DNA of 64,000 nucleotides. It comes from an uncultured virus (IMG/VR IMGVR_UViG_3300026518_000010) (lineage: Duplodnaviria > Heunggongvirae > Uroviricota > Caudoviricetes). Positions 1-64,000 of this stretch are shown here, one piece after another. Position 1 is the stretch's first letter; each line of letters starts with the position of its first letter. The stretch is from IMG/VR virus record IMGVR_UViG_3300026518_000010; one strand, written 5' to 3'. A program made the position numbers and the translations under genes. Under the pieces are notes generated by a model. It had not been told where the DNA came from. It made no database searches and worked only from the letters and a program-made list of their open reading frames with translations.

Positions 1-1310
1 TAATCAAGATTTACTATATTATAATGTGGTTCTAATGTCTTAGCCATCTCAGCCATTTTCTCATCTAGTAATAAAGTTAAGTTCATTTGGTCTCCATCAA
101 AATCTGCATTAGGAGCTTTAACTATTAAAGTAGATAATGAAATAGTATTATCTCCCATATCTGTTTTAACTTTCGTTATTCTTAACCTTTGACTACTACC
201 TTGTAAAAGTGAAGGATTCCTATGGAATAAACAAGGTACTCCTTTTTCAGGCGTGTCTTTTATATAACTAGATAATAGCTCGTATATTTCATTATCAAAT
301 GTTGTAGATGCTGCAAAAACTTTATCAGAAGCTTCTCTATATGTATAATTTTTCTGAATTAATAGATTTATTATATGTGGTCTAAATAATGGAACTGCTA
401 CACTCCAAGGAACATGTAATTCGTCATATTCATGTTTACCAGATATTGCTGTAATTACTGCTCTAGCTGTAAAGTGTGCTCTAGTACCATAAATATGTTT
501 TCTTATCAATTTCTTTTTACCAGATAAGTTTTCTTTAACATACTTAATAAATAATTCAGATACTAAAGATATAATTTTAGCCGTTGTTATTTCTAATCTT
601 TTCTCTGTTACTTTAGGAGCATTAACTGTATTCAATGTTAATGTAGCTACATTAATAATATCTCCTAAAATAGATGATGTATAACTATCTTTATTATTCT
701 TTTCTATAATAAAGAAATTGTTATTAAACAACGGTAGATACTGAGAAAATATTTCATTTTTATTTTCTTTTAACTTCTTAAGAAGTGTATCTATTATTAA
801 TTGTTTTTCTGGAGATTTAAATTTAGAATATCCTTTTAGAAATTCCAATATTTTATCTAAGTTATTTATAACATTATAATAACCTCTTCCTCCAATAATA
901 GCTTTTATCGTATGCCAAAACGATTGTACTGATGGTGGATTGTAAGTAGTGTCTGCTAACCAACCCATAGCGTTTTCTTTACCCATTATCATATTCATTG
1001 CTCCCCATATATACGGAGATAAAAATGGTGCATCTGGTTTTAATTGTCTAACCCATATAAATGGTTTTAATTCGCTAAATCTATCTTCTACGTAAGTAGA
1101 ACATGCGTTACAGTATTCTCCTTTAAGATAATTGCCTTGCAGCTTACCACATTTACATTGTGGTACTAAACTTAATTCATTTTCGTATGTAATAAATAAT
1201 TGATCTACTAGATTTTTAATATCCATTATGTGTAAATCATTAATTATAATCTTATTAGAGGTTTCGTTAAACAAATCCTCCATGTTCTTAAATGTCATTA
1301 CTACTGCCAT
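1..1310 (-). CDS. Non-virion multisubunit RNA polymerase beta' N-terminal subunit (phiKZ gp55-like), runs off window start
   Basis: Manually translated; not in ORF track. ATG at 1310 after AGGAG; Zn-finger CKCG...CNAC, RKHIYGTRAHFTARAVI, RNPSL, catalytic APNADFDGDQMN (NADFDGD at 90-110); downstream of chimallin as in phiKZ/201phi2-1. Confidence 0.93.
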   Translation of the reverse strand, partial: MAVVMTFKNMEDLFNETSNKIIINDLHIMDIKNLVDQLFITYENELSLVPQCKCGKLQGNYLKGEYCNACSTYVEDRFSELKPFIWVRQLKPDAPFLSPYIWGAMNMIMGKENAMGWLADTTYNPPSVQSFWHTIKAIIGGRGYYNVINNLDKILEFLKGYSKFKSPEKQLIIDTLLKKLKENKNEIFSQYLPLFNNNFFIIEKNNKDSYTSSILGDIINVATLTLNTVNAPKVTEKRLEITTAKIISLVSELFIKYVKENLSGKKKLIRKHIYGTRAHFTARAVITAISGKHEYDELHVPWSVAVPLFRPHIINLLIQKNYTYREASDKVFAASTTFDNEIYELLSSYIKDTPEKGVPCLFHRNPSLLQGSSQRLRITKVKTDMGDNTISLSTLIVKAPNADFDGDQMNLTLLLDEKMAEMAKTLEPHYNIVNLD

Positions 1311-1334
1311 AATTTCTCCTTTAATTTGTTTTTT

Positions 1335-1343
1335 GCATTTTAG
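1335..1343 (-). promoter_or_regulatory. CTAAAATGC phage promoter-like motif
   Basis: Recurrent motif about 25 nt upstream of start codon; about 13 related copies in window. Confidence 0.6.
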
Positions 1344-1377
1344 TTATTTATATGTAATAAATATTAGAAAAAAAAAT

Positions 1378-1407
1378 ATTAATAGTAAGGGCATCCTTAC
1401 TATTAAT
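1378..1407. terminator. Intrinsic terminator hairpin
   Basis: 13-bp inverted repeat ATTAATAGTAAGG-gcat-CCTTACTATTAAT followed by T-run on minus strand. Confidence 0.75.
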
Positions 1408-1410
1408 AAA

Positions 1411-2535
1411 TTATAAACCATTTCTTTTTAGTTCTTCTTTCTCTGCTTTAATTTCTTCGTCTTTAGATTTATCAGTTGTCGAAAAATCATCAGGCATTAC
1501 TGTCTTATAAAAATCCTTATTTAAATAAGGAAAATAATCTTCTGTTACTTCATCCTGTTTAAATTCTTCTTGTCTTATAAAACCTTTATAAAAGTATACA
1601 CCACATAAGTGTAAATATCCATAGAAATATCTACTTATGTACGATTCAGTTGCTTCCTTTTCTTTAGTCATAATCTTAGCTCTTAAATTGTTAAGCATTA
1701 GATTATAAAAAAATGAACTATGTAACCCATAACCTGGAAAGAAATAAGGTTTTTCTTTAACTAATATCTCACTACCATCATCATACTCAACAGCACCATA
1801 TTGTAAATAATGAAATTTGAATACAATAGAATTTAAAAGTATCTCTTCCATATCGTCCTTAGTAATAGTATAGTTAGGATTAGGATCTTTATTTTTCTTT
1901 GTTTCATAATTATCTTCGTTGTTTAAATACACTTTATTATTATTAAAGTATACTATATATTTATTATGTTTAAATAACCCTACATATCTATATGTAGGCT
2001 GAGGAGCAACAGTTTCACCACCACTACTACTAGTATTACCACCAGTAGAACTATCAGTAGCAGCAGGTGGTTGTTCTATTATTTTTATATAACATTTATC
2101 TCCAACTTCATATTCTATAGTATTACCCTCGGCAGTGACTGCATCTTTAATAAAATTATAATTTATCACTGTCATAGATTTAACATACCATTTAAAGATA
2201 TCTTCTATTTTATTACCGCTTTCTTTTAAGTAGTTATCAAATAGTAATTTTATTTTATCTTTAGGTATATAACTATCTGATAGCTTATCTAAAAAATATT
2301 TAGGGTTATAGTAAAATGGTGCAAATAAAGACAACGCATCTAAAGGCTCTTTATGGTTTATAAAATAATTTTTATTACCAGCTATAAGACCATTTCTATA
2401 AGAAACAAAATCATTCTTATATTCACTAGCTGTTTTTGATAAAGATAACCCACCTTTATCTAACGCATAACCTATAGCATTCGTATCAGTTAATGCTAAA
2501 TCCAAATTTAAACTTATTTTATTATCACTATTCAT
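1411..2535 (-). CDS. Hypothetical protein with internal S/G/T-rich linker
   Basis: 374-aa ORF with AAGGA RBS; no motif recognised. Confidence 0.7.
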   Translation of the reverse strand: MNSDNKISLNLDLALTDTNAIGYALDKGGLSLSKTASEYKNDFVSYRNGLIAGNKNYFINHKEPLDALSLFAPFYYNPKYFLDKLSDSYIPKDKIKLLFDNYLKESGNKIEDIFKWYVKSMTVINYNFIKDAVTAEGNTIEYEVGDKCYIKIIEQPPAATDSSTGGNTSSSGGETVAPQPTYRYVGLFKHNKYIVYFNNNKVYLNNEDNYETKKNKDPNPNYTITKDDMEEILLNSIVFKFHYLQYGAVEYDDGSEILVKEKPYFFPGYGLHSSFFYNLMLNNLRAKIMTKEKEATESYISRYFYGYLHLCGVYFYKGFIRQEEFKQDEVTEDYFPYLNKDFYKTVMPDDFSTTDKSKDEEIKAEKEELKRNGL

Positions 2536-2595
2536 TTTACATCCTTTCTATTTATTTTAAAGATGGAAAAAAAAATGGGAGCAAGCCCAAGGTTC

Positions 2596-4386
2596 TTAAT
2601 AATAGAACCCTGAGTTTACATATCCATAATTATTATATTGGTATCCTCCACCGAATCCAGGTGTTGCTCCAATACTAGAGTTTAACATAGATGCTGCTAT
2701 TGAACTAGTTGTGATAGTAGATAAATCAGCGAAGTTAGTAAAGTTAGTATTTGTATTTAGAATTGGATTAAATCTTAATTCATTAATACCTTTAATTAAC
2801 TCTGCCATAAAATTAGGGTCTAGATATACTCTAACTGCTTTGTTATGTATTCTAGCATTTAATCCTAATTTATTATATACTTCAATTTTAGTTAAATAAG
2901 GATCAACATTAGATACTTTTGGATCTTCATTACTAGAAATCCATTTGTGAATAATATTGATGTCTTTTGTTAAATTAATAACAGTAGCTAAATCGATTTC
3001 TCTTAAATCTCTTGTAATACCGTTATTATCTACCCACTCACCTACTGGTACTTCAATTGCGTATCTAAATACAACTCTATTACTGAATGGTCTACCAACT
3101 AATGTTTCAGCTGTTTGTACGATAAATTCATTAGCTTTAGCCCAAGTACTAGGATTGATTAACGCTGCAAATGGAGATACTTTAAAGAACTCTCTACCAT
3201 TTAATTCTGTTTCAAATGCAATTGCTGCTCTATTTGTAAATAATTTAGATAAATACATTAATCCTTTTTCATAAGTGTATTTTTTATCTTTAATGTTTAC
3301 AATTGAACCAAATCCTTCTGCACCTTCTAAATTACATAAGAAGTTTAATGCACCTGAATTGTTTTTATTATATAGTAAATCTAATAATACATTTTGTTGG
3401 TTTAACACTGCTGTATTTACTAAATTTAATAATGTAAATCCAAGTGTAGGATATTGTGTATCAACTTCACTAGTAATAAGCACTGGTAATGCTTTAAATT
3501 TTTGTTTACCTGTGAAATCTGTTTCTGCAACAATTCCTTCTTCTACATAACCACTAATACTTCCTAATTGAGTTACTTGGTCCGTGATTCCTGGAATCAT
3601 TTGTTTTTGTTCTTGTTTTTTAGTAGAAAGTTTTACAATATAGTCAATTGCTGAAACTCTACCAAGTTTGTTAATACCAGCTCCACTATTAAGTGTTACA
3701 TCTGCGTATGCTGATGTATTCGGTGCTAGGATTTTACTAATTTCTAAATCTTTATATACGCCTTTAGATTTAGAATACATAATCCACATTCCACCAATAG
3801 CGTCTACTGCTGCATAAGGTGCTACAGCATTCATTTCTGCGTTATGTGGTACGATTTCCCCATCTATGTATTTAATATTTTTACCAGGGTAGCTTACTTT
3901 AAGTGATTTTTCAATTTCACCGATGATGATATTATTGAAATAGTCACTTGGTGTAAATAATAAGCTAGAATCTTTAACTCTAGCTAATCCTGTTCTAGGA
4001 TCTGCTTCTAGCATAGTTCCAATAGCAACTGGTTCTCTTCCAGTCCCTTCTAATAAGAACGGCATATAATATACGTCATTCGTATCTGGTCTTGTTCCTG
4101 CTACTATTACAAAACTATACGCCCATCCCTGCGCATTCGATTGGTTATCAAATGCTAATAATTTAAGGTCGAATAAATCTTGGTCTTTTACTGCTTCAAC
4201 AATTCCTTCTTTGAATTGTCTAACATAATCAGATACCATATTAGGTCTGATAAATCCACCGAAAAAGTTCATTCCCATATCTGCACCTGTACTAGTTTTA
4301 CTAGTATTACTTGTTCTTTCTTCACTTCTTTTTGTTCCTTCAACCTCGATATTTTCGAGGCTTACTCTTTTACTGTTTACTGCCAT
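2596..4386 (-). CDS. chmA: Chimallin, phage nuclear shell protein
   Basis: 596 aa; disordered N-terminus, LLAFDNQ...WAYSFVIV...YYMPFLLEGTG segment, DLREIDL motif, G/Y-rich C-terminal tail; immediately upstream of nvRNAP beta' as for phiKZ gp54-gp55. Confidence 0.82.
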   Translation of the reverse strand: MAVNSKRVSLENIEVEGTKRSEERTSNTSKTSTGADMGMNFFGGFIRPNMVSDYVRQFKEGIVEAVKDQDLFDLKLLAFDNQSNAQGWAYSFVIVAGTRPDTNDVYYMPFLLEGTGREPVAIGTMLEADPRTGLARVKDSSLLFTPSDYFNNIIIGEIEKSLKVSYPGKNIKYIDGEIVPHNAEMNAVAPYAAVDAIGGMWIMYSKSKGVYKDLEISKILAPNTSAYADVTLNSGAGINKLGRVSAIDYIVKLSTKKQEQKQMIPGITDQVTQLGSISGYVEEGIVAETDFTGKQKFKALPVLITSEVDTQYPTLGFTLLNLVNTAVLNQQNVLLDLLYNKNNSGALNFLCNLEGAEGFGSIVNIKDKKYTYEKGLMYLSKLFTNRAAIAFETELNGREFFKVSPFAALINPSTWAKANEFIVQTAETLVGRPFSNRVVFRYAIEVPVGEWVDNNGITRDLREIDLATVINLTKDINIIHKWISSNEDPKVSNVDPYLTKIEVYNKLGLNARIHNKAVRVYLDPNFMAELIKGINELRFNPILNTNTNFTNFADLSTITTSSIAASMLNSSIGATPGFGGGYQYNNYGYVNSGFYY

Positions 4387-4421
4387 AATTTCTCCTTTAA
4401 TGTTTGATTTTTATTCTTTTG

Positions 4422-4430
4422 GCATCTTAG
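4422..4430 (-). promoter_or_regulatory. CTAAGATGC promoter-like motif upstream of chimallin
   Basis: Variant of the recurrent motif. Confidence 0.55.
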
Positions 4431-4583
4431 TGATATCAAGTAGAAAAAAGTTAGAAATCAATTTTTCTTTACATATTTCTACGAGTCAGCGGGTTCATCT
4501 TTACAGACGAGGACTATCTGTAAAAATATAATAGTCTCTCATAATAGAGATAAAGTAAAAAAAAAATAAAAAAGAGGAAAGCC

Positions 4584-5507
4584 TTAAATAGACTTAATAT
4601 AGTCTATTAAAGCTTCTTTACTTTTAAATACCCCGAAGAAATTCCTTTTATGAAGGAATTCACATCCTTCTGGTAAAGGATCTCTGTGAGGCACTGCTCT
4701 ACCTCTTCTTCCAAAACTACCAGGTTTATCTGGTACATTTTGAATTTTCCAGCTATCTTGGACACTATCGTACCAAATAACCAGATCGATATGATTAAAC
4801 TCTTCTATATCGAAGACTATATCATTCCAACCTGGTAAATACTCAGGCATTTCTAATACCTTTGGTAAAACTTCTTTAGATTTTTTCAGCTTTATATAAG
4901 TTTTTTCTTTTTCATTTGATCTAATTTTAACATTGATAATAATGTCCATAGTGTTCATTACAGCTTTAGCAAAATGAACATCTTGTTGCTTACTGTATAT
5001 ATCAGTACTATTTTGCAATGATACCATCCAAGGGAATGTCCCTTCATAATACCCTTGGTATATGCCGATATCATTTTCATCTACCATCTTTATAAATGGG
5101 TCTAATTCTGCAGCCTCATATTTAGAAACAGACCCATTATCTCTAAAATATTTGTATATAAGTCCGGCAGCTGCATTACCGAACTCTTCGTCTCCTTGAC
5201 CATATTGATGATGGTCAAATCTAAGATTTTTAGAGTCATAAACTCTACCAACATCCGCTACGTAAATTCTCGTAGCTTTATGTTCTTTCTCAAGAACATT
5301 TATAACTTCCTCAATATCAGCTTGGTGAGGTATCCTAGTAAATATTACTCTACTTCCTCTTAACGCTAAATCGTCATAAACTGCTACAAGAGCTGTAGCA
5401 GTTACGTCGTCAGCATGAAATACACCTGCGTGCACTACTACTGCAACTGTCCCATTTATCCCATTACCTTCTGTTAATACATTTACATTTAGATTTAATT
5501 TTTCCAT
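4584..5507 (-). CDS. MYG1 (UPF0160) family DHH-type exonuclease
   Basis: HAGVFHADDV, DVGRVYD..RFDHHQ, AAAGLIY, MVDENDIG, FLHKRNF motifs; start moved to ATG 5507 behind AAGGAG. Confidence 0.88.
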   Translation of the reverse strand: MEKLNLNVNVLTEGNGINGTVAVVVHAGVFHADDVTATALVAVYDDLALRGSRVIFTRIPHQADIEEVINVLEKEHKATRIYVADVGRVYDSKNLRFDHHQYGQGDEEFGNAAAGLIYKYFRDNGSVSKYEAAELDPFIKMVDENDIGIYQGYYEGTFPWMVSLQNSTDIYSKQQDVHFAKAVMNTMDIIINVKIRSNEKEKTYIKLKKSKEVLPKVLEMPEYLPGWNDIVFDIEEFNHIDLVIWYDSVQDSWKIQNVPDKPGSFGRRGRAVPHRDPLPEGCEFLHKRNFFGVFKSKEALIDYIKSI

Positions 5508-5606
5508 TTTTGTCTCCTTAAAGACAGAGTAACTTTCTTGATTTTCCAACCCAAAGGCGTACTCTTTCAATACTCGTTACTCAAAATTTTATTTCTTGCA
5601 CATTAG
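5508..5606 (-). promoter_or_regulatory. Conserved structured 5' leader, copy 1 (promoter motif, double AGUA/GAA hairpin, RBS hairpin)
   Basis: Homologous to 13368-13465 and 54990-55087 with compensatory base changes. Confidence 0.8.
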
Positions 5607-5679
5607 GTATATATAAATAAAAAAATTAAGAAATTAAATTATAGGACTGATTTGAACGAAACATATAAAAGGAGTTATA

Positions 5680-6750
5680 ATGTATAAATTATTAGAATAT
5701 TTCAGCAGTTATTCTGAAAACACAATTAGATATCCTAAACACTTTCCAGACGATTTTGATTATTTAATTTCTAGATTAGCATTAAAATTTAATGGAGCGT
5801 CTGAGGGGAGTTATAATTTGGATATAAGAGTACAAAGACCTAACATATTTACATCTTTATTAAACGATATTGAACTTATATTAACAGATGATGTATTCGA
5901 AATATACGATAGTATCCTTAATGATGGAATTTATTTTGTAAACAACTATTATTTTACATCTACTAAAAATAAAGGTAAACCTTTAAAAAATATAATATTA
6001 CACAACATCGATGAGTTCTTCTTATTAGAAGAAGATACTGGCGTTAATCTTTTAGATTTTGAAGATACGTGGAGAACTTATGAAAGTATAAAAGTAATAG
6101 CTAGTGATAATACAGAACTAGTTTTTAAACATCTTTATAAAACAGAATTAGAATTTACTAGTTATATTATTTATAAAGTAGATATCGTAGCTTTAACATT
6201 ACAATATTATTATTGGATAAAAGAAGAAAAAGAAAAAAGTGTAGAAGCTGATTTAGATTCAGCATTATTTTTAAATAGAATACCTTTTAATAATCTTATT
6301 AAATCTTTTAATATAAATGCTTTAACAAATCTATTCTTAACATTTAATAATAAAAGTGATTTAAATGTTATTTATAGTAGAGTAAGCGGTAGTGTTACTA
6401 ATATAAATAAATATATTATATCAGTAGCTAAAGATTGGAAAAAGATCTTACATAAACAACGTTATAGAAGTTATTTCGATTTTACAAAACGTTTTTACCC
6501 ATACACTAAACCATTGTACGATTTAAATAAATTTATAACTATCATAAATAATCAAAATGAATGGTTATACTTTTTAGCGGAATTAACTAAATTATCTTAT
6601 TATATAGATTTTGTTAAAAACGATAATGAATTTATAAGTAAATTAAAAATAACTTTAAAAGAATTTAAAAGAAAAAATATAAGGCTTGATGAAATAAGTA
6701 ATTTTTATTTAAATAATTTAATTATGACAATAGAAGAAAAAATAAGATAA
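5680..6750 (+). CDS. Hypothetical protein, probably phiKZ-like conserved
   Basis: 356 aa, AAAGGAG RBS; WRTYESIKVI and VDIVALTLQY segments reminiscent of chimallivirus conserved proteins. Confidence 0.65.
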   Translation: MYKLLEYFSSYSENTIRYPKHFPDDFDYLISRLALKFNGASEGSYNLDIRVQRPNIFTSLLNDIELILTDDVFEIYDSILNDGIYFVNNYYFTSTKNKGKPLKNIILHNIDEFFLLEEDTGVNLLDFEDTWRTYESIKVIASDNTELVFKHLYKTELEFTSYIIYKVDIVALTLQYYYWIKEEKEKSVEADLDSALFLNRIPFNNLIKSFNINALTNLFLTFNNKSDLNVIYSRVSGSVTNINKYIISVAKDWKKILHKQRYRSYFDFTKRFYPYTKPLYDLNKFITIINNQNEWLYFLAELTKLSYYIDFVKNDNEFISKLKITLKEFKRKNIRLDEISNFYLNNLIMTIEEKIR

Positions 6751-6760
6751 GTAGGAAATC

Positions 6761-7072
6761 CTACTTATCTTTTGCTAATTTATCACTAAGATAAAATATA
6801 AACTTATCTAAACTTCTATTTAATTTTTTATAATAGTAGTATGCAGAATCATATACTGTATCAAAAATAGTATAAACTATTAAAACTAAAGCTACGAATA
6901 AATTTACTAATGGTATAAACATAGCAATTAACATAAATTTAATAGTAAACTTATCATCTTCACAAGCATACGACCTATACTGATCTTTACAATCTTTCAT
7001 CTCTACTAACTTATTTTTAATATAGTTAATTATAATAATCATAGAACCAAAATAAAGAATTAGAAAACTCAT
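6761..7072 (-). CDS. Small membrane protein
   Basis: Two hydrophobic segments; overlaps upstream stop (ATGA). Confidence 0.65.
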   Translation of the reverse strand: MSFLILYFGSMIIIINYIKNKLVEMKDCKDQYRSYACEDDKFTIKFMLIAMFIPLVNLFVALVLIVYTIFDTVYDSAYYYYKKLNRSLDKFIFYLSDKLAKDK

Positions 7073-7293
7073 TTTAAATCTCCTTTAACTAAGCTTAATA
7101 ATAAAGCAGCGATAAATAGAATACCAAAACCTAAACTTAATAAAGATACCACCATTATAGCTATAATAGTAACTATAGGCATTATTAAAACTATTAAATA
7201 ATCTATCTTATTTATAGGTTTAGTTCTGTATATTAAAATATACAGTCCTAATGAAAATATAACATAACCTACTAAAATTAATGCATATGACAT
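7069..7293 (-). CDS. Small membrane protein
   Basis: 74 aa, nearly all hydrophobic; AAGGAG RBS. Confidence 0.65.
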   Translation of the reverse strand: MSYALILVGYVIFSLGLYILIYRTKPINKIDYLIVLIMPIVTIIAIMVVSLLSLGFGILFIAALLLSLVKGDLK

Positions 7294-7535
7294 TGTTTAC
7301 TCCTTTTCTTACAATTTTCTACATATTCATTTATTAATTCTTTTTTATATGGATAATTCTCTGTTTGGAACATAAGCACATTGTAATTATTTCTTATATG
7401 TTCGCACAATTCTTCAAATGCTTTTATCTCATCTTCTGGGAAAAAATGCATAGATCCATACTTACACCTATCTTCAATTATATTTGTATATCTTCTATAC
7501 AATAAATCAAATACTTCTAATTCTAACTTAGGCAT
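7278..7535 (-). CDS. Hypothetical protein
   Basis: 85 aa, AAAGGAG RBS. Confidence 0.65.
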   Translation of the reverse strand: MPKLELEVFDLLYRRYTNIIEDRCKYGSMHFFPEDEIKAFEELCEHIRNNYNVLMFQTENYPYKKELINEYVENCKKRSKQCHMH

Positions 7536-7632
7536 TGTTTCTCCTTTATTGTTTAATTTATTCTTGCATTATAAGTATACGCAATCGTATATAATTAGAA
7601 AAAATAATTAGATGAATTTTTAAAGGATAACT

Positions 7633-8397
7633 ATGAAAAAAACATTATTGCTTATATTAACATTATTATACACAAATTTACACGCAAGGTGTAAAGTAAA
7701 TTATAAAAAGTACATACCTGTAAATGCAGTTAAATTAATTCCGTTATTACACGAAGAAAGTACTAAGATATTGCCTAATTTTAATTTTTATCCATATTTC
7801 CCTGCGCTAATAGAACATGAATCTTGTATTACTTTATGTAGTAAAAGATGTTGGAATGCTAAAAGTAGATTAAAAACATCTAGAGAAGAAGGAGCAGGAT
7901 TAGGGCAAATAACAAGAGCTTGGAGAAACGGTAAATTAAGATTTGATACTTTAGCTGTGCTTAAAAGAAAATATAGAAAACAACTACACGACTTAAACTG
8001 GAAAAACATTTATGATAAACCTAAATTACAAATAAGAGCAATGTTATTATTATGGAGAAATAATTATAAAAGATTTCCTAATGATATAAATTTTATAAAT
8101 AAACTAGCGTTTTCAGATGCTAGTTATAATCAAGGGTATTATAGAACTTATAAGGACAGACAACTATGTAAATTAAAAAACAATTGTAATCCTAAGATAT
8201 GGTTTAATAATGTAGAAAAAACCTGTACAGCTAGTAAAAGAATATTGTACGGTAATCGTTCTGCTTGTGATATAAGTAGACATCACGTTAGGGACGTTTT
8301 TGCTAGAATACCTAAATATTATTTCTTTTATTCTAAACTAGGATATACTAATATTAATGATTTAATGACTTTTTTAAAAATAAAAAATAGTGAGTAA
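7633..8397 (+). CDS. Secreted lytic transglycosylase (SLT/lysozyme-like), candidate endolysin
   Basis: Signal peptide ending LHA; IEHES catalytic Glu, GAGLGQIT, ASYNQG motifs; several Cys. Confidence 0.82.
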   Translation: MKKTLLLILTLLYTNLHARCKVNYKKYIPVNAVKLIPLLHEESTKILPNFNFYPYFPALIEHESCITLCSKRCWNAKSRLKTSREEGAGLGQITRAWRNGKLRFDTLAVLKRKYRKQLHDLNWKNIYDKPKLQIRAMLLLWRNNYKRFPNDINFINKLAFSDASYNQGYYRTYKDRQLCKLKNNCNPKIWFNNVEKTCTASKRILYGNRSACDISRHHVRDVFARIPKYYFFYSKLGYTNINDLMTFLKIKNSE

Positions 8398-8414
8398 AAT
8401 TACTCACTATTTTT
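8383..8414. terminator. Bidirectional terminator
   Basis: Inverted repeat AAAAATAGTGAGTAA/TTACTCACTATTTTT between convergent genes. Confidence 0.8.
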
Positions 8415-8424
8415 ACTTTATTTT

Positions 8425-9216
8425 TTATAAAAATGGATTAACACCCATTTGGATATATTTAGAATAACTTTTATCATCATTCATAAACATTATTTTACCC
8501 ATAACTTCTTTTAGCATAGTCATATAACTTTCATATGCATCCGAATATCCATCTACTATGTCTTTAATAACAGACAGTTCTCTACCTCCTACTATTAATC
8601 CTTTATTTAAATCAACAACTAATGTATTATAAATATAAGCTTTAGTAGCCCATACTGCCAACTCTCCAAATCTATTATAATAACTAGGATTAAGATTATT
8701 AAGGTGTTTATCGTTTTCAATCATAACTGTTAAATACCCTACTATAAGTGGTAAATTTTCATGTACTAGAATAGTATTATTTCCTATTAATTCTAAATCT
8801 GTAGTAGTAAAACCAGTTGGGGTAGACCTAGTATTGACAGCCGCTTCAGCCATCTGTACAAAATAACTATTATCACCGCTATTACCAGGGCCATACTCTA
8901 AAGAAATTTGTAATGCTGAAACTATGTTTCTACCATTTAATATTCTAGGTGGAACTTTAATAACTGTTTCTAATCTAAATTGGTCTGGAGATACAGTCAT
9001 CATCTGACAGTCTTGTAAGTTTATGCTTATCTCTTGTCCTCTAACAACATTTAAATCAGGAAGAATCTTAGCTTCTATGACGTTATCTATTATTAACTTG
9101 TCTAATGGAACTATCTCTGAAGTATAATACTGGTGTCTTCTCACAAATGCTAAATCTAATATATCTTTAGGTATAACATATTTAATATCTATTAATGCTT
9201 TAGTAATTGCATCCAT
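8425..9216 (-). CDS. phiKZ-like conserved protein, probably virion structural
   Basis: MDAITKAL..IKYVIPKDILDLAF N-terminus and ATKAYIYN motif resemble chimallivirus conserved proteins. Confidence 0.6.
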   Translation of the reverse strand: MDAITKALIDIKYVIPKDILDLAFVRRHQYYTSEIVPLDKLIIDNVIEAKILPDLNVVRGQEISINLQDCQMMTVSPDQFRLETVIKVPPRILNGRNIVSALQISLEYGPGNSGDNSYFVQMAEAAVNTRSTPTGFTTTDLELIGNNTILVHENLPLIVGYLTVMIENDKHLNNLNPSYYNRFGELAVWATKAYIYNTLVVDLNKGLIVGGRELSVIKDIVDGYSDAYESYMTMLKEVMGKIMFMNDDKSYSKYIQMGVNPFL

Positions 9217-9256
9217 TTTTTATTCCTTTATCTTTTTTAATCAAAAAAGAAAAAAA

Positions 9257-9485
9257 AAAGTGACAGGTAACGGATGCCGCCGGATAGTTTTTTGTGTTGG
9301 GTCCAACTAACAACCCTCAAATAGTGACTTTTTTATGAGAGCGCCACCGCTAACTCCCCGGACATACGAGCCCTTTCACTACGACTATGTCATCTGGTCT
9401 TCCGTCGTATCGGATACTACACCGCTTGGTGAGCGACCTACTAAACCGCTATTCCATAATCTCCTTTCGCGTACTGGTAATACGC
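9257..9485 (-). ncRNA. Candidate GC-rich structured non-coding RNA
   Basis: About 230 nt, about half G+C in an AT-rich genome; multiple stems; ends in a hairpin plus long U-tract. Confidence 0.5.
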
Positions 9486-9881
9486 TTATTTTGTTTTGTA
9501 ATATGGCAAGTTTAATTTTCTTGCCAATTTTTTACATGTATCAACGCTACCACCCGCGATACCATTCCATCTACCTTCCGGTAGATTTAAGTACCACCAC
9601 TCTTTATAAGAGTGAAATGATACTTGCCCAAAACCTCGGATATCGAAATAAATGATATCCATACCCAAACCAAAATCAACACCGTAAGAAACTCTTACAA
9701 GTGTTGTTCTTCTTGCCGCTGCTATCGCTTGCGTGATATACTTATCTTTAACGGCGTATTTTTTCGCTAGCGCTTTTCTAGCATTATTGCTTTTAGCGCT
9801 AACATATCCTTTACCAGCATCAGATGCAACCTGTGCTAGTAAAATATACTTTATACATTCTTTAAAATGTTTACTAGCCAT
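9486..9881 (-). CDS. Basic hypothetical protein with IYFD...GQVSFH motif
   Basis: 131 aa, AAAGGAGG RBS, GC-richer than neighbours. Confidence 0.7.
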   Translation of the reverse strand: MASKHFKECIKYILLAQVASDAGKGYVSAKSNNARKALAKKYAVKDKYITQAIAAARRTTLVRVSYGVDFGLGMDIIYFDIRGFGQVSFHSYKEWWYLNLPEGRWNGIAGGSVDTCKKLARKLNLPYYKTK

Positions 9882-10017
9882 GTTGCCTCCTTTGCTAGTT
9901 TTTTTTTAATTAATTATTTAACTATATTTACAAAATAAACATAATTAAATAATCTGTTCTAATTTAGGAATATATAAATAAAAAAATTTATAAAAAAAGA
10001 AAAAAAATAAGACAGAA

Positions 10018-10446
10018 TTACTTCTGTCTTATTACGTATTTATCATATCCGTTAGAGTATACTCTATAATCAACATTGTTATTTCTATCTTTAATTCCTG
10101 TATCGTTAGAAACATTATATGGGTTAGAGATATCAATAATAATTCTTATACCACTAATTACAGTATTACCTATTTCTTTATAATCTAAAGTTACTTTAGA
10201 TACATAGGTATTTAAATAAACATTCATTCTTTTGCCCACCAATATTTTAACTGATGGGAAAATATAATCTTTAAATATAAATGGTAAATTACGTTTTAAA
10301 GAATATAAGCCAAATGCATTTACAAATTTTGTACCAGATTCATCTGCTATAAACAAATCTAATATTCCTCTATTTAAATCATCTACTATTTCTCTATCTA
10401 CTTTTTTAAATGGTTTAATAACACTATCATTAATTATAAATTTCAT
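10018..10446 (-). CDS. Hypothetical protein
   Basis: 142 aa, coupled to upstream ORF. Confidence 0.65.
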   Translation of the reverse strand: MKFIINDSVIKPFKKVDREIVDDLNRGILDLFIADESGTKFVNAFGLYSLKRNLPFIFKDYIFPSVKILVGKRMNVYLNTYVSKVTLDYKEIGNTVISGIRIIIDISNPYNVSNDTGIKDRNNNVDYRVYSNGYDKYVIRQK

Positions 10447-10790
10447 TCTTCAATCCTTTTTATTATATTATTTTTTTCTAATTCATTTAGTATGTTTTCT
10501 ATAAATTTTACAACTTCGTCAGATGGGTAAGATAAGTCGGTTCTGAATGTATCTAAAACTATATCATATACACCTTCTTCTTCACCAAGTACTGCAAGTA
10601 CTCCTTTCCAAGTATTAGGTTGTCCAAAAACTAGACAACCTACATTTTTAATTCCATATTCATTATTGAATATTTCAAAATACTCTTTCGGTAGTTTTCT
10701 TTTTGCTTCTTCTCTCATAGTTAATCTTAAACTACCTGCATTCATATCCGCTCTAACTGTCGCTATTATTTTTTTATTAAAGTATAACAT
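10443..10790 (-). CDS. Hypothetical protein
   Basis: 115 aa, AAGGAG RBS. Confidence 0.7.
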   Translation of the reverse strand: MLYFNKKIIATVRADMNAGSLRLTMREEAKRKLPKEYFEIFNNEYGIKNVGCLVFGQPNTWKGVLAVLGEEEGVYDIVLDTFRTDLSYPSDEVVKFIENILNELEKNNIIKRIEE

Positions 10791-10799
10791 CTTTTCTCC

Positions 10800-11840
10800 T
10801 TATTTTTGTTTCATTATTGCTTTAAATATTCTATCAGCATTAGTATATAATGCCTCTATTTCATCTGGTACATTAAATATAGTACCGTCTTTTAAATTAA
10901 GTAACCATTTCTTAGCTCTGTATAAATCATCTTCATTTATAAGATCTTTGAAATTCTTAAGTTTAAAATCATTTTTATGTACATCTATTAGAGGTATAAA
11001 TGAACCTATATAAGATAAAATATCTCTATCATCAGTTCCTACTTCTGTTAATGTAACACCTTTCATAATTCTTCTTAGTTTTTGAACTAGAAGATCAGTA
11101 TACATCGGGTCTTTTAAAACAAATCTTCTATTAAGCTTATTATAAGCTATGGCGATAGATTTTAATTCCGGAATATCTGTATAAGCTTTTGTATATCTAG
11201 CACTATTAAGTGCTTTTCTACCTTTATAGTCTACAAATATTAATCCATACTCATATTTAAATTTTATGTATGGATTATCTTCCCACATATCTCTTAAATT
11301 ATTAATACTATTTAACATAAGATATAACAACATATCTTCCTTCATATTTTTAGTATCTTTCTTAGAAAATGCCTTAATTTTGGGAAGCATATAACCGGTA
11401 ATAACGGTCTGTTCTTTCCCATATTTATTAAGTCTATTTAACTTAATATTAAATTTTTCTTCTGGAGAAAATTTAATATTCTCCATTTTTTCTAAACTAG
11501 TCCCTGTAAAAATACAAGGATTTTCATTTGACCCATAACTTCTACATTGTTCAGGTCTATATTCATAAATTCTACATTTATGATTTTCTTCATCGTAGAA
11601 TATACAAGTATTAGTTAATAATACTTTATCATTTTTTATATCGTTTCTTTTAGTTATAATGTATTTATTATATTCTTTTAAGAAAGATACTTTTACCTCA
11701 TTATTAACTTTACCTAAGTAATCTGATTTATAATTAAAATAAGCCAATTCATCTTCTCTCCACATAGGAGTCATTTCGCAGCAACTTAAATCCAGTTTAC
11801 CGCATAATTCGCATTTTTCTTTACACATTTCTTTACACAT
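10800..11840 (-). CDS. YkgJ/FliB-like CxxCxxCC cysteine-cluster protein
   Basis: CELCGKLDLSCC and CIFYD....CRIYEYRPEQCRSY motifs; start moved to ATG 11840 behind AAAGGAG. Confidence 0.78.
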   Translation of the reverse strand: MCKEMCKEKCELCGKLDLSCCEMTPMWREDELAYFNYKSDYLGKVNNEVKVSFLKEYNKYIITKRNDIKNDKVLLTNTCIFYDEENHKCRIYEYRPEQCRSYGSNENPCIFTGTSLEKMENIKFSPEEKFNIKLNRLNKYGKEQTVITGYMLPKIKAFSKKDTKNMKEDMLLYLMLNSINNLRDMWEDNPYIKFKYEYGLIFVDYKGRKALNSARYTKAYTDIPELKSIAIAYNKLNRRFVLKDPMYTDLLVQKLRRIMKGVTLTEVGTDDRDILSYIGSFIPLIDVHKNDFKLKNFKDLINEDDLYRAKKWLLNLKDGTIFNVPDEIEALYTNADRIFKAIMKQK

Positions 11841-11925
11841 AAGTGCTCCTTTAATTTGTTTATTCTTGCACTTTAGAAATATGATATTATAAATTATTAA
11901 AAACAAAAAATAACATAGAGAACCG

Positions 11926-12282
11926 TTAACGGCTCCCTATGTACGATATAACAATTAACCCAAACATTACACTATAACCAACTATTCTTAAACTCCAAGC
12001 TAGCATATATGTAGCAATTGCTTTAGGATCTCTTTTAATATTTTCTAAAAGTTTAGGATCATCTAAAAATTTAAAATATCTATCTGTAAAGAAATCTGTA
12101 ATTATCTCAACAACAGCCAAACCTAATGCAAACATTAACACTACTTGTAAACTTAAAAGTAATCCTGCCCCATACGGTAAATTACTTAAAATATTTGTAT
12201 CTGGGTCCATAGCTAACGTATACACAATAAACAATAATAAAATTATGAAAAATATCACAATTCTTTTAATACTTGTTTTCAT
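11926..12282 (-). CDS. Three-TM membrane protein, possible holin
   Basis: Three hydrophobic helices in 118 aa. Confidence 0.55.
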   Translation of the reverse strand: MKTSIKRIVIFFIILLLFIVYTLAMDPDTNILSNLPYGAGLLLSLQVVLMFALGLAVVEIITDFFTDRYFKFLDDPKLLENIKRDPKAIATYMLAWSLRIVGYSVMFGLIVISYIGSR

Positions 12283-12318
12283 TTTTAATTCCTTTCAATA
12301 TTATTTTCAATTTATCTT

Positions 12319-12534
12319 TTATAATAAATTAAGTTCATCTTTATTATTCTCTTTAAAATTAATTTCTTTTTTAAGAATATCTACTTCAGTTTCTAAAGTA
12401 CTAACTTTATTTTTTAAAGAATTAACTTCTTTTATTAATAACTCTATACGTTCATTATCTTTAACATTGTCTTCGACAGTTTTCTTAATATAAGTAGATT
12501 GTACCTCGTCTGTAAGTTTTTTATGTAAAGCCAT
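12319..12534 (-). CDS. Small coiled-coil protein
   Basis: Likely start MALHKK behind AAGGA; heptad-like pattern. Confidence 0.6.
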   Translation of the reverse strand: MALHKKLTDEVQSTYIKKTVEDNVKDNERIELLIKEVNSLKNKVSTLETEVDILKKEINFKENNKDELNLL

Positions 12535-12576
12535 TGTATATCCTTTATAAAAAAAAAATAACACTCAAACAAGGAT

Positions 12577-13125
12577 TTAATTATCCTTTAAATAATGTCT
12601 AAGCGCTACAATTTTATTTAAGATACGCTTAGCGTATCTCCAATTGGGTCTAGTCCCACCGTTATAATGAGCCCAAACCTCTTTCCAAGTTTTATACTTG
12701 GATTTTAATTTTTCAAGTTTAGCTATGGCGTACATTATACTATAATCGTCATTACACGCCAATTTAGTCGCTAGCCTCGATTTTAGATAACGGTTGTGTC
12801 TATTATAACCGTTATCTATCATATACCATTTCAAGTTTATCCCCATTACACCATAATCTCCAGTATCTGGGATAACTTTGTACACACCAAACATTGACTC
12901 TTCCCACGCTATTGCGGCGCAGGTTTTAGAAAGATCGTATCTAGCGCATCTTGCGTAGATGTATTGCAATCTTTCTCTTTGTACCGGCGTTAACCTTTCT
13001 AATTGTTTTCTATACTCTACATATAGACTTCTGTCTACCTTTACGATAGCTTTACTACCATAATCTCTGTACCCATTCCCCATTAAAAAAGATAAAAGGA
13101 AGAAGAAAGTTGTTATAACTCTCAT
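12577..13125 (-). CDS. Secreted lytic transglycosylase (SLT family)
   Basis: Hydrophobic N-terminus; AIAWEES, DYGVMGIN, HYNGG motifs. Confidence 0.8.
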   Translation of the reverse strand: MRVITTFFFLLSFLMGNGYRDYGSKAIVKVDRSLYVEYRKQLERLTPVQRERLQYIYARCARYDLSKTCAAIAWEESMFGVYKVIPDTGDYGVMGINLKWYMIDNGYNRHNRYLKSRLATKLACNDDYSIMYAIAKLEKLKSKYKTWKEVWAHYNGGTRPNWRYAKRILNKIVALRHYLKDN

Positions 13126-13367
13126 TTTACACCTCCTTTTTTAACAAGTATTGTTCTGAATACTTGTTCTAATTTTTCTTTAATTTTATCACAAGTCTCA
13201 CCTGCGATATTTGCAGGATAAATATATATTTTAATTATATTTTTATATACAGCGTATTTATCTATTTCTAGACCTAAGTCCGTGTAGCTAACAGTATTTA
13301 AAATACTATTTATTTCGCCAGGTGTTAATTTAATTCCTCTTCTGTCTATTCTAATCACGCATCTCAT
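13122..13367 (-). CDS. Hypothetical protein
   Basis: 81 aa, directly behind structured leader copy 2. Confidence 0.7.
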   Translation of the reverse strand: MRCVIRIDRRGIKLTPGEINSILNTVSYTDLGLEIDKYAVYKNIIKIYIYPANIAGETCDKIKEKLEQVFRTILVKKGGVK

Positions 13368-13465
13368 TTTGTCTCCTTAAAGACTGAATAGCGTTCATAA
13401 TTTTCCAACCGTAAAGGCGTACTCTGTTACTACTAACTATTTGAAATTATTTTTTTGCATTTTAG
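13368..13465 (-). promoter_or_regulatory. Conserved structured 5' leader, copy 2
   Basis: Near-identical to 54990-55087 and homologous to 5508-5606. Confidence 0.8.
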
Positions 13466-13515
13466 ACATATGTAATTATAAAAAAATATAAATCAATACT
13501 AACAGGAATATCCTA

Positions 13516-13755
13516 TTAGTATTTTGCGTCTTCTTTATTATCTAATGGTTTCACTGTTATTTTAAGATTATCTGTTTCAAGATTATTTAGTATATGGTAT
13601 ATAACGTCTTGTGTGTTTTTAAATTTATATTTTGGAACATAATAAGCTGGTCCTAATATTCCTGGATAATACATTTTAAAAAGTACTTCACTATTTTCAA
13701 AATATCTTTCAAATTCTATAAAAACTACTTTATCGTTTCTTTCATATTTTTGCAT
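13516..13755 (-). CDS. Hypothetical protein
   Basis: Likely start MQKYER behind AAAGGAG. Confidence 0.6.
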   Translation of the reverse strand: MQKYERNDKVVFIEFERYFENSEVLFKMYYPGILGPAYYVPKYKFKNTQDVIYHILNNLETDNLKITVKPLDNKEDAKY

Positions 13756-14062
13756 TATTTTCTCCTTTTTTAGATAAACTTTTAAATAAATCAACTATCC
13801 CAATGTTTCTAGCTGTTCTTTCTCCAAACCAAAACACTATAATAAATAGTTCTATATACAATACTTCCATTACAACATCTTTATCTGTATTCCCTATCTT
13901 ACCTAATAAATATGCACTAACTAATACTATAGTAAATATATGCCAACTGTATGTAACAATTGGTCTTATACTAGATTTAACTCTTAATATCCATTTAGGA
14001 GATATATTGTCAGTAGAACACTCAGCATCACAAACTTTATTAAGTTTAATTTCTTCATTCAT
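13742..14062 (-). CDS. Holin-like protein (GTA_holin_3TM-like)
   Basis: W....SIRPIVTY, two TM helices, FWFGER motif. Confidence 0.65.
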   Translation of the reverse strand: MNEEIKLNKVCDAECSTDNISPKWILRVKSSIRPIVTYSWHIFTIVLVSAYLLGKIGNTDKDVVMEVLYIELFIIVFWFGERTARNIGIVDLFKSLSKKGENNAKI

Positions 14063-15212
14063 TATTTTCCTCCAATCCGCTAAACATAGCGACTTTTTTA
14101 TTTTCTATTTCTACTACAGAATAATTAAATTTTAATTCTGTATTTTTAATATAATTGTCTAACAATTCTCTTATAGCTTTAGCAGTTTCTTTCGTTTGTG
14201 GTTGTACCCAAGATTTAAATATACTATCAAATGCTTCTCTTTCTAATAAGAAATGTCCCCATTGATAAGGATTATTTAACCACCCACCTATAATAAATGT
14301 TTTATATTCCATAAAGTTATACCATCTATCATATATCTCTTTTTTATAACCTAAGAATTTTAGAATTTCTCTAACAGTATCAATAGGGCATAATTTAAAG
14401 ACTTCTACTAAACTATCTAAATCATTAGCAGTAATAGAACTAATTATAATAACATCTAAATCTTCTTTATCACAGCAGTCTTTAAATTTATCCATAAATG
14501 CTAATCGTCTTTCTTTATCGTGGAAAGCATTATCCAATCTTTCTAAAATATCATTAGGTAACCAAATTTCATCTTCATCAACTACTCTACCAGATACCGC
14601 AACTTGAGATAATAATCCATGCGTTCTTAATTGCGCAAATACAAAATAAGGAACTTTAACTTCTACAATAAAGTAATTAAGCAATTCTGTAAATCTATTA
14701 AACGGAATATCCTCTTCATCTATACCAGCGTTAATTAATGCTCTAACATTAGTATAAATAGAAATAAGACCGTCAAACTCTTCAACTATATAAGAAAATT
14801 TACCTAGGCCATTAACAAATTCACTATAGTCTAACTCAATTGCTTTTTTATCTTTTAATTCTATTTCAACTACAACTACTTCTGTAAAATCTACTTTATT
14901 AGTTTTTATTTTACCTGTTAAAACTACTGGAGCATATTCTAAAGGTCTACCTGCAGTCTTCGATATATCTAATTTAGATTCTTCAAGTTCTAATAAATCG
15001 TAATAAGAAATATCAGGAGCAGCTTCTTTAAGTAGACGACTATATCTTTTTTCTGGATTATTAGAGTTATCTTTACCTCTTGAAATAGCCGCTATAGAAG
15101 TAACAGCGTTTACTCTATTTTCTCTAGATGTATTTATATTATAATACTTACATCCTAACTTATCTTCTATAGTTTTAACATAACCTTTATCCCATAACTT
15201 TACTTTCATCAT
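14055..15212 (-). CDS. thyX: Flavin-dependent thymidylate synthase, divergent
   Basis: KLWDKGYVK, AAISRG, RPLEY, VPYFVFAQLRTH...SGR, WGHFLLER..VQPQTKETAKAI follow the ThyX layout. Confidence 0.72.
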   Translation of the reverse strand: MMKVKLWDKGYVKTIEDKLGCKYYNINTSRENRVNAVTSIAAISRGKDNSNNPEKRYSRLLKEAAPDISYYDLLELEESKLDISKTAGRPLEYAPVVLTGKIKTNKVDFTEVVVVEIELKDKKAIELDYSEFVNGLGKFSYIVEEFDGLISIYTNVRALINAGIDEEDIPFNRFTELLNYFIVEVKVPYFVFAQLRTHGLLSQVAVSGRVVDEDEIWLPNDILERLDNAFHDKERRLAFMDKFKDCCDKEDLDVIIISSITANDLDSLVEVFKLCPIDTVREILKFLGYKKEIYDRWYNFMEYKTFIIGGWLNNPYQWGHFLLEREAFDSIFKSWVQPQTKETAKAIRELLDNYIKNTELKFNYSVVEIENKKVAMFSGLEENNE

Positions 15213-15691
15213 TTATCCTTTAATTTTATTTTTTTAGTAAGCCTGTAGCCGTTAACTTTCTTTCTACTAATAAGTAAATGATAGCCTTTATGGCTAATCA
15301 TTATTTTAGTTTTAAAATAAGCTTTATTAATATCACGTCCACACCTAAATACAACCATACCAAGTTTATATTTATCCTTTAAAATTACAAAATGCCCTAT
15401 ATCATTAACAACACCGTCCATATTCTTTTTAAAAAGATAATGATACCGTTTATCTATCATACATTTATTTTTAGCTTGCTTTTCTATAGATAATTTAGAT
15501 GTAGTACCAAATACTAAATTTAAAATAAATAACTTAAAAGAAGAAAATCTTTTAACAGTTAATTTAAAACTATACATAGTGTCGTAATATAATTTTTCAC
15601 CAGGAGTCATGCTTAAAAATACCAATCTTGGTTCTCTTTTAATAATATAATATCTTCCATTAGTAAATATAACAATATCTGGCTTTTTCAT
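15209..15691 (-). CDS. Basic hypothetical protein
   Basis: 160 aa within an operon. Confidence 0.6.
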   Translation of the reverse strand: MKKPDIVIFTNGRYYIIKREPRLVFLSMTPGEKLYYDTMYSFKLTVKRFSSFKLFILNLVFGTTSKLSIEKQAKNKCMIDKRYHYLFKKNMDGVVNDIGHFVILKDKYKLGMVVFRCGRDINKAYFKTKIMISHKGYHLLISRKKVNGYRLTKKIKLKDK

Positions 15692-15694
15692 TTT

Positions 15695-16354
15695 TTATTC
15701 TCTATGCATAAATCTTTTATTTATAAATCTGAAAATAGCTTCATTAACTTTATTAGGTTCTTTTAATGGATTTGATACATTAAGTCTACTAGACATTTTA
15801 TCTACAAAACAATTAAAACCTCTATTAAATTTTTCTTTATCTTTAGTTGTGTTAATAAATACTAAATCAGTTTCTATTTTAGGTACTTCATATTTAAATC
15901 CATTACTACCACAAATATCTAAATCACTTTCAATTTTAACAATTATGATATCATATTTATTTTTCTTAGCATAATCTTTAATAGTTTCAACTTCTATTAA
16001 AAATCTAGTATCTGATAAAATAATAAATTCTTTCTCACTTGTTTCTATTTTATTAACTATTGATCTAGCAAAAAAATTATCACCAAAAGTTTCTCTTAAT
16101 GCTGTCCCGACTACATTAAGTAATTTTCTATAAGACATTTTTTCTTTATTTATACCATTATCAATAACTAACCCGTCACCGTTATTCTTCTTCTTGTCTA
16201 ATGTTTCTAAATCTATATTAAATAACTTAGTTATAAACAATTTTAATTCATCAGCAAATCTAAATACATCAGCATCAAATATGTTTTTAAGTTTATTAGT
16301 AACATAATCTTTACCACATCTATCATATCCAGTTATTAAAATAATTTTCTTCAT
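15695..16354 (-). CDS. Deoxynucleoside monophosphate kinase (T4 gp1-like)
   Basis: P-loop ITGYDRCGKD, FADELK, R..L..VGT, ILSDTRF..E; start at MKKIIL. Confidence 0.85.
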   Translation of the reverse strand: MKKIILITGYDRCGKDYVTNKLKNIFDADVFRFADELKLFITKLFNIDLETLDKKKNNGDGLVIDNGINKEKMSYRKLLNVVGTALRETFGDNFFARSIVNKIETSEKEFIILSDTRFLIEVETIKDYAKKNKYDIIIVKIESDLDICGSNGFKYEVPKIETDLVFINTTKDKEKFNRGFNCFVDKMSSRLNVSNPLKEPNKVNEAIFRFINKRFMHRE

Positions 16355-16358
16355 TTTT

Positions 16359-16862
16359 TTATCCTTTTCTTTTAAAATATTTAAATAATGATTTATTAGT
16401 ACAATTAACATCTCTTAAATGGTTATGCATAAAAAAGTTTAAAGCTTCGGCTTTTGCAGCTAATTCATCGATTTCATTATTTACTTCTATTTCTGCAGCT
16501 ATGTATCTAACTTTATTAACAACTATTTCTTCTAAACACATTTTATATCTTTTTAAATCAATTACAGATATAATGTATTTATTAATTGTAAATACTTTAG
16601 AGTTATCTCTTAACTCTTCGAATATATCTTCGTATATACTAAAAGCTTCTTTCTTTGATTTCTCTCCTACTATATAATAATAACTATCGCTATTGTTATC
16701 TACCTTTTTTCTAATTCTTTCAATTTTAGGTAACCTATCCAATAAGAAATAATCATCCACGAACCAATCTTCACCATTATCATATTTTTCTTTTAATCTG
16801 TTAACTTCGTCTATGTTACTTAAATTTTCTTCTAATATAAATCTTAATTCTCTGTTACTCAT
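16359..16862 (-). CDS. CYTH-like (triphosphate tunnel metalloenzyme) protein
   Basis: N-terminal RELRF, RIRK, AEIEV and terminal NKSL pattern. Confidence 0.55.
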   Translation of the reverse strand: MSNRELRFILEENLSNIDEVNRLKEKYDNGEDWFVDDYFLLDRLPKIERIRKKVDNNSDSYYYIVGEKSKKEAFSIYEDIFEELRDNSKVFTINKYIISVIDLKRYKMCLEEIVVNKVRYIAAEIEVNNEIDELAAKAEALNFFMHNHLRDVNCTNKSLFKYFKRKG

Positions 16863-16888
16863 TGTTAACCCTTTCTTAGTTAATTATT

Positions 16889-17710
16889 TTAAAAAGAACT
16901 ATCTGAATATGAACTATTACTATCATAACTACTGTCGTGACCGCTATCGTGACTACTGTATGAAGAATTCGAATCAGATTGACTATTACTACTTGTATAA
17001 CCATGATGACTATTTACTGTAAATGAATCAGTAGAATCATCTTTTTGATTTACATCATTATTATATAATCTTCCGCTATTATTACTATTATCATTTACTG
17101 AATTATTTATAAGTGTAGGAATTAAAACATATAACAATGTATCATCTTCTTTTAAATAACTAATAATATTTTTATTATCAATTATTCTACTTTTTAATCT
17201 ATAATTAAAAGTTACTGCATCAAGATAACCATCCATCACCGTCTTTTTAATTTCGTTAGGAGTATTTACAATATCATTGTTATATTTATGATGTACAAAA
17301 AATCCAATATAATCATTACAAAATTTTTCATATTCTTTTGTATCTATTAAAAATAATCTCCATAAATCATCTACATAAGTATTTACAGCTTCTATAGTTT
17401 TATGATTTCTTTTTATATACTCGAAATGTAATCTTAATGTATCTTCAATAATTTTATATTCATTTACTGATAAACTACTTTCTTCTTTAATATAACTAGG
17501 AAATACATAATCAGCAATATTTTTAAGTCTTCTTCCTACTTTATTCGTCTCAATTGTTTTATCTATCTCTTTAATCTTTTTAGTAAGATTTTTTTTCATA
17601 TTTTTACATTCTGTTAATTCATAATTAAGATAAACTAATCTATTATTTAAACTATCAACTCTATCTTTCAATTCTTTAATTTCTATTTTATATTTATTAC
17701 AAAACATCAT
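16889..17710 (-). CDS. Glycine-rich-domain-containing (GRDP)-like protein with N-terminal coiled coil and Ser-rich tail
   Basis: VDDLWRLFLIDTKEYEKFC..IGFFVHH motif; S/D/H low-complexity C-terminus. Confidence 0.6.
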   Translation of the reverse strand: MMFCNKYKIEIKELKDRVDSLNNRLVYLNYELTECKNMKKNLTKKIKEIDKTIETNKVGRRLKNIADYVFPSYIKEESSLSVNEYKIIEDTLRLHFEYIKRNHKTIEAVNTYVDDLWRLFLIDTKEYEKFCNDYIGFFVHHKYNNDIVNTPNEIKKTVMDGYLDAVTFNYRLKSRIIDNKNIISYLKEDDTLLYVLIPTLINNSVNDNSNNSGRLYNNDVNQKDDSTDSFTVNSHHGYTSSNSQSDSNSSYSSHDSGHDSSYDSNSSYSDSSF

Positions 17711-18111
17711 TACTCCTTTATTATAAATTTTATATTGTAAACTTTTTCTAATAAAAGTAAACCTTTATTAAAATCCTTTTTTCTGTTATATGCAAATGCT
17801 GACATTAAATAACTATTGATATCTTCAAATGCCATATTGTCTTTATAGTAATAATCTATATCGACAATATTATTCCTATTAGGAATAAACAAAGGAATAT
17901 CAGAATCATATATAGACCATATAGATAGAATATATCTAATATATAAAATAAGATCATTTTTAAATATAGGCTTTCCATCGCTAGTTATATAAAAATTCCA
18001 AGCCCTAATCTTATCAAATATTAAGTTATCTTTCTTAAACATACTCGAATTAGTAAATCCTAAATATTCAATATTTTCCTGCCTATCATTCATTTCTAAA
18101 TAAACTTTCAT
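17710..18111 (-). CDS. Hypothetical protein
   Basis: 133 aa with RBS. Confidence 0.65.
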   Translation of the reverse strand: MKVYLEMNDRQENIEYLGFTNSSMFKKDNLIFDKIRAWNFYITSDGKPIFKNDLILYIRYILSIWSIYDSDIPLFIPNRNNIVDIDYYYKDNMAFEDINSYLMSAFAYNRKKDFNKGLLLLEKVYNIKFIIKE

Positions 18112-18206
18112 TATCTTTCCTTTAACTTAGTAATATTAGTGCATCTTAAAAACTAATCTACAAATTAAATTAAAAAAAAACAATATAAACACAGTATAGA
18201 CTGTGC

Positions 18207-18896
18207 TTATATCTGATGTCTCCCTATCTTTATTTTACCAGATAATTGTCTTGGATATTTAGGATATCTTTTCCAAATATCTCTATAAGTCTTTTCTCTG
18301 ACTATAGATAATTCAGGTATAATGTTTACTTTAACATTTTTTAAACTAAATTTCATAGCAGCCACACATCTGTTACCATATGCTCCAAACACATCAATTT
18401 GTCTTAAGGGTTTAAACATATTTACGTAGACATTAAAATATTTTAATATATTAACATCCCCTGCTCTTAAATAAATTATTTTATGGTTATATTTTCCCAT
18501 AAATAATTTAAATTCATTCATTTCTTTTTTAACATTTCTAATAGAACTAAAATCATATCTAAAAATACGAGATATTAATCGTTGTACTTTTTTACTATTC
18601 TTGTATCTATCAGATTCTATTAAAGTTAGTATTTTCTTATAATAGTCTATGTCGCTATACTTATTAATAAACCATTTATTAAAAATTATAGATTCTACAT
18701 ATTTGTAAAACTCTCTATTGTTATCGTAGATTTTTATTAATAATTTTAAATAATTTATTTTCATAACGTCAGAAACTTCTGGTAAAAATACATATACCCT
18801 GTTGTATTTTTTTATAGCATTTCTCCATTTACTCCACATATCTCTAGTATCGTCTATCCATATTGGATGCATTAATACAGCATATTTGTAATTCAT
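18207..18896 (-). CDS. Hypothetical protein
   Basis: 229 aa, AAAGGAG RBS. Confidence 0.7.
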   Translation of the reverse strand: MNYKYAVLMHPIWIDDTRDMWSKWRNAIKKYNRVYVFLPEVSDVMKINYLKLLIKIYDNNREFYKYVESIIFNKWFINKYSDIDYYKKILTLIESDRYKNSKKVQRLISRIFRYDFSSIRNVKKEMNEFKLFMGKYNHKIIYLRAGDVNILKYFNVYVNMFKPLRQIDVFGAYGNRCVAAMKFSLKNVKVNIIPELSIVREKTYRDIWKRYPKYPRQLSGKIKIGRHQI

Positions 18897-19022
18897 TTTG
18901 ATTCTCCTTTAATATTGAATTATTAACACAATACTGTGTTCTATATAAGACATATAGTAGTAAAAAGAAATGATATTAAAAAGTATAAGGTACGTACCTT
19001 ATACTTTTATAAAATAAATATA

Positions 19023-20099
19023 TTATTTTTCCAAACTATCAAAAATAGATTTTGGTTCATAATCATTATCTGTAACACCAATCCACCCACTATATACTTC
19101 TGGTTGTTTATAAGCTATAGATTTCTTTTCAAAATTATTAGTCACATTTGATGTCTCATCATCTATTGCTGCATACTTATCTAAATGTTTATATGGATTT
19201 TTTCTATCTGGGAAAATAGGATCTAATCCAATCTCTTTTAATCTTTTATTAGCTAAGTAATATGTATAATCTTCAACTGTTTCATTAGACATACCTAAAA
19301 TATTATCTCCTATAGCGTGTCTACCAAAATTAAGTTCTTGTTCTACTGCTTTTTCAAATAACCCATAAACTATATCTTTATCAAAACTTTCAGGATTCTC
19401 TTCTCTAAATATTTTAATCATTTTAGCAAATGAAACACAATGATTTACTTCATCTCTTTTAATATAAGATATTTGTGTATTAGTAGCAGTCATAACTCCT
19501 CTATATGCTAAATTATGAAAGAACATAAATCCATTATAAAAATAAATACCTTCTAACATAAAATTAGCTATTAATAAAATAAAAAAAGATTTAGCATCAT
19601 CTTTATCTTTATATAATTCATAAAGTTCAGCTATGTACTTAACTCTTTCGTGTAAAACATCATCATCTCTCCATAAATACATAATCTCTCTTGCTTGCTC
19701 TATGTCTAACATTTCTGATAAGATATAACCATAAGATAAACTATGTATAGATTCATCAAACGTTTGTCTAACTAACCATAGCTTAGTTTCAGGGTCTGTA
19801 ACAAAACTTTCTATATTAGGTAGATTATTAGTTTGTACAGAATCTAAAAATACTAAATATGATAAAATAAGATTATAAGCTTGTATCTCATCATCTGTTA
19901 AAACATTAGTATATTGCATTTTATCATCGGACATATTAGATACCTCATCTGGTACCCAGTTATTACCCCATTGTGTATAAAATAGATTTTTAAAAAATCC
20001 ATATTTTAAATCTACTATATTAAATAGATTTGTAGTTTCTCCTCCAAATAGTTTTCTTTTACTATCATCTGCTGTTGGGTTAAATAATTTCTGTTTCAT
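19023..20099 (-). CDS. nrdB: Class I ribonucleotide reductase beta subunit
   Basis: NNWVPDEV, FLDSVQ, DESIHSLSY (radical Tyr), LEGIYFYNGF, RDEVNH di-metal ligands. Confidence 0.96.
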   Translation of the reverse strand: MKQKLFNPTADDSKRKLFGGETTNLFNIVDLKYGFFKNLFYTQWGNNWVPDEVSNMSDDKMQYTNVLTDDEIQAYNLILSYLVFLDSVQTNNLPNIESFVTDPETKLWLVRQTFDESIHSLSYGYILSEMLDIEQAREIMYLWRDDDVLHERVKYIAELYELYKDKDDAKSFFILLIANFMLEGIYFYNGFMFFHNLAYRGVMTATNTQISYIKRDEVNHCVSFAKMIKIFREENPESFDKDIVYGLFEKAVEQELNFGRHAIGDNILGMSNETVEDYTYYLANKRLKEIGLDPIFPDRKNPYKHLDKYAAIDDETSNVTNNFEKKSIAYKQPEVYSGWIGVTDNDYEPKSIFDSLEK

Positions 20100-20329
20100 T
20101 AGTTATCCTTTTCGAAAATTTTTATTTCAATTTTAGACATATCTCTTTTAGTTCTTTTTATAATGCTATTCATTTCACTTTCTAAAATACTTAATATTTC
20201 ATCAGTGGTTAATTCTTCATTTATGAAAAAATATACACTTCCTAAGTAACTATTATTATATTTAGTATTTTCATATATCTTTAATTCATAATCCCCAGAA
20301 TGGAGATTATTTTTATAAGTATTAGCCAT
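20099..20329 (-). CDS. Small hypothetical protein between nrdA and nrdB
   Basis: 76 aa, AAGGA RBS, stop overlaps nrdB start. Confidence 0.6.
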   Translation of the reverse strand: MANTYKNNLHSGDYELKIYENTKYNNSYLGSVYFFINEELTTDEILSILESEMNSIIKRTKRDMSKIEIKIFEKDN

Positions 20330-20338
20330 TAATTATCC

Positions 20339-22678
20339 TTAGTTAGCACAATCGCTACAACTACTTCCTCTATTATAATAAACTGCTTTTAACTCACCTT
20401 TATAAAAACCTTCCATTATAACCTGTACTAATTTACCAATATTAGCAGTATTTGTATTTAAGTTAACTTCCATACTTATACCAGTATCTATAAATGTTTG
20501 TAATGCTCTTGTAAATCTAACAATATCTTCTGGCATATATTGTATTCTAGTTTTATAATACCAATGTCTTTCTTTAAGAAACACAGGCATTAATGGAACT
20601 ACGATATTAGCAAGTTCTTGAGTACCGTCTCTTGTAAAAATAGGCAAATAACTAGGACTAACTCCCATAACAACTCCAGTAGAAGTATTCGGCGCTATTG
20701 CTAATAATAGAAAATTTCTTATACCGTGTTTTTTAATAGAGCACTGTACCTCTTTCCAGCTATAATTATTGCCTGTAATATCTTTACTAATATCATTAAG
20801 TCTACTTATATGTTCTCCGAATAGAGTTTTATAATTTTCTTTTCTAAACCAAGGATAAGGACTTAATTCTTTAGCTAACTCTATACTTGCTTTATAGGCA
20901 TAGTAAGATATTTTTTCAGTAATCTTCATACCGAATTTAATACCATCTGTTGTATTATAGTTTAATTTAAAATAAGCCATTACATCAGCTAACCCTAAAT
21001 AACCTAAACCTACATTTCTTAATCTTGCGGCTCCTAATTCTGCTTCTTTAATAGGGAATGTAGAATTATCTATAGATTTATCTAAAATTCTAACAGAAGT
21101 AGTTACAACATCTTTTATTCTATCTTCTATACTATCTAATGCTTTAAAAGGATCTGAAACAAATTCTTCTTTTAAAATAGGTTTTAACATTTCAACAAGA
21201 TTAATAGATGTTAAATTACAAGCGTGGTACATACCATTTGTTTCAATTGTCTTTCTACCATTTAAATCTACTTCTTCTTTCCATTTAGTAGGTGTCTTAA
21301 CAACACTGAAAGATTCTAAACATAAATTACCGCAAGAAGTTATTAATCTTCTATCGCCTTCTTCATATTTAAGATAATTAGATTTGTTTAAATTATCTTT
21401 ATCTACCATATAAATTTCACCAACTTCTACCCAATGCCAAAATACTTTCTTAATTAAAGCTCTAGCATTAACTCTTTTATAAGAAACGTTATTAGGCTCA
21501 TTTACTAACACACCATCTTCTATCATTTTTTCAATTTGTTTATAAGTAGCTTTTAATTCTTCACCAATTAATTCAGTTATATCTATCCCTGTTTTTTCTT
21601 TAAATATATACTGGTTTACTAAATACACATCTTCATTAGCAAAATACTTTTCAGCTAAGTAATTATCCATAATAACCTGTGGAAAAATATCAAAAGTCTT
21701 TTGTCTCATATCACCTTTTAATGTAGATTTAGCTTCCATAAAATCATAAATATCTAAATGCCACCAAGGTAACGCTATAGTTAAAGCTCCTTTTCTAGTT
21801 CCGCCTTGATTAACTGCAATAATAATATCATTAAGTATTTTAGTCCACTTAGTAATACTATTAGATCTTTTAATTTTATCCGAATATGTATTAGCAGGTC
21901 TAACTTTTGATAAATCCCATCCTACACCACCACCTGCTCTACTAATAGAAGATATATCAGCCCAAGATTTAATAAGTCCTGTTAATGTGTCTGGATTTGA
22001 ACCAATAAAACAACTACCTGTATTACCATTAGGTCTTCTTAGATTGCTTAGGAACGGCGTAGCTAAAGAAATAACCATATTTGATAATTTACTATAATAA
22101 TCAAAAAACTCTTCTCTAGTGCTAGCTAAGATAACCGCGTTAGCTAAATGAATCATAAATGGATATTCTATAGGACCATTTTGACTTTTAATAAGATACT
22201 TGTCTAACAATATTAATACTTGTGATACTTTTTTATTAAAATCTGGATTATTATAATTTATATCTTTCCAACTTCCATAATTAATATCTTTTTCAGTAAT
22301 ATTAAATTTATTTAATTTTTCTCTAATTTCTTTTTTATAATAACCATTATCTACTAAGTAATCTAATAAAATTCTCCATTCAGAAAATCTAATATTTACA
22401 TTTTTATAAACTGTTCCATAAATATCCCACATAGCAATTCTACCAGATACTAGATTCCAATCAGGTTCCTCTGCTGAAACTTTTGATTTAGATAAATTAA
22501 TCAATGCTGCTTGAATATCAGTAGTCTTAATACCATCTTTAAAATACATTTTAAGAGAAGCTTCAAATTCTATAGGATTAATATCAGTATTTTTACAAGC
22601 AAAATTTATTTGTTTTTTGATTTTACTTAAGTCAAACTTTTCTACTTTTCCGTTTCTTTTAACAATATTTATATTCAT
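20339..22678 (-). CDS. nrdA: Class Ia ribonucleotide reductase alpha subunit with ATP cone
   Basis: IVKRNG ATP cone, ATPFLSN, GSCF, GGGVG, NLCLE, ACNLTSINL, AIAPN, YY and terminal CSDC. Confidence 0.96.
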   Translation of the reverse strand: MNINIVKRNGKVEKFDLSKIKKQINFACKNTDINPIEFEASLKMYFKDGIKTTDIQAALINLSKSKVSAEEPDWNLVSGRIAMWDIYGTVYKNVNIRFSEWRILLDYLVDNGYYKKEIREKLNKFNITEKDINYGSWKDINYNNPDFNKKVSQVLILLDKYLIKSQNGPIEYPFMIHLANAVILASTREEFFDYYSKLSNMVISLATPFLSNLRRPNGNTGSCFIGSNPDTLTGLIKSWADISSISRAGGGVGWDLSKVRPANTYSDKIKRSNSITKWTKILNDIIIAVNQGGTRKGALTIALPWWHLDIYDFMEAKSTLKGDMRQKTFDIFPQVIMDNYLAEKYFANEDVYLVNQYIFKEKTGIDITELIGEELKATYKQIEKMIEDGVLVNEPNNVSYKRVNARALIKKVFWHWVEVGEIYMVDKDNLNKSNYLKYEEGDRRLITSCGNLCLESFSVVKTPTKWKEEVDLNGRKTIETNGMYHACNLTSINLVEMLKPILKEEFVSDPFKALDSIEDRIKDVVTTSVRILDKSIDNSTFPIKEAELGAARLRNVGLGYLGLADVMAYFKLNYNTTDGIKFGMKITEKISYYAYKASIELAKELSPYPWFRKENYKTLFGEHISRLNDISKDITGNNYSWKEVQCSIKKHGIRNFLLLAIAPNTSTGVVMGVSPSYLPIFTRDGTQELANIVVPLMPVFLKERHWYYKTRIQYMPEDIVRFTRALQTFIDTGISMEVNLNTNTANIGKLVQVIMEGFYKGELKAVYYNRGSSCSDCAN

Positions 22679-22747
22679 TTTTTCTCCTTTATGTTCTGTT
22701 CAATTTAACGCAATCGGGATAAAAAAAGTACGAGTAAAAACTCGTAC

Positions 22748-23845
22748 TTAAAATTTATATTTTAATCCAAAATACAGCACATTATTTATCTTTTTATTAC
22801 TTGTTTCGTAATAATTTAAAGTATTAGGTTTAATAACTTTATTATTAGTTAAATATTTATATCTAAATAACATAGTTAGTCTACTATTAATAAATATTTT
22901 CTCTGAGAATATAAAATTATATCCTATATCAGAATATCCATAACCAGTATATGGATCACCAAAAGAAAAATTAATATAATTGTCATAAATCCTTTTAACT
23001 ATAAATGTGGAAACTACTTCTTTATTAAAATAATATAGATTATTAAAATTACTAATTCCTAAACTAATAGATTTACCTAATTTATTTTTAATATATTCTT
23101 TATTACCATTATCTGGTTTAGATAATTCTAATATAGCGAAGTATATATTATTATTAGTATTAAAATTACCATATTTATATCCTAAAGTAAATAAATTTAA
23201 ATTACCATAAAATTTATTATTAATATAAAACTTAATTCTATAAATATCATTTTCTATTTTATTATCTTTATTGTTATATTTATTTATAATAAATATACCT
23301 TTACTACCTTTTAAAGAATACTCAGTATCTCCTTTAGACATAGGGTAATTTTTACTTAATTTAATATCTGTGTTTAAAAGCAAATCTTTTACACCATATC
23401 CTATTATATTTGTAAATTTATCGTGTTTATATGCTAAAAACATTCCAGTAATATTTATACTAGTAGTTCCGCCTATTCCATTACCTTTAGCAGAATATAG
23501 TTCTGTATTATCATTTATATCGCCATAGTTAAAAGGTAATATACCTAATGTAACAGAGAAAACATTATTTAATTTAAACTCAGCAGACAATTGTCTTATT
23601 GATAAAAACGTAGATGAATTATAAGGTTGGTTTAAATTTGTATTAGAATAATACTTACTATTTTTAACTAAAATAAAATCTCCCACATATAAATTATTAC
23701 TATCGTTTTTAATTAATACTGTTTCTAACTTACCTTGTTTATTAGTATAATGCTTATTATATGTTGCTGCTGCTGTTAAATAATTAGTTATATCCATAGC
23801 TCTACTCGAAATAATAACTAAAATTAAAATTATTAATGCTTTCAT
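22748..23845 (-). CDS. Predicted outer-membrane beta-barrel protein
   Basis: Signal peptide, alternating aromatic/hydrophobic strands, C-terminal beta-signal YFGLKYKF. Confidence 0.7.
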   Translation of the reverse strand: MKALIILILVIISSRAMDITNYLTAAATYNKHYTNKQGKLETVLIKNDSNNLYVGDFILVKNSKYYSNTNLNQPYNSSTFLSIRQLSAEFKLNNVFSVTLGILPFNYGDINDNTELYSAKGNGIGGTTSINITGMFLAYKHDKFTNIIGYGVKDLLLNTDIKLSKNYPMSKGDTEYSLKGSKGIFIINKYNNKDNKIENDIYRIKFYINNKFYGNLNLFTLGYKYGNFNTNNNIYFAILELSKPDNGNKEYIKNKLGKSISLGISNFNNLYYFNKEVVSTFIVKRIYDNYINFSFGDPYTGYGYSDIGYNFIFSEKIFINSRLTMLFRYKYLTNNKVIKPNTLNYYETSNKKINNVLYFGLKYKF

Positions 23846-24096
23846 TTCGTACTCCTTAATGTAGTTCCTATTGTAACATTAGGGATAATAAAACATTTAT
23901 TACATATATAGTAAGTGTCATTATTGTCAATATGTTTATTACTATACATATTTAATAAATTATAATTACATATCCTCTTCCATCCTATTATAGAATGTAT
24001 ATCTTTGTTTATATTATATTTACTTAATAATCTATTACATTTAATGTCGGCATTAGAATAAACTAAGAACAACATAGTCATAATTATTTTTTTCAT
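23842..24096 (-). CDS. Small secreted Cys-containing protein
   Basis: Signal peptide ending SNA; four Cys; ATGA-coupled to neighbours on both sides. Confidence 0.7.
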   Translation of the reverse strand: MKKIIMTMLFLVYSNADIKCNRLLSKYNINKDIHSIIGWKRICNYNLLNMYSNKHIDNNDTYYICNKCFIIPNVTIGTTLRSTK

Positions 24097-25436
24097 TTAG
24101 ACTCCTTCACACTGTTTACTAACAAGTCTATTATAAATACAGTACCTTTATTAGATGTAGTGTAAACATATATATCACCACCAGCATCTCTCAAGATTTC
24201 TCTAGTTATATAAAGACCAAATCCTCTATATGAATTTAATACCTCATCTTTCTTATTTTTATCTTTATTAAAAAATTTCATTATCTTAGTTTTAAAAGAC
24301 CCATAATTATTTACTTCATCAATAGCCTTCATATTCTCTTGAACTTCTTCTTTTGTACTATAACCTAATTGAAATATTTTATCATAATCGCCATCTTCTA
24401 CATTTTTAATACCGCTACCATTATCTGTTAATATTAATGATAATATTTTACTATTAGTATCGTATCTAGAATCGACTACTATAGTAGTAGCGCCTGCTTC
24501 TAATGAGTTTTTTATTTGGTTATTTAATATATTTAATAACGTTCCGTTATCTAACTTACTAGCTTTTACTGATTTTAATAATTCTTGATTTTTAATTTCA
24601 TAATCAAAAGTAAATGAAAAATGTGATAACTTAAGTGATTTTATAGTTGTTAATATTATATCGTATAAATCTTTACTATTAACATTATATTTGGTTTTCT
24701 TATTTGTAGACATTTGTTCTAAAACAGATTCTAGTCTTTCAATATTGCTATCTAATAATGGAAAATAATCTGTATATTCTTGTGTTAATAATCTAAATTT
24801 ACAAGTATAACAATTTGAATTTTTACTAATATTTGCCATTGATTTTACAGAAGGAGTTGTTTCTTTTAATTGCATTATAGATGTTTTAATAACTTCCACA
24901 GGAACTGTCATTTCGTGATACGCAGATTCTGCTGTTATATTTTGTAGCCTACCTTCTAACTTTGATTTATTAATAAACATTTCTAGATCTTTATTTTTCT
25001 CTTCTAAAAACTTACTTTTAAAATAATAGAAATGATAACCTAATAATATTAATAAAGCTATTACTATATCTTCTCTAATAGAAAATATATAAAAATTATC
25101 TAATTTAGGAACTATGTGTATATTTGTATCTTGTATAGTATATCTGTTATATATATACCTTTCTATTATAGATAAATTATTTATATTCATACTTGTTTCT
25201 TTTAGTACGTCATTTACAGGGCTATATAATATTTTATTTTTAGAAATATATTCACAATTTACGATATTGCATATTAGATTTAAATCAGGCCCATTAGTTT
25301 TAACAATAGACTCTACTCTATTATTATTATAAGTAAAAAAAGATTTAAAATTTATATATGTAACTACTACATTAACGATAATAATCAATAATAGTATATT
25401 AATCAATTCCTTTAAATAAGTACTTTTAAATTTCAT
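24093..25436 (-). CDS. Membrane-bound sensor histidine kinase
   Basis: Two TM helices around a periplasmic loop; H-box ESAYHEMTVPV, N-box NNQIKNSLEA, G1 DNGSGI, F-box IFQLGYSTK, G2 GFGLYI. Confidence 0.93.
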   Translation of the reverse strand: MKFKSTYLKELINILLLIIIVNVVVTYINFKSFFTYNNNRVESIVKTNGPDLNLICNIVNCEYISKNKILYSPVNDVLKETSMNINNLSIIERYIYNRYTIQDTNIHIVPKLDNFYIFSIREDIVIALLILLGYHFYYFKSKFLEEKNKDLEMFINKSKLEGRLQNITAESAYHEMTVPVEVIKTSIMQLKETTPSVKSMANISKNSNCYTCKFRLLTQEYTDYFPLLDSNIERLESVLEQMSTNKKTKYNVNSKDLYDIILTTIKSLKLSHFSFTFDYEIKNQELLKSVKASKLDNGTLLNILNNQIKNSLEAGATTIVVDSRYDTNSKILSLILTDNGSGIKNVEDGDYDKIFQLGYSTKEEVQENMKAIDEVNNYGSFKTKIMKFFNKDKNKKDEVLNSYRGFGLYITREILRDAGGDIYVYTTSNKGTVFIIDLLVNSVKESK

Positions 25437-25486
25437 TAAATCCTCCTTATAAGGTTAATAATTAATCAAAATAAATTAAAAAAAAA

Positions 25487-25513
25487 TACTAAACACGAGT
25501 TACGTGTTTAGTA
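25487..25513 (-). terminator. Intrinsic terminator between receiver gene and kinase operon
   Basis: TACTAAACACG/CGTGTTTAGTA hairpin plus T-run on minus strand. Confidence 0.75.
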
Positions 25514-25515
25514 AA

Positions 25516-26193
25516 TTACTTATTTTTTAAAGATTCTTTATAAGTACGGTACATGTCTAATATAAATTTCTTTCTATTTGATTTTTTACCAAAAAAATAA
25601 TCTTCTATTTTATAATTAGTAGCATTTTCAAATTTAGTTATAAATTTCTTAATTTCTGCATTATCTCTACTTAATCTATGAGCAGAACAAAACCTTACAT
25701 CACAATTCGGATACTTTTTAAATATATCAACTGCTACATCTACTCCGTCACATCTAACAATAGTCCCATCTTCTATCTTATACATTTTACCTAACGTTAT
25801 ATCCAAAATAGCTAATACTAATTCATCTTTGCTATTTTTAACATATTTCTTAGCTATAAATCCAGCATCATCTCCTACACATTTTACTATTTTAAAATCT
25901 TTTTTAATATCTATGCCTGTGGCTTTTTTAATGTCCTCAAAATCTCTTTCATATAGATAAAATGTTTCTGGTAAATCATCCATGATTAAAAAACTACAAG
26001 AAGAATCAATATTTCCATCTACATATGGATCTGGGAAATTATCTAAAGAAAATTCTGGTATACTTTTATCTATTTCATCCGGTAACACTATATTATTTAA
26101 TTTCTTTTTTTTATACTCTTTCTTTCCAGTATCTTTATCTCTAATCCTATTAAATAAATTTAAAAATCTTTTAAACATCTTATCCTCCAACAT
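25516..26193 (-). CDS. Stand-alone response-regulator receiver protein with N-terminal extension
   Basis: FLIMDD acidic pair, AILDITL phospho-acceptor Asp, DGVDV, FCSAH, FGK; no output domain. Confidence 0.8.
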   Translation of the reverse strand: MLEDKMFKRFLNLFNRIRDKDTGKKEYKKKKLNNIVLPDEIDKSIPEFSLDNFPDPYVDGNIDSSCSFLIMDDLPETFYLYERDFEDIKKATGIDIKKDFKIVKCVGDDAGFIAKKYVKNSKDELVLAILDITLGKMYKIEDGTIVRCDGVDVAVDIFKKYPNCDVRFCSAHRLSRDNAEIKKFITKFENATNYKIEDYFFGKKSNRKKFILDMYRTYKESLKNK

Positions 26194-26653
26194 TACTAAT
26201 TGTTTTTAATATCTTACCAGTTTCTTCTGGTAAAAAATGAACCATACCTACACCAATACCTATTAAAATAATTACAAAAGTAGGTATTAATACTATTGGA
26301 CTAGTAAGTGCATTAATTATTCTTTCTTTAATAGTCGATCCACCTTTTCGATCATCTATAATTTTTTTAACTAACCTATCCTGTTTTTCAATTATATCAC
26401 TAGTTAATTTAAGAACTTCATCGTAACTAGTAACTAACACTTCTTTAGTATGTTTAGCAGCTGTTACATTATTAGTATGTAGTATAATCAGTAATTCTTT
26501 TAGATCATTAGTTACTTCTTTCATTGCGTATATTTCTTTTATTAATTCTGTATTATCCATACTATCATTAGTTATATGTATACTAAGTAACTCTGACCTT
26601 AACTTATCTATTTTATCTCTTAATTCTATATTTTCTTCTACTATTTTTTCCAT
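26180..26653 (-). CDS. Coiled-coil protein with C-terminal TM helix
   Basis: Heptad-rich N-terminal part, hydrophobic helix near C-terminus. Confidence 0.7.
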   Translation of the reverse strand: MEKIVEENIELRDKIDKLRSELLSIHITNDSMDNTELIKEIYAMKEVTNDLKELLIILHTNNVTAAKHTKEVLVTSYDEVLKLTSDIIEKQDRLVKKIIDDRKGGSTIKERIINALTSPIVLIPTFVIILIGIGVGMVHFLPEETGKILKTISNVGG

Positions 26654-26668
26654 TTTAAACCCTTTATA

Positions 26669-27274
26669 TTAATTAGGTAAATTATTATTATCAGACTCAA
26701 CCACTACATTAAACGGTACATATATATTACTTAATTCTTTCTTAAATAATAGATTTAAATTTTTAATAAACCATATTTTTTTATCTGTTTTTATCAAACC
26801 TAACATAAATGCTAAATCATTAGGAGAAATTGATTCCGGTTTAACTTTCCATATTACCTCATTGTCAATACCACCTAGTTGTATTGCTTTAGTACAAGAC
26901 TCAGAACAAAACCATTCAAGTGGGTTATCAATTCCTAATGGGAATATCTGAGATAAAAATATTCCTTTGTAATCATATTTAGAACCTTCCAATATTTTAA
27001 AAAATCTTTGAATATGCTCTACAGATTTAACATTAATTTCTTTATAATCATAAATGTTAGAATTAAAAATGTGTCTTTTACATCTTACAGTATTTTTAGT
27101 ACCTAAAGCTGAGCACATTGTAGCTTTACCTGTTTCAGTATCAAATATAATTAATTCAACGTGTGAATATGGTCCATTAGTCCATACTCCTATAACCCTA
27201 GCTTGAAAAGTAGAGTTATCGTTATTCCAAGCTTTATAAAAAGCTAAATAAACTTTATAATTTTTATTATTCAT
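26669..27274 (-). CDS. Permuted papain-like NlpC/P60 (YiiX/YebB-like) enzyme
   Basis: GPYSHVEL His motif precedes KYD and WFCSE Cys motif; ISPNDL. Confidence 0.8.
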   Translation of the reverse strand: MNNKNYKVYLAFYKAWNNDNSTFQARVIGVWTNGPYSHVELIIFDTETGKATMCSALGTKNTVRCKRHIFNSNIYDYKEINVKSVEHIQRFFKILEGSKYDYKGIFLSQIFPLGIDNPLEWFCSESCTKAIQLGGIDNEVIWKVKPESISPNDLAFMLGLIKTDKKIWFIKNLNLLFKKELSNIYVPFNVVVESDNNNLPN

Positions 27275-27353
27275 AATAAATCCTTTTTTTAATCGATATA
27301 ATTAATCAACCTAAAATAAAAAATAATTGTACACTAAGGAAAGATCCTTAGTG

Positions 27354-28226
27354 TTATTTAACTAGCGCATTAAATACTTCATTTACTTTTTCTGGAGTAG
27401 GGTTTTTAGCCACTTTATTGGCTTCCAATAGAGCTTCGATAGCTTCTTTGGGAGATTTTAAGAATAACGCTTTTACGGCTACTCTATATTCATCAATCAT
27501 AGCAGCCATTGTACCAGTTTTTTTACTCCATTCGTCATTTTTACTAACAATCATTTTAGCATAATCTTCTATAGTAATACCTAATTTACTAGCACCTATA
27601 TTTAATATATTCCCTATTTTAGGATCTTTATTTTTTAAATATGCTTTAGCCAAGTTAGTTTTAATATCATATCTTTGTTCTAAAAATAACGATATTTGTT
27701 TTTTATTAATAATATTACCTACAGCTGCTTTTTGATATTCGTCTGCTAACTTAGTAGTAATAATATCGAAACTACTTTCGCCTAATCCTATCAATTCTTC
27801 AGCAGAAACATCTTCAACAGTAATATCTTTAAATTCTTCCTGTAGTTTATTATTAACATAAGTTTCCATACTAGGAATATCTTTATTATTTTTAATTAAT
27901 TCTTTACATTCATCTGTAAGCTCTCTATCTTCTAACGGTAATTCCATTTCAGTTATAGTTTTAATTGGCATATAACATTCTGGTTTAAATAATTTTTTAC
28001 CATTTTCAGTAAGAGTATATACAGCAAATTTTTCATTATAAAAACCTGCTGCATTCATATATTTATCCGCATATTCGTTTTCTATTTCTTTTTTTCTTAA
28101 TTTAACTTTTTTACAAAGTACTTCGTATTGTAAAGCAGTATAAAAAGCTTTTGGGTTATTATTTTCTAAAGCTTGTTTTAGCTTATTAACAACATTACAA
28201 GATTGTTTAAAAGTGTTAATATCCAT
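27354..28226 (-). CDS. Putative tail-fibre assembly/chaperone protein (paralog of 35383-36162)
   Basis: Follows fibre gene; shares FKPECY, RY.IK.NLA and W.....ID..R segments with paralog. Confidence 0.55.
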   Translation of the reverse strand: MDINTFKQSCNVVNKLKQALENNNPKAFYTALQYEVLCKKVKLRKKEIENEYADKYMNAAGFYNEKFAVYTLTENGKKLFKPECYMPIKTITEMELPLEDRELTDECKELIKNNKDIPSMETYVNNKLQEEFKDITVEDVSAEELIGLGESSFDIITTKLADEYQKAAVGNIINKKQISLFLEQRYDIKTNLAKAYLKNKDPKIGNILNIGASKLGITIEDYAKMIVSKNDEWSKKTGTMAAMIDEYRVAVKALFLKSPKEAIEALLEANKVAKNPTPEKVNEVFNALVK

Positions 28227-28299
28227 TGTATATCCTTTAAATAATGTATAGGTTTAACCTATCAAACAATTCAACTATTTTTAACAAGTAATAAATATA

Positions 28300-28328
28300 T
28301 TATAACAGAAGAAATTCTTCTGTTATAA
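28300..28328. terminator. Palindromic terminator
   Basis: 14-bp inverted repeat TTATAACAGAAGAA/TTCTTCTGTTATAA. Confidence 0.7.
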
Positions 28329-28331
28329 CGA

Positions 28332-31300
28332 TTATTTTAATTTAAATATATCACTAGTAAACGGTGGGTTTACATACATATCTTTATCAAAGATAATACC
28401 TCTTTGAACAGCTCTTGATTGTTTAATAATATCACCGAATTGAACTCCTCCATCAATATCTATATTTTCAGCAGGTAACACAGATATATTATTAGGAATA
28501 CTAATGTTGCTAATTTCTTTATCTAAGTTAAAATTAAACTCTGTTTTAGCTTTAGACATTAGTAACTCTATATCAGATTCTGTTAAATTAGTATTATCAA
28601 AGAACATAACTTCTTTAACTCTTATTGATGTATAGAATTCTTTACCATTACGACCATTAAATTGGTTATTACTAGCAACACCACCTATATACATATAATT
28701 ACCTCTTAAACCGACATAGTAATTACTTACAGGATTTCTTCTATAATCAACTCTTACTCCATTAACAAACATCTCAGTAACTATATAACCGTCTTCTAGT
28801 CTATAATTGAATACAATATGATACCATTTATTAGTTTTAGGCGTTTCAAAGTCAAATGGGTTTATAATTATATTTCTAATACTTCCTTTATTACCGTCAG
28901 AATTTCTATAATCTAAATAAAATCTATTCTGATAAATACCAAATCCAAACCCATTTGAACCACCACCATCATTAACTAAAACAGCACTATTTTCACCAGA
29001 TTCCATACTAATCCAACCAGCTACGGCTATATTTCTTTTTATAGGGCCTAAACCAAATGGACTATCTGTTAACTGTAAGAAATGTTTATTAGCTTTTTCG
29101 AATAGCATAACTTTACCCATTCTATAGTCGTCTATAATTTTACCTTTAAATTGTTTAATTCCAACATTACCTTCTGCTGTAATTTTACCATTTTTATCTA
29201 CATAAACTCTAGCAACTTCTTTTTGATTAAATGCTTTAAATTTATTTTCAATAACATTGATATTCATTTTTTCTGGAATCATATTTTCCATTCCAGTAAT
29301 AATATTATTTACTTTTGATACAGGTTTATTAATGTAGAAATTATCAACTTTAGTATCAAACTTTTTAAATTCATTACTTAATTCAGTAATTTCAGATTCT
29401 GTAAGTAGTCTATTATATACCCTAGCATTAAACATTTGAGCGTTAATAAGTGAATAAAAAGTAGACGTATAATCTATTCTACTCATAAAACTGAAAACAT
29501 TATTATGTTTATAGCTATTAATTAATCTACCAGCATTTCTATTTAACTTAAATGCTTTATCACCATTAATAAATACAGTATATTCACTTTTAATTAAATC
29601 ATTAGTAACTGTTATATTATAAAGTTTTTTAGATTCTAATTTTTTAATGTTTATCCAAGTCCAGTCAGCTCCTGCTGCTATTTGTAAAAATCCATTATTT
29701 ATCGCTAACTCAGAAATTTGATTACCTGCATTATATAAGGTTTCTTCATTACCTACTTTATTAATATCTGGAATATAAAGATTAAAACTAATAGTAAATT
29801 TAGAATTTAAGTTAACAGTTACTTCTTTAGGTAATGTCATATAGTCTTGACTAGTATTAGAAAAATTAAATCCAATTAATCCATTATCTAATTTAGAAAC
29901 AATAGGTTTATTAGTACAATATACTGGTTTACCTGTAATTCTATCAGTTAAATCTTCATTAATTAAACCATGAAATACTAAACCATCAGTAACTAAATCA
30001 GTTTTAACAGTAAAATCATCTTTACCACTTGTTAAAGGTTTTAAAGCTTTTGGCTTAACTTTATAAGCTAATTTAATAGATTCGTCTAATTGTAAATTTT
30101 CTACTTCCGTTTCAAATGTAGTTTCAACATTTTCGTTAAGTAAATATTTAATCTCTGCCTCATTCAGACTTCTAGTAAATAATTTAAATTGTTTTAAACT
30201 ACCATTAAAAGACGCCCATTTATGATTACCATTATTACTGTATCCACCACCTATTCCTATATAGTTATTCCAAGTTTGTTTTAATGTTTTAGGAGTTTTA
30301 AATGTTTTATCATATACTTTTTCTCCATTAAGATTATGTATGATCATTCTTAAAGCATTAGGGGCATATTCAAAATAACCAAAATACCATTCTTTTTCTT
30401 TTAGTCCAGTCCAACCAGAATAATTAAATTCTCCAAAATCATCTCTACCTGCGTGTATGTAAAGACCATAAGCATTACTATATCTAATCCACCAATCGAA
30501 TCCATTACTTGCTTTAGGTACTCCATCAAAATCATTACCAAATAACACAATGTTAGATGATAATTCATCTATTTTAAACCAACTTGTAATTGAAAATGTA
30601 ACTGGTATCTTATTAGGAGTTTGTGCGAGTATAATATCGTTTCTAGTTTTAAATGTTAAACAATTTCCTTTTACAGAATCATTATCTATAATGTTAGAAA
30701 ATACACTGTCAGCATCTATAAGTACATTTGAATTTCCTATATTTAATAAATTACCAGTTAAAGGCATGTTTATTAAACATTTACCATCTTTAAATGGATC
30801 AGCTTCTAAATTACCTAATTTAACAATACTAGGTTTTTTAATCTCTACTTCTTGTCCATTAATAAATACTTTACCTTGTCCAATAGGACTAGTAGAAATT
30901 AACTTATTATCTTTAAAATCAACAATATCAATAGGAGCTATTTCAGTATTCACTATATCATTATCCATAGAAGTATTTAAAATCATTTCAGCTTCAAAAG
31001 GTTTAGCTATAAATAAAGGTTTACTCGGTAAGTTTAAACTTGAAATATTAGCTTTAAATAAATTAAAATACTTAGCATTGTATAATGCATCTATTTCTTC
31101 TTCACTTAACTGTCTATCAAATATAGCCACATCTTTCATAAGACCTTTAAAAATTGTACTAGGATGATCGCCAAAAATACCTATTCTATTTATACCAGAT
31201 AAATATTGGCCTTTATGTTTTCCTCCTCCTACTAACTTGTTATCTACATACAATTTACTTTCTTTTGTTGTAGTATTATGCACCCAAACAACATGTCTCC

Positions 31301-32012
31301 ATTTTTTATCTTTACTAGTAAATGGTACTTTCACATCCACATCGTCTCCCCAGAATCCTAATCTCATAATTCCAGGTCCACTAGAAGATAAAACAAAATG
31401 TAAATTTTCATCAGTAGCATCTTTATTGTTACATCCTACAATAGTGGCATGTCCACCTTTAGGCCAGTCATTACCATTTAAATTTATCCAAGCTGAAATA
31501 GTAAAATCTCTTTTAGACATATCCATACCATTAGTAAGTTTAATAAATGTATTACCATCAAAATTACCTACTCTACCTTTAACAACTCCGCCAGTATAAG
31601 CTGCTGATCTACTTTTAATACTAACATTACCTTTACTATCTACTGATTTATAAAACCAATTACATCCGAGATTATTAGTTAAACTTCTATCAGTATTATT
31701 AAACGTAATAGCTAATCTACTTTTATATATAAAATCTACACTTACTTTCTCAACATCTAAATTAGTTCTTTTCTTTTTAATTTTTTTATCTTTATCCATA
31801 TAAATAATATCTACTTCTTCTCCATTAGGAAAATTATAAGATAAATTTACTAATTTGTTATCAGATTTATAATTAGACACATTAGCTAAATTAATAATTC
31901 CTACATTAATTTTACTATTTTTAAATTCTAAAAAATCTTTTTCTCCTGGTTGTTGAATTACCGGAGTTTCTAAATAAACAGCATTTTTCATATTACTTGT
32001 AATTGTACCCAT
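28332..32012 (-). CDS. Tail fibre / receptor-binding protein with multiple LamG (concanavalin-A-like) domains
   Basis: Repeated FTISAWI...WRHVV...LYVD...FDRQLSEEEI-type units; start moved to MGTITS. Confidence 0.8.
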   Translation of the reverse strand: MGTITSNMKNAVYLETPVIQQPGEKDFLEFKNSKINVGIINLANVSNYKSDNKLVNLSYNFPNGEEVDIIYMDKDKKIKKKRTNLDVEKVSVDFIYKSRLAITFNNTDRSLTNNLGCNWFYKSVDSKGNVSIKSRSAAYTGGVVKGRVGNFDGNTFIKLTNGMDMSKRDFTISAWINLNGNDWPKGGHATIVGCNNKDATDENLHFVLSSSGPGIMRLGFWGDDVDVKVPFTSKDKKWRHVVWVHNTTTKESKLYVDNKLVGGGKHKGQYLSGINRIGIFGDHPSTIFKGLMKDVAIFDRQLSEEEIDALYNAKYFNLFKANISSLNLPSKPLFIAKPFEAEMILNTSMDNDIVNTEIAPIDIVDFKDNKLISTSPIGQGKVFINGQEVEIKKPSIVKLGNLEADPFKDGKCLINMPLTGNLLNIGNSNVLIDADSVFSNIIDNDSVKGNCLTFKTRNDIILAQTPNKIPVTFSITSWFKIDELSSNIVLFGNDFDGVPKASNGFDWWIRYSNAYGLYIHAGRDDFGEFNYSGWTGLKEKEWYFGYFEYAPNALRMIIHNLNGEKVYDKTFKTPKTLKQTWNNYIGIGGGYSNNGNHKWASFNGSLKQFKLFTRSLNEAEIKYLLNENVETTFETEVENLQLDESIKLAYKVKPKALKPLTSGKDDFTVKTDLVTDGLVFHGLINEDLTDRITGKPVYCTNKPIVSKLDNGLIGFNFSNTSQDYMTLPKEVTVNLNSKFTISFNLYIPDINKVGNEETLYNAGNQISELAINNGFLQIAAGADWTWINIKKLESKKLYNITVTNDLIKSEYTVFINGDKAFKLNRNAGRLINSYKHNNVFSFMSRIDYTSTFYSLINAQMFNARVYNRLLTESEITELSNEFKKFDTKVDNFYINKPVSKVNNIITGMENMIPEKMNINVIENKFKAFNQKEVARVYVDKNGKITAEGNVGIKQFKGKIIDDYRMGKVMLFEKANKHFLQLTDSPFGLGPIKRNIAVAGWISMESGENSAVLVNDGGGSNGFGFGIYQNRFYLDYRNSDGNKGSIRNIIINPFDFETPKTNKWYHIVFNYRLEDGYIVTEMFVNGVRVDYRRNPVSNYYVGLRGNYMYIGGVASNNQFNGRNGKEFYTSIRVKEVMFFDNTNLTESDIELLMSKAKTEFNFNLDKEISNISIPNNISVLPAENIDIDGGVQFGDIIKQSRAVQRGIIFDKDMYVNPPFTSDIFKLK

Positions 32013-32025
32013 TGTATATCCTTTA

Positions 32026-32622
32026 TTATTTATTAAATCCAATTAATGTTTCACTATATCTTTGAAAATCATCATTCACAAATTTAAAATCAAATTCTTC
32101 AGAAATATTATTTTCAGGCTGAATAGTAAAATCAAATTTAGATTCCATTTTACCTGGTTGTTTTAATTTTAAAGAAACTGTTACAGGTCCTTTAATTATT
32201 TTCTTTGGAACAATAGCTATACCGTCTTTTAATTTTTCAATATCGATATTAGGATTACTACTAACATAATCTAAATCAAAATTTTCTAAATTTTTAAACG
32301 GTATAAATGTTCTATTAAGATTTTCTAATTTTACAGATTTAGTTTTAAAATCTATATTCGCACCACTTATTTTATTAACATCAATAATAGGTTCTGGTGT
32401 TTTAATATAATCAATAACATCTCCTATTCCATTAGTATAATCCATAATAAGATTAATTTTACTACCATCTATTTTTAATAATTTTTTTACTTTACCACTA
32501 TCTACAAAAATTTTTCTATTAGGGTTATGTAATTTTTGTTTTATTTCTTCTAACTTTCCTGGATCGTTTTCAATATCTTCTGTTACCGTATAAGGCACAT
32601 TTAATATATCAGATAAAAACAT
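32026..32622 (-). CDS. Tail-fibre-associated hypothetical protein
   Basis: 198 aa in fibre cluster. Confidence 0.6.
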   Translation of the reverse strand: MFLSDILNVPYTVTEDIENDPGKLEEIKQKLHNPNRKIFVDSGKVKKLLKIDGSKINLIMDYTNGIGDVIDYIKTPEPIIDVNKISGANIDFKTKSVKLENLNRTFIPFKNLENFDLDYVSSNPNIDIEKLKDGIAIVPKKIIKGPVTVSLKLKQPGKMESKFDFTIQPENNISEEFDFKFVNDDFQRYSETLIGFNK

Positions 32623-32693
32623 CTTATCTCCTTTTATAATATAAATTAAACACTATTTGTGCTTCATAACAAATAAAAAAATAGAGAGACAGG

Positions 32694-33116
32694 TTATTTA
32701 CCTGCTTTCTCTACTATAATTTTAGCAATTTCCGCTTGTCTATCAACTATTCTATTCATAAAATCAAAACCTTCTTCTTTGATTTTTAAATCAAGGATAG
32801 TTTGTGTTTTTTCATAGTAAGCCATTGTTTCATTAACTGCGTTTTCTAAATCTTCAGGAATAACTTTTCTAAGTTCGTCTTCCATTTTATTAGCTTTCAT
32901 TACGTTTACTATTAAAGTAAATAATCTATAAATCATAGATGTGTTTGCTAATGATAATTTAAAACCATCTGCGATAGCATCTTCCATATCATAAATTTCA
33001 TCTCTAATATCTTTTCTAATTTGCATTTTTGCATCAAAAGGTCTTTCTTCATTAACCTCTTCAAAACTTTTCTTAACTAATAAACCATCTCTTGTTACTT
33101 TTTCTTCTAATCTCAT
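32694..33116 (-). CDS. Hypothetical helical protein
   Basis: 140 aa, AAGGA RBS. Confidence 0.7.
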   Translation of the reverse strand: MRLEEKVTRDGLLVKKSFEEVNEERPFDAKMQIRKDIRDEIYDMEDAIADGFKLSLANTSMIYRLFTLIVNVMKANKMEDELRKVIPEDLENAVNETMAYYEKTQTILDLKIKEEGFDFMNRIVDRQAEIAKIIVEKAGK

Positions 33117-33227
33117 TATACATCCTTTCTATTGTTATAAAAGGAAAGGTAAGCATCCTTTCCATAAAGTTGATTTAATCAGAGCTTCTACTTCCATATC
33201 ATTTAGTAGAATACCACTTCTTGTTTA

Positions 33228-34091
33228 TTAACTATTTGTTACAGCATTAGCTACATACCAACTTCCATTATTAGCAGAATATCTAATTACAATATAAAAC
33301 CCATTTACATCACAAGTAAGGTCTTCATTTTTACCATTAATTTTCTTACCATTACCTGTAATTGTAACAGGATTATTTTGTGCATTATAATTACCGTCCA
33401 TTACATAAATCATATCTTTATCAGATGGATTATTAGGTAATGTTAATTTAAAAGTATCTTTTAAACTATCTACTGTATATCTGCTTCCAGGTACTGCTGT
33501 AACATTTTTATCTACAACAATAGGTATTAGACTATCTTCAACTTTAATAGCTTTGTTATTAACAGAATTAATGCTATTCTTAACTTGTGTTAATCCTGTA
33601 TCTAATTTACTATTAAGTGTCGATATGTTTGACTTATTTAAAGTAGAATCTATTTTAGCAGAGCTTATATCATCTTTAATTTGTTTAATTTCCGCATTAG
33701 TTTCTGTTTTTAATGTGTTCATAATAGCTGTTACATCATCTTTAGTATAATATTTACTAAAAATAGCTTCAAGCTTGCTTGCATCACCATTAGCCGAAGA
33801 AACTGCGTTTTCTATTTGTTTAATATTTTCAGAAACATATTGTTTAATAGTATCCCTGGACATAGTTTTACTTTCAACAAGTTTTGTAACTGTTTCTAAA
33901 TCAACCGCATCTTTTTTAATATTAGCTAAATGTATAGCCAAGTTATTAAGTTTAACATTTCTAACTGTACCGTCATCTTCAACTATAACAAAATCTACAT
34001 TTTGTGCAGTTTCAGTATCTAAAATACTAGCAAGAACTCTACCTACATTAACAATATTATCATTAATATTCTTCCAATTTACTTTATTCAT
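33228..34091 (-). CDS. Tail-fibre adaptor-like protein
   Basis: N-terminus paralogous to 37503-41297; coiled coil; C-terminal YTVDS...LTLPNNP...NNPVTI..NGKKING domain typical of fibre/baseplate proteins. Confidence 0.65.
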   Translation of the reverse strand: MNKVNWKNINDNIVNVGRVLASILDTETAQNVDFVIVEDDGTVRNVKLNNLAIHLANIKKDAVDLETVTKLVESKTMSRDTIKQYVSENIKQIENAVSSANGDASKLEAIFSKYYTKDDVTAIMNTLKTETNAEIKQIKDDISSAKIDSTLNKSNISTLNSKLDTGLTQVKNSINSVNNKAIKVEDSLIPIVVDKNVTAVPGSRYTVDSLKDTFKLTLPNNPSDKDMIYVMDGNYNAQNNPVTITGNGKKINGKNEDLTCDVNGFYIVIRYSANNGSWYVANAVTNS

Positions 34092-34107
34092 TTTACATCC
34101 TTTCTTA

Positions 34108-34440
34108 TTAATTAAATAATACTATAATTTGTTTTATTAAGACATTGATGATGCTATCCTGGTAAGCTATCAAACAAATGCCGATACCGGGTAATAGCGA
34201 AAATAATATATCACTTACCTCATTTTTATGTTCTTTTTCTTCCAATGTTAATAACGCATCTTTAATAAAAAATACCGCTATAATTATTAACATTGATAAG
34301 ACTATAGAAACAACCTTTTCTATAAATACATTTAATACCATAAATGATAATAAAAATACCCAAAAACCATAAAAAAAATTATTTAATTTAGTTCTAGATA
34401 TTAAATTATCTATGCTAGTTATTAATTTCATAATGTTCAT
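34108..34440 (-). CDS. Membrane protein
   Basis: Three hydrophobic segments. Confidence 0.65.
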   Translation of the reverse strand: MNIMKLITSIDNLISRTKLNNFFYGFWVFLLSFMVLNVFIEKVVSIVLSMLIIIAVFFIKDALLTLEEKEHKNEVSDILFSLLPGIGICLIAYQDSIINVLIKQIIVLFN

Positions 34441-34516
34441 CTCCTTTTATAAAATTCATTAAATAAAAATAAATAATAAACTAATAGAGGATAATCCTCT
34501 ATTAGTAATATTTATA

Positions 34517-34993
34517 TTATGCTGGTTCACCAGAATCTTTATCTACGCTTGGTGTTGGTTCATTAGTTTCAGTGTCTTCACTTACAGGTTGTTCTTCTTG
34601 CATCATTTTTGCAATTTCTTCAGAATTTAACTTAGACATCATTTCTTGTTGTAATTTTTCTCTAGCTTTAAGTTCTTCTTCTCTTTGTTTTTTAGCTTCT
34701 TCAATTTCTTCTTTAGTAGGAAATGCTTTTACGATTTTACCAAATACTTCTTCTTCAGTATCAGTATCTTTAAATCCAACTACATTACTATATACTGCTT
34801 TAATCCCTTCTGGAGATGGTGCTAGTAATGTTACTACTAATTCATTTTCTTCTTTAGTTTCACCTGTTGAAAAATCTTTTGTTACAACGCCATTAAATAC
34901 TTGTACTTTAGCTGTAAATGCTTTAATATCTTCTCCACTTCTAATCACAAACGCTTCTACTTCCTCTAACATTTTTTGTTTAATGTTTTCCAT
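34517..34993 (-). CDS. Acidic hypothetical protein
   Basis: Likely start MENIKQ behind AGGAG. Confidence 0.7.
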   Translation of the reverse strand: MENIKQKMLEEVEAFVIRSGEDIKAFTAKVQVFNGVVTKDFSTGETKEENELVVTLLAPSPEGIKAVYSNVVGFKDTDTEEEVFGKIVKAFPTKEEIEEAKKQREEELKAREKLQQEMMSKLNSEEIAKMMQEEQPVSEDTETNEPTPSVDKDSGEPA

Positions 34994-35093
34994 TATTCTT
35001 CTCCTATATTTATTTACTAGATACTCTAGTTCAGCATAAGACACAATTGAAAAAAAAATATAATAAAAAAAAATAAGATAGGGAACCCCTATC

Positions 35094-35282
35094 TTATTTT
35101 TCGCAATATGTAACTTTACCAACTTGTGTAGGAGATTTACAAATATAAACTTCTTTACTTGTCTTACTTACACATTTACCATCTTTATAAGTAAGACACT
35201 TACTTAATTTAAGTTCACTACTAGCACATCCAGTAAAACCAGCAATAGCTCCTATAGCTAAAATAGCAATAATTTTCTTCAT
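35094..35282 (-). CDS. Small lipoprotein
   Basis: MKK plus hydrophobic helix and lipobox FTGC; four further Cys; flanked by terminators. Confidence 0.75.
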   Translation of the reverse strand: MKKIIAILAIGAIAGFTGCASSELKLSKCLTYKDGKCVSKTSKEVYICKSPTQVGKVTYCEK

Positions 35283-35314
35283 CTATCATCCTTTAATATA
35301 AACTTTCAATAAAA

Positions 35315-35344
35315 AAAAAGATATTGGAAAACCAATATCTTTTT
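35315..35344. terminator. Intrinsic terminator
   Basis: AAAAAGATATTGG/CCAATATCTTTTT inverted repeat. Confidence 0.75.
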
Positions 35345-35382
35345 AATTATAGACTACCGGAGGCCAACCAAAACAAACCATT

Positions 35383-36162
35383 TTAATTAAATACTCCCAA
35401 AACATATTCTACTGTAGTATTAGCTGTAAAACTATCTGCTTTAGATAATATAGCATCTATTTTATTAACATCTGTTTCTAAATAAACTTCTTGATCAATG
35501 ATGTCTTGTATTTTACCTCTTATAGCATCTATTAGTAAAATAAATTTATCAACTTCCTCTTCCCATAGTTCTCCTTTTTCAATAATAGCGTTAACTATCG
35601 ATTCAGAAGTTGTATTATTTAATTTAGCTTCAAGATCAAATTTTTCATAATTACCAGTTTCTTTAGCTTTAAGAGCTAAATTATATTTAATTCTATATCT
35701 TTTAATTTGTTTACCTGTAAGATTTCTTTTTTTAGCGATATATGCTTCTGCTTTAGATTGTTTCTCATCAGCAATAAACTGTACTTTATCTTTAAGAAAA
35801 TCTTTAACTTGTTCCAATAATACTACTTTATCTATTAGATCTTCAACAATTGTTTCATTTTGATTTTCTTCTTTCCATAAGTCGAAACTTGGTCTAATTA
35901 AACCATGATCTAATTTGCTCTGACATTCTTCTTTTAAAACATATTCATTTTCTTCGTTAAAAGTATAGCATTCAGGTTTAAATTCATATACTTCTCCATC
36001 TAGATCATGAACTACAGCTACATATTCTAAGAAATCTTCACTGTATAATTCATTATACTTTTTTCTAAATTCTTGTTCTAGTACTTCTTGTTTTTCTATC
36101 ATTTCTTTAGATAGTAACATATTAAAATACTCATTTCCTGTTAAATTATAATTGTAACTCAT
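35383..36162 (-). CDS. Putative tail-fibre assembly/chaperone protein (paralog of 27354-28226)
   Basis: Motifs shared with paralog; last large gene of fibre operon. Confidence 0.55.
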   Translation of the reverse strand: MSYNYNLTGNEYFNMLLSKEMIEKQEVLEQEFRKKYNELYSEDFLEYVAVVHDLDGEVYEFKPECYTFNEENEYVLKEECQSKLDHGLIRPSFDLWKEENQNETIVEDLIDKVVLLEQVKDFLKDKVQFIADEKQSKAEAYIAKKRNLTGKQIKRYRIKYNLALKAKETGNYEKFDLEAKLNNTTSESIVNAIIEKGELWEEEVDKFILLIDAIRGKIQDIIDQEVYLETDVNKIDAILSKADSFTANTTVEYVLGVFN

Positions 36163-36164
36163 TT

Positions 36165-36650
36165 TTATTCTCCTTCAAACTTAGGAAATTCTACAATATT
36201 AAAATCAGTTTGTTCTTTAAACGCTTTATCGTAATTAATTTTATTTAGATAAACCCATCTAAATTTTAAATTACATTTAATTAGATTTTCAATATCACCT
36301 CTAATACCCTCATCTATCGTATTAAGATAATCACTTAACTTACCATTATCAAAACTAACCATACCATCATTAATTAATTTATCTAGATTCTCTATGTTAT
36401 TTAATTTAACTCTTAAATATTTATCCATAGAAAAATCTATAAATCTGTCAATTTGAGGATATAATTTCTCAGCTTCTTTTACACCTAATTCAAATTTTTC
36501 ATTATTTGTCATAATTACTTCAAGTTCTACTTCTTCTTCTGTTAAATTTAAATCGAGTAGAATACTTTTTGCCATTTCTAAAGCAGTTTTTTCATCCCTA
36601 CCAAAAACTTCTAAAATAGTATCACCACTTTTCTTATTAATAATTTTCAT
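36165..36650 (-). CDS. Tail-fibre-associated hypothetical protein
   Basis: 161 aa in fibre operon. Confidence 0.6.
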   Translation of the reverse strand: MKIINKKSGDTILEVFGRDEKTALEMAKSILLDLNLTEEEVELEVIMTNNEKFELGVKEAEKLYPQIDRFIDFSMDKYLRVKLNNIENLDKLINDGMVSFDNGKLSDYLNTIDEGIRGDIENLIKCNLKFRWVYLNKINYDKAFKEQTDFNIVEFPKFEGE

Positions 36651-36664
36651 AGTTAATTCCTTTA

Positions 36665-37447
36665 TTAAATAGTTGTTGTTCTTTGAGGTACTGTTAACCC
36701 ATATGCGTTATAAATTTCAACAGGTTGAACTCTTAGTAATGCAACATAAACTTCAAATGGTTGTCTGCAATCAAATCCCATAACAAAATTAGAAGATGAT
36801 AAACTATTTGTAGTTCTACTAGTTCCAACGATTGTGTCAATTTTATACCAACCTTGTGGAGCAACGTCAGTTATAGACTTATCTACTATAAATCTTCTAG
36901 GCATTCCCTTATAACCAGAATCTGTACCAAAACCTACTTTACCACCTTTAACAATTTTTATATAACCTTGTAATCTTACTTTATTTAATACAACAAGACT
37001 ACTATCAAAACTAACTGCTAAAAAGAATCCAGTATTATAATATTTAGCTTGCGAACCGTCATATGTTAATTTTAATATATGACCGTTAGAGATTCCTCCC
37101 CAACCTCCAGCTAAACCACCTCTGATAATTCTAGGTCCTTTATTATATCTACCATAAAAATAAGGATGATCTTTAGTAGCATTTTCTGGATCACTTGCAT
37201 AAGAATTACCTTTAGATGGTACATATGGACCTTCGAAACCCTTAGTATATGGATGTACTGCCTCAATTTTAACATTACCTCTAGCATGGTAATGAATAGG
37301 TTTACCATCCTTATCTAATTCCTGTACAAAAGAATCTATTAAAAAATTATCTCCTATAGGCGTATAAATAGATTCATTACCACCTATGCCTTCATTTACA
37401 GTAATAGCATTATTGTTTCCTGTGCTAATAATGTCTTTCAAAATCAT
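36665..37447 (-). CDS. Gly-rich beta-structured fibre tip / receptor-binding candidate
   Basis: 260 aa, Gly/aromatic rich, downstream of large fibre gene. Confidence 0.55.
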   Translation of the reverse strand: MILKDIISTGNNNAITVNEGIGGNESIYTPIGDNFLIDSFVQELDKDGKPIHYHARGNVKIEAVHPYTKGFEGPYVPSKGNSYASDPENATKDHPYFYGRYNKGPRIIRGGLAGGWGGISNGHILKLTYDGSQAKYYNTGFFLAVSFDSSLVVLNKVRLQGYIKIVKGGKVGFGTDSGYKGMPRRFIVDKSITDVAPQGWYKIDTIVGTSRTTNSLSSSNFVMGFDCRQPFEVYVALLRVQPVEIYNAYGLTVPQRTTTI

Positions 37448-37502
37448 CTTTTTCTCCTTCTTGTATTAATTTATAAAAAAAAATAGATAGAAAATCTATC
37501 TA

Positions 37503-40500
37503 TTAAATATCATTATGTAGTAATCCTGTTATTGGCGCATACATAACTTTTGTTCCTATTAAGCATAATTTGCTATTACCATCAACTCTTCTAATAACAG
37601 CACTATTATTATAAAAAGCAATAGGACTACTAGTATATCCAACAAAATTAATTAATAATGCTGCTCCAAAATAATCACCTAAATGGAACATAGCTTTAAT
37701 TTTATTAGTATTTTGGTTAAGACCAGATGTAGAACTAAGTAAATTAGCACCATATCTTAATCTAGTACCAGTAAAATTATAAACTTTTTCATCTGCAATA
37801 ACTATATTTGTATTTATATTACCACCAGTAGCCATACTATGCGGAGTTTTAATGTAGAACATAAATACCCAATAATCATCTATTTTAGCATCATAATCAT
37901 TGCTAAGTACAGGATTGATGTATATATAACCTTTATTATTATCTATATAATGTCCTACTTTGTTACCATTTTTTAAACTATCATAATCTACAACTCCTGG
38001 TATTTTTTTCCATTCTTTAGTTAAACTGTTATATGCTAATGCTTCAACTGTAATATTTGAATCATTCGTGATGCTAGTAGGGAATAATCCTTTTAATACA
38101 AACCCTTGTCCAAATCTATTATGTTTTAAATAAGGCAATTGCGTATCTTGTAGCGTATTTAAAACTGGTATACCATCGACACCAACTTTTTTCCATACTT
38201 CAGGATAACCACCTTTGTCTATATCAGAATAATTGCATAATTCTTTCCATTTATTTGTGTCTGTATAATTTTCTTTATCAGGATTAATATTAACAACACC
38301 TCTATATGTTAATGATCTATATACTTTATTTTTATCTACTGCTATACATGTCCCTTCAAATACATAGATATTCTCATCTTTACCTTTTGTAGCATCAGCC
38401 TCAATTCTTTCTCTAATAGATCTAGGATCACCATAAATAAATGGTATAACATCATAATTAAATGTTTTAGTGTCTCTATTTACAACACCACTAATTTCTA
38501 CCACTTTCTCACTATTATCAATATGTACACTTCTACCCATTTCATTTATATAACTAGCTCCATATGTGTACCAAGTACCTTTATAAGAACCATGGATATG
38601 ATATCTTTGAGAATCTGGTGAACTTAATTGTGTAAATGCGTTTACTTTATTGTTCCCTTTATTTTTTATTAATACTGTACCTATACTATATGTTCTACTA
38701 AATGCTGAGTCTCTTATAGAATTAAAATCTTCAGTAATTGCGTTATTATTATAACTACCAATAATTGATGTATAAGTTAATTTTTTACTTATAATAGTTG
38801 AAGCCACTCTATCGTTTGTCTTACCAGCTTTTTTAACTTCTAATACTTTTCTAAAATAAGGCATATATCCACCACCAATAGACTCACCATTAGTTAATTT
38901 ATTAACAATATTTCTTATAGTTGTAGTTGTTATATCACCAGAAATAGGTCTTAAATCCCTAATAGACATAACTCCTAATGCATCGTAATATACTCCATAT
39001 TTAGAATGTGCTACTTTTGTTCTTTTTTGACCAGATCTACTAACAGTATCTTTATTACTAACAGCTACAATATTACCATTTCCATCAAAACCAGCAATTA
39101 AATCTGTATTAAAACAATCTTCTATAGAAGAAATATAATTTTCATCTACTTCGTACCATTTTTTAATTTCACCAGAATAATATATCGCTGCTGTTCCTTC
39201 TGGGTTAAACACAGGGTGATAAACTCCTTTATTCATTTGTACAAACTCTGCTAAAGGAATTCCTACTCCTGAACCTGTAGCTCCTAAATAAGGTCTCATT
39301 AATAACACAATAGCTTCATCACCAACTTCAATATCAATATCTTTATTAAGAATAAGCTCATTTCCATTATAGTTTATATTTCTAATATTTACAATAGTAA
39401 CAGACCCGTCTTGTTTCTTAATAAGAATAGAATATACTTGATTCTGAATTTGTGTTAAATTTACTTCTTCACCATTAGGAGTCTCTAAAGTAACATAAAA
39501 AACTGAAGAAGTTCTTACATTTTTAACAATACCTGTAATTAATCCTTTAGGAGTAAAACTTGCTAAATCGCCATTATTTCCTAATTGACTAGTAGCTAAA
39601 TAAGCACTAACTGGCATACTAATAATTCTAACTCTTTGAATAAATTGTTGTAATTTTCCATTATGATATCTTAAATTATTAAATTTAAAACTAATAACAT
39701 TATCTAATTGTTCTTCTGTAAGATTAGATACTTTCCAACCTTCAGGAATATAATTTATTACTTCACCATAACCAACAAATGACTCCCATCCTTCGAAATC
39801 AACTTTACTAATACCACTAGGTCTATTTAATATAGCGTCAGCATTATGTAAATAATCAACTACACCGAATGGGAAAATAAATCCTGTTTTATCTACATCA
39901 TGCCAAAAACCTTCTGTATACATAAATTTATGATTACTTAATCCATCTGTAGCTGCTAATTTATGAACATGGTTAACAATATCTATACCTTTAGGTATAT
40001 CAGCTTTTACCCTAGCAATAACTTTATCTACTAATTTAATTGTTACATTCTCGATAACAATTTCACCATTTTTATCATAAACACCACCAATTAATAATCT
40101 ATTTGGAGCTGCTTTTTCTGGTTTAGAAATGATTCTAACATAATATTCATCTGTGCTTTCGTCATAATTAATTACATATTGACCAGATTGAATTTGTCTA
40201 TTAGTACTAATATTTCTATCTTTATCTTCAAAAACTATAGGCGTAATATTATAGTCTTCTTCACTTCTTAGCCAAACTTGTTGTATTCTATTAGATGCTT
40301 TAATTCTAATTTCATACTCAGCACCAGGTATTAATTTAATATTAGTTTTTGTTTCAAGTATAGGAATTAGATTACTTCCTTTAATTTTTACTGCTTTTTT
40401 ATCTGATAAATAACTTAATGTACCATGACCATTTCTAGCGTACCATCCGTCACTATCTTTATCGAAACTACCATTAATTACCCATTCTCTACTTGTATCG

Positions 40501-41297
40501 TCGATTAATACTAAATTATCTTTCTTTAATTCTTTGTCAGTATCTTTAGTATTTTTAATAACAATTAAATCTGGACCTGTCCCTGTTAAATATTTATATT
40601 TCATTGTACTAGGTCTAACAGCTAATTGGCCAGCGTAACTTAATAATTCATAGTTATCACCATTATGTTCAGTAGTTAAATATCCTATCACTTCTTCATC
40701 ACTAGCCATACCAGGTCTTCTAGCAATAATAGCTTTTTTTTGTAAAGAGCTAACTAAAAATCCACCATCTTCACGTTGTAAATAAATAGTATCTACAACC
40801 CCAACAGGATATCTTACATTATTACCAATTTTTTGGATTAAATCACTATTATTTAAAGCTTTAACTCTTTTACTTAAATTTTCAGCTTGTTTATTAACAT
40901 CATTAATTTCTTTATCAATTTTCTTATTAGTATTACTAATTGAAGTTTCAAGAGTATTAAAATTACTATCTACTTTTTTATTTAAACTGTTAATTTTACC
41001 TTGTAAATCATTTACGTGGTCATCAATTGTTTTATTAATAGCTGCTTTAATAGCATCTACTTCTACACTTTTATAATAATTTTTAAGTTCTTTAGATAAC
41101 TCGTCTGGAGTTATTGCTGTATCTTGTAATTGTTTAATAGCTGAACCTAAATTTGGTAATTTAATATTTTTAACACTACCATCTTCATCCATATAAATCC
41201 ACTCTACTTGTTTAGCATTTTTACTATCTAAAAAATCACCAAGTACTTGTGATATATTAATAATATTATTACTAATCGCTTCCCAGTTTAAAGCCAT
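37503..41297 (-). CDS. Large tail fibre protein
   Basis: 1264 aa; anchor N-terminus shared with 33228-34091, coiled coil, CBM-like INGSFDKDSDGW domain, NKGVYHPVFNPEGT motif. Confidence 0.72.
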   Translation of the reverse strand: MALNWEAISNNIINISQVLGDFLDSKNAKQVEWIYMDEDGSVKNIKLPNLGSAIKQLQDTAITPDELSKELKNYYKSVEVDAIKAAINKTIDDHVNDLQGKINSLNKKVDSNFNTLETSISNTNKKIDKEINDVNKQAENLSKRVKALNNSDLIQKIGNNVRYPVGVVDTIYLQREDGGFLVSSLQKKAIIARRPGMASDEEVIGYLTTEHNGDNYELLSYAGQLAVRPSTMKYKYLTGTGPDLIVIKNTKDTDKELKKDNLVLIDDTSREWVINGSFDKDSDGWYARNGHGTLSYLSDKKAVKIKGSNLIPILETKTNIKLIPGAEYEIRIKASNRIQQVWLRSEEDYNITPIVFEDKDRNISTNRQIQSGQYVINYDESTDEYYVRIISKPEKAAPNRLLIGGVYDKNGEIVIENVTIKLVDKVIARVKADIPKGIDIVNHVHKLAATDGLSNHKFMYTEGFWHDVDKTGFIFPFGVVDYLHNADAILNRPSGISKVDFEGWESFVGYGEVINYIPEGWKVSNLTEEQLDNVISFKFNNLRYHNGKLQQFIQRVRIISMPVSAYLATSQLGNNGDLASFTPKGLITGIVKNVRTSSVFYVTLETPNGEEVNLTQIQNQVYSILIKKQDGSVTIVNIRNINYNGNELILNKDIDIEVGDEAIVLLMRPYLGATGSGVGIPLAEFVQMNKGVYHPVFNPEGTAAIYYSGEIKKWYEVDENYISSIEDCFNTDLIAGFDGNGNIVAVSNKDTVSRSGQKRTKVAHSKYGVYYDALGVMSIRDLRPISGDITTTTIRNIVNKLTNGESIGGGYMPYFRKVLEVKKAGKTNDRVASTIISKKLTYTSIIGSYNNNAITEDFNSIRDSAFSRTYSIGTVLIKNKGNNKVNAFTQLSSPDSQRYHIHGSYKGTWYTYGASYINEMGRSVHIDNSEKVVEISGVVNRDTKTFNYDVIPFIYGDPRSIRERIEADATKGKDENIYVFEGTCIAVDKNKVYRSLTYRGVVNINPDKENYTDTNKWKELCNYSDIDKGGYPEVWKKVGVDGIPVLNTLQDTQLPYLKHNRFGQGFVLKGLFPTSITNDSNITVEALAYNSLTKEWKKIPGVVDYDSLKNGNKVGHYIDNNKGYIYINPVLSNDYDAKIDDYWVFMFYIKTPHSMATGGNINTNIVIADEKVYNFTGTRLRYGANLLSSTSGLNQNTNKIKAMFHLGDYFGAALLINFVGYTSSPIAFYNNSAVIRRVDGNSKLCLIGTKVMYAPITGLLHNDI

Positions 41298-41317
41298 TTT
41301 ATTCTCCTTGTTCTTTT

Positions 41318-42211
41318 TTAATTATTGTTCTCACAATCATTTAAATCTTTATTACATTTATTTAGCTTATCTTCTAACGCTCCAACTAATACTGATGCTT
41401 TAGCTAATTCTTTTTTAGTAGCATCCAACTCTTCTTTCATATTACCAATTTCATTTTTTTGTAGTCCTACTAATAAATTAGCTTTTACTAATTTTTCCAT
41501 AAGGTCGTTTACATTAGTCATTTCGTATAACATTTTTCTTAAAGCAGTGTTTGTTTCAAATGCTTTTAAATCTGTTATACCTAATTTATTTAAGTATGCT
41601 GGATCTCTAACTAAATCTGAATTAGTAATAACTCTTAATCTACCATAGTTACTATAAGCATTAGTGTCAGATATATACATAACTTTAATAGTATACATTT
41701 TACCAGGCATTAGAATATTATTAGGTATTCTAATAGATGTTAAATTATATCTATCATTATTTCTACTCCATACTTGGTTACCTCTATCATCTTCAATAAT
41801 CCAAGTTGTAAATTTATGTTTACCGATTCCTGAGAATAATTTAAACTCAGTCGCTTTAACATTAAACCCACCTAAAGGAGTACTTCTTGTATCAAAATCA
41901 ACACTTATTTTAGGTGTAACCACAATAGTGTCATTAAAGTTAAATCCTGTCGCGTGTTTAGTTATTACATTAGGTTTACTCCAATCACTTTCATCACCAT
42001 CTGAAAAGTGAATCTTTGTCCTACTGTAATATAAATCTTCATCATCTAACGATAGAGATACTCTAATTTTTGTTAAATTATCACTATCTTCTAACGATTC
42101 GAAAACTATATTATCATCTTCAAACCCAGGTGTTAGTGATATTTGCCAACTCGTCTTATCGTGTTTGACACCACTACCTGTTTCAATTTTGTCTATTTCT
42201 ATAATAAACAT
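41318..42211 (-). CDS. Virion structural protein, Ig/FN3-like repeats plus C-terminal coiled coil
   Basis: Two repeats of H..T.W.I.....D..NLT..; paralogous to 42249-43127. Confidence 0.6.
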   Translation of the reverse strand: MFIIEIDKIETGSGVKHDKTSWQISLTPGFEDDNIVFESLEDSDNLTKIRVSLSLDDEDLYYSRTKIHFSDGDESDWSKPNVITKHATGFNFNDTIVVTPKISVDFDTRSTPLGGFNVKATEFKLFSGIGKHKFTTWIIEDDRGNQVWSRNNDRYNLTSIRIPNNILMPGKMYTIKVMYISDTNAYSNYGRLRVITNSDLVRDPAYLNKLGITDLKAFETNTALRKMLYEMTNVNDLMEKLVKANLLVGLQKNEIGNMKEELDATKKELAKASVLVGALEDKLNKCNKDLNDCENNN

Positions 42212-42248
42212 AAGTTCTCCTTATAGATATGTAATTCATTTTATTCGA

Positions 42249-43127
42249 TCACAACTTATATTTATTTTTTAACTCAACCACTAAATCGCTAATATTTTTA
42301 TCTGTTATACCAGAAACAGTTAAATTATTAATAACATTAATAACTTTATTTTTTAGTTCTATTATATCATTATTTATATCTTTACCATTTTTATAGTTAT
42401 CTGATATCTCATTTATGTCAGTCATTAATAATCTTATACTATCTACTACTAACGATGAAAAAACACTATCTGCTACAATATTATTTAAAATTTTACTTTT
42501 ATTAAGATAAAATTCTATTAATCTATCAACAACAAGTTCATCGTTATTAACAGTATAATATAAAATAGGTTTTCCATTATTAAGTATAAAATGTATTGGT
42601 GTAACGTTATTACTTATACCACTTTTACTTCTATAAATTAATTCAATAGTATAAATTATACCATTTGAAAATTTATCACTTCTAACAGTAGCACTTGTAT
42701 TATTAATTACAGCATTTAAAACTTTATTATCTCCATCAGTTATTCTTATAATACAGTTATCAAATTCATATATACCATTATATTCACTACCTTTAAAAGT
42801 ATATGATATAATATTACCATTTTTATCTTTATTAGTTATAATATCTACTATTGGTGTAAACACCATGTCATTGCTATCTATTTCTGCTCTCTTAGTTCTT
42901 GAAATTAATAAAGGTCCTAAATTAAATTGTTTATCGTCTTTAATAGCTTCTATAAAAAGATAATAATCATCATTAATATTTAAATCAGTTTCTAATAAAT
43001 AAGTTTCTGATCTATCGTTTTCTTTTTTTAGTACTTCATTTTGTCTATTACTATCTAAGTAAATATACCAATTAATACTACTTACTTTATCTAATCTGCT
43101 TATAATAGTTTTAATATCTATAAACAT
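42249..43127 (-). CDS. Virion structural protein, divergent paralog of 41318-42211
   Basis: Similar N-terminus, TPI.. and YTI...Y.S pattern. Confidence 0.5.
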   Translation of the reverse strand: MFIDIKTIISRLDKVSSINWYIYLDSNRQNEVLKKENDRSETYLLETDLNINDDYYLFIEAIKDDKQFNLGPLLISRTKRAEIDSNDMVFTPIVDIITNKDKNGNIISYTFKGSEYNGIYEFDNCIIRITDGDNKVLNAVINNTSATVRSDKFSNGIIYTIELIYRSKSGISNNVTPIHFILNNGKPILYYTVNNDELVVDRLIEFYLNKSKILNNIVADSVFSSLVVDSIRLLMTDINEISDNYKNGKDINNDIIELKNKVINVINNLTVSGITDKNISDLVVELKNKYKL

Positions 43128-43177
43128 ATTACCTCCTATATTTAAAATTAAATATTTAAAATACGCATTAAAACAAC

Positions 43178-43207
43178 TATCTAAGTAAGTAAATACTTAC
43201 TTAGATA
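43178..43207. terminator. Palindromic terminator
   Basis: TATCTAAGTAAGT/ACTTACTTAGATA overlapping the stop of 43197-43877. Confidence 0.7.
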
Positions 43208-43877
43208 TTAAGTCTAAAAATGTTTTAAGATCATCATCTATAGCTACATTATATACAGACATAGTTCCTAGTGTATTAACTATTCTATATAAATCAAATG
43301 TATCTTTAGATTTTTTATAATCTAACTTATCTTTTTTATTATAATAAGGATCATATACTAAAACATATTTAACTAAATTCTTACCTGTATATGAAGTAAG
43401 AAATGTCATATATGCAGCTTTAATATATTTAATACCTGTAGGTAATTTATCGAAATTGTTTACATAATTAGCAGCATTCTTAATATTCGTATTAGAAGGT
43501 GTCCATACTCTAAAGTCATTTACATCACAGAATTTTTCCCAAGGTTTTATAACATTAACTTTTTTATCATCAAAGCTATCTTTAATTATTGGTAAAAGTT
43601 CATTACTGTTAGTACATAATATTCTAATATTAAAACCTTTATCTTTAAAAATAGAAAATAATTTCTTAAATCTAATTCTAATATCTTCAGGAATAACTTT
43701 ATTATCATATAACATAATAGCTATGTCATTTACCATAACAGCATTATCCATATTTATTTCTTCTTTTTCGGGAGTTTCTTTAAATAAGTTTATTTTTTTC
43801 TCTCTCGGTTTATTGTAACTTTTATTTTGTTGTTTTTGTTCAGTAGTTTTCTGAAACATGTCTCCAAAAACATCCAT
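43197..43877 (-). CDS. Degenerate SLOG/DprA-like protein
   Basis: IPEDI..., IKPWEKF, FDKL, VLVYDP, VYNV spacing matches phage DprA-like proteins but Gly motifs are missing. Confidence 0.5.
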   Translation of the reverse strand: MDVFGDMFQKTTEQKQQNKSYNKPREKKINLFKETPEKEEINMDNAVMVNDIAIMLYDNKVIPEDIRIRFKKLFSIFKDKGFNIRILCTNSNELLPIIKDSFDDKKVNVIKPWEKFCDVNDFRVWTPSNTNIKNAANYVNNFDKLPTGIKYIKAAYMTFLTSYTGKNLVKYVLVYDPYYNKKDKLDYKKSKDTFDLYRIVNTLGTMSVYNVAIDDDLKTFLDLISK

Positions 43878-44060
43878 AATTTCTCCTTAATATCGGTTTA
43901 TAGGCTATTCAATCAATGACTTGTACTACTATTTTAGTTAAATCAATAATTTATACCTTATCACCAAAATGGTACTTAGTTATAAAAGAAAGAAAAAATA
44001 TTTATAATAATTGAGTATATGAAAAAGATATGACGGATTATAAATTAAAAAAGGAAAATT

Positions 44061-45437
44061 ATGAGTAATATAAAAAAAGAAGCAAAATTAGTAACTTATC
44101 TTTCAGAAAAAGAAGTTGGGGAAGACATCCACATTGTAAGAGAAAAAGTAATTGATGGAGATGATTTCCATTATGATATTAAAATTATAAAAGACTTTAA
44201 AAGACCATTCTGGATTACTAAACCTTTCTTTAGAAACCATAAAGATAAAAAAGAAGCTGAAGATATGGAAAATACAGATATGTTTAAAGCTACTCAAAGC
44301 ACATTAACTAAAGAAGCCGCTATTAGATTAGGAGAAACATTTGCAGCTATGAAAAATCCAGGTATAATAAAAAATAGTCCTTATATATATGGTCTGGATG
44401 TAGATGCAAGAACTATACTTAAATATAAATATCTTAAAAAATACGATACTATTACACCTAATAGATATGCAGCACTGGATATTGAAAAGAATATATTAAC
44501 AGATGAAATAATAGTAATAAGTTTAGCTAGCGATTATGGAACATATGTAGGGATACTAAGTAAACTAATATGGAAAGAAAAAGAACCATTAACAAAACTA
44601 CAACAAATGTATGAAGAATATATACCAGATGTAGAAGTAAAAAGAAAATCTCCAATAGAATTTAAAATATTTCCTGATGAATTAGGTATGTTAAAATGGA
44701 TATTTAAAAAAGCCAATGATTTAAATGTAGACTTAATAGGTGTATGGAATATTAAATACGATATACCTGAAATAATGGATACATTAAGTAAATATGGAGT
44801 TAAGATAGAAGATATAGCTCATTATGATAAAATACCATCTAAGTATAAATATTTTAAATTTATAGAGGGACAGTCAGTTAAGAAAACTGCTAGTGGTAAA
44901 GCTGTACCTAGAGCTCCTGAAGAAATATGGAATATAGTTAAAAGTTCTACTAATTATTATTTAATAGATGCTATGTCTACTCATAGGTATGTTAGAACTG
45001 GTGGAGCTATGGTAAGTGGCGGTTACAGTTTAGATAACATATTAAAAGAAGAAGGAGTAGCACAAAAATTAAAGTTTGATACAGGTGGAGTTAACCAAGG
45101 AGCAGAATGGCATATTTATATGGTTAAAAACAAACCATTAGAATATATCATATATAATGTTTGGGATACTATGTCTATGATAGAATTAGATAGAAAAACA
45201 GAAGATATGAGAATATCTTTAGATCTATTATTAGGCGTTAGTCATTATGATGTATTTAATAGTGGACCTAAAAGAATAATAGATGCGTTATTCTTCTTCT
45301 ATTTAAAACATAAAAAAGTGTTAGGTACAAAACCTACTAAAATGGATGATGATAAAGTATTAGGTTTAGATAACTGGATTATAACATTACCAGGTTATAG
45401 AATTATGGATAATGGATTACCATTATTATACGAATAA
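44061..45437 (+). CDS. Family B DNA polymerase N-terminal part, 3'-5' exonuclease (phiKZ gp82-like)
   Basis: ExoI ALDIE, ExoII WNIKYD, IDAM, YSLDNIL, ExoIII YNVWD. Confidence 0.85.
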   Translation: MSNIKKEAKLVTYLSEKEVGEDIHIVREKVIDGDDFHYDIKIIKDFKRPFWITKPFFRNHKDKKEAEDMENTDMFKATQSTLTKEAAIRLGETFAAMKNPGIIKNSPYIYGLDVDARTILKYKYLKKYDTITPNRYAALDIEKNILTDEIIVISLASDYGTYVGILSKLIWKEKEPLTKLQQMYEEYIPDVEVKRKSPIEFKIFPDELGMLKWIFKKANDLNVDLIGVWNIKYDIPEIMDTLSKYGVKIEDIAHYDKIPSKYKYFKFIEGQSVKKTASGKAVPRAPEEIWNIVKSSTNYYLIDAMSTHRYVRTGGAMVSGGYSLDNILKEEGVAQKLKFDTGGVNQGAEWHIYMVKNKPLEYIIYNVWDTMSMIELDRKTEDMRISLDLLLGVSHYDVFNSGPKRIIDALFFFYLKHKKVLGTKPTKMDDDKVLGLDNWIITLPGYRIMDNGLPLLYE

Positions 45438-45451
45438 AAAAAGGAGTAAAT

Positions 45452-45715
45452 ATGAAAAAACCAATAATAAGAACAAACATAAGAACACACGTAGCAGATA
45501 GTGATGCAGTAAGTTCATATCCTAGCGATATAGCTGCTGCTAATGTTAGTAAAGATACTACTCATAGAGAAATAATGGCTGTAGAAGGTAAGACTAAAAA
45601 TAAATTTAAAATAGAAAATATTAATTTAATGTTTGGACCAATTAATGCTATACAATATTGTGTAGAAATGTTTAATATGCCTACATTAGAAGAATTAGAA
45701 TCTGTTATAAAATAA
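45452..45715 (+). CDS. Family B DNA polymerase fragment carrying motif A
   Basis: VADSDAVSSYPS...ANVSKDT equals PolB DxxSxYPS; own AAGGAG RBS. Confidence 0.75.
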   Translation: MKKPIIRTNIRTHVADSDAVSSYPSDIAAANVSKDTTHREIMAVEGKTKNKFKIENINLMFGPINAIQYCVEMFNMPTLEELESVIK

Positions 45716-45741
45716 AAAAAAATAGTGTAGTAAAGACTACG

Positions 45742-46554
45742 CTATTTATTACATGTTTTTATTATGTATTTAACATAACTAAATATATCTTTATTACATT
45801 CGTCAACATTAGATATTTTTTTAAACTTGTAATTCAAGTATTTTACTCTATTACCTGGAATATCAATTTTATTATATAAAACAATATCTCCTATATCATT
45901 ATCTAGTGTATCTTTAGATAAATCAAAAGGACTAAGTTCTAATGTTACTGGGTCTAACTCGTAATAATAATCCACGGCATTAATACTCTTTTTTAAAGTT
46001 AAAATAGGCCCAACTTCTTTATAAGGTTTATTATAAACATCATATTTAACTTTAACTTTTGAAACAATATCAATTATTTTAAACCTTTCGTTATTGTCTA
46101 ATTCTAGTTTTATATTTCTACTATAATACTTATTATAAAAATATAAACAAGTTTTTATCTTATTTACTACATTAGAACCCATATCCTCTTCACTTGCTAC
46201 TGAAAATGTACGCTCACCAGATCTATCACTAAAATACTCATCTACTATAGTTGGGTAATGCTTAATAATTTTATTAAAACCTAATAATTTTTTTAATCTT
46301 TTCGCTCCATTTGGATTTTTAACAAAATAACTTTTTACATAGTCACACCTAGCACAAAATCCATTATTTATATCATAAGTACTCAATGTCGTGTAAGGCA
46401 TGTCTATTTTTATAACGAATACGTTAGGTATTTTTTTACATTCTATGGCTTCTTCTAATTCGTCAATTATAGTCTCTCCTATTTTTGTAAACCTAACAGC
46501 TTTTTTAAAATTAATGATGTCGTTAATTTTAAATTTTAATAAATTAATTTCCAT
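45742..46554 (-). CDS. Hypothetical protein
   Basis: 270 aa, CxxC; preceded by CTAAAATGC (46580-46588). Confidence 0.7.
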   Translation of the reverse strand: MEINLLKFKINDIINFKKAVRFTKIGETIIDELEEAIECKKIPNVFVIKIDMPYTTLSTYDINNGFCARCDYVKSYFVKNPNGAKRLKKLLGFNKIIKHYPTIVDEYFSDRSGERTFSVASEEDMGSNVVNKIKTCLYFYNKYYSRNIKLELDNNERFKIIDIVSKVKVKYDVYNKPYKEVGPILTLKKSINAVDYYYELDPVTLELSPFDLSKDTLDNDIGDIVLYNKIDIPGNRVKYLNYKFKKISNVDECNKDIFSYVKYIIKTCNK

Positions 46555-46645
46555 TGCCTTCTCCTTTAATTTGTTTTTTGCATTTTAGAAATATAATATT
46601 ATATAAAATTAAAAAATAAAAGTAAGTAGAATATCTACTTACTTT

Positions 46646-47365
46646 TTATAACCGTTCACATTTAGAATAATCAGCTTTATACCATTCTTTTTTGCAATCT
46701 TCAGTTTTACATTTTATAAATTTACCATCAACAATTTTACCTTTTCTACTATTAATCTCTTTTGCTGCTTCTACTAAAACTTCTTTAGGATTATATTTTA
46801 GTTTATCAATAGCTCCTGTACTAAAAATATTAATATCTGCAAAATCATCAATTAACTCTACTCCTTTATGAGCATTAGTAAAATCTAAAGTATTAACAAA
46901 TTCTTCTGCTTTCTTTCTAGCTTCAGATGACTCTAATCCAGTCATTTCGTATACTTCTTCTATTATGTTTAAAATCTCTACTTTTAAATTAAATTCTTGT
47001 CTAGATAAGCCGTTAGCTAAATTAAATAATCTAATAGAAGTATACGGGTCTACATCTTTATCAATAGGAATTGTAACATATTTAACTTCTTTAACTAATA
47101 CCATAAGATAATCTGTTAATTGATTTAATAAATTTATATTTTCTAAAAACATATAAATAAAATTCTTATTATTAAAAAACCCTATAATTTTATTATTAGT
47201 ATCTACATAAATACTTTTAATATTGTCTTTATCTATGCTACTTATAAAATCAGTTTCTATGCTACCTGTAGTAGTTATTAAATTACCATTATCGAAATAA
47301 CTATATCCCCAATGATACTCTATAAAATTGTTTACTCCGTCTAAATTTAAAACTTCATTACTCAT
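46646..47365 (-). CDS. Hypothetical protein
   Basis: 239 aa, AAGGAG RBS. Confidence 0.7.
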   Translation of the reverse strand: MSNEVLNLDGVNNFIEYHWGYSYFDNGNLITTTGSIETDFISSIDKDNIKSIYVDTNNKIIGFFNNKNFIYMFLENINLLNQLTDYLMVLVKEVKYVTIPIDKDVDPYTSIRLFNLANGLSRQEFNLKVEILNIIEEVYEMTGLESSEARKKAEEFVNTLDFTNAHKGVELIDDFADINIFSTGAIDKLKYNPKEVLVEAAKEINSRKGKIVDGKFIKCKTEDCKKEWYKADYSKCERL

Positions 47366-47434
47366 TACTTCTCCTTAGTGTTAATTTTTAAGCATAAAAT
47401 AAATAACAAATAAAAAAAGAAACAAGAGAAGGGC

Positions 47435-48025
47435 TTAAGCTCTTTTATCAAATCTGAAATTCTTAACTCGTTCTCTCGCTTCCTTTAAATTTTTAGGAGG
47501 GTTTTGTTCTCCTCTTCTTTCAAAAGTCCCTCCTTTTTTTATTCCTTTCTCAGGAGTTTTTTCTTTAGGAGTTTCGTCTTCGACTACTTCTCCTAAGCCG
47601 TCAAGAAGAGCATCCATTTCTTCTTGACTTACTAGATCCCTTGCCGATCTAGTTTTTTCTATTTTTGTTTTACAAGGAGTTTGTTTCTCCTTTTTAATTT
47701 CTTTTAAATGGAGATCATAAAGATCCTCCATTAAGAACTTATTAACTTCAAGTTCTTTAGATAATCTCTCATTCTCTAATCTCAGAGTCTCTTCAGACTC
47801 TTTAACTACCTTATAGCTAGTCCATAATCTAGAGTGTCTAAACTCTAGACTTTCAAACTGGATAGACTTATCGTCTAACTCAACTTTTAATTTTTTTATC
47901 TCAGCTTCGGCTTTAGCTCTTGCTTGAGCCTCAGCTTTTACTAATTGTAGAAGAGCTTTATCTCCTACAACCACTACCTCTTTTTGAGGTAAAAATAAAC
48001 TTTTTATCCAGTCTAAAAATTTCAT
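47435..48025 (-). CDS. Coiled-coil protein with FliM/CheZ-like SQEEMDALL peptide
   Basis: Amphipathic N-terminus, long coiled coil, LVSQEEMDALLDGLG at about 47588-47638. Confidence 0.65.
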   Translation of the reverse strand: MKFLDWIKSLFLPQKEVVVVGDKALLQLVKAEAQARAKAEAEIKKLKVELDDKSIQFESLEFRHSRLWTSYKVVKESEETLRLENERLSKELEVNKFLMEDLYDLHLKEIKKEKQTPCKTKIEKTRSARDLVSQEEMDALLDGLGEVVEDETPKEKTPEKGIKKGGTFERRGEQNPPKNLKEARERVKNFRFDKRA

Positions 48026-48103
48026 ATTTGCTCCTTTAGTTTTTTAATGAATTTTTTATTCTATTTTAGTAACATATAAATAAAAAAAGATAAAAGACAA
48101 GGG

Positions 48104-48703
48104 TCACTTCTTGTCTTTTATTGCTGTATTTGAAACAATTATGTCTAAATCTTTTTCAATTCTTTTTACAATACCGTTAATGAACTCTATATATTCGTTT
48201 TCTAATTTTATAAGATCTTCTACGTTTTCTTCGTCTACGATAGCTGCTAGATTATTTATATCTACATTATTAACTCTTAAAATAGATACAAACTCACTTA
48301 TAACTTTCTCTATTTTACTTTTATCTTTAGTACTTATCGCTTTTAATATTTGTGATTTTAAAGCATTAAGTAAATCATTTCTAATGCTTATAACTAATGC
48401 AACGTCTTCAACAAACACATCTAGCTTCATAATTTTAATATCATCGTTAGATAATATATCTATAATTAGTTCTTTGTCTGGGTTTTCTGCACAAATTTTA
48501 TCACTAACAACTGCTCCTAAAACTAAATTATCAGATTTACCATTAGCTTCTAAAGTAATACTGTTAGTTGGTGTAAAATATTTAATAATAGAGTTACCGT
48601 CTTTTTCACCAATTACTAAAGGTATTTTTAAACAAAACGGCGATAAATCTATTTTACCTGTATTAGGAAATTCAACTTCTAATTTATAATCTTCACAATT
48701 CAT
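48104..48703 (-). CDS. Hypothetical protein
   Basis: 199 aa; preceded by CTAAAATGC (48725-48733). Confidence 0.7.
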   Translation of the reverse strand: MNCEDYKLEVEFPNTGKIDLSPFCLKIPLVIGEKDGNSIIKYFTPTNSITLEANGKSDNLVLGAVVSDKICAENPDKELIIDILSNDDIKIMKLDVFVEDVALVISIRNDLLNALKSQILKAISTKDKSKIEKVISEFVSILRVNNVDINNLAAIVDEENVEDLIKLENEYIEFINGIVKRIEKDLDIIVSNTAIKDKK

Positions 48704-48765
48704 TTTTTCTCCTTTAATTGTTCTGCATTTTAGAAATATAACTATAATTATTAATGGAAATATTT

Positions 48766-50079
48766 TTATATTAAATCGTCTAAATCTAATTTAACTAATT
48801 TAATAGATTGGTCGTGCATAGCTTTCATTGATGCGTTAAGAATAGTACCAGCCATATTAATTACCATAACTGAAATACCATTTTCATAATTTTTAACTTT
48901 ATCTCCCATACAAGTAGAGCATAAATTAGTATCAGTATGACAAAACATAGGGGATCTCATCATTACAGATTTATTAATAAATTGTTTAACATTCTCTTCT
49001 GTAACTAATACTGTTTTATTATTAAATATAACATACCTACCTATATACTGTTTTTTATTTTTATCTGTAATAATTATAGGAAGTCCTACTTTACTTTTAC
49101 AGTCTTCATTTACTATCTTTAAATCAGCTGTTGCTCTAAGCCCTTGCTTAGCAGCATAACCACCTTTCTGTGTTTCAGCACCCCTACTATAACTAGCAAA
49201 CCTAATATCGTTATATAGAACGGCTATAGCTTCTTTGTCTTTACTCCAGCCTTCTTCTAAGGAATTTTCTAAATAATGTGCTTTACCATCGTTATATAAG
49301 AAATCACCACCATGACCATATGCTGCGTACATTTTCTTTAAAGCTTGTTTAGATTTACCATTGGCTTCTAATAGTAATGTAGGATCATCTTTAGTAGCAT
49401 CAACTTCATATTCTTCTAATTTCTTATCTATTTCACCAACTACATCCATTCTCTCCATAGCATTTTCACCATATTTTTTCTTAGCTTCAGCTATAAGTTT
49501 TTTCTTATAAGCGTCAATGCCGTCTGGTGATTTCATAAGTTTAGGACCGCCGGCGTGAACTAAAAATTTATTTAATCTAGTAAGATAACTAACACTATCT
49601 ACAAAACTAGTATACTCATCAATACTTATTCTATCTGGGTATTTATCTTTTACATCGTCAGAAACTAAAAGTTCAACTATATAAACATTTTCAATATACG
49701 AAACTGTAAATTTCTTATTTATATAAGGTATTTTTCCTTTAAATGTTCTAATTAATAAAACATAATTAGCTATAAATCTACCTACTGTAGTATCTATATC
49801 TTCTTTAACACCAGGAAAACTATCTTTAGGCAAATACATTTTAATTTGTGGTTGTAAAATAGCATCTTTGTAATCGTTATCTAAAACAAATAAATCTATT
49901 TGCTCTTTATTTTCATCATTTGGTAACTTAACATAAAAAACATTATTCTCTACTTTAACAAATTCATCTTCATAATCTTCTGCTATAATAGTAAACATAT
50001 CCATTAACCATTGAAATGTAGCTAAGTAATCTAATTTACCAGCTTTAATTAAATAATCATTTAACTTAATTTCATTCAT
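48766..50079 (-). CDS. Virion RNA polymerase beta' C-terminal subunit (phiKZ gp80-like)
   Basis: TTVGRFIAN, bridge-helix ASYSRGAETQKGG, EDC, RSPMFC...CSTCMG Zn site, trigger-loop MKAMH. Confidence 0.88.
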   Translation of the reverse strand: MNEIKLNDYLIKAGKLDYLATFQWLMDMFTIIAEDYEDEFVKVENNVFYVKLPNDENKEQIDLFVLDNDYKDAILQPQIKMYLPKDSFPGVKEDIDTTVGRFIANYVLLIRTFKGKIPYINKKFTVSYIENVYIVELLVSDDVKDKYPDRISIDEYTSFVDSVSYLTRLNKFLVHAGGPKLMKSPDGIDAYKKKLIAEAKKKYGENAMERMDVVGEIDKKLEEYEVDATKDDPTLLLEANGKSKQALKKMYAAYGHGGDFLYNDGKAHYLENSLEEGWSKDKEAIAVLYNDIRFASYSRGAETQKGGYAAKQGLRATADLKIVNEDCKSKVGLPIIITDKNKKQYIGRYVIFNNKTVLVTEENVKQFINKSVMMRSPMFCHTDTNLCSTCMGDKVKNYENGISVMVINMAGTILNASMKAMHDQSIKLVKLDLDDLI

Positions 50080-51133
50080 CTTCGTTTCCTTTTATAAAGT
50101 TAATAAAACTTACTTTCATTTCTTCAGTAAATGAAGTTTCAATAATATTTTTAACTTTATCTAATACTTTAACGATACCTGATATACCTTTCATATCTCT
50201 TTCATAAAACAATTCTTTAATATAATCGTAACTGTTACTTATCGCTTCTTCTAAACTTGTCTGATAATTGATAATATTATCAGTTATTTTAAATAATGAT
50301 AAATCTAAAATATAACTAAATAATATTTTATCCTCTTCTATAAATGCATAATAATTAACAGTGTCTTTACTATTTAAATATTCTAACATATCTTTAATAA
50401 TGTCTTCTGTGTGTTTATTTATAAATTCTTTATTTTTAAATAAGTATTTTAAATCCGGACCAACACTTATTAACATACTACCAAACACGCTATTATTAGT
50501 AAGATTTAAAATAGTATTATTAATATTCTTTAATAATAACAAATCTTTAATGTCGTAATCAATTTCACTATCATCTATTGTAGTAGACACTAAATCATTA
50601 ACTTTAATTTTTATAGTATTGAAAAATGATGCTTTAAAATCTTCAATAACATTATAAAATACATCTTCTTTTAAATCGTCTTTATAATAAGATAAAATTC
50701 TATAAACAATTTCAATATCTTCAATATTATCATTATTAATTAAATCAGAAAAATAAATAGCGTCAATATCTGTCATATTTTTAACTAGCCATAAAGATTC
50801 GGCTACTTCTACAAAAAATCCTATATATTCAGAATAATCTTCATTTACCAAATCATCAGAAACAACTAGTCCAATATTTTCAATAAGTTTAACTATATGC
50901 GACAACACCAAATTAATGAATAATAATTTAGACCCATCTATATCTAAATTAATCCTGCTAGAATTTATAAAATTGTAAACATCTAAACTATAATCAGAGT
51001 ATCCAAATTTATCCATAACTCTTATAGCTCTAATTAAAAAATCCTCATTCGTTCCTTTAAACATATCTCTGATAAAAAAGATAAGAGAATCATTCATATA
51101 CACCTCTTGTTCTGTTTCGTTATATACTTGCAT
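50072..51133 (-). CDS. Acidic hypothetical protein coupled to the vRNAP subunit gene
   Basis: 353 aa, overlaps downstream start. Confidence 0.65.
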   Translation of the reverse strand: MQVYNETEQEVYMNDSLIFFIRDMFKGTNEDFLIRAIRVMDKFGYSDYSLDVYNFINSSRINLDIDGSKLLFINLVLSHIVKLIENIGLVVSDDLVNEDYSEYIGFFVEVAESLWLVKNMTDIDAIYFSDLINNDNIEDIEIVYRILSYYKDDLKEDVFYNVIEDFKASFFNTIKIKVNDLVSTTIDDSEIDYDIKDLLLLKNINNTILNLTNNSVFGSMLISVGPDLKYLFKNKEFINKHTEDIIKDMLEYLNSKDTVNYYAFIEEDKILFSYILDLSLFKITDNIINYQTSLEEAISNSYDYIKELFYERDMKGISGIVKVLDKVKNIIETSFTEEMKVSFINFIKGNEDE

Positions 51134-51211
51134 TTTTTCCTCCAGTATTTTTTATAATAGAATTAATTCATTTGATGGCAATGAATACTAATTAACATTA
51201 AGGAGAAAAAG

Positions 51212-51802
51212 ATGAGTCATAATGAAGTAAAAACAGAGAACAAAGAAGCTAGATGGGAAGAACTAACTAACGCATACAAAACAGCAGCACAAACTTACGC
51301 TGTGGCGACATCGTATTTAACTAATATCTATAAAAAGTATAAACCTATTATTGATAAGAATCCAAATATTAAACTTATTTTAGATGGTGGTAGTAACACA
51401 TTAATAGGTATTAAGAAAATGATAGACGGTTTAGCGTTATCACATATCGAACCAGCTACAGAAGAAGATGAAAAAAATAATGTAGAAGTATTTAAAGGTA
51501 AAGATGGTAAATTAATGAAATTTAAATCTGGAGTAATAAACGACGAAGATGATGAATTAATAAAATCTGTTATTAAAACTTTAATAGCTTATAGTAATAT
51601 TTCTGGTAACATCTTTATCGTAACTAAAAATACTATTTCTGCTTTAGTAATAGACTTAGAAAAAGTAATTAACGATATAGAAGACGAAGAAGAAAGAGAA
51701 AAATATTTAAAACTTTTAGACGGTGATAAAGAAGAATTGGAAATAGTTGGCAAAGAAGAAGCTAAAGAAGGAGAAGAAGATGGAAAACCTACAGACAAAT
51801 AA
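51212..51802 (+). CDS. Hypothetical helical protein with acidic tail
   Basis: 196 aa, AAGGAG RBS. Confidence 0.7.
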   Translation: MSHNEVKTENKEARWEELTNAYKTAAQTYAVATSYLTNIYKKYKPIIDKNPNIKLILDGGSNTLIGIKKMIDGLALSHIEPATEEDEKNNVEVFKGKDGKLMKFKSGVINDEDDELIKSVIKTLIAYSNISGNIFIVTKNTISALVIDLEKVINDIEDEEEREKYLKLLDGDKEELEIVGKEEAKEGEEDGKPTDK

Positions 51803-53324
51803 AAAATTATTTAAAGTAGATGAAAAAATAAAAGAACCTATTGGTAAACTATTATTAGATTACCTTAAACAATACTCAGATAACAATAACAAAAATATCA
51901 ACGATTTAACTTTAGAAGAATTGGAAAAAGAAATTGTTCTTTTTCCATCTGTATTAAATAGTAAACTTGCTGAGTATATTAAAAACTTTGATAATCTATC
52001 ACCAGAAGAAGTAGATGAATTACCTGATGATGTTAGAATGCTTTTATTAAAACTTGGAGATGTTATAAGCGCTATAGATAACCCATCTAGTACTTATCTA
52101 TTTGAAAAAGATATTACTAAAAAACCACTGCATAACGAATCAGTAGTTAACGATATAAAATATAACGATAAAGATTATGGTATCAGTTACCCTACAATTA
52201 AAAAAGTAAAGTCAGACGCTTCTTTCCTAATGGAATTACAAGAAGGAGTTGGTTTAGGTAAAATGACTAAAATAATCTTATGGAATAGTGGACTATGGTT
52301 AACTATAAGACCACCTCAAAATGAAGATCTTATTAATCTTTATACTAAACTTACACAAGAAATTGATTATATTTCTGAGAATACAACTATGTATGGGTTC
52401 AGTAATATTAGTACAGTATTCTATAAAGTAGTATGGGAATATGTTGTTAATCATTTAGTAGATAGTAGTTTAAATGTAAATCCTAAATACTTAGCTAGAT
52501 ATATTTCAATTCTAGATATGGATACAATTTTATTAGGAGTATTATCACAATTATTTTATAATGGATTTAATACAACTCTATTATGTAAAAATAACTATGA
52601 GTTAGATGAAAATGGTAAACCTAAATGTAATTACAGTTATAAAATAAACTTAGACTTACCTAAATTACTTTGGACTGATACAAGTAGATTAAATACAGAA
52701 ATGATGTCTATCATAAGTAAGAGAGGACCAAGAAGTCAGAAAATTGAAGATATAAAAGAATACCAAAAACATTTACAACCAAATGATATTAAAACTATAA
52801 TTACTCTTAATAACGGTAAAGAGTTAGAATTAGAATTAGGTATTCCTAATTTAGAAACTAGTTTTGATAACTCTGAAATTTTTATATTAGAAATAAACAA
52901 ATTCATAAATAAAAGTTTATCTAGTATAAAAACTGATGAAGATACGGAAACTATTAAAGACAATCTAAAAGGTATGGCTGTTAAAACATTGTTTTTAGGA
53001 ATCTATAGTCAATATGTCAAATCTATGACACTAGGAACATTTAAAACAGATAAACAAGCTACTATTTTAGAAGCATTGAAAACATTAAGTACTAATGCTA
53101 CTGATGTTAATAACATTATTAATAAAATCAATAACTTCATTACTAATGCTAGTATCACAACGATCGCTATTCCAGATTTTGTATGTCCTGTTTGTGGAGC
53201 TTCGCAGGCAACAAATGAAACAGCGTTTGAAGATCTAGTACCTGTTAATATGGTTAACTATTTTTTTACTTTATCGAAGCTCCGCTTTATGAAACAATTA
53301 CTAGAAAAAGCAGAGACAAAATAG
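51780..53324 (+). CDS. Tail/baseplate-hub assembly chaperone-like protein (T4 gp26-like)
   Basis: LWNSGLWLTIRPP, two Cys pairs incl. CPVCG, C-terminal VNYFF; start at ATG 51780 behind AAGGAG. Confidence 0.6.
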   Translation: MENLQTNKKLFKVDEKIKEPIGKLLLDYLKQYSDNNNKNINDLTLEELEKEIVLFPSVLNSKLAEYIKNFDNLSPEEVDELPDDVRMLLLKLGDVISAIDNPSSTYLFEKDITKKPLHNESVVNDIKYNDKDYGISYPTIKKVKSDASFLMELQEGVGLGKMTKIILWNSGLWLTIRPPQNEDLINLYTKLTQEIDYISENTTMYGFSNISTVFYKVVWEYVVNHLVDSSLNVNPKYLARYISILDMDTILLGVLSQLFYNGFNTTLLCKNNYELDENGKPKCNYSYKINLDLPKLLWTDTSRLNTEMMSIISKRGPRSQKIEDIKEYQKHLQPNDIKTIITLNNGKELELELGIPNLETSFDNSEIFILEINKFINKSLSSIKTDEDTETIKDNLKGMAVKTLFLGIYSQYVKSMTLGTFKTDKQATILEALKTLSTNATDVNNIINKINNFITNASITTIAIPDFVCPVCGASQATNETAFEDLVPVNMVNYFFTLSKLRFMKQLLEKAETK

Positions 53325-53866
53325 ATAAAAAGATAGATAACATTTTTAATAATTATTATGTTAGATTAAATAATGAAATTAAAAATAGAAAACTATCTTT
53401 TTATAAAGAATATATGTTCAAAGATTATGAGTCTCTATTCGATGAAATGTCAGACGGATTAGCAAAGTCTTCAAACTTTGCTAATATAAATACAGAATTA
53501 CAAGCAGAGCAATATAGACGTAAGTTTACTGAATTCCTTATGCTAGGTAAAAAATTAAACCCTGTAACAGACAAAGATGTCTATATGGGTTTATTTGATG
53601 TAATGCATACTGGTAATAAAAGTGACAGTTTAACCAATAGTAAATATCCTAAATTAGCTTTAAACTTTATTATAGGTGAGTTAAGTAAATATTTAGGAAT
53701 GAGTTATAAAGACTTCTTAAAATTAACTATAGAGGAAACTGATATACTTTTAGATATAGTTACATTAAAACAAGAAAGTATAGAAACAGTAAATGAAGAA
53801 TTATATAAGGATTTAAATAAAGAAAAAAAATCGACCGATGATCAGTTTATGTTTGGAGGTATTTAA
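53258..53866 (+). CDS. -1 frame extension of the chaperone (ORF track start 53414)
   Basis: Frame open from 53258; ATG 53414 lacks an RBS; LSKYLGMSYKDFLKLT resembles chaperone extension domains. Confidence 0.6.
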   Translation, partial: LFFYFIEAPLYETITRKSRDKIDKKIDNIFNNYYVRLNNEIKNRKLSFYKEYMFKDYESLFDEMSDGLAKSSNFANINTELQAEQYRRKFTEFLMLGKKLNPVTDKDVYMGLFDVMHTGNKSDSLTNSKYPKLALNFIIGELSKYLGMSYKDFLKLTIEETDILLDIVTLKQESIETVNEELYKDLNKEKKSTDDQFMFGGI

Positions 53867-54573
53867 TGGAAAATAATATAAACGTATTTAAAGATATTTA
53901 TTTAGACCTAGACGCTATCTTAGATACGCGTCTTGGTGTTCTTTATACTCTTGACCAAGGTCTATATGAATATTATCAAAATGAAGGAAAAAAAGAATAT
54001 AAGAATCGTCTCATAGATGAATTTGATTATATACCTAATAAAGTATTTAGGTATTACTATAATCGAAGAAATAAATTTATTTTAAAACATAGTAAATTAA
54101 CACCATTATTAGCAATACTTAATATAACTATTGACGATATGGTTAGTAAAAGAGTTATGGCTGATAAAAGTATTAAAAAACTTAAAATAGATGTAAACTA
54201 TTACCCCTATAAATTAGACGAGGATGAGATATTAAAACTAAAAGCTAGCGTATATAGCCAAATAAGTGCTAAAGAATTTGTTATTATAGAATTTATAAGT
54301 ATTCCTTATGAAGATTTAACATCTAGTTATTGTAATAATTATGGAGTTATGGCTATGTATGATGGTAACGATTGGTTAGACAAAAGAGGGTTATTGAAAG
54401 ATATTAAAATAACTTTACCATCTACTCATTTACTATTACCTTATTTATTAACAAAACCAATAGTATTTAAATCAGGAGAGACTCTAGAAAAATACTTTAG
54501 TAATATTAAAGAATTATTTAGTTACTATATAAAACTTGAATATAATAGGACAGAATTATTTTCAGCAGTATAA
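53866..54573 (+). CDS. phiKZ-like conserved protein with N-terminal DxD (HAD-like) motif
   Basis: IYLDLDAILDTRLG; VNYYPYKL; GGAGG RBS. Confidence 0.6.
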   Translation: MENNINVFKDIYLDLDAILDTRLGVLYTLDQGLYEYYQNEGKKEYKNRLIDEFDYIPNKVFRYYYNRRNKFILKHSKLTPLLAILNITIDDMVSKRVMADKSIKKLKIDVNYYPYKLDEDEILKLKASVYSQISAKEFVIIEFISIPYEDLTSSYCNNYGVMAMYDGNDWLDKRGLLKDIKITLPSTHLLLPYLLTKPIVFKSGETLEKYFSNIKELFSYYIKLEYNRTELFSAV

Positions 54574-54599
54574 AAAAAAATAAAACTAAAGGAGAGAGG

Positions 54600-54989
54600 T
54601 TAGAGATAAACTCTAACCTTTTTCCAATTCTCCCAAGTCTTATCCCTATTAAATAACCAAGCTGTTTCTTTCACATCTTCACGTGAAAGTTCGTCCACAG
54701 TAAGTAATAAGTATTTGCTACTTACTCCTAACTCAACTGCTAGTCTTAGAGCATTAGCAAACTTTTTAGCTTGTCTAACCTCTTTAACTTTAGCTTCTTC
54801 AAAGTCATAAATGACTTTTTCAATTAACCCTACTGCTAACGATAAGTATTTAAACTCATCATCTGTTAAACTATAGTATTCACAAATATCTTTAAAATAA
54901 CATAAATAAATACTGCTATTAGTTAAACTACCATCAATTACATCACCGCTTTTATTTAGTGTTACATTTCTAAATTTTACTTTTGACAT
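54600..54989 (-). CDS. Hypothetical protein
   Basis: 129 aa behind structured leader copy 3. Confidence 0.7.
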   Translation of the reverse strand: MSKVKFRNVTLNKSGDVIDGSLTNSSIYLCYFKDICEYYSLTDDEFKYLSLAVGLIEKVIYDFEEAKVKEVRQAKKFANALRLAVELGVSSKYLLLTVDELSREDVKETAWLFNRDKTWENWKKVRVYL

Positions 54990-55087
54990 TTTTGTCTCCT
55001 TAAAGACTGAATAGTGTTCATAATTTTCCTACTTTAAAAGCGTACTCTGTTACTACTAACTATTCAAAATTATTTTTTACATTTTAG
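54990..55087 (-). promoter_or_regulatory. Conserved structured 5' leader, copy 3
   Basis: Homologous to copies at 5.5 and 13.4 kb. Confidence 0.8.
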
Positions 55088-55125
55088 ACATATGTAATCA
55101 TTATTTCTTTAAAATAAAAAAAAAT

Positions 55126-55153
55126 ATATAAGTGAGAATTTTCTCACTTATAT
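55126..55153. terminator. Intrinsic terminator
   Basis: ATATAAGTGAGAA/TTCTCACTTATAT after RNAP gene. Confidence 0.75.
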
Positions 55154-55154
55154 T

Positions 55155-56828
55155 TTAATCAGCACCTTCTACTTTAGCATCATCACTATCGATAAGTTTA
55201 TCTAATAAATCGTTATTTTCAATTTTACCTTCTAACATCACATTAACTTTATCTACAAAGTTTTTATAGTTGTCTAATTTAAATTTACCTGTTTGTTCAT
55301 CTACATCTGTAAATAAGTTTATTCTAACTCTAGGTGTAGGTGATTTCTTAGGTAAATATAATATTGAACCTACTACTGCATCTTCTGCTCTAATCTGTCT
55401 AGTATATCTAGGGAAAGCATTATTCTTATCTCTAACTACTCCAGCTCCTCTATTTTGGTCTTCTAAGAAAGCTGCTATTTTAGGATATAAATTATCTGCA
55501 GTATAATCGATAGGCATAATAGCTAAATTAACTCCACTAGATTTAATAATAGAATATATCTTTCTAGTAGATATCTCTTTATTAAATACATTGTTAATCT
55601 CTTTAATAGATATCTTACCTTTACTGTAATTCTCATTAATTTTAAAGAATGCTTTATTAATTCCAGTAATAATATTAAATAAGATATAGTAAAGTATTTC
55701 GATATATCTATTATTTATATCTCCTGATCTTTTTTCACTATTAACAGTTAATGCTAAGAAATTCTTAATAATATAAGCTAATAAATCATAGAAATCTTCT
55801 ACGAATATATTAATTTCTTTTAATTTCTCTTTAACCGTAACATCTAAATAACCATCTAATAATGTTAAATGTACATCCATATTTTCGATAAGTTTATCTA
55901 TTTTAAACCCATCTCTGAATATGATTTTACCTAATAGTATTTTCCAGAACTTATTCTCATTAGGTGTATTAATTCTTTTAAAGAATGCCATAGTTACATA
56001 ATCTGGATATAAATCAAAACTTGCTAATAACCCTGCTATAAGATTTTGTACAAAAATGTTGTCTTGTTCTTTAGGAACTAAAATCTTTATACCGTGCGGT
56101 CTATAATTGTTAGTTTTGATAATTTTAGGTTTAACACCTATTGATTCATACACATTATATTTATCAGTATACTTGCTAGCATCTTCTTCTTTAGTAAGTA
56201 TTTTAATATCAGCACCTGCTCTGTTCTTAAATGTGTTCATTATACCGTCTTTATAAAATAAGTATAACGCTAATGGTATCTTATCATACACTCCGCTATT
56301 TTTTAATTTATAAGATTTAGCATAGATGTATGATAATCTAATAACTACTCCATTTTTAATATAATTTCTATCTATCCTTTTAGCTGTAATTTTATCTTTT
56401 AGTAATCTAATAAAGATTTCATTACCTGTTGGATTAATAGAATACTCAGTAAGTACTGGAGTAATTACATAAGGTGTATCTGATAGATAAATTATACTTC
56501 CATTTTCTTCTACATAAGGTAAAGCCATAATTCTAGTTATCTCTTCACCTTTAAGATTAAATTTAAATTCTACTTTATATAAATAGTTTTTAGCTATATC
56601 GTATCTATTATTATTTAAATCAAATCTATATTCTTCTTCCGGAGTAAGAGGTCTATAACCTTCGTACACTAATCCTATATTAGGATTAAGATTATTTACA
56701 TTATTTCTAATAAGACTATCTATAAATTCTACTGCACCATAAATAGATTTTTTAGCTAATCCCTCTATAATATCTCTATTAATTTTTTTCTTAGTACCGT
56801 CTAGTACATCTCTTAAAATGCTATTCAT
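55155..56828 (-). CDS. Non-virion RNA polymerase beta N-terminal subunit (phiKZ gp123-like)
   Basis: 557 aa; PEEEY, LPYV..GSII.LSDTPYVITPVL, IFIRLLKDK, YLD, C-terminal LPK..P...RIN; three genes upstream of MCP as in phiKZ gp120-123. Confidence 0.8.
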   Translation of the reverse strand: MNSILRDVLDGTKKKINRDIIEGLAKKSIYGAVEFIDSLIRNNVNNLNPNIGLVYEGYRPLTPEEEYRFDLNNNRYDIAKNYLYKVEFKFNLKGEEITRIMALPYVEENGSIIYLSDTPYVITPVLTEYSINPTGNEIFIRLLKDKITAKRIDRNYIKNGVVIRLSYIYAKSYKLKNSGVYDKIPLALYLFYKDGIMNTFKNRAGADIKILTKEEDASKYTDKYNVYESIGVKPKIIKTNNYRPHGIKILVPKEQDNIFVQNLIAGLLASFDLYPDYVTMAFFKRINTPNENKFWKILLGKIIFRDGFKIDKLIENMDVHLTLLDGYLDVTVKEKLKEINIFVEDFYDLLAYIIKNFLALTVNSEKRSGDINNRYIEILYYILFNIITGINKAFFKINENYSKGKISIKEINNVFNKEISTRKIYSIIKSSGVNLAIMPIDYTADNLYPKIAAFLEDQNRGAGVVRDKNNAFPRYTRQIRAEDAVVGSILYLPKKSPTPRVRINLFTDVDEQTGKFKLDNYKNFVDKVNVMLEGKIENNDLLDKLIDSDDAKVEGAD

Positions 56829-56842
56829 TTTGTCTCCTTTTT

Positions 56843-57874
56843 TTATAATAATTTTAAAACATCTTTTATAAAACCAAATGCTGAACTAACTTGCTGTTCT
56901 TCTGCTCTCATTTCCTTTAACTTAATCTCATGTGTTAGTTTCCTTTCAGATAACTCTACATCTTTCTCTGCTTTAGCTAAACTAAGATCATTTGTATACT
57001 CTAAAGTTTTTATATCATTGTTAAACTTTATTTCCATCTTAGTCAAATCTATTATGTCGCGATATTTTTCATACGCAATTTTTCTTATTTCTTTTTTAAG
57101 ATTTATTTCATCATTCACCTTACTTTCTAATCTATCTTTTGTAAATGATGCTAATTTATTACTAGTTGTAGATATGTCATCGCTTAAATCTCCTAAAAAT
57201 CTATTTAACCTATGCTCTTTACCATCAGTATCTAAATATAATCCTTCTGGTAAATCTTTATTTTTCACAATAGGAATTCTTAATTTAACTTTTTCATCTA
57301 TTTGTATTATCTTACTATCAGATGGTGTAATAAAATCTACATAAAATAATTTTATTGGTAATCCTAAATCGTTACTATTAATTTTGCTTTGTTTATTACC
57401 ATATTCATTTATGTCTTTTATTATAATAAAACTATCAACATTAAATACTTTATATTCATTTACCACTTTTTCAGGTATGAAATAAATTAATCTAATATTT
57501 GCATTAAATCTATAATTTTCTTTTATCTCTGTTAACTTATTTATATACTCATTATTGTTAGTATTACTATAACCTAACTTTATATATAAACTAATAAACT
57601 TATCTATGGTATCTATATCAATACCTTTATAATAAATAGTCTTTATAATAAAATATCCTTTATCTGGTAATATTTTATTCATCTCTGGTTTGTACATAAA
57701 CATATGTACTAAATCATTATCCATTAAATATATTTCACTATCGCTAGTTCTATAAAAATTATATCTAATATTCGGATATACAACATCTTCGTTTTCAGAA
57801 ATATTACTTCCTCTATATGAATATAGAGTATCGTCATTCACCATTTCTGTATCAAACATTCTTTTAATTGTCAT
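56843..57874 (-). CDS. Hypothetical protein with C-terminal coiled coil (phiKZ gp122 position)
   Basis: 343 aa; preceded by CTAAACTGC (57899-57907). Confidence 0.65.
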   Translation of the reverse strand: MTIKRMFDTEMVNDDTLYSYRGSNISENEDVVYPNIRYNFYRTSDSEIYLMDNDLVHMFMYKPEMNKILPDKGYFIIKTIYYKGIDIDTIDKFISLYIKLGYSNTNNNEYINKLTEIKENYRFNANIRLIYFIPEKVVNEYKVFNVDSFIIIKDINEYGNKQSKINSNDLGLPIKLFYVDFITPSDSKIIQIDEKVKLRIPIVKNKDLPEGLYLDTDGKEHRLNRFLGDLSDDISTTSNKLASFTKDRLESKVNDEINLKKEIRKIAYEKYRDIIDLTKMEIKFNNDIKTLEYTNDLSLAKAEKDVELSERKLTHEIKLKEMRAEEQQVSSAFGFIKDVLKLL

Positions 57875-57936
57875 TTCTTCTCCTTTAAATTTATTCTTGC
57901 AGTTTAGTAATTTATCTATGAGAAAATATTGAAATA

Positions 57937-57966
57937 AAAGTTTACAGGTTTTTACCTGTAAACTTT
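57937..57966. terminator. Palindromic terminator
   Basis: AAAGTTTACAGGT/ACCTGTAAACTTT. Confidence 0.75.
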
Positions 57967-57967
57967 A

Positions 57968-58882
57968 TTATTTATTAAAGAATAATTGAATATTGTTTTT
58001 AGCTACTGGTGATAAACCTTGTGTTGCTTTATCAATATTAATTTTTTTACTAACATTAACTACACCATAATTACAAGTTGCGAATATTAAAGTAACTAAT
58101 GAATGGAATCTAGTAAATTCGCCAGCTCCCCATTTCCAAGAACTATCGTGTTTTAAAAATGTTACTTCATTAATATTATTATCTTTCATAGATTTACACA
58201 TTAATGTTAAGTAGTATTTAAATTTAATACTAAATTTAGAGAAATCTTTTTCTTCTAAAATATTTTTACCAGATGTGTAAACACTATAATTAAATCTAAC
58301 ATATTCTTCAGGATTAACTGCTTTACCAATATTTTCAGCGTGTCTAGCCATAACGTCAGCGAAAGGTTTTAAATCGCTATATTGTCTACCTAATTCAACA
58401 ACTTCTTTAAAATTAGCTTTAGCAATTTCAGCATTCATTTTTGAATGTTTAGGAAGCCCTTTAAAAAACACTTTTTTATCAACACCACTTTTAATATCTG
58501 ACATACTATCAGTACTTGTATTTAAACTTGTTTTTTTATCTTTAGCAGCATTTACTTTATCATTACTTATTGTTTTACCGTCATTTGCTTGTTCAGCATC
58601 TGGTTTATTATTTACATTAGTTTCAGTAGTTGATGCACCATTCTCAGTAGGTTTAGCAGTTGTGCTGTTTGCATTAGTACCAGTACTATTTGCTTGTTTA
58701 GTATCAGTAGAAGTAGTTGACTTATCTGTACTAGTTTTAGCAGTAGCTGGTTTAGCAGTTGTTGTGCTACTTGTATTAGTATTAGTATTAGTAGTTGTCG
58801 ATTTAGTATTAGACGTACTATTTGTATTAGTGCTAGTAGTTGTTTTATCTGTACTAGCATTAGTATTTGCTGTTTGAGCCAT
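57968..58882 (-). CDS. Protein with Thr/Asn/Ser-rich disordered N-terminus (phiKZ gp121 position)
   Basis: About 120-aa low-complexity region then globular domain; next to MCP. Confidence 0.7.
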   Translation of the reverse strand: MAQTANTNASTDKTTTSTNTNSTSNTKSTTTNTNTNTSSTTTAKPATAKTSTDKSTTSTDTKQANSTGTNANSTTAKPTENGASTTETNVNNKPDAEQANDGKTISNDKVNAAKDKKTSLNTSTDSMSDIKSGVDKKVFFKGLPKHSKMNAEIAKANFKEVVELGRQYSDLKPFADVMARHAENIGKAVNPEEYVRFNYSVYTSGKNILEEKDFSKFSIKFKYYLTLMCKSMKDNNINEVTFLKHDSSWKWGAGEFTRFHSLVTLIFATCNYGVVNVSKKINIDKATQGLSPVAKNNIQLFFNK

Positions 58883-58929
58883 TGTTCATCCTTTTTAATT
58901 AATTTATTTCAATACAAATAAAAATAGAA

Positions 58930-58951
58930 TTAGATAGGGAATCCTATCTAA
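58930..58951. terminator. Terminator after major capsid gene
   Basis: TTAGATAGG/CCTATCTAA hairpin. Confidence 0.7.
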
Positions 58952-58960
58952 CCTAATTCA

Positions 58961-61096
58961 TTAAGATTGTGTGATATATACATTTTTTCCAATAATGTTT
59001 TCAATGTCAGTAACATTAAGAACTGCAATAATTGGTAAATTAATATAGTGTAAGAATCTTGGGAATGTACTAATTTCTGTTCTAACACCTTCACCAATTG
59101 TTTTCTTAGTATTAATTACTAATTCTGGAGACCATAAACATACACCGAAGTTTAATGGATCGATATCTTTATTTTCATTACCATTTCTAACACCTAATGA
59201 AATAATAATTTTATCTTCCACAGATGAGAAAGGAGTTCCAGCATAGTTAAATCTTAAATCTCCAACTAGTTCTTGTTTAGTGTCACCAAATAAGTTAAGT
59301 TTAAGTTTAAGACCCATACCAATTAATACGTCAATTGGACCAGTGTAACCTAAAGTATCTCTTGCAATTTTGTAATTTGCTTTAAGAATCATATCTGTTA
59401 CAATAAGTTTAATTTTATTAACAACTGCTGTTCTAATGTCAGTTAATCTTTCTGTAGATTTAATACTATCTACTAATGTAGAAATAGTTAAGTTATCTTC
59501 GAAGAAATAGTTATTAATAAAGTATTGACTTAATCCTTGGATTTTTTGGTTTGGATTAGCTCTCATATCGTTTACGAAATCCATAACAGTTTTAACACCA
59601 TAAGCGTTAAGTTTCATTCTTGTACCCATTACTTGTCCGATTAGGTCTGTTGGATCACCATCATCACCAATTACAACGGCAGGTAAAATTTCTGTAAATC
59701 CATTTCTATATGGAACTGTAACTACTGCAGTTTGTTTTCTAGTTAATAAATGAATACCTTTTCTTTTTGCATTTGCTAATGTAGCGAAAGCTTCTAGAAC
59801 ATATCCACCAGCTTTAGTTGTAGCAACAACATCTTGAACTTTTTGGTAATCATCACTAGCAGAATCTAATTTAGCACCACTATCAGTAGTAATTTCTTTA
59901 ATTTCTACAGTATTTAAGTGTGCAACAACGTCACCAAGTGCAACATTTGCATTAGCAGTTAAACTTAATTCTAAGTTAACATGTAAATTAGCTGGTAAGT
60001 TAGCCATAATTTCAGAATCAACTTCATTACCATTAGCATCAATAGCTTTAGTAGACGGAGTTAACATCATAAAGTTATCATCGTCGAAGTTAAGAACCAT
60101 TTGTTTATTAGTTCCAGTAATTGTTTCATAGAACCAACTATTTCTATTTTTAAGGCTAAATCTAAATGTTTCAGTAACATCATCACCATTAGAATTTTTA
60201 CCAGTCATTCTTACGAATACTTGTTCTAATTTAATAGATTTGTTAATTCCATCAGTAAAGTCTGCACCACCTTTAGCTAGCATACTATCATTTTGTGCTA
60301 AACCAACTAAACTCATTCTTTTACCAAATACTAATGGAGATGTAGTAACTTCTTCACCATTATATTCAACTTTTTCTTTTACTTCATTAAAGAATTTATC
60401 ACTGTTTTTATCTCTCCATACTGGGATTAATCTGATATTTTCAGTTGTTAAAAGTTTAGTATCAGTAACAGCTTTAATTAATGGACTTTCATTAATTTTA
60501 TCACCTGCAGGTGAACCATCAACTGTATGTTTATATTCTTTCCAGATATTAATTAATCTAGCACTAATTCTAGCACCAGCTTTAACTGGGTCAATTGTAA
60601 CCATTGGGAAGAATAATTCTGCAAATTCATCTTGTTTTGGTGCAAATGCGTTATATACAACATTAAATACTAATGAAGTAGAGATATTTTGCATATCGAA
60701 GTACTCAATACCTACATCGATAGAATCGTCCATACCATATCTATAATCTGTAACGATATTATCTTCTGTACCTGCATCAACTTTTCTTTCTTTACCATAT
60801 AGAGCTTTAATAGCTGAAGTACCATCAATTGCTAATGAAGCAATATATTCACTAGACATAATTTGTGCTGCTGTAAAATCTTCAGAACCTTCACCTACAT
60901 TACTAATGCTTTCAATTACTGAACCAATACTAGATTGTAATAAATCTAAACTAGGTTCTGTGCTTAAAGCATCTTCAATACCTCCAGCTAAAACAGCTTG
61001 CGTAATTCCTTTTTCATTAAACACGGCTTGATCAAGATCTTTTCTTTGATTTAAATTCTCACCGAATTCTTTCATTAACGTTTCAATGTTTGCCAT
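58961..61096 (-). CDS. Major capsid protein (phiKZ gp120-like)
   Basis: 711 aa; acidic propeptide, KQDEFAELFFPMVTI, DPLNFG.CLWSPEL, PRFLHYINLPII; synteny with helicase. Confidence 0.9.
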   Translation of the reverse strand: MANIETLMKEFGENLNQRKDLDQAVFNEKGITQAVLAGGIEDALSTEPSLDLLQSSIGSVIESISNVGEGSEDFTAAQIMSSEYIASLAIDGTSAIKALYGKERKVDAGTEDNIVTDYRYGMDDSIDVGIEYFDMQNISTSLVFNVVYNAFAPKQDEFAELFFPMVTIDPVKAGARISARLINIWKEYKHTVDGSPAGDKINESPLIKAVTDTKLLTTENIRLIPVWRDKNSDKFFNEVKEKVEYNGEEVTTSPLVFGKRMSLVGLAQNDSMLAKGGADFTDGINKSIKLEQVFVRMTGKNSNGDDVTETFRFSLKNRNSWFYETITGTNKQMVLNFDDDNFMMLTPSTKAIDANGNEVDSEIMANLPANLHVNLELSLTANANVALGDVVAHLNTVEIKEITTDSGAKLDSASDDYQKVQDVVATTKAGGYVLEAFATLANAKRKGIHLLTRKQTAVVTVPYRNGFTEILPAVVIGDDGDPTDLIGQVMGTRMKLNAYGVKTVMDFVNDMRANPNQKIQGLSQYFINNYFFEDNLTISTLVDSIKSTERLTDIRTAVVNKIKLIVTDMILKANYKIARDTLGYTGPIDVLIGMGLKLKLNLFGDTKQELVGDLRFNYAGTPFSSVEDKIIISLGVRNGNENKDIDPLNFGVCLWSPELVINTKKTIGEGVRTEISTFPRFLHYINLPIIAVLNVTDIENIIGKNVYITQS

Positions 61097-61160
61097 TTTC
61101 TTTTCTCCTTATAAATTAATCGTTGAATTATCAAAATATTAAACCTCGTTTAATATTAAA

Positions 61161-61883
61161 TTAATCTACGAATAGAATTCCATATGATTTATTCATATTT
61201 AAACCATCTGTATCTATAATAACATCACCTATTCCAGGTTGATTAGCTATTGTATTTTTAACTATATCGTTAAATATTAACCTTATTACTAAATATGAAC
61301 TAACAATAAGATTACCATTAGTTAATTTTTTACTATATAGTCTATTAATTAATTCTGAAATTGTGTTTACTAATTTTAAAGTTTTATCTTGGTCTACTAC
61401 TACTATCAATAAAGTACCATTACTTATAGGAATAGTATAAGTATCTTTAAATATATCTATTATATCATCGTTATTTCTATCTTCCATAAGTCTTTTATAA
61501 ATAGTTAATAAAGTAGTATCGATATATATGTCATCAGACACTTTACTGTTTTTGGTTACTGAGTCAACTACAACATCATCATAGCTACCATCAAGCACAT
61601 TATAATTAGTATTTAATATTTTATTACCTAAATTTGTAACCCTATTAATAAATTTAAAAATATTATCATTCGCTTTAAGAGCTAGTCTGTTTAATCCGTA
61701 TAATGAAACAAACATATTTAACCCATTAAATAAATTTAATGTTTTAATTTCAGAAGAAATAACTAAATTTTTAATTTTTATTTCTATATCATCATTTATT
61801 AAATTACTGCTAGCAGCTCTAATAAGAGGTAAAAATTTATCCATACCTTTATCAGGTATTATTATAGTTCCATCTACCGCCAT
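61161..61883 (-). CDS. Conserved protein upstream of MCP (phiKZ gp119 position)
   Basis: 240 aa between helicase and MCP. Confidence 0.65.
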   Translation of the reverse strand: MAVDGTIIIPDKGMDKFLPLIRAASSNLINDDIEIKIKNLVISSEIKTLNLFNGLNMFVSLYGLNRLALKANDNIFKFINRVTNLGNKILNTNYNVLDGSYDDVVVDSVTKNSKVSDDIYIDTTLLTIYKRLMEDRNNDDIIDIFKDTYTIPISNGTLLIVVVDQDKTLKLVNTISELINRLYSKKLTNGNLIVSSYLVIRLIFNDIVKNTIANQPGIGDVIIDTDGLNMNKSYGILFVD

Positions 61884-61977
61884 TGTATATCCTTTATATT
61901 AATTTATTTTTATTAATTTCAAGAAAATCAATACTGTGAACTAAATAATAAAGAGTAAAGAAAGTTAAGGAGATATT

Positions 61978-63453
61978 ATGGATAAATTAATAGTATTAAC
62001 TAATATGGTTATATTGTTATTAAAGAGTAAAGATGAGTTAACAGTAGAACTTGGAAATGAATTATTAGAAAATATTAAAAGTAAACTTAAAGGATTTAAT
62101 ACTGGAGACATTATTAAAGATTTAGCAGGTATTATTGAAACATTAATAAATACTGATGTAGAAGACATAGATGGTTTCATAGACAACCTAAAATTAACAT
62201 TATCTAATAGATCAGATATTATAGCATTAATAGCTAAATATAAAAAAGAAGATTTAACAAAAAATACTAATTTAAGAAAATATTTAATATCTACGATTAA
62301 AGATTATTTAAAAAGAGAAGAATTAATAAATCTATTACAAATGAATTTATTCAGAACTAAGACTACTACTAGCTATGCTATAATAGAGCAGAATATAAGC
62401 AATATGATAGAGTCTTTTCAAAAATTATCTACTCTAAAAAAACAAGACACTACTGGTGTAGTTGAAGAAGTTGATATAGATGCTGATGATGGTGTTCTAG
62501 ACAATATTGTAAAAAGAATTAAACAAAAAAGAGATGATAAGTTTATTTATCAATTAGGATGGAGTTGTATAAACGAAATGACACAAGGTGGTTTAAGACT
62601 TGGAGAATTTACTACATTTGCCGGTTTACAACATAACTATAAAACAGGTTTTACATTAAGTGCTTTTACACAATTAGTAACTCTTAATAAACCTATAGAA
62701 AGAATACCAGGTAAAAAACCGTTAGCTGTTCTTTTTAGTTTAGAAGATGAAAATGAGAATGTGTTTGAATTTATATATAGGTATTTAAAAATAACTTATG
62801 ATAATGAAGTTATCAAAGACTTTGAAAAAATAGATGATAAAGAAGTAGTGAATTATATTAAAGAAAAACTTAAACAACAAGGATGGAGTGTTAAAATAAT
62901 CAGAATGGATCCTAACGATATAACTTGGATGGATATTAAAAGAAAAATGGAAATATTCCAATTAGAGGGTTATGATTTACAAATAGTATTAATAGACTAT
63001 TTATCACAAATAAGAAAAGATGGTTTAGCACAAGGACCAGCTGGTAGTGATTTAAAAGATTTATTTAAAAAAGCTAGAAACTTTGCTAATATTAATAAAA
63101 TACTATTTATCACGCCACATCAATTATCTACAGACGCTAACCAATTATTAAGAAACCAATTACCACCACTAGAATTTGTAAAATACATAGCTAATAGAAA
63201 CTACTACGATGGAAGTAAAAGAATAGCACAAGAGATAGATTTAGAGCTATATATACATATTGCTACAAAAGATAAAAAACCTGTTCTCACAGTACAAAGA
63301 GGTAAACACAGAGGACATCCTAATATAGATGATGATAAAAAATATGCTTTATTAGAATTTGTTATTAAAAATAACGCACCTATACCTGGAGAAGGAGAAC
63401 ATCATAATCCTTGTATTAAAACATTAAGTGATGATTTAGACTTGGATATATAA
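61978..63453 (+). CDS. dnaB: DnaB-like (SF4) replicative helicase (phiKZ gp118-like)
   Basis: GGLRLGE, variant Walker A GLQHNYKT, FSLED, LIDYL, TPHQL, QRGKHR. Confidence 0.9.
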   Translation: MDKLIVLTNMVILLLKSKDELTVELGNELLENIKSKLKGFNTGDIIKDLAGIIETLINTDVEDIDGFIDNLKLTLSNRSDIIALIAKYKKEDLTKNTNLRKYLISTIKDYLKREELINLLQMNLFRTKTTTSYAIIEQNISNMIESFQKLSTLKKQDTTGVVEEVDIDADDGVLDNIVKRIKQKRDDKFIYQLGWSCINEMTQGGLRLGEFTTFAGLQHNYKTGFTLSAFTQLVTLNKPIERIPGKKPLAVLFSLEDENENVFEFIYRYLKITYDNEVIKDFEKIDDKEVVNYIKEKLKQQGWSVKIIRMDPNDITWMDIKRKMEIFQLEGYDLQIVLIDYLSQIRKDGLAQGPAGSDLKDLFKKARNFANINKILFITPHQLSTDANQLLRNQLPPLEFVKYIANRNYYDGSKRIAQEIDLELYIHIATKDKKPVLTVQRGKHRGHPNIDDDKKYALLEFVIKNNAPIPGEGEHHNPCIKTLSDDLDLDI

Positions 63454-63454
63454 C

Positions 63455-63485
63455 TACTATTAGTAAGGATCCCTTACTAATAGTA
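63455..63485. terminator. Bidirectional terminator
   Basis: TACTATTAGTAAGG/CCTTACTAATAGTA between convergent genes. Confidence 0.8.
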
Positions 63486-63496
63486 ACTATACTTTT

Positions 63497-63697
63497 CTAT
63501 CTAAAAACTACATAGATATCTTTACAATTTTCATTATTTTTAACACTATCATAAGCAGTATAAAATTTAATAAAATCTGTATACGAATCTAACACAGACT
63601 TATATTCACCATTTTCTTGTTTTTCTTTATAGTGTATAAAATACACATCTTTATAAAGACAAGTAAGAAATAATTTACATATCTCAAATATTTTCAT
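63497..63697 (-). CDS. Small hypothetical protein
   Basis: 66 aa, AGGAG RBS. Confidence 0.6.
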   Translation of the reverse strand: MKIFEICKLFLTCLYKDVYFIHYKEKQENGEYKSVLDSYTDFIKFYTAYDSVKNNENCKDIYVVFR

Positions 63698-63763
63698 ATC
63701 TTACTCCTATTGATTAAAAAAAAGTAAGAAGTGGATAATTTATTATCCACGTCTAATACTTAA

Positions 63764-64000
63764 TTATTTGTTGTCGATTGGTCTCCAGAAGTAACTTAAC
63801 ATAGCTTTAGCTGATTTAAGTTGGTCTGCATATTTTTTAGCATCGTCAGCACTAATTTGTGCATCATAAACTTTACCAGTTTTATCATCTGCATTTCTAC
63901 CTACAGTAACAGTAAAGATTTCAACAATGTTTCCGTTAGCATCATTGTAGTAAACAACTGCATCACCATTCATAACGTCACCAAATGGAACTTTAGATAA
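63764..64000 (-). CDS. C-terminal end of a gene starting beyond the window
   Basis: Frame is open to the window edge (LSKVPFGDVMNGDAV...). Confidence 0.7.
   Translation of the reverse strand, partial: LSKVPFGDVMNGDAVVYYNDANGNIVEIFTVTVGRNADDKTGKVYDAQISADDAKKYADQLKSAKAMLSYFWRPIDNK

Follow-up and report, generated by a model that had tools for sequence, protein, structure and literature searches.

The window (the whole 64,000-nucleotide stretch analysed here) derives from an AT-rich, uncultivated jumbo phage of phiKZ-like type, in which a nuclear-shell (chimallin) gene is present; the label of the runs containing the phage is hydrothermal vent metagenome. Three copies of a structured leader lie on its minus strand, each between a promoter-like motif and a start codon, and a fourth is present in a related viral contig (G002). 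In each copy a hairpin of ~61 nt with three helices (P1–P3) and two AGUA/GAA internal loops is followed by a short hairpin that holds the Shine–Dalgarno sequence, and the repeated unit as a whole spans 135 nt. The main features are as follows.

4584–5507, minus strand: gene behind copy 1, a 307-aa MYG1/UPF0160-like protein (Pfam PF03690, E 1.6e-17) between the leader and the chimallin gene; ATG at 5505–5507
5512–5525, minus strand: copy 1, invariant hairpin GUCUU-UAAG-GAGAC holding the Shine–Dalgarno sequence
5527–5582, minus strand: copy 1 leader hairpin, comprising P1, internal loop G-AGUA/GAA-A, P2, internal loop AAG-AGUA/GAA-AA, P3 and terminal loop UUUG; 105.2 bits with the covariance model
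5596–5606, minus strand: copy 1, promoter-like motif CTAATGTGCAA
13122–13367, minus strand: gene behind copy 2, an 81-aa ORF of no known family with no homolog in G001 (sister phage); ATG at 13365–13367
13371–13384, minus strand: copy 2, Shine–Dalgarno hairpin
13386–13442, minus strand: copy 2 leader hairpin, architecture as in copy 1, outermost P1 pair A–C; 100.6 bits
13455–13465, minus strand: copy 2, promoter-like motif CTAAAATGCAA
54600–54989, minus strand: gene behind copy 3, a 129-aa ORF of no known family with no homolog in G001 or G002; ATG at 54987–54989
54994–55007, minus strand: copy 3, Shine–Dalgarno hairpin
55009–55065, minus strand: copy 3 leader hairpin; 108.8 bits
55077–55087, minus strand: copy 3, promoter-like motif CTAAAATGTAA
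55123–55158, minus strand: terminator-like perfect hairpin and T run, identified by sequence, on which spurious miRNA-type Rfam alignments fall

Completeness is 66% for the sister phage genome, and both the window and G002 are partial sequences; 'no homolog' means none within the available sequence of these three. The copies were found on the strand and at the positions given in an earlier note on this DNA. The spans in that note extend from the promoter-like motif through the base preceding the ATG. The sequence GTCTTTAAGGAGAC occurs exactly three times in the window, with a fourth match (two mismatches) on the plus strand; 0.27 matches with up to two mismatches are expected, and four matches were reached in 0 of 100 shuffles. 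The core AGAGTACGC...GGAAAA occurs three times (0.02 expected). A covariance model, as the earlier note had proposed, was built from the window's three copies and scanned over the whole window with filters off; the copies scored 100.6–108.8 bits, compared with 15.6 bits for the next-best match. Homology between copies runs from the promoter up to the ATG, with none beyond.

The 5′ leader contains a conserved, covarying RNA structure. Among the three window copies, standard pairs occupy 59 of 60 cells, the exception being the A–C mismatch at the outermost P1 pair of copy 2, and six pairs are altered on both sides, which bears out the earlier claim that the stems keep pairing while their sequence changes. 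These double changes were equalled in 0 of 500 shuffles, a control that related sequences without any structure can exceed, and slid controls paired in 32–53% of cells. The covariation persisted when the G002 homolog was added (78 of 80 cells, five pairs altered on both sides, equalled in 3–4 of 500 shuffles; slid controls, 30–52%), with G002 showing A–C in P2 where copies 2 and 3 have G–U. Independently, RNAalifold predicted 19 of the same 20 pairs from the four copies. The sample consists of four copies from one lineage, of which copies 2, 3 and that of G002 are mutually close, so the double changes represent a few events. G–U pairs fill 11 cells that would be A–C on the opposite strand, which assigns the fold to the sense strand. 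In the four-copy alignment, variable columns are concentrated in the stems (14 of 30) relative to the rest (P = 0.003, Fisher test): 4 of 22 columns vary in the internal loops, none of 14 in the AGUA/GAA cores, and 2 of 22 across the linker, Shine–Dalgarno hairpin, spacer and ATG. Folded singly, the three copies have weak energies (z = −2.3, −0.65 and −1.3), and the case for structure rests on covariation and not on energy; in the energy model the fold melts above about 60 °C.

Both internal loops carry the sequence of a bulged-G module: in all four copies 5′-AGUA-3′ lies opposite 5′-GAA-3′ between canonical helices that are themselves supported by covariation. We take AGUA/GAA to be the consensus of the bulged-G (sarcin–ricin/loop E) module, in agreement with the earlier note, which had also described the loops as invariant. 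In the universal 23S rRNA sarcin–ricin sequence AGUACGAGAGGACC, a GAGA tetraloop closed by C–G adjoins the bulged-G module. The inner loop of the leader shares with it the C–G pair and the AGUAC...GGAA flanks noted earlier, though the GAGA tetraloop is absent. A mimic of the 23S loop is not supported, as AGUAC is followed by a three-pair helix and a U-rich loop of 4–5 nt (UUUG, UUUAC or UUUAA) before GGAA. The arrangement also differs from bulged-G sites in rRNA and in candidate ribosomal-protein leaders in that two tandem modules, four pairs apart, occur in a phage mRNA leader. Among 401 genomes from a single bacterial phylum, the tandem AGUA/GAA pattern was found in one, versus three matches for the reversed control. 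Bulged-G modules are described as often associated with protein binding (PMC7247131).

Downstream of the rod, the Shine–Dalgarno hairpin is invariant in each copy, as had been claimed. Its modelled energy is −2.6 to −4.1 kcal/mol, with GGAG mostly paired, and the partner of GGAG is a U-rich strand in all copies. Covariation is uninformative here because the hairpin never varies, and its conservation could have reasons unrelated to the rod.

In each copy P1 begins 11–13 nt downstream of the phage promoter motif CTAAAATGCAA. Exact matches to CTAAWRTGYAA number seven in the window (1.03 expected), all on the minus strand, which is the coding strand, and six of the seven lie 19–88 nt upstream of a start codon. 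Several sites precede genes with short plain leaders and provide a comparison.

1333–1343, minus strand: promoter motif followed by a short plain leader, ahead of an RNA polymerase beta-prime-like piece
4419–4430, minus strand: promoter variant CTAAGATGCCAA, one base longer, before chimallin with a 32-nt plain leader; a structure-free comparison site
11866–11876, minus strand: promoter motif followed by a short plain leader, ahead of the gene that starts at 11840
46578–46588, minus strand: promoter motif followed by a short plain leader, ahead of the 270-aa gene at 45742–46554

In plain-leader genes the motif stands 19–28 nt ahead of the ATG, which would place the transcription start at most about 12 nt downstream of the motif. 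The motif, common to the window, G002 and G001, precedes the RNA polymerase piece and other non-structural genes, a variant precedes chimallin, and it is absent from the major capsid gene. It differs from the sigma-70 consensus with 17-nt spacing; sigma-70-type sites showed no enrichment at copy 1. According to a review, early promoters of jumbo phages that encode RNA polymerases are distinguished by a conserved motif near −10; in early promoters of the virion RNA polymerase it is AT-rich, about 10 nt long and over-represented before early operons (PMC7598289). The motif described here may belong to this early class. Upstream of copy 3, the perfect hairpin and T run directly follow a 557-aa gene, and since this likely terminator precedes it, copy 3 probably heads its own transcription unit.

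Behind the leaders lie the gene for the MYG1-like protein and, counting the one in G002, three ORFs that belong to no known family. Although 37 window ORFs have a homolog in G001, none of the four first ORFs behind the leader has one at the syntenic place: the MYG1-like gene sits between two genes that directly adjoin in G001, and the promoter, leader and 157-aa ORF of G002 occupy 677 nt between genes whose G001 counterparts are separated by 36 nt. The copy 2 ORF opens a gene run in which an SLT transglycosylase follows (12577–13125), and in G001 the ortholog of this transglycosylase stands behind the promoter and a short plain leader. Judged by sequence comparison, the leader-bearing genes are lineage-specific accessory insertions relative to G001. 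The earlier note had suggested a mobile promoter–leader cassette like the PeSL (promoter-early stem-loop) elements of T4-type phages. The cassette part gained real support from the promoter motif within the repeat and the lineage-specific ORFs, and the likeness to PeSL proved conceptual only. PeSL elements likewise place a repeated promoter, stem-loop, Shine–Dalgarno sequence and start codon before non-conserved ORFs, in copies alike enough to recombine, but their stem-loops are G/C-rich terminators upstream of, within or just before the transcription start of a sigma-70-type promoter (PMC2839356). The present structure is instead placed downstream of the motif, within the presumed transcript, lacks a U tract and is directly followed by the ribosome-binding site; it also has conserved bulged-G loops, covarying stems and a phage-specific promoter motif.

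G001 has a different rod-shaped leader, in three copies, behind the same promoter motif. Like the window's leader, it lies between promoter and Shine–Dalgarno sequence, has covarying stems and is followed by lineage-specific ORFs, and the base of its P1 carries the strand pair AAGUAC...GUGGAA; unlike it, the G001 rod is about 117 nt long, G+C-rich and far more stable (−55 and −61 kcal/mol, z = −6.2 and −7.8, about 40 pairs), with no tandem AGUA/GAA. The covariance model of the window leader does not detect it, and the likeness may not reflect homology. Two of the G001 copies are identical up to the Shine–Dalgarno sequence and are then joined to different ORFs.

As the earlier note had supposed, the element corresponds to no described Rfam family. 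No match reached the gathering threshold in the window (release 15, 4,227 models), and at E ≤ 10 copies 1 and 3 gave chance-level alignments only, the best at 20 bits against a threshold of 74 and located on the upstream terminator hairpin; rRNA-like and leader families were thus not matched. Searches of IMG/VR, GenBank phages and pattern-scanned metagenome and genome contigs yielded no copies beyond the four, the leader sequence was found in no RNA run, and no RNA-binding protein was recognized among the window's proteins. The element looks like a new portable promoter–leader cassette.

We see about an even chance that the leader is the transcribed 5′ part of such a cassette and that a bound protein controls stability or translation after transcription. 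Transcription would start at or just after the phage-specific motif aATTTCyAA ... CTAAAATGCAA, probably early, and a few nucleotides from its 5′ end the RNA would fold into a rod of three short helices joined by two AGUA/GAA bulged-G modules, adjoined by the weak invariant hairpin that would half-bury the Shine–Dalgarno sequence. The rod may act post-transcriptionally, with the two modules giving a phage or host protein a surface on which to dock; this binding would set mRNA stability and/or translation start via the adjacent hairpin, placing unrelated, lineage-specific accessory genes under common control. Because the whole 135-nt unit is repeated, the cassette also offers homology for moving or swapping ORFs.

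A hairpin near the 5′ end could instead act passively, blocking 5′-end-dependent decay or enhancing translation with no specific partner; stabilizing 5′-terminal stem-loops are known from ompA, aprE and SP82. The position of P1 just behind the promoter motif would leave a very short single-stranded tail, and the different, stabler G001 rod at the same place suggests that the task may be open to any stable hairpin at the 5′ end; however, a plain hairpin with drifting stems would have no need for invariance at 14 of 14 AGUA/GAA core positions, and the energy model rates the rod as weak, making this reading rather unlikely. We regard as less probable still an RNase III-type processing site, at which cleavage would leave the mRNA with a stable 5′ end at a defined point immediately ahead of the ribosome-binding site, as happens in the early mRNAs of T7 and SP82. 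Several conserved imperfect rods in intergenic leaders, a rod of about 26 layers if the two modules stack (estimated from structure) and the length of the G001 rods fit such processing, but only 15 Watson–Crick or wobble pairs are present, the helices of 7, 4 and 4 pairs are short for this enzyme class and no such nuclease gene was recognized in the window. The T7/SP82 and ompA/aprE elements resemble the leader in being conserved hairpins near the 5′ end, before a strong ribosome-binding site and repeated in transcripts; we know of none built from tandem bulged-G modules. Equally improbable, in our estimation, is that the repeat matters mainly as DNA, with promoter and ribosome-binding site forming a recombination module that shuffles ORFs and the RNA fold being incidental or serving only to insulate the ribosome-binding site from upstream sequence. 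The end of homology at the ATG, the identical G001 leaders on different ORFs, the lineage specificity of the ORFs and the precedent of PeSL cassettes (PMC2839356 and PMC4122927) all agree with it. Plain genes, however, already have promoter and ribosome-binding site, such that the extra 61 nt need a reason of their own, and compensatory changes around invariant loop cores point to selection on RNA.

Control by a ligand in the internal loops or by temperature acting on the U-rich/GGAG pairing, either of which would open the ribosome-binding site, appears very improbable. The weak pairing of GGAG with a U-rich strand in all copies resembles fourU-type thermometers, and the hydrothermal vent label suggests steep temperature gradients. 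Riboswitches serve genes of one pathway or transport theme through an expression platform with alternative pairing, but the genes here are mutually unrelated with no common metabolic theme, the rod is single without a multi-helix junction, no Rfam riboswitch matched, and no alternative pairing between rod and Shine–Dalgarno hairpin was predicted in three of the four copies. We give just as little weight to a put-like antitermination signal, a cis-acting RNA that would modify the phage RNA polymerase immediately upon leaving initiation. In HK022, too, the put sites sit directly behind promoters, as the leader does in several copies, and copy 2 heads a long gene run; yet only one short ORF follows copy 3, as is also the case for the copy in G002, leaving no space for downstream terminators, and the same promoter stands before conserved long operons that lack the leader.

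Post-transcriptional control is almost unexplored in nucleus-forming jumbo phages, whose mRNAs must exit the protein shell and are translated in the cytoplasm. To our knowledge, no cis-acting RNA signal for mRNA exit or translation is known in these phages, and a literature search on this gave no phage paper among the matches listed. With an evidence base of four copies from one uncultivated lineage, the leader is compact (about 80 nt), clearly folded, equipped with two modules of a usually protein-binding type and tied to a phage promoter and unrelated accessory genes. It indicates how ORFs newly acquired by this lineage are supplied with expression signals ready for use, which parallels PeSL shuffling but would use a transcribed structured leader. 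A more specific version of protein-mediated control is entertained only tentatively, and we think it possible but doubtful: the rod would be the operator of a phage post-transcriptional regulon, in which a dedicated phage protein or a captured host ribosomal or RNA-binding protein docks on both S-turn modules, with swappable leader classes behind one promoter. If so, the docked protein would decide when and where plug-in accessory mRNAs are translated or destroyed in a nucleus-forming phage, and sister phages would use interchangeable leader classes (the tandem bulged-G rod versus the long G001 rod) as modular 5′ leaders for acquired genes.

We identified a repeated unit of ~135 nt at three places in the window by reading and aligning the minus strand. 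Each unit comprises an AT-rich stretch whose 3′ end reads CTAA(A/T)(A/G)TG(C/T)AA, 11–13 A/U-rich nucleotides after this promoter-like motif, and a hairpin of ~61 nt followed by one nucleotide and GTCTTTAAGGAGACAAAA(A)ATG. The hairpins lie as follows.

5527–5582, minus strand: leader hairpin, copy 1
13386–13442, minus strand: leader hairpin, copy 2
55009–55065, minus strand: leader hairpin, copy 3

The Shine–Dalgarno 14-mer has exactly three exact matches in the window (0.27 expected at ≤2 mismatches), and the core AGAGTACGC...GGAAAA occurs three times (0.02 expected). A covariance model built from the three copies and searched unfiltered against the entire window recovered all three at 100.6–108.8 bits and scored everything else at ≤15.6 bits. 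The three leader copies reported in an earlier note are confirmed. A fourth copy (103.4 bits), obtained by pattern search and then scored with the model, lies in the related IMG/VR contig G002.

The hairpin forms a rod of three helices separated by two internal loops, with the following elements from the base upwards.

P1: 7 pairs, the outermost helix of the rod
Outer internal loop: N-AGUA opposite GAA-N, at the P1/P2 junction
P2: 4 pairs, the middle helix of the rod
Inner internal loop: NAG-AGUA opposite GAA-AA, at the P2/P3 junction
P3: a C-G pair plus three further pairs, one base bulged, the inner helix
Terminal loop: 4–5 nt (UUUG, UUUAC or UUUAA)

Among the three window copies, standard pairs occupy 59 of 60 pair cells, six pairs change on both sides and none of 500 shuffles gave pair statistics as high, a control that ignores relatedness; sliding the 3′ partners by 1–3 columns lowered pairing to 32–53%. 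With the G002 copy added, 78 of 80 cells hold standard pairs and double-sided change is seen in five pairs, in a sample of four copies of which three are mutually close. RNAalifold, given no structure as input, recovered 19 of the same 20 pairs. Because 11 cells across the four copies hold G-U pairs, which would read A-C on the opposite strand, the fold was assigned to the sense strand, that is, to the mRNA. Variation in the four-copy alignment is uneven (stems versus rest, Fisher p = 0.003): by our tally 14 of 30 stem columns vary, as do 4 of 22 internal-loop and bulge columns and 2 of 22 columns of the linker, Shine–Dalgarno hairpin, spacer and ATG, and none of the 14 columns of the AGUA/GAA core. 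This pattern would be expected where helices need only pair and the loops and ribosome-binding-site hairpin are read by sequence, and the earlier proposal that the stems covary around two invariant AGUA/GAA loops holds in the enlarged alignment. The Shine–Dalgarno hairpin is itself invariant across copies and covariation is silent on it; its predicted fold (−2.6 to −4.1 kcal/mol) leaves GGAG mostly paired, opposite a U-rich strand. Single-sequence folding energies of the leaders are modest (z = −2.3, −0.65 and −1.3) under an energy model that counts bulged-G loops as purely destabilising.

PHROG profiles identified a nuclear-shell protein (chimallin; 2596–4386, E = 4.7e-23), a phiKZ-type major head protein, pieces of a split multisubunit RNA polymerase, ribonucleotide reductase, DNA polymerase and a DnaB-like helicase, and an open frame at the start of the window carries an Rpb1 domain. 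Given these matches, the similarity of the capsid protein to those of phiKZ-like jumbo phages (23–28% identity) and a G+C content of 26%, the window belongs to the genome of an uncultivated jumbo phage, AT-rich and nucleus-forming (Chimalliviridae-like). Inspection of the 130 nt upstream of every window gene placed CTAAAATGCAA or a close variant 19–28 nt 5′ of the ATG in several other minus-strand genes, where the motif is followed only by a short A-rich leader and then AAAGGAGAA (plain leader).

1333–1343, minus strand: promoter motif before an RNA polymerase piece, plain leader
4419–4430, minus strand: motif variant before chimallin, plain leader
Upstream of the gene starting at 7535, minus strand: motif or close variant, plain leader
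11866–11876, minus strand: motif before the gene starting at 11840, plain leader
46578–46588, minus strand: motif before the gene starting at 46554, plain leader
48723–48733, minus strand: motif before the gene starting at 48703, plain leader
57897–57907, minus strand: motif before the gene starting at 57874, plain leader

The exact degenerate motif occurs seven times against 1.03 expected (0/100 shuffles equally high), on the coding strand in every case (7/7), and together with an upstream aATTTCyAA box it also heads genes in G002 and in the sister-phage contig G001. In the window the motif stands before non-structural genes, and it is absent from the 130 nt upstream of the capsid gene. Jumbo phages that encode RNA polymerases each have their own conserved AT-rich motif of ~10 nt near −10 at early promoters, according to a review (PMC7598289), AR9 being an example (PMC5312081). 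By this likeness, the CTAAAATGCAA-type motif is a putative promoter of the lineage and probably an early one, read by the virion RNA polymerase, a temporal class that we infer. Because the motif lies at most 28 nt from the ATG in plain genes, transcription would start no more than ~12 nt past it; because P1 of the leader copies begins 11–13 nt past the motif, the rod is predicted to be transcribed, at or a few nucleotides from the mRNA 5′ end. The distance from rod to ATG is only 18 nt and so leaves no space for a second promoter of the same type. Copy 3 would head its own transcription unit, since a perfect hairpin and a T run precede it, directly after the upstream gene.

The genes behind the leader differ among the copies.

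4584–5507, minus strand: copy-1 gene, MYG1/UPF0160-like (PF03690, E = 1.6e-17)
Copies 2 and 3 and the G002 copy: first ORFs of 81, 129 and 157 aa, respectively, no family

The MYG1/UPF0160-like protein belongs to a family of putative DHH-type exonucleases, and its gene immediately precedes chimallin; we know of no member of this family in phages. For the 129-aa and 157-aa proteins, the ESM Atlas returned nothing of use. G001 (180 kb, 66% complete by its record) is syntenic with the window and with G002 at roughly 25–75% protein identity, and 37 window ORFs have a homolog in it. G002 and the window have only promoter and leader stretches in common and no coding sequence; G002 therefore represents a different portion of this genome or of one very like it. 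Two genes separated by 36 nt in G001 flank, in G002, 677 nt taken up by the promoter, leader and 157-aa ORF in opposite orientation; in the window, the MYG1-like gene and its leader stand between a phrog_3938 gene and chimallin, a pair that in G001 is divergent with no gene in between. Neither the 81-aa nor the 129-aa ORF has a homolog in the 66% complete G001 contig, and the SLT gene after the 81-aa ORF has a G001 ortholog with the promoter and a short plain leader. Leader-bearing first genes are thus lineage-specific in 4 of 4 cases, with the one weak exception that MYG1 matches elsewhere in G001 at 26% identity, and conserved genes have the same promoter without the rod.

The window-type leader is absent from G001, in which the covariance model scored at best 14.6 bits and our descriptor scan returned none. 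Behind the same promoter, G001 has another kind of rod in three copies, G+C-rich and ~117 nt long.

G001 3094–3246: long rod
G001 124306–124460: long rod
G001 1–133 (contig start): long rod

Two of these were folded (−55.5 and −60.7 kcal/mol; z = −6.2 and −7.8), and their stems covary, with P1 pairing CCUCCCUGUC with GACAGGGAGG in one copy and CCUCUCUACC with GGUAGAGAGG in the second, and with AAGUAC...GUGGAA at the P1 base. The ORFs behind the rods, of 255, 168 and 136 aa, lack homologs in both the window and G002; two of the copies share one sequence as far as the Shine–Dalgarno and lead into different ORFs beyond it. Two stretches, covering two of the three copies, had no Rfam match at gathering score. 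The window and G001 leader classes are clearly positional equivalents. G001 also has three identical 70-nt units (113422, 121987 and 126166, plus strand) of promoter, short leader and start codon, which points to paralogous genes present several times or to one more shuffling cassette.

Further copies of the window leader were sought with two early patterns whose 6–9-nt gap fits copy 1 only, the gap being 10 nt in copies 2, 3 and G002. With this copy-1 spacing, AGAGTACGCN{6,9}GGAAAA gave 120 stretches in IMG/VR, all chance matches within coding DNA, the second pattern gave no match there, and metagenome contigs gave 66 stretches, none at E ≤ 0.01 (best, 19.1 bits). Corrected patterns returned 2, 2 and 3 stretches from IMG/VR, each time with one real hit, the G002 copy. 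A pattern search in genome contigs of 185,579 species yielded 14 stretches, none of which fitted the covariance model; blastn against GenBank phages gave no significant match, and in one bacterial phylum, picked via a chance match, the tandem pattern was found in 1 of 401 genomes versus 3 hits for the reversed control, a result of little weight. A capsid-based search for relatives in IMG/VR, using a single protein and a two-sequence alignment, found G001 only. Across IMG/VR, GenBank phages, the genome-contig patterns and the 401 genomes, known copies are those of the window and G002.

No Rfam family matches the leader, in agreement with the novelty previously suggested, and a search of the open-access literature found no paper on such a leader. 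By sequence, AGUA/GAA is the bulged-G (sarcin–ricin, loop E) module; the leader differs from the sarcin–ricin loop itself in lacking the GAGA tetraloop, which eliminates a strict mimic. We also rejected a terminator (no U tract), a conserved upstream ORF (an ATG lies inside P2′ in copies 2 and 3 only) and a MITE or insertion sequence (apart from the hairpin arms, terminal repeats are absent). Likeness to the PeSL cassettes of T4-type phages, raised in the earlier note, stands for the repeated promoter, stem-loop and Shine–Dalgarno before non-conserved ORFs but does not extend to the stem-loop, which in PeSLs is a terminator situated no further downstream than the start site of a sigma-70 promoter (PMC2839356). 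We regard the leader as real and previously undescribed, with covariation that is good though thin at four copies, and as apparently embedded in a portable promoter–leader cassette of a rare vent jumbo phage.

We propose that the rod would be a protein-docking platform adjoining the ribosome-binding site, controlling how stable the mRNAs of a group of accessory genes are and/or how they are translated, and that the repeat would also serve as a portable expression cassette. A passive stabiliser is a rival reading of the same position near the predicted 5′ end, as 5′-proximal hairpins shield bacterial mRNAs from 5′-end-dependent decay; an invariant AGUA/GAA core would not be needed for it. An RNase III site is a further, improbable rival. 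Least likely are a thermometer or riboswitch acting through the paired GGAG and a put-like polymerase modifier. A module that acts only in shuffling at the DNA level would accommodate the lineage-specific ORFs but is improbable given the compensatory changes and the invariant loop core. For protein docking, bulged-G modules often serve as binding sites for proteins according to PMC7247131. Taken whole, the docking rod with mRNA control and a portable cassette could as readily prove wrong as right. By our unquantified judgement of its parts, a transcribed structured leader is highly probable, a portable cassette fairly probable and protein-mediated control tentative, falling somewhat on the doubtful side. 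For post-transcriptional control in phages that form a nucleus, the leader offers a compact candidate that lends itself to experiment.

Phage DNA was present in six public sequencing runs from three studies, all DNA and most labelled hydrothermal vent metagenome. Contigs of four runs were compared with positions 5400–13600, and among the 40 of 263 differences listed none falls within either leader. A single base is missing at 5507, in the stretch of A preceding the copy-1 ATG, in a low-depth contig of run X5; a single contig of run X2 spans copy 2, and its sole other letter and both gaps lie outside the leader, a sample too small to count for or against the structure. A contig of run X3 (window 5596) agrees with the window upstream of the copy-1 promoter motif and, past the motif, runs into a different sequence with a perfect 9-pair hairpin, a hint that related strains may have other leader variants.

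Elsewhere in the window, 24093–25436 (minus strand) encodes a 447-aa protein with a histidine-kinase-type ATPase domain (HATPase_c), and an 85-aa ORF at 7278–7535 (minus strand) has a weak, below-threshold match to a histidine-kinase domain of conflict-context type (E = 0.006). The DNA polymerase (phrog_3011) is divided between plus-strand ORFs at 44061–45437 and 45452–45715 (458 and 87 aa), which match profile positions 9–478 and 482–562; because the same split is found in G001, it is probably natural.

Follow-up and report, generated by a model that had tools for sequence, protein, structure and literature searches.

The window, a 64,000-nucleotide stretch of an uncultured jumbo phage of the chimallin (nucleus-forming) type, carries what is probably a phage-owned two-component signalling module, composed of three conserved core genes and, in this phage, two accessory genes. 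The core would consist of a 157-aa tail-anchored coiled-coil membrane protein, a receiver that lacks an output domain, and a class-I membrane histidine kinase. The accessory genes, which are translationally coupled to the kinase gene in the window phage and in a subset of its relatives, would encode a small exported cysteine-containing protein and a porin-like barrel. The evidence comprises gene order, homology, catalytic residues, two modelled folds, the recurrence of conserved, adjacent genes in phage contigs, and recovery of the block in an independent assembly.

The receiver, kinase, 84-aa, and 365-aa ORFs of the original prediction are all found on the minus strand, with unchanged coordinates. 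The kinase ORF (24093..25436) is followed by the 84-aa ORF (23842..24096) and the 365-aa ORF (22748..23845). An ATGA overlap joins the kinase stop to the 84-aa gene, and a second joins the 84-aa gene to the 365-aa gene. Both were read directly in the sequence, in agreement with the ATGA coupling first described. The unit is closed by a terminator-like hairpin at 22726..22749 (minus strand).

The receiver ORF (25516..26193, minus strand) lies upstream of the kinase and is separated from it by a spacer of 79 nucleotides. This spacer contains a terminator-like hairpin of 11 pairs followed by a T-run (25487..25513, minus strand). Because the hairpin and the spacer split the two genes, expression of receiver and kinase may differ in the window. 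The receiver had been assigned to the kinase block; it is adjacent, as claimed, and in the window it belongs to a separate terminator-bounded unit. The first gene of this upstream unit encodes a 201-aa permuted papain-like (Peptidase_C92/YaeF-like) protein (26669..27274, minus strand). Between it and the receiver is the ORF of the 157-aa protein (26180..26653, minus strand), which overlaps the receiver gene by 14 nucleotides and was overlooked in the first reading. Six terminator-like sites are present in the interval 22000-28500, compared with 0.6 in shuffled sequences.

The sequence TTGATTAATTAT occurs as a box upstream of two genes on the minus strand. Copy 1 (25458..25469) is 21 nucleotides 5' of the kinase ATG. 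Copy 2 (27298..27309) is 23 nucleotides 5' of the ATG of the 201-aa gene, just past a terminator-like hairpin at 27331-27354. Where chance would give 0.24 exact copies, the window has two, and 2 of 100 shuffles also reach two; at one mismatch there is no enrichment (4 found, 6.4 expected). The two intergenic regions that contain the boxes align to each other. A sigma-70 promoter scan showed no enrichment (47 found, 56.8 expected), and no tRNA genes were found within the window.

The block had been placed between tail-fibre genes and nrdA. The identity of nrdA, and of nrdB, was confirmed. The upstream neighbour is a 1236-aa protein with four Laminin_G_3 stretches (Pfam), for which a tail fibre is a plausible assignment. 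The phage-like composition reported earlier also holds, with a GC content of 0.22-0.23 in the block and 0.22-0.32 across the window.

Core proteins

The kinase is 447 aa in length and contains, from the N-terminus, TM1, an outer loop, TM2, DHp, and a catalytic domain. The hydrophobic helices span residues ~5-35 and ~114-134, and the ~80-aa loop between them contains C56 and C61. The protein matches Pfam HATPase_c (PF02518) with an E value of 5.8e-10 and a score of 40 bits (cut-off 26.4), and all nine aligned relatives also score above the Pfam cut-off. Neither H174 nor the residues of the N, G1, F, and G2 boxes vary among 9/9 relatives, which agrees with the earlier description of an intact membrane histidine kinase. 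In full, E170, H174, E175, N310, D338, N339, G340, G342, F355, G405, and G407 are invariant across nine sequences with identity down to 22%. The best solved match of the family profile in the PDB is HK853 (2c2a, E 3.9e-11); the H-boxes are aligned and H174 falls on the HK853 His. The DHp domain is recognisable only through this kind of profile alignment to solved kinases, and none of the nine family members matches the Pfam HisKA models at E<=0.5. Within the DHp is a loop insert of ~20 aa with a CxxC motif (C209, C212), which is present in 9/9 close relatives and in 6/9 sequences of a wider alignment. The catalytic domain, of the GHKL ATP-binding type, has a long ATP-lid insert. Judged by its sequence, the protein is a class-I (HisKA-type) membrane histidine kinase in which the His and every ATP-site motif are retained, and it is predicted to be active.

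The receiver is a stand-alone protein of 225 aa with no output or DNA-binding domain. The REC domain occupies residues ~56-225 and has a hairpin insert after the phospho-Asp. At the N-terminus is a cationic amphipathic helix (residues 3-20) with a hydrophobic moment of 0.62 and a net charge of +3. Searched alone, the receiver of the window matches no Pfam model at E<=1 (PF00072 included) and gives nothing significant against PDB sequences. Its family, with 160 representatives at E<=1e-3, is more informative. At E<=0.01, 20 of 90 members match PF00072, the best with an E value of 6.1e-6, and the family profile matches CheY chains with an E value of 5.3e-5.

The receiver was originally said to retain the DD, D, S, and K residues, and these correspond to D72, D73, D131, S170, and K203. 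Two of them, D73 and D131, do not vary across 90 sequences, and conservation is at least 90% for D72 and K203 and also for H172; position 170 is S or T in 13 of 13 rows. D131 is located within LDITLG, which matches MDITMP of CheY. The structural model has a pLDDT of 90 and the (beta-alpha)5 order of strands and helices. Among solved structures, Foldseek ranks receiver domains first for this model, many with a probability of 1.00 and with TM values up to 0.74 on the target. By profile and model, the protein at 25516-26193 is a CheY-like receiver with a complete set of phospho-acceptor residues, and its phosphorylation is predicted.

The closest solved pair for comparison is HK853-RR468 of Thermotoga maritima (PDB 2c2a, 3dge), in which a class-I HisKA kinase is likewise partnered by a receiver without an output domain. 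The phage kinase differs from HK853 in its DHp loop insert, its long ATP-lid insert, and its lack of a Pfam HisKA match. The phage receiver differs from RR468 in an N-terminal extension of ~55 aa and in the hairpin insert. CheY, Spo0F, DivK, and CpdR are single-domain receivers that act through protein contact. They share its fold and catalytic residues, and none has a DNA-binding domain. In contrast to these, the phage receiver gene is always preceded by the gene of a phage-only tail-anchored membrane protein.

This third core protein has a long helical N-terminal part and one C-terminal membrane helix, with a hydrophobic stretch at residues 111-144. In the window and in each of the five related loci, which were found in IMG/VR only through a receiver motif, the gene immediately 5' of the receiver encodes a protein of this type, so that it is present in all six contexts. 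By blastp the 157-aa protein matches only those of loci L008 and L010; the other loci encode proteins of the same build. An i-spanin was considered for it and rejected, as its membrane helix is C-terminal.

Exported protein and porin-like barrel

The 84-aa protein has a hydrophobic N-terminus and four cysteines (residues 20, 43, 65, and 68), in keeping with the small secreted 4-Cys protein first described. One of the four, C20, is conserved in an alignment of three rows. Only three relatives are known, and homologues are encoded at the same position in L010 and L011. No Pfam or PHROG family is matched, and the ESM Atlas gave no usable match. An assignment as an o-spanin or lipoprotein was rejected, the lipobox being absent by eye.

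The 365-aa protein was claimed to have a signal peptide and a terminal beta-signal, and both features stand. It has a hydrophobic stretch at residues 1-23, with a cleavage site judged by eye, and its C-terminus (...YFGLKYKF) ends in an F that all 10 aligned rows share. Its model, built on 10 sequences, is of moderate confidence (pLDDT 65, pTM 0.69). Compared with solved porins it gives Z scores of 19.4 for OprP and 19.1 for OmpM1 over 259-280 aligned residues, and a Foldseek E value of 8.9e-9. The protein thus models as a 16-strand porin-like outer-membrane barrel, the strand number being that of the matched porins and not a count on the coordinates. Its predicted fold resembles that of the general 16-strand porins OprP, OmpM1, chitoporin, Omp32, and PorB (Z 18-19.4, 256-280 residues), with which it shares the terminal aromatic residue. 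It differs from them in being phage-encoded, in an identity of 8-13%, and in matching no porin family in Pfam; PHROG and NCBIfam likewise gave no porin family match. The porin and kinase homologue lists (ENA/Logan) share the longest-contig values 17458 and 7757, a hint of common contigs.

The gene order kinase, small protein, porin is found in two of the five related loci (L010 and L011), at 21-29% identity. In the other three, the porin and the small protein are missing from the whole record, one of which is 94% complete, and the core does not need them. On a less probable reading, the two proteins serve a separate function and are simply co-transcribed with the kinase. They could replace or mask a host porin against superinfection, or change permeability, with no trans-envelope pathway. 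Their presence in two of five records is consistent with this, as is the persistence of the outer loop and its Cys pair in kinases that lack them, for example in L008. Porin genes are also known from temperate phages, for example Lc of PA-2. Against it are the tight ATGA coupling to the kinase in the window and the retention of the order in two relatives as distant as these.

The original prediction joined porin, small protein, kinase, and receiver in one pathway, and this claim is unsupported. Complex prediction of the 84-aa protein (residues 17-84) with the porin (17-365) and with the kinase loop (36-122) gave a score of 0.00 in both runs; as the fold of the partner is uncertain and the runs were made without controls, this speaks neither for nor against binding.

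Distribution among phages

Five IMG/VR contigs encode a receiver of this family, and in each of them the kinase gene is its neighbour. The two genes abut or overlap in four of the five; in L007, a single membrane-protein gene lies between receiver and kinase. No other PF00072 receivers were found in these five records. The related records are 75-205 kb in length, and the 205-kb record, which has terminal repeats, contains the module internally. One record (G003) has chimallin and a phiKZ-type capsid gene, and another (G002) has the capsid gene of this type. In L011 a ribonucleotide reductase gene adjoins the module, as in the window.

Loci with the receiver motif encoded the family in 0 of 120 cases in bacterial genomes and in 5 of 13 cases in viral contigs. 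No kinase relatives were found in bacterial genome contigs by a search with two short peptide patterns, which can miss relatives. With the same two patterns, and the same limit, a search of viral and metagenome contigs based on the kinase alignment returned nothing. Single-protein searches of viral contigs for related loci were also negative. GenBank phages gave no blastn match for 22000-27000 and no tblastn match for the kinase, the window receiver, or the L007 and L010 receivers. The kinase-receiver family has so far been seen only in uncultured large phages, of at least two types. Within the limited literature collection searched, no description of this module was found. The first reading asked for a check of whether the cassette is conserved in related phages rather than in host chromosomes; this holds for the kinase-receiver pair (5/5 phage contigs, none in two limited bacterial-genome scans) and not for the porin and small protein, which are accessory (2/5).

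An alternative to a closed phage circuit is that envelope or metabolic responses of the host are rewired through its own two-component proteins. The kinase would add phosphate to a host regulator or remove it, the receiver would draw phosphate away from a host kinase, or both. The receiver's lack of an output domain would suit such a role, and so would the placement of kinase and receiver in separate terminator-bounded units in the window. Single phage-borne kinases with presumed host partners have been published. Soil phages are reported to carry host-like phoR/phoB (PMC10987575), and Clostridium phage phiCDHM1 a host-like agrC (PMC3901668). These share with the window phage a phage-carried histidine kinase gene. 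The window kinase differs from them in belonging to a phage-specific family that has its own receiver and occurs in at least two phage types. The adjacency of kinase and receiver in all five related loci argues against hijacking. Both families, moreover, are highly diverged from their cellular counterparts, and two limited scans of bacterial genomes found neither, which speaks against recent capture of genes matching a host partner. We consider this alternative unlikely.

Much less probable still is that the receiver-like protein is an enzyme and not a phospho-acceptor, in the manner of the 'cREC' domains of jumbo phages. The divergence of the window receiver, missed by Pfam, is compatible with this, and divergent receiver folds have been described in jumbo phages, with a proposed part in cyclic-nucleotide processing (Iyer et al. 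2021, PMC7824862). According to that report, cREC domains are never found with histidine kinases and sit with NAD+/ADP-ribose enzymes; here, a kinase is always the neighbour, and the full phospho-acceptor residue set is kept.

An assembly chimera, or host DNA within a phage contig, can be dismissed despite a block GC at the low end of the window, because a 7045-nucleotide contig from an independent study (run X2) covers 21800-27900, and with it the whole block and both junctions, with 11 differing letters and one gap, and because L011 has the same synteny, including the adjacent reductase gene, and the module also recurs inside the record with terminal repeats.

Possible signalling route and lysis setting

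For the favoured reading, a phage-owned module, we infer the biochemical steps, the input, and the output as follows. The kinase would autophosphorylate at H174 on a cue read by its outer loop of ~80 aa. Where present, the exported protein and the porin might modulate the kinase, by analogy with RcsF and its outer-membrane partners, which feed the Rcs relay. Phosphate would then pass from the kinase to D131 of the receiver. The receiver would act through protein contact at the membrane, since it lacks a DNA-binding domain and a chimallin shell encloses the DNA of the phage; its cationic amphipathic helix fits membrane action. The most likely target would be the 157-aa protein.

In the Rcs envelope-stress relay, the lipoprotein RcsF together with outer-membrane proteins signals to inner-membrane kinases. 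The likeness lies in the joint encoding here of an inner-membrane kinase with an outer-membrane barrel and an exported small Cys protein, and the relay is a precedent for outer-membrane sensing by three such components. Compared by description only, the phage system differs in that the 84-aa protein has no lipobox by eye and that no IgaA-like protein or phosphotransfer intermediate was seen.

A bolder version of the scheme, to which we give a low probability, is a relay for envelope surveillance. The porin and the Cys protein would report superinfection or envelope damage to the kinase, and the phosphorylated receiver would act on the 157-aa protein at the inner membrane, so that the neighbouring cell-wall hydrolases are held back or released and the time of lysis is set. 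In this scheme a DNA-binding regulator would be unusable because the phage DNA is sealed in a protein nucleus. If true, the phage would have a phosphorelay equivalent of the lysis inhibition of T4. The sensing of superinfection or redox and the timing of lysis, as first proposed, are conjecture.

Eavesdropping on host signals is known among phages, and so is the carriage of single kinase genes of a host-like kind. A complete kinase-receiver pair that is phage-specific, conserved across unrelated lineages of large phages, and linked to exported and outer-membrane proteins would, if real, be different, in that some viruses would operate a sensory circuit of their own inside the infected cell. 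Such a virus may read the envelope state of that cell unaided. The pair would offer a compact orthogonal two-component system, and the module would give access to decision-making during infection by nucleus-forming phages, whose DNA is walled off.

No holin family match was found in the window (Pfam, PHROG). The 201-aa protein upstream of the core matches phrog_1128 (E 2.2e-28) and, far below the family cut-off, the NCBIfam YaeF family (E 0.005). L011 and L008 each encode a homologue on the upstream side of the module (E 2.6e-19 and 3e-4, respectively), and the L008 copy matches PF05708 with an E value of 1.6e-5. Peptidase genes are also found just upstream of the module in L007 (Peptidase_M15_4) and L008 (Peptidase_M15_3 and C92). 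These neighbouring cell-wall peptidase genes are a hint of lysis timing as the output of the module.

Gene order and source of the block

The block genes are all on the minus strand. The first gene in transcription order encodes a 1236-aa protein (28332-32042, minus strand) with four Laminin_G_3 stretches, which are concanavalin-like (Pfam). The second encodes a 290-aa protein and the third a 201-aa permuted papain-like protein (phrog_1128, E 2.2e-28; the YaeF-family match is weak). The fourth encodes a 157-aa protein and is followed by the genes for a 225-aa receiver-like protein (25516-26193), a 447-aa kinase (24093-25436), an 84-aa protein (23842-24096), and a 365-aa protein (22748-23845). 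Adjoining these, also on the minus strand, are nrdA (20339-22678; Pfam), a 76-aa ORF without a family match (20099-20329), and nrdB (Pfam), whose start is overlapped by the stop of the 76-aa ORF by one base. A second very large protein of the window (1264 aa; 37503-41297, minus strand) has no family match. Both very large proteins may be fibre or receptor-binding proteins.

The window is from a nucleus-forming, phiKZ-like jumbo phage. It encodes a nuclear-shell protein, split RNA-polymerase beta subunits, a phiKZ-type major head protein, a DNA polymerase, and a DnaB-like helicase. GC content is 0.22-0.23 in the block, compared with 0.22-0.32 across the window. A diderm, AT-rich host would fit the low GC content and the porin gene.

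Block DNA (22300-27400) is present, in part or in full, in six sequencing runs from three coded studies, and four of the six carry a hydrothermal vent metagenome label. One of the runs, X1, may be where the window DNA came from. In run X2, from a separate study, one 7045-nt contig spans 21800-27900 with 11 differing letters and one gap. In run X3 the same region is covered by two contigs. Both block junctions are therefore reproduced independently, and the assembly chimera with host DNA considered at the outset is excluded by the single X2 contig, which spans both junctions. The near-identical contigs of X1, X2, and X3 all have one extra A behind position 25477, within the receiver-kinase spacer; this is a noncoding homopolymer-length difference from the window. 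Run X4, from the third study, contains only 37% of the block words, in short contigs that are 90-99% alike, which suggests related strains.

The kinase and the stand-alone receiver

The kinase matches Pfam HATPase_c above the cut-off (E 5.8e-10; 40 bits, cut-off 26.4). Many NCBIfam sensor-kinase models are matched weakly, all far under their cut-offs, and a PDB sequence search returns solved kinases. Metagenomic data yielded eight homologues, 35-62% identical. Among close relatives H174 (in ESAYHEM), the N box, DNGxG, the F box, and GFGL are invariant. In a wider alignment that takes in five IMG/VR homologues, with identity down to 22%, the invariant residues are E170, H174, E175, N310, D338, N339, G340, G342, F355, G405, and G407. 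The wider profile matches HK853 (E 3.9e-11) with the H-boxes aligned. The predicted membrane histidine kinase is borne out and looks intact, the H, N, G1, F, and G2 residues being invariant. None of nine family members matches a Pfam HisKA model at E ≤ 0.5, and the DHp is therefore divergent.

Two inserts are present in the kinase, and both are absent from the shorter kinases of the IMG/VR loci L007 and L012. The first, of about 20 aa (residues ~195-230), lies in the DHp hairpin loop and contains a CxxC found in 9/9 close relatives and in 6/9 sequences of the wider alignment; the kinases of loci L008 and L010 have an extra Cys here. This Cys-bearing insert may serve as a metal or redox site in the cytoplasm. 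The second, of 30-40 aa (residues ~365-403), lies in the ATP lid. Two hydrophobic helices flank a loop (about 80 aa) containing C56 and C61, a pair clearly seen in seven of the nine kinase sequences.

The window receiver alone has no match in Pfam, PHROG, NCBIfam, or PDB sequences. A full HMMER search places it in a family of 160 cluster representatives at E ≤ 1e-3 (107 at ≤ 1e-10), mostly 190-310 aa long. The alignment comprises the window protein and 89 of the 150 matches listed (90 sequences), leaving out odd-length matches, multi-stretch matches, and most of the weakest. All sequences in it have D73 and D131, and conservation is 90% or higher at D72, T133, D149, G150, D152, H172, K187, and K203. 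PF00072 is matched by 20 of the 90 members (best E 6.1e-6), and the family profile matches five CheY chains (E 5.3e-5 to 3.4e-4). In the AlphaFold model (pLDDT 90, pTM 0.82), residues 57 onward follow the (beta-alpha)5 order, and the best solved structural matches of the model are receiver domains, including DesR, HupR, PmrA, Spo0F, and CheY. LDITLG (129-134) corresponds to MDITMP of CheY; the roughly 12-residue insert after it is modelled as a hairpin. Position 170 is S or T in 13/13 close relatives. The CheY-like profile and model, with D72/D73, D131, S/T170, and K203 conserved, agree with the receiver domain retaining DD, D, S, and K that had been read from the sequence. The protein has no output domain, and it has a cationic amphipathic helix at residues 3-20 (hydrophobic moment 0.62, net charge +3).

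Related loci and envelope proteins

A degenerate DNA pattern for AILDITLG matches 13 IMG/VR loci, five of which (L007, L008, L010, L011, and L012) encode a family receiver. A family kinase adjoins the receiver in 5/5 loci, and all five kinases match HATPase_c. The two genes abut or overlap, as read from the first ATG, in all of these but L007. There, a gene for a 203-aa membrane protein with a hydrophobic stretch at either end (6297-6905, plus strand) lies between them; this phage, of about 125 kb, is non-chimallin and has the short kinase. The gene immediately upstream of the receiver in each of the five loci encodes a protein of the 157-aa type, which has a long helical N-terminal part and a single hydrophobic helix at the C-terminus. 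Sequence likeness to the 157-aa protein is weak, and blastp matches only those of L008 and L010. A canonical PF00072 receiver was not found within the five records.

In L010 and L011 a small exported protein and then a porin homologue directly follow the kinase. A porin homologue is absent throughout the other three records, one of them 94% complete. Conservation in related phages thus holds for the kinase-receiver pair (5/5 loci) but extends to the small protein and porin in only 2/5. Record G003, which holds L010, is 205 kb with terminal repeats and carries both chimallin and a capsid gene of the phiKZ type; G002 also has the capsid gene. Both genes are absent from G001 (124 kb, 94% complete) and G005. 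The pair is therefore not confined to one phage type.

Searching bacterial genome contigs with kinase patterns gave no relatives. The receiver pattern matched at least 120 loci in genome contigs, and none of the 120 listed encodes the receiver family, compared with 5/13 in viral contigs. Neither the kinase nor any of three receivers had a match among GenBank phages. These tests, though limited, all point the same way, towards likely ownership by phages rather than bacterial chromosomes.

The 365-aa protein has no family match in Pfam, PHROG, or NCBIfam; three close and several distant homologues were found. Its all-beta model, built from 10 sequences (pLDDT 65, pTM 0.69), matches porins across nearly the full length, with Z scores of 19.4 (OprP), 19.1 (OmpM1), 18.7 (chitoporin), 18.5 (Omp32), and 18.2 (PorB), and a Foldseek E of 8.9e-9 to OmpM1. 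The terminal F is invariant, in keeping with the predicted outer-membrane protein ending in a beta-signal. The 84-aa protein has the hydrophobic N-terminus and four Cys expected of the small secreted 4-Cys protein, but C20 is the sole Cys conserved in its relatives. These occur only at the same gene position in L010 (29% identity) and L011 (40%).

Cell-wall peptidase genes closely precede the module in L007 (Peptidase_M15_4) and L008 (Peptidase_C92 and Peptidase_M15_3), and C92-like genes are also upstream in the window and L011. The RNR large-subunit gene beside the module in L011 (2-2860, plus strand) carries an intein with a LAGLIDADG domain, which the window nrdA lacks.

Transcription units and proposed circuit

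ATGA overlaps at the kinase/84-aa and 84-aa/365-aa junctions support the three-gene operon of the original prediction. The 157-aa and receiver genes share 14 nt. Terminator-like hairpins with T-runs are present on the minus strand at 27354-27331, at 25513-25487 between the receiver and kinase genes, and at 22749-22726; region 22000-28500 has six terminator-like sites, compared with 0.6 in shuffles. From the hairpin positions, the block therefore reads as two units, one of the 201-aa, 157-aa, and receiver genes and one of the kinase, 84-aa, and porin genes.

The exact 12-mer TTGATTAATTAT precedes both units, between hairpin and ribosome-binding site, 23 nt (201-aa unit) and 21 nt (kinase unit) from the start codon, and the spacers ahead of the two units align with each other. 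The window has two exact copies, compared with 0.24 expected (2/100 shuffles reach two); at one mismatch there is no enrichment within the window. This placement is a modest hint of possible common control. The motif CTAAAATGCAA is enriched in the window, with 11 matches at up to one mismatch compared with 3.7 expected (0/100 shuffles reach 11). All 11 are on the minus strand, exact at 1333, 13455, and 46578, and with one mismatch at 48723, 55077, 57897, and others. Several lie about 20-35 nt ahead of ribosome-binding sites of RNA-polymerase-subunit and other genes, and CTAAAATGCAA probably serves the phage as a promoter motif. It is absent from the kinase and 201-aa units, which carry TTGATTAATTAT in its stead.

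Kinase and stand-alone receiver both look intact and have conserved adjacency, a gene for a tail-anchored partner is conserved beside them, and in a subset of loci the kinase gene is tightly coupled to those for an exported protein and a barrel of the porin type. The two-component module is real, conserved, and phage-specific, with envelope add-ons; the original observation is confirmed, and its reading as an envelope-spanning pathway is partly supported. A signalling circuit is plausible. The kinase would sense via its outer loop, His-to-Asp phosphotransfer would run from kinase to receiver, and the receiver output would be protein contact at the membrane. Chimallin phages enclose their DNA in a protein shell. 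Transcriptional output is unlikely because the receiver has no DNA-binding domain and the phage DNA would be inside this shell. In the Rcs relay, a small exported Cys protein and outer-membrane proteins feed an inner-membrane kinase; it may serve as a precedent for the 84-aa, porin, and kinase trio. The neighbouring peptidase genes are a hint that the module might time lysis.

No description of such a module was found in the literature searched on two-component or histidine-kinase modules encoded by phages, including jumbo and nucleus-forming ones. According to Iyer et al. 2021 (PMC7824862), divergent receivers of jumbo phages are never linked to kinases. Soil phages are reported to have phoR and phoB (PMC10987575), and phiCDHM1 to have agr genes, agrC among them (PMC3901668). 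BFVD contains receiver or kinase proteins from uncultured phages, an Alteromonas phage, phaeoviruses, and giant viruses.
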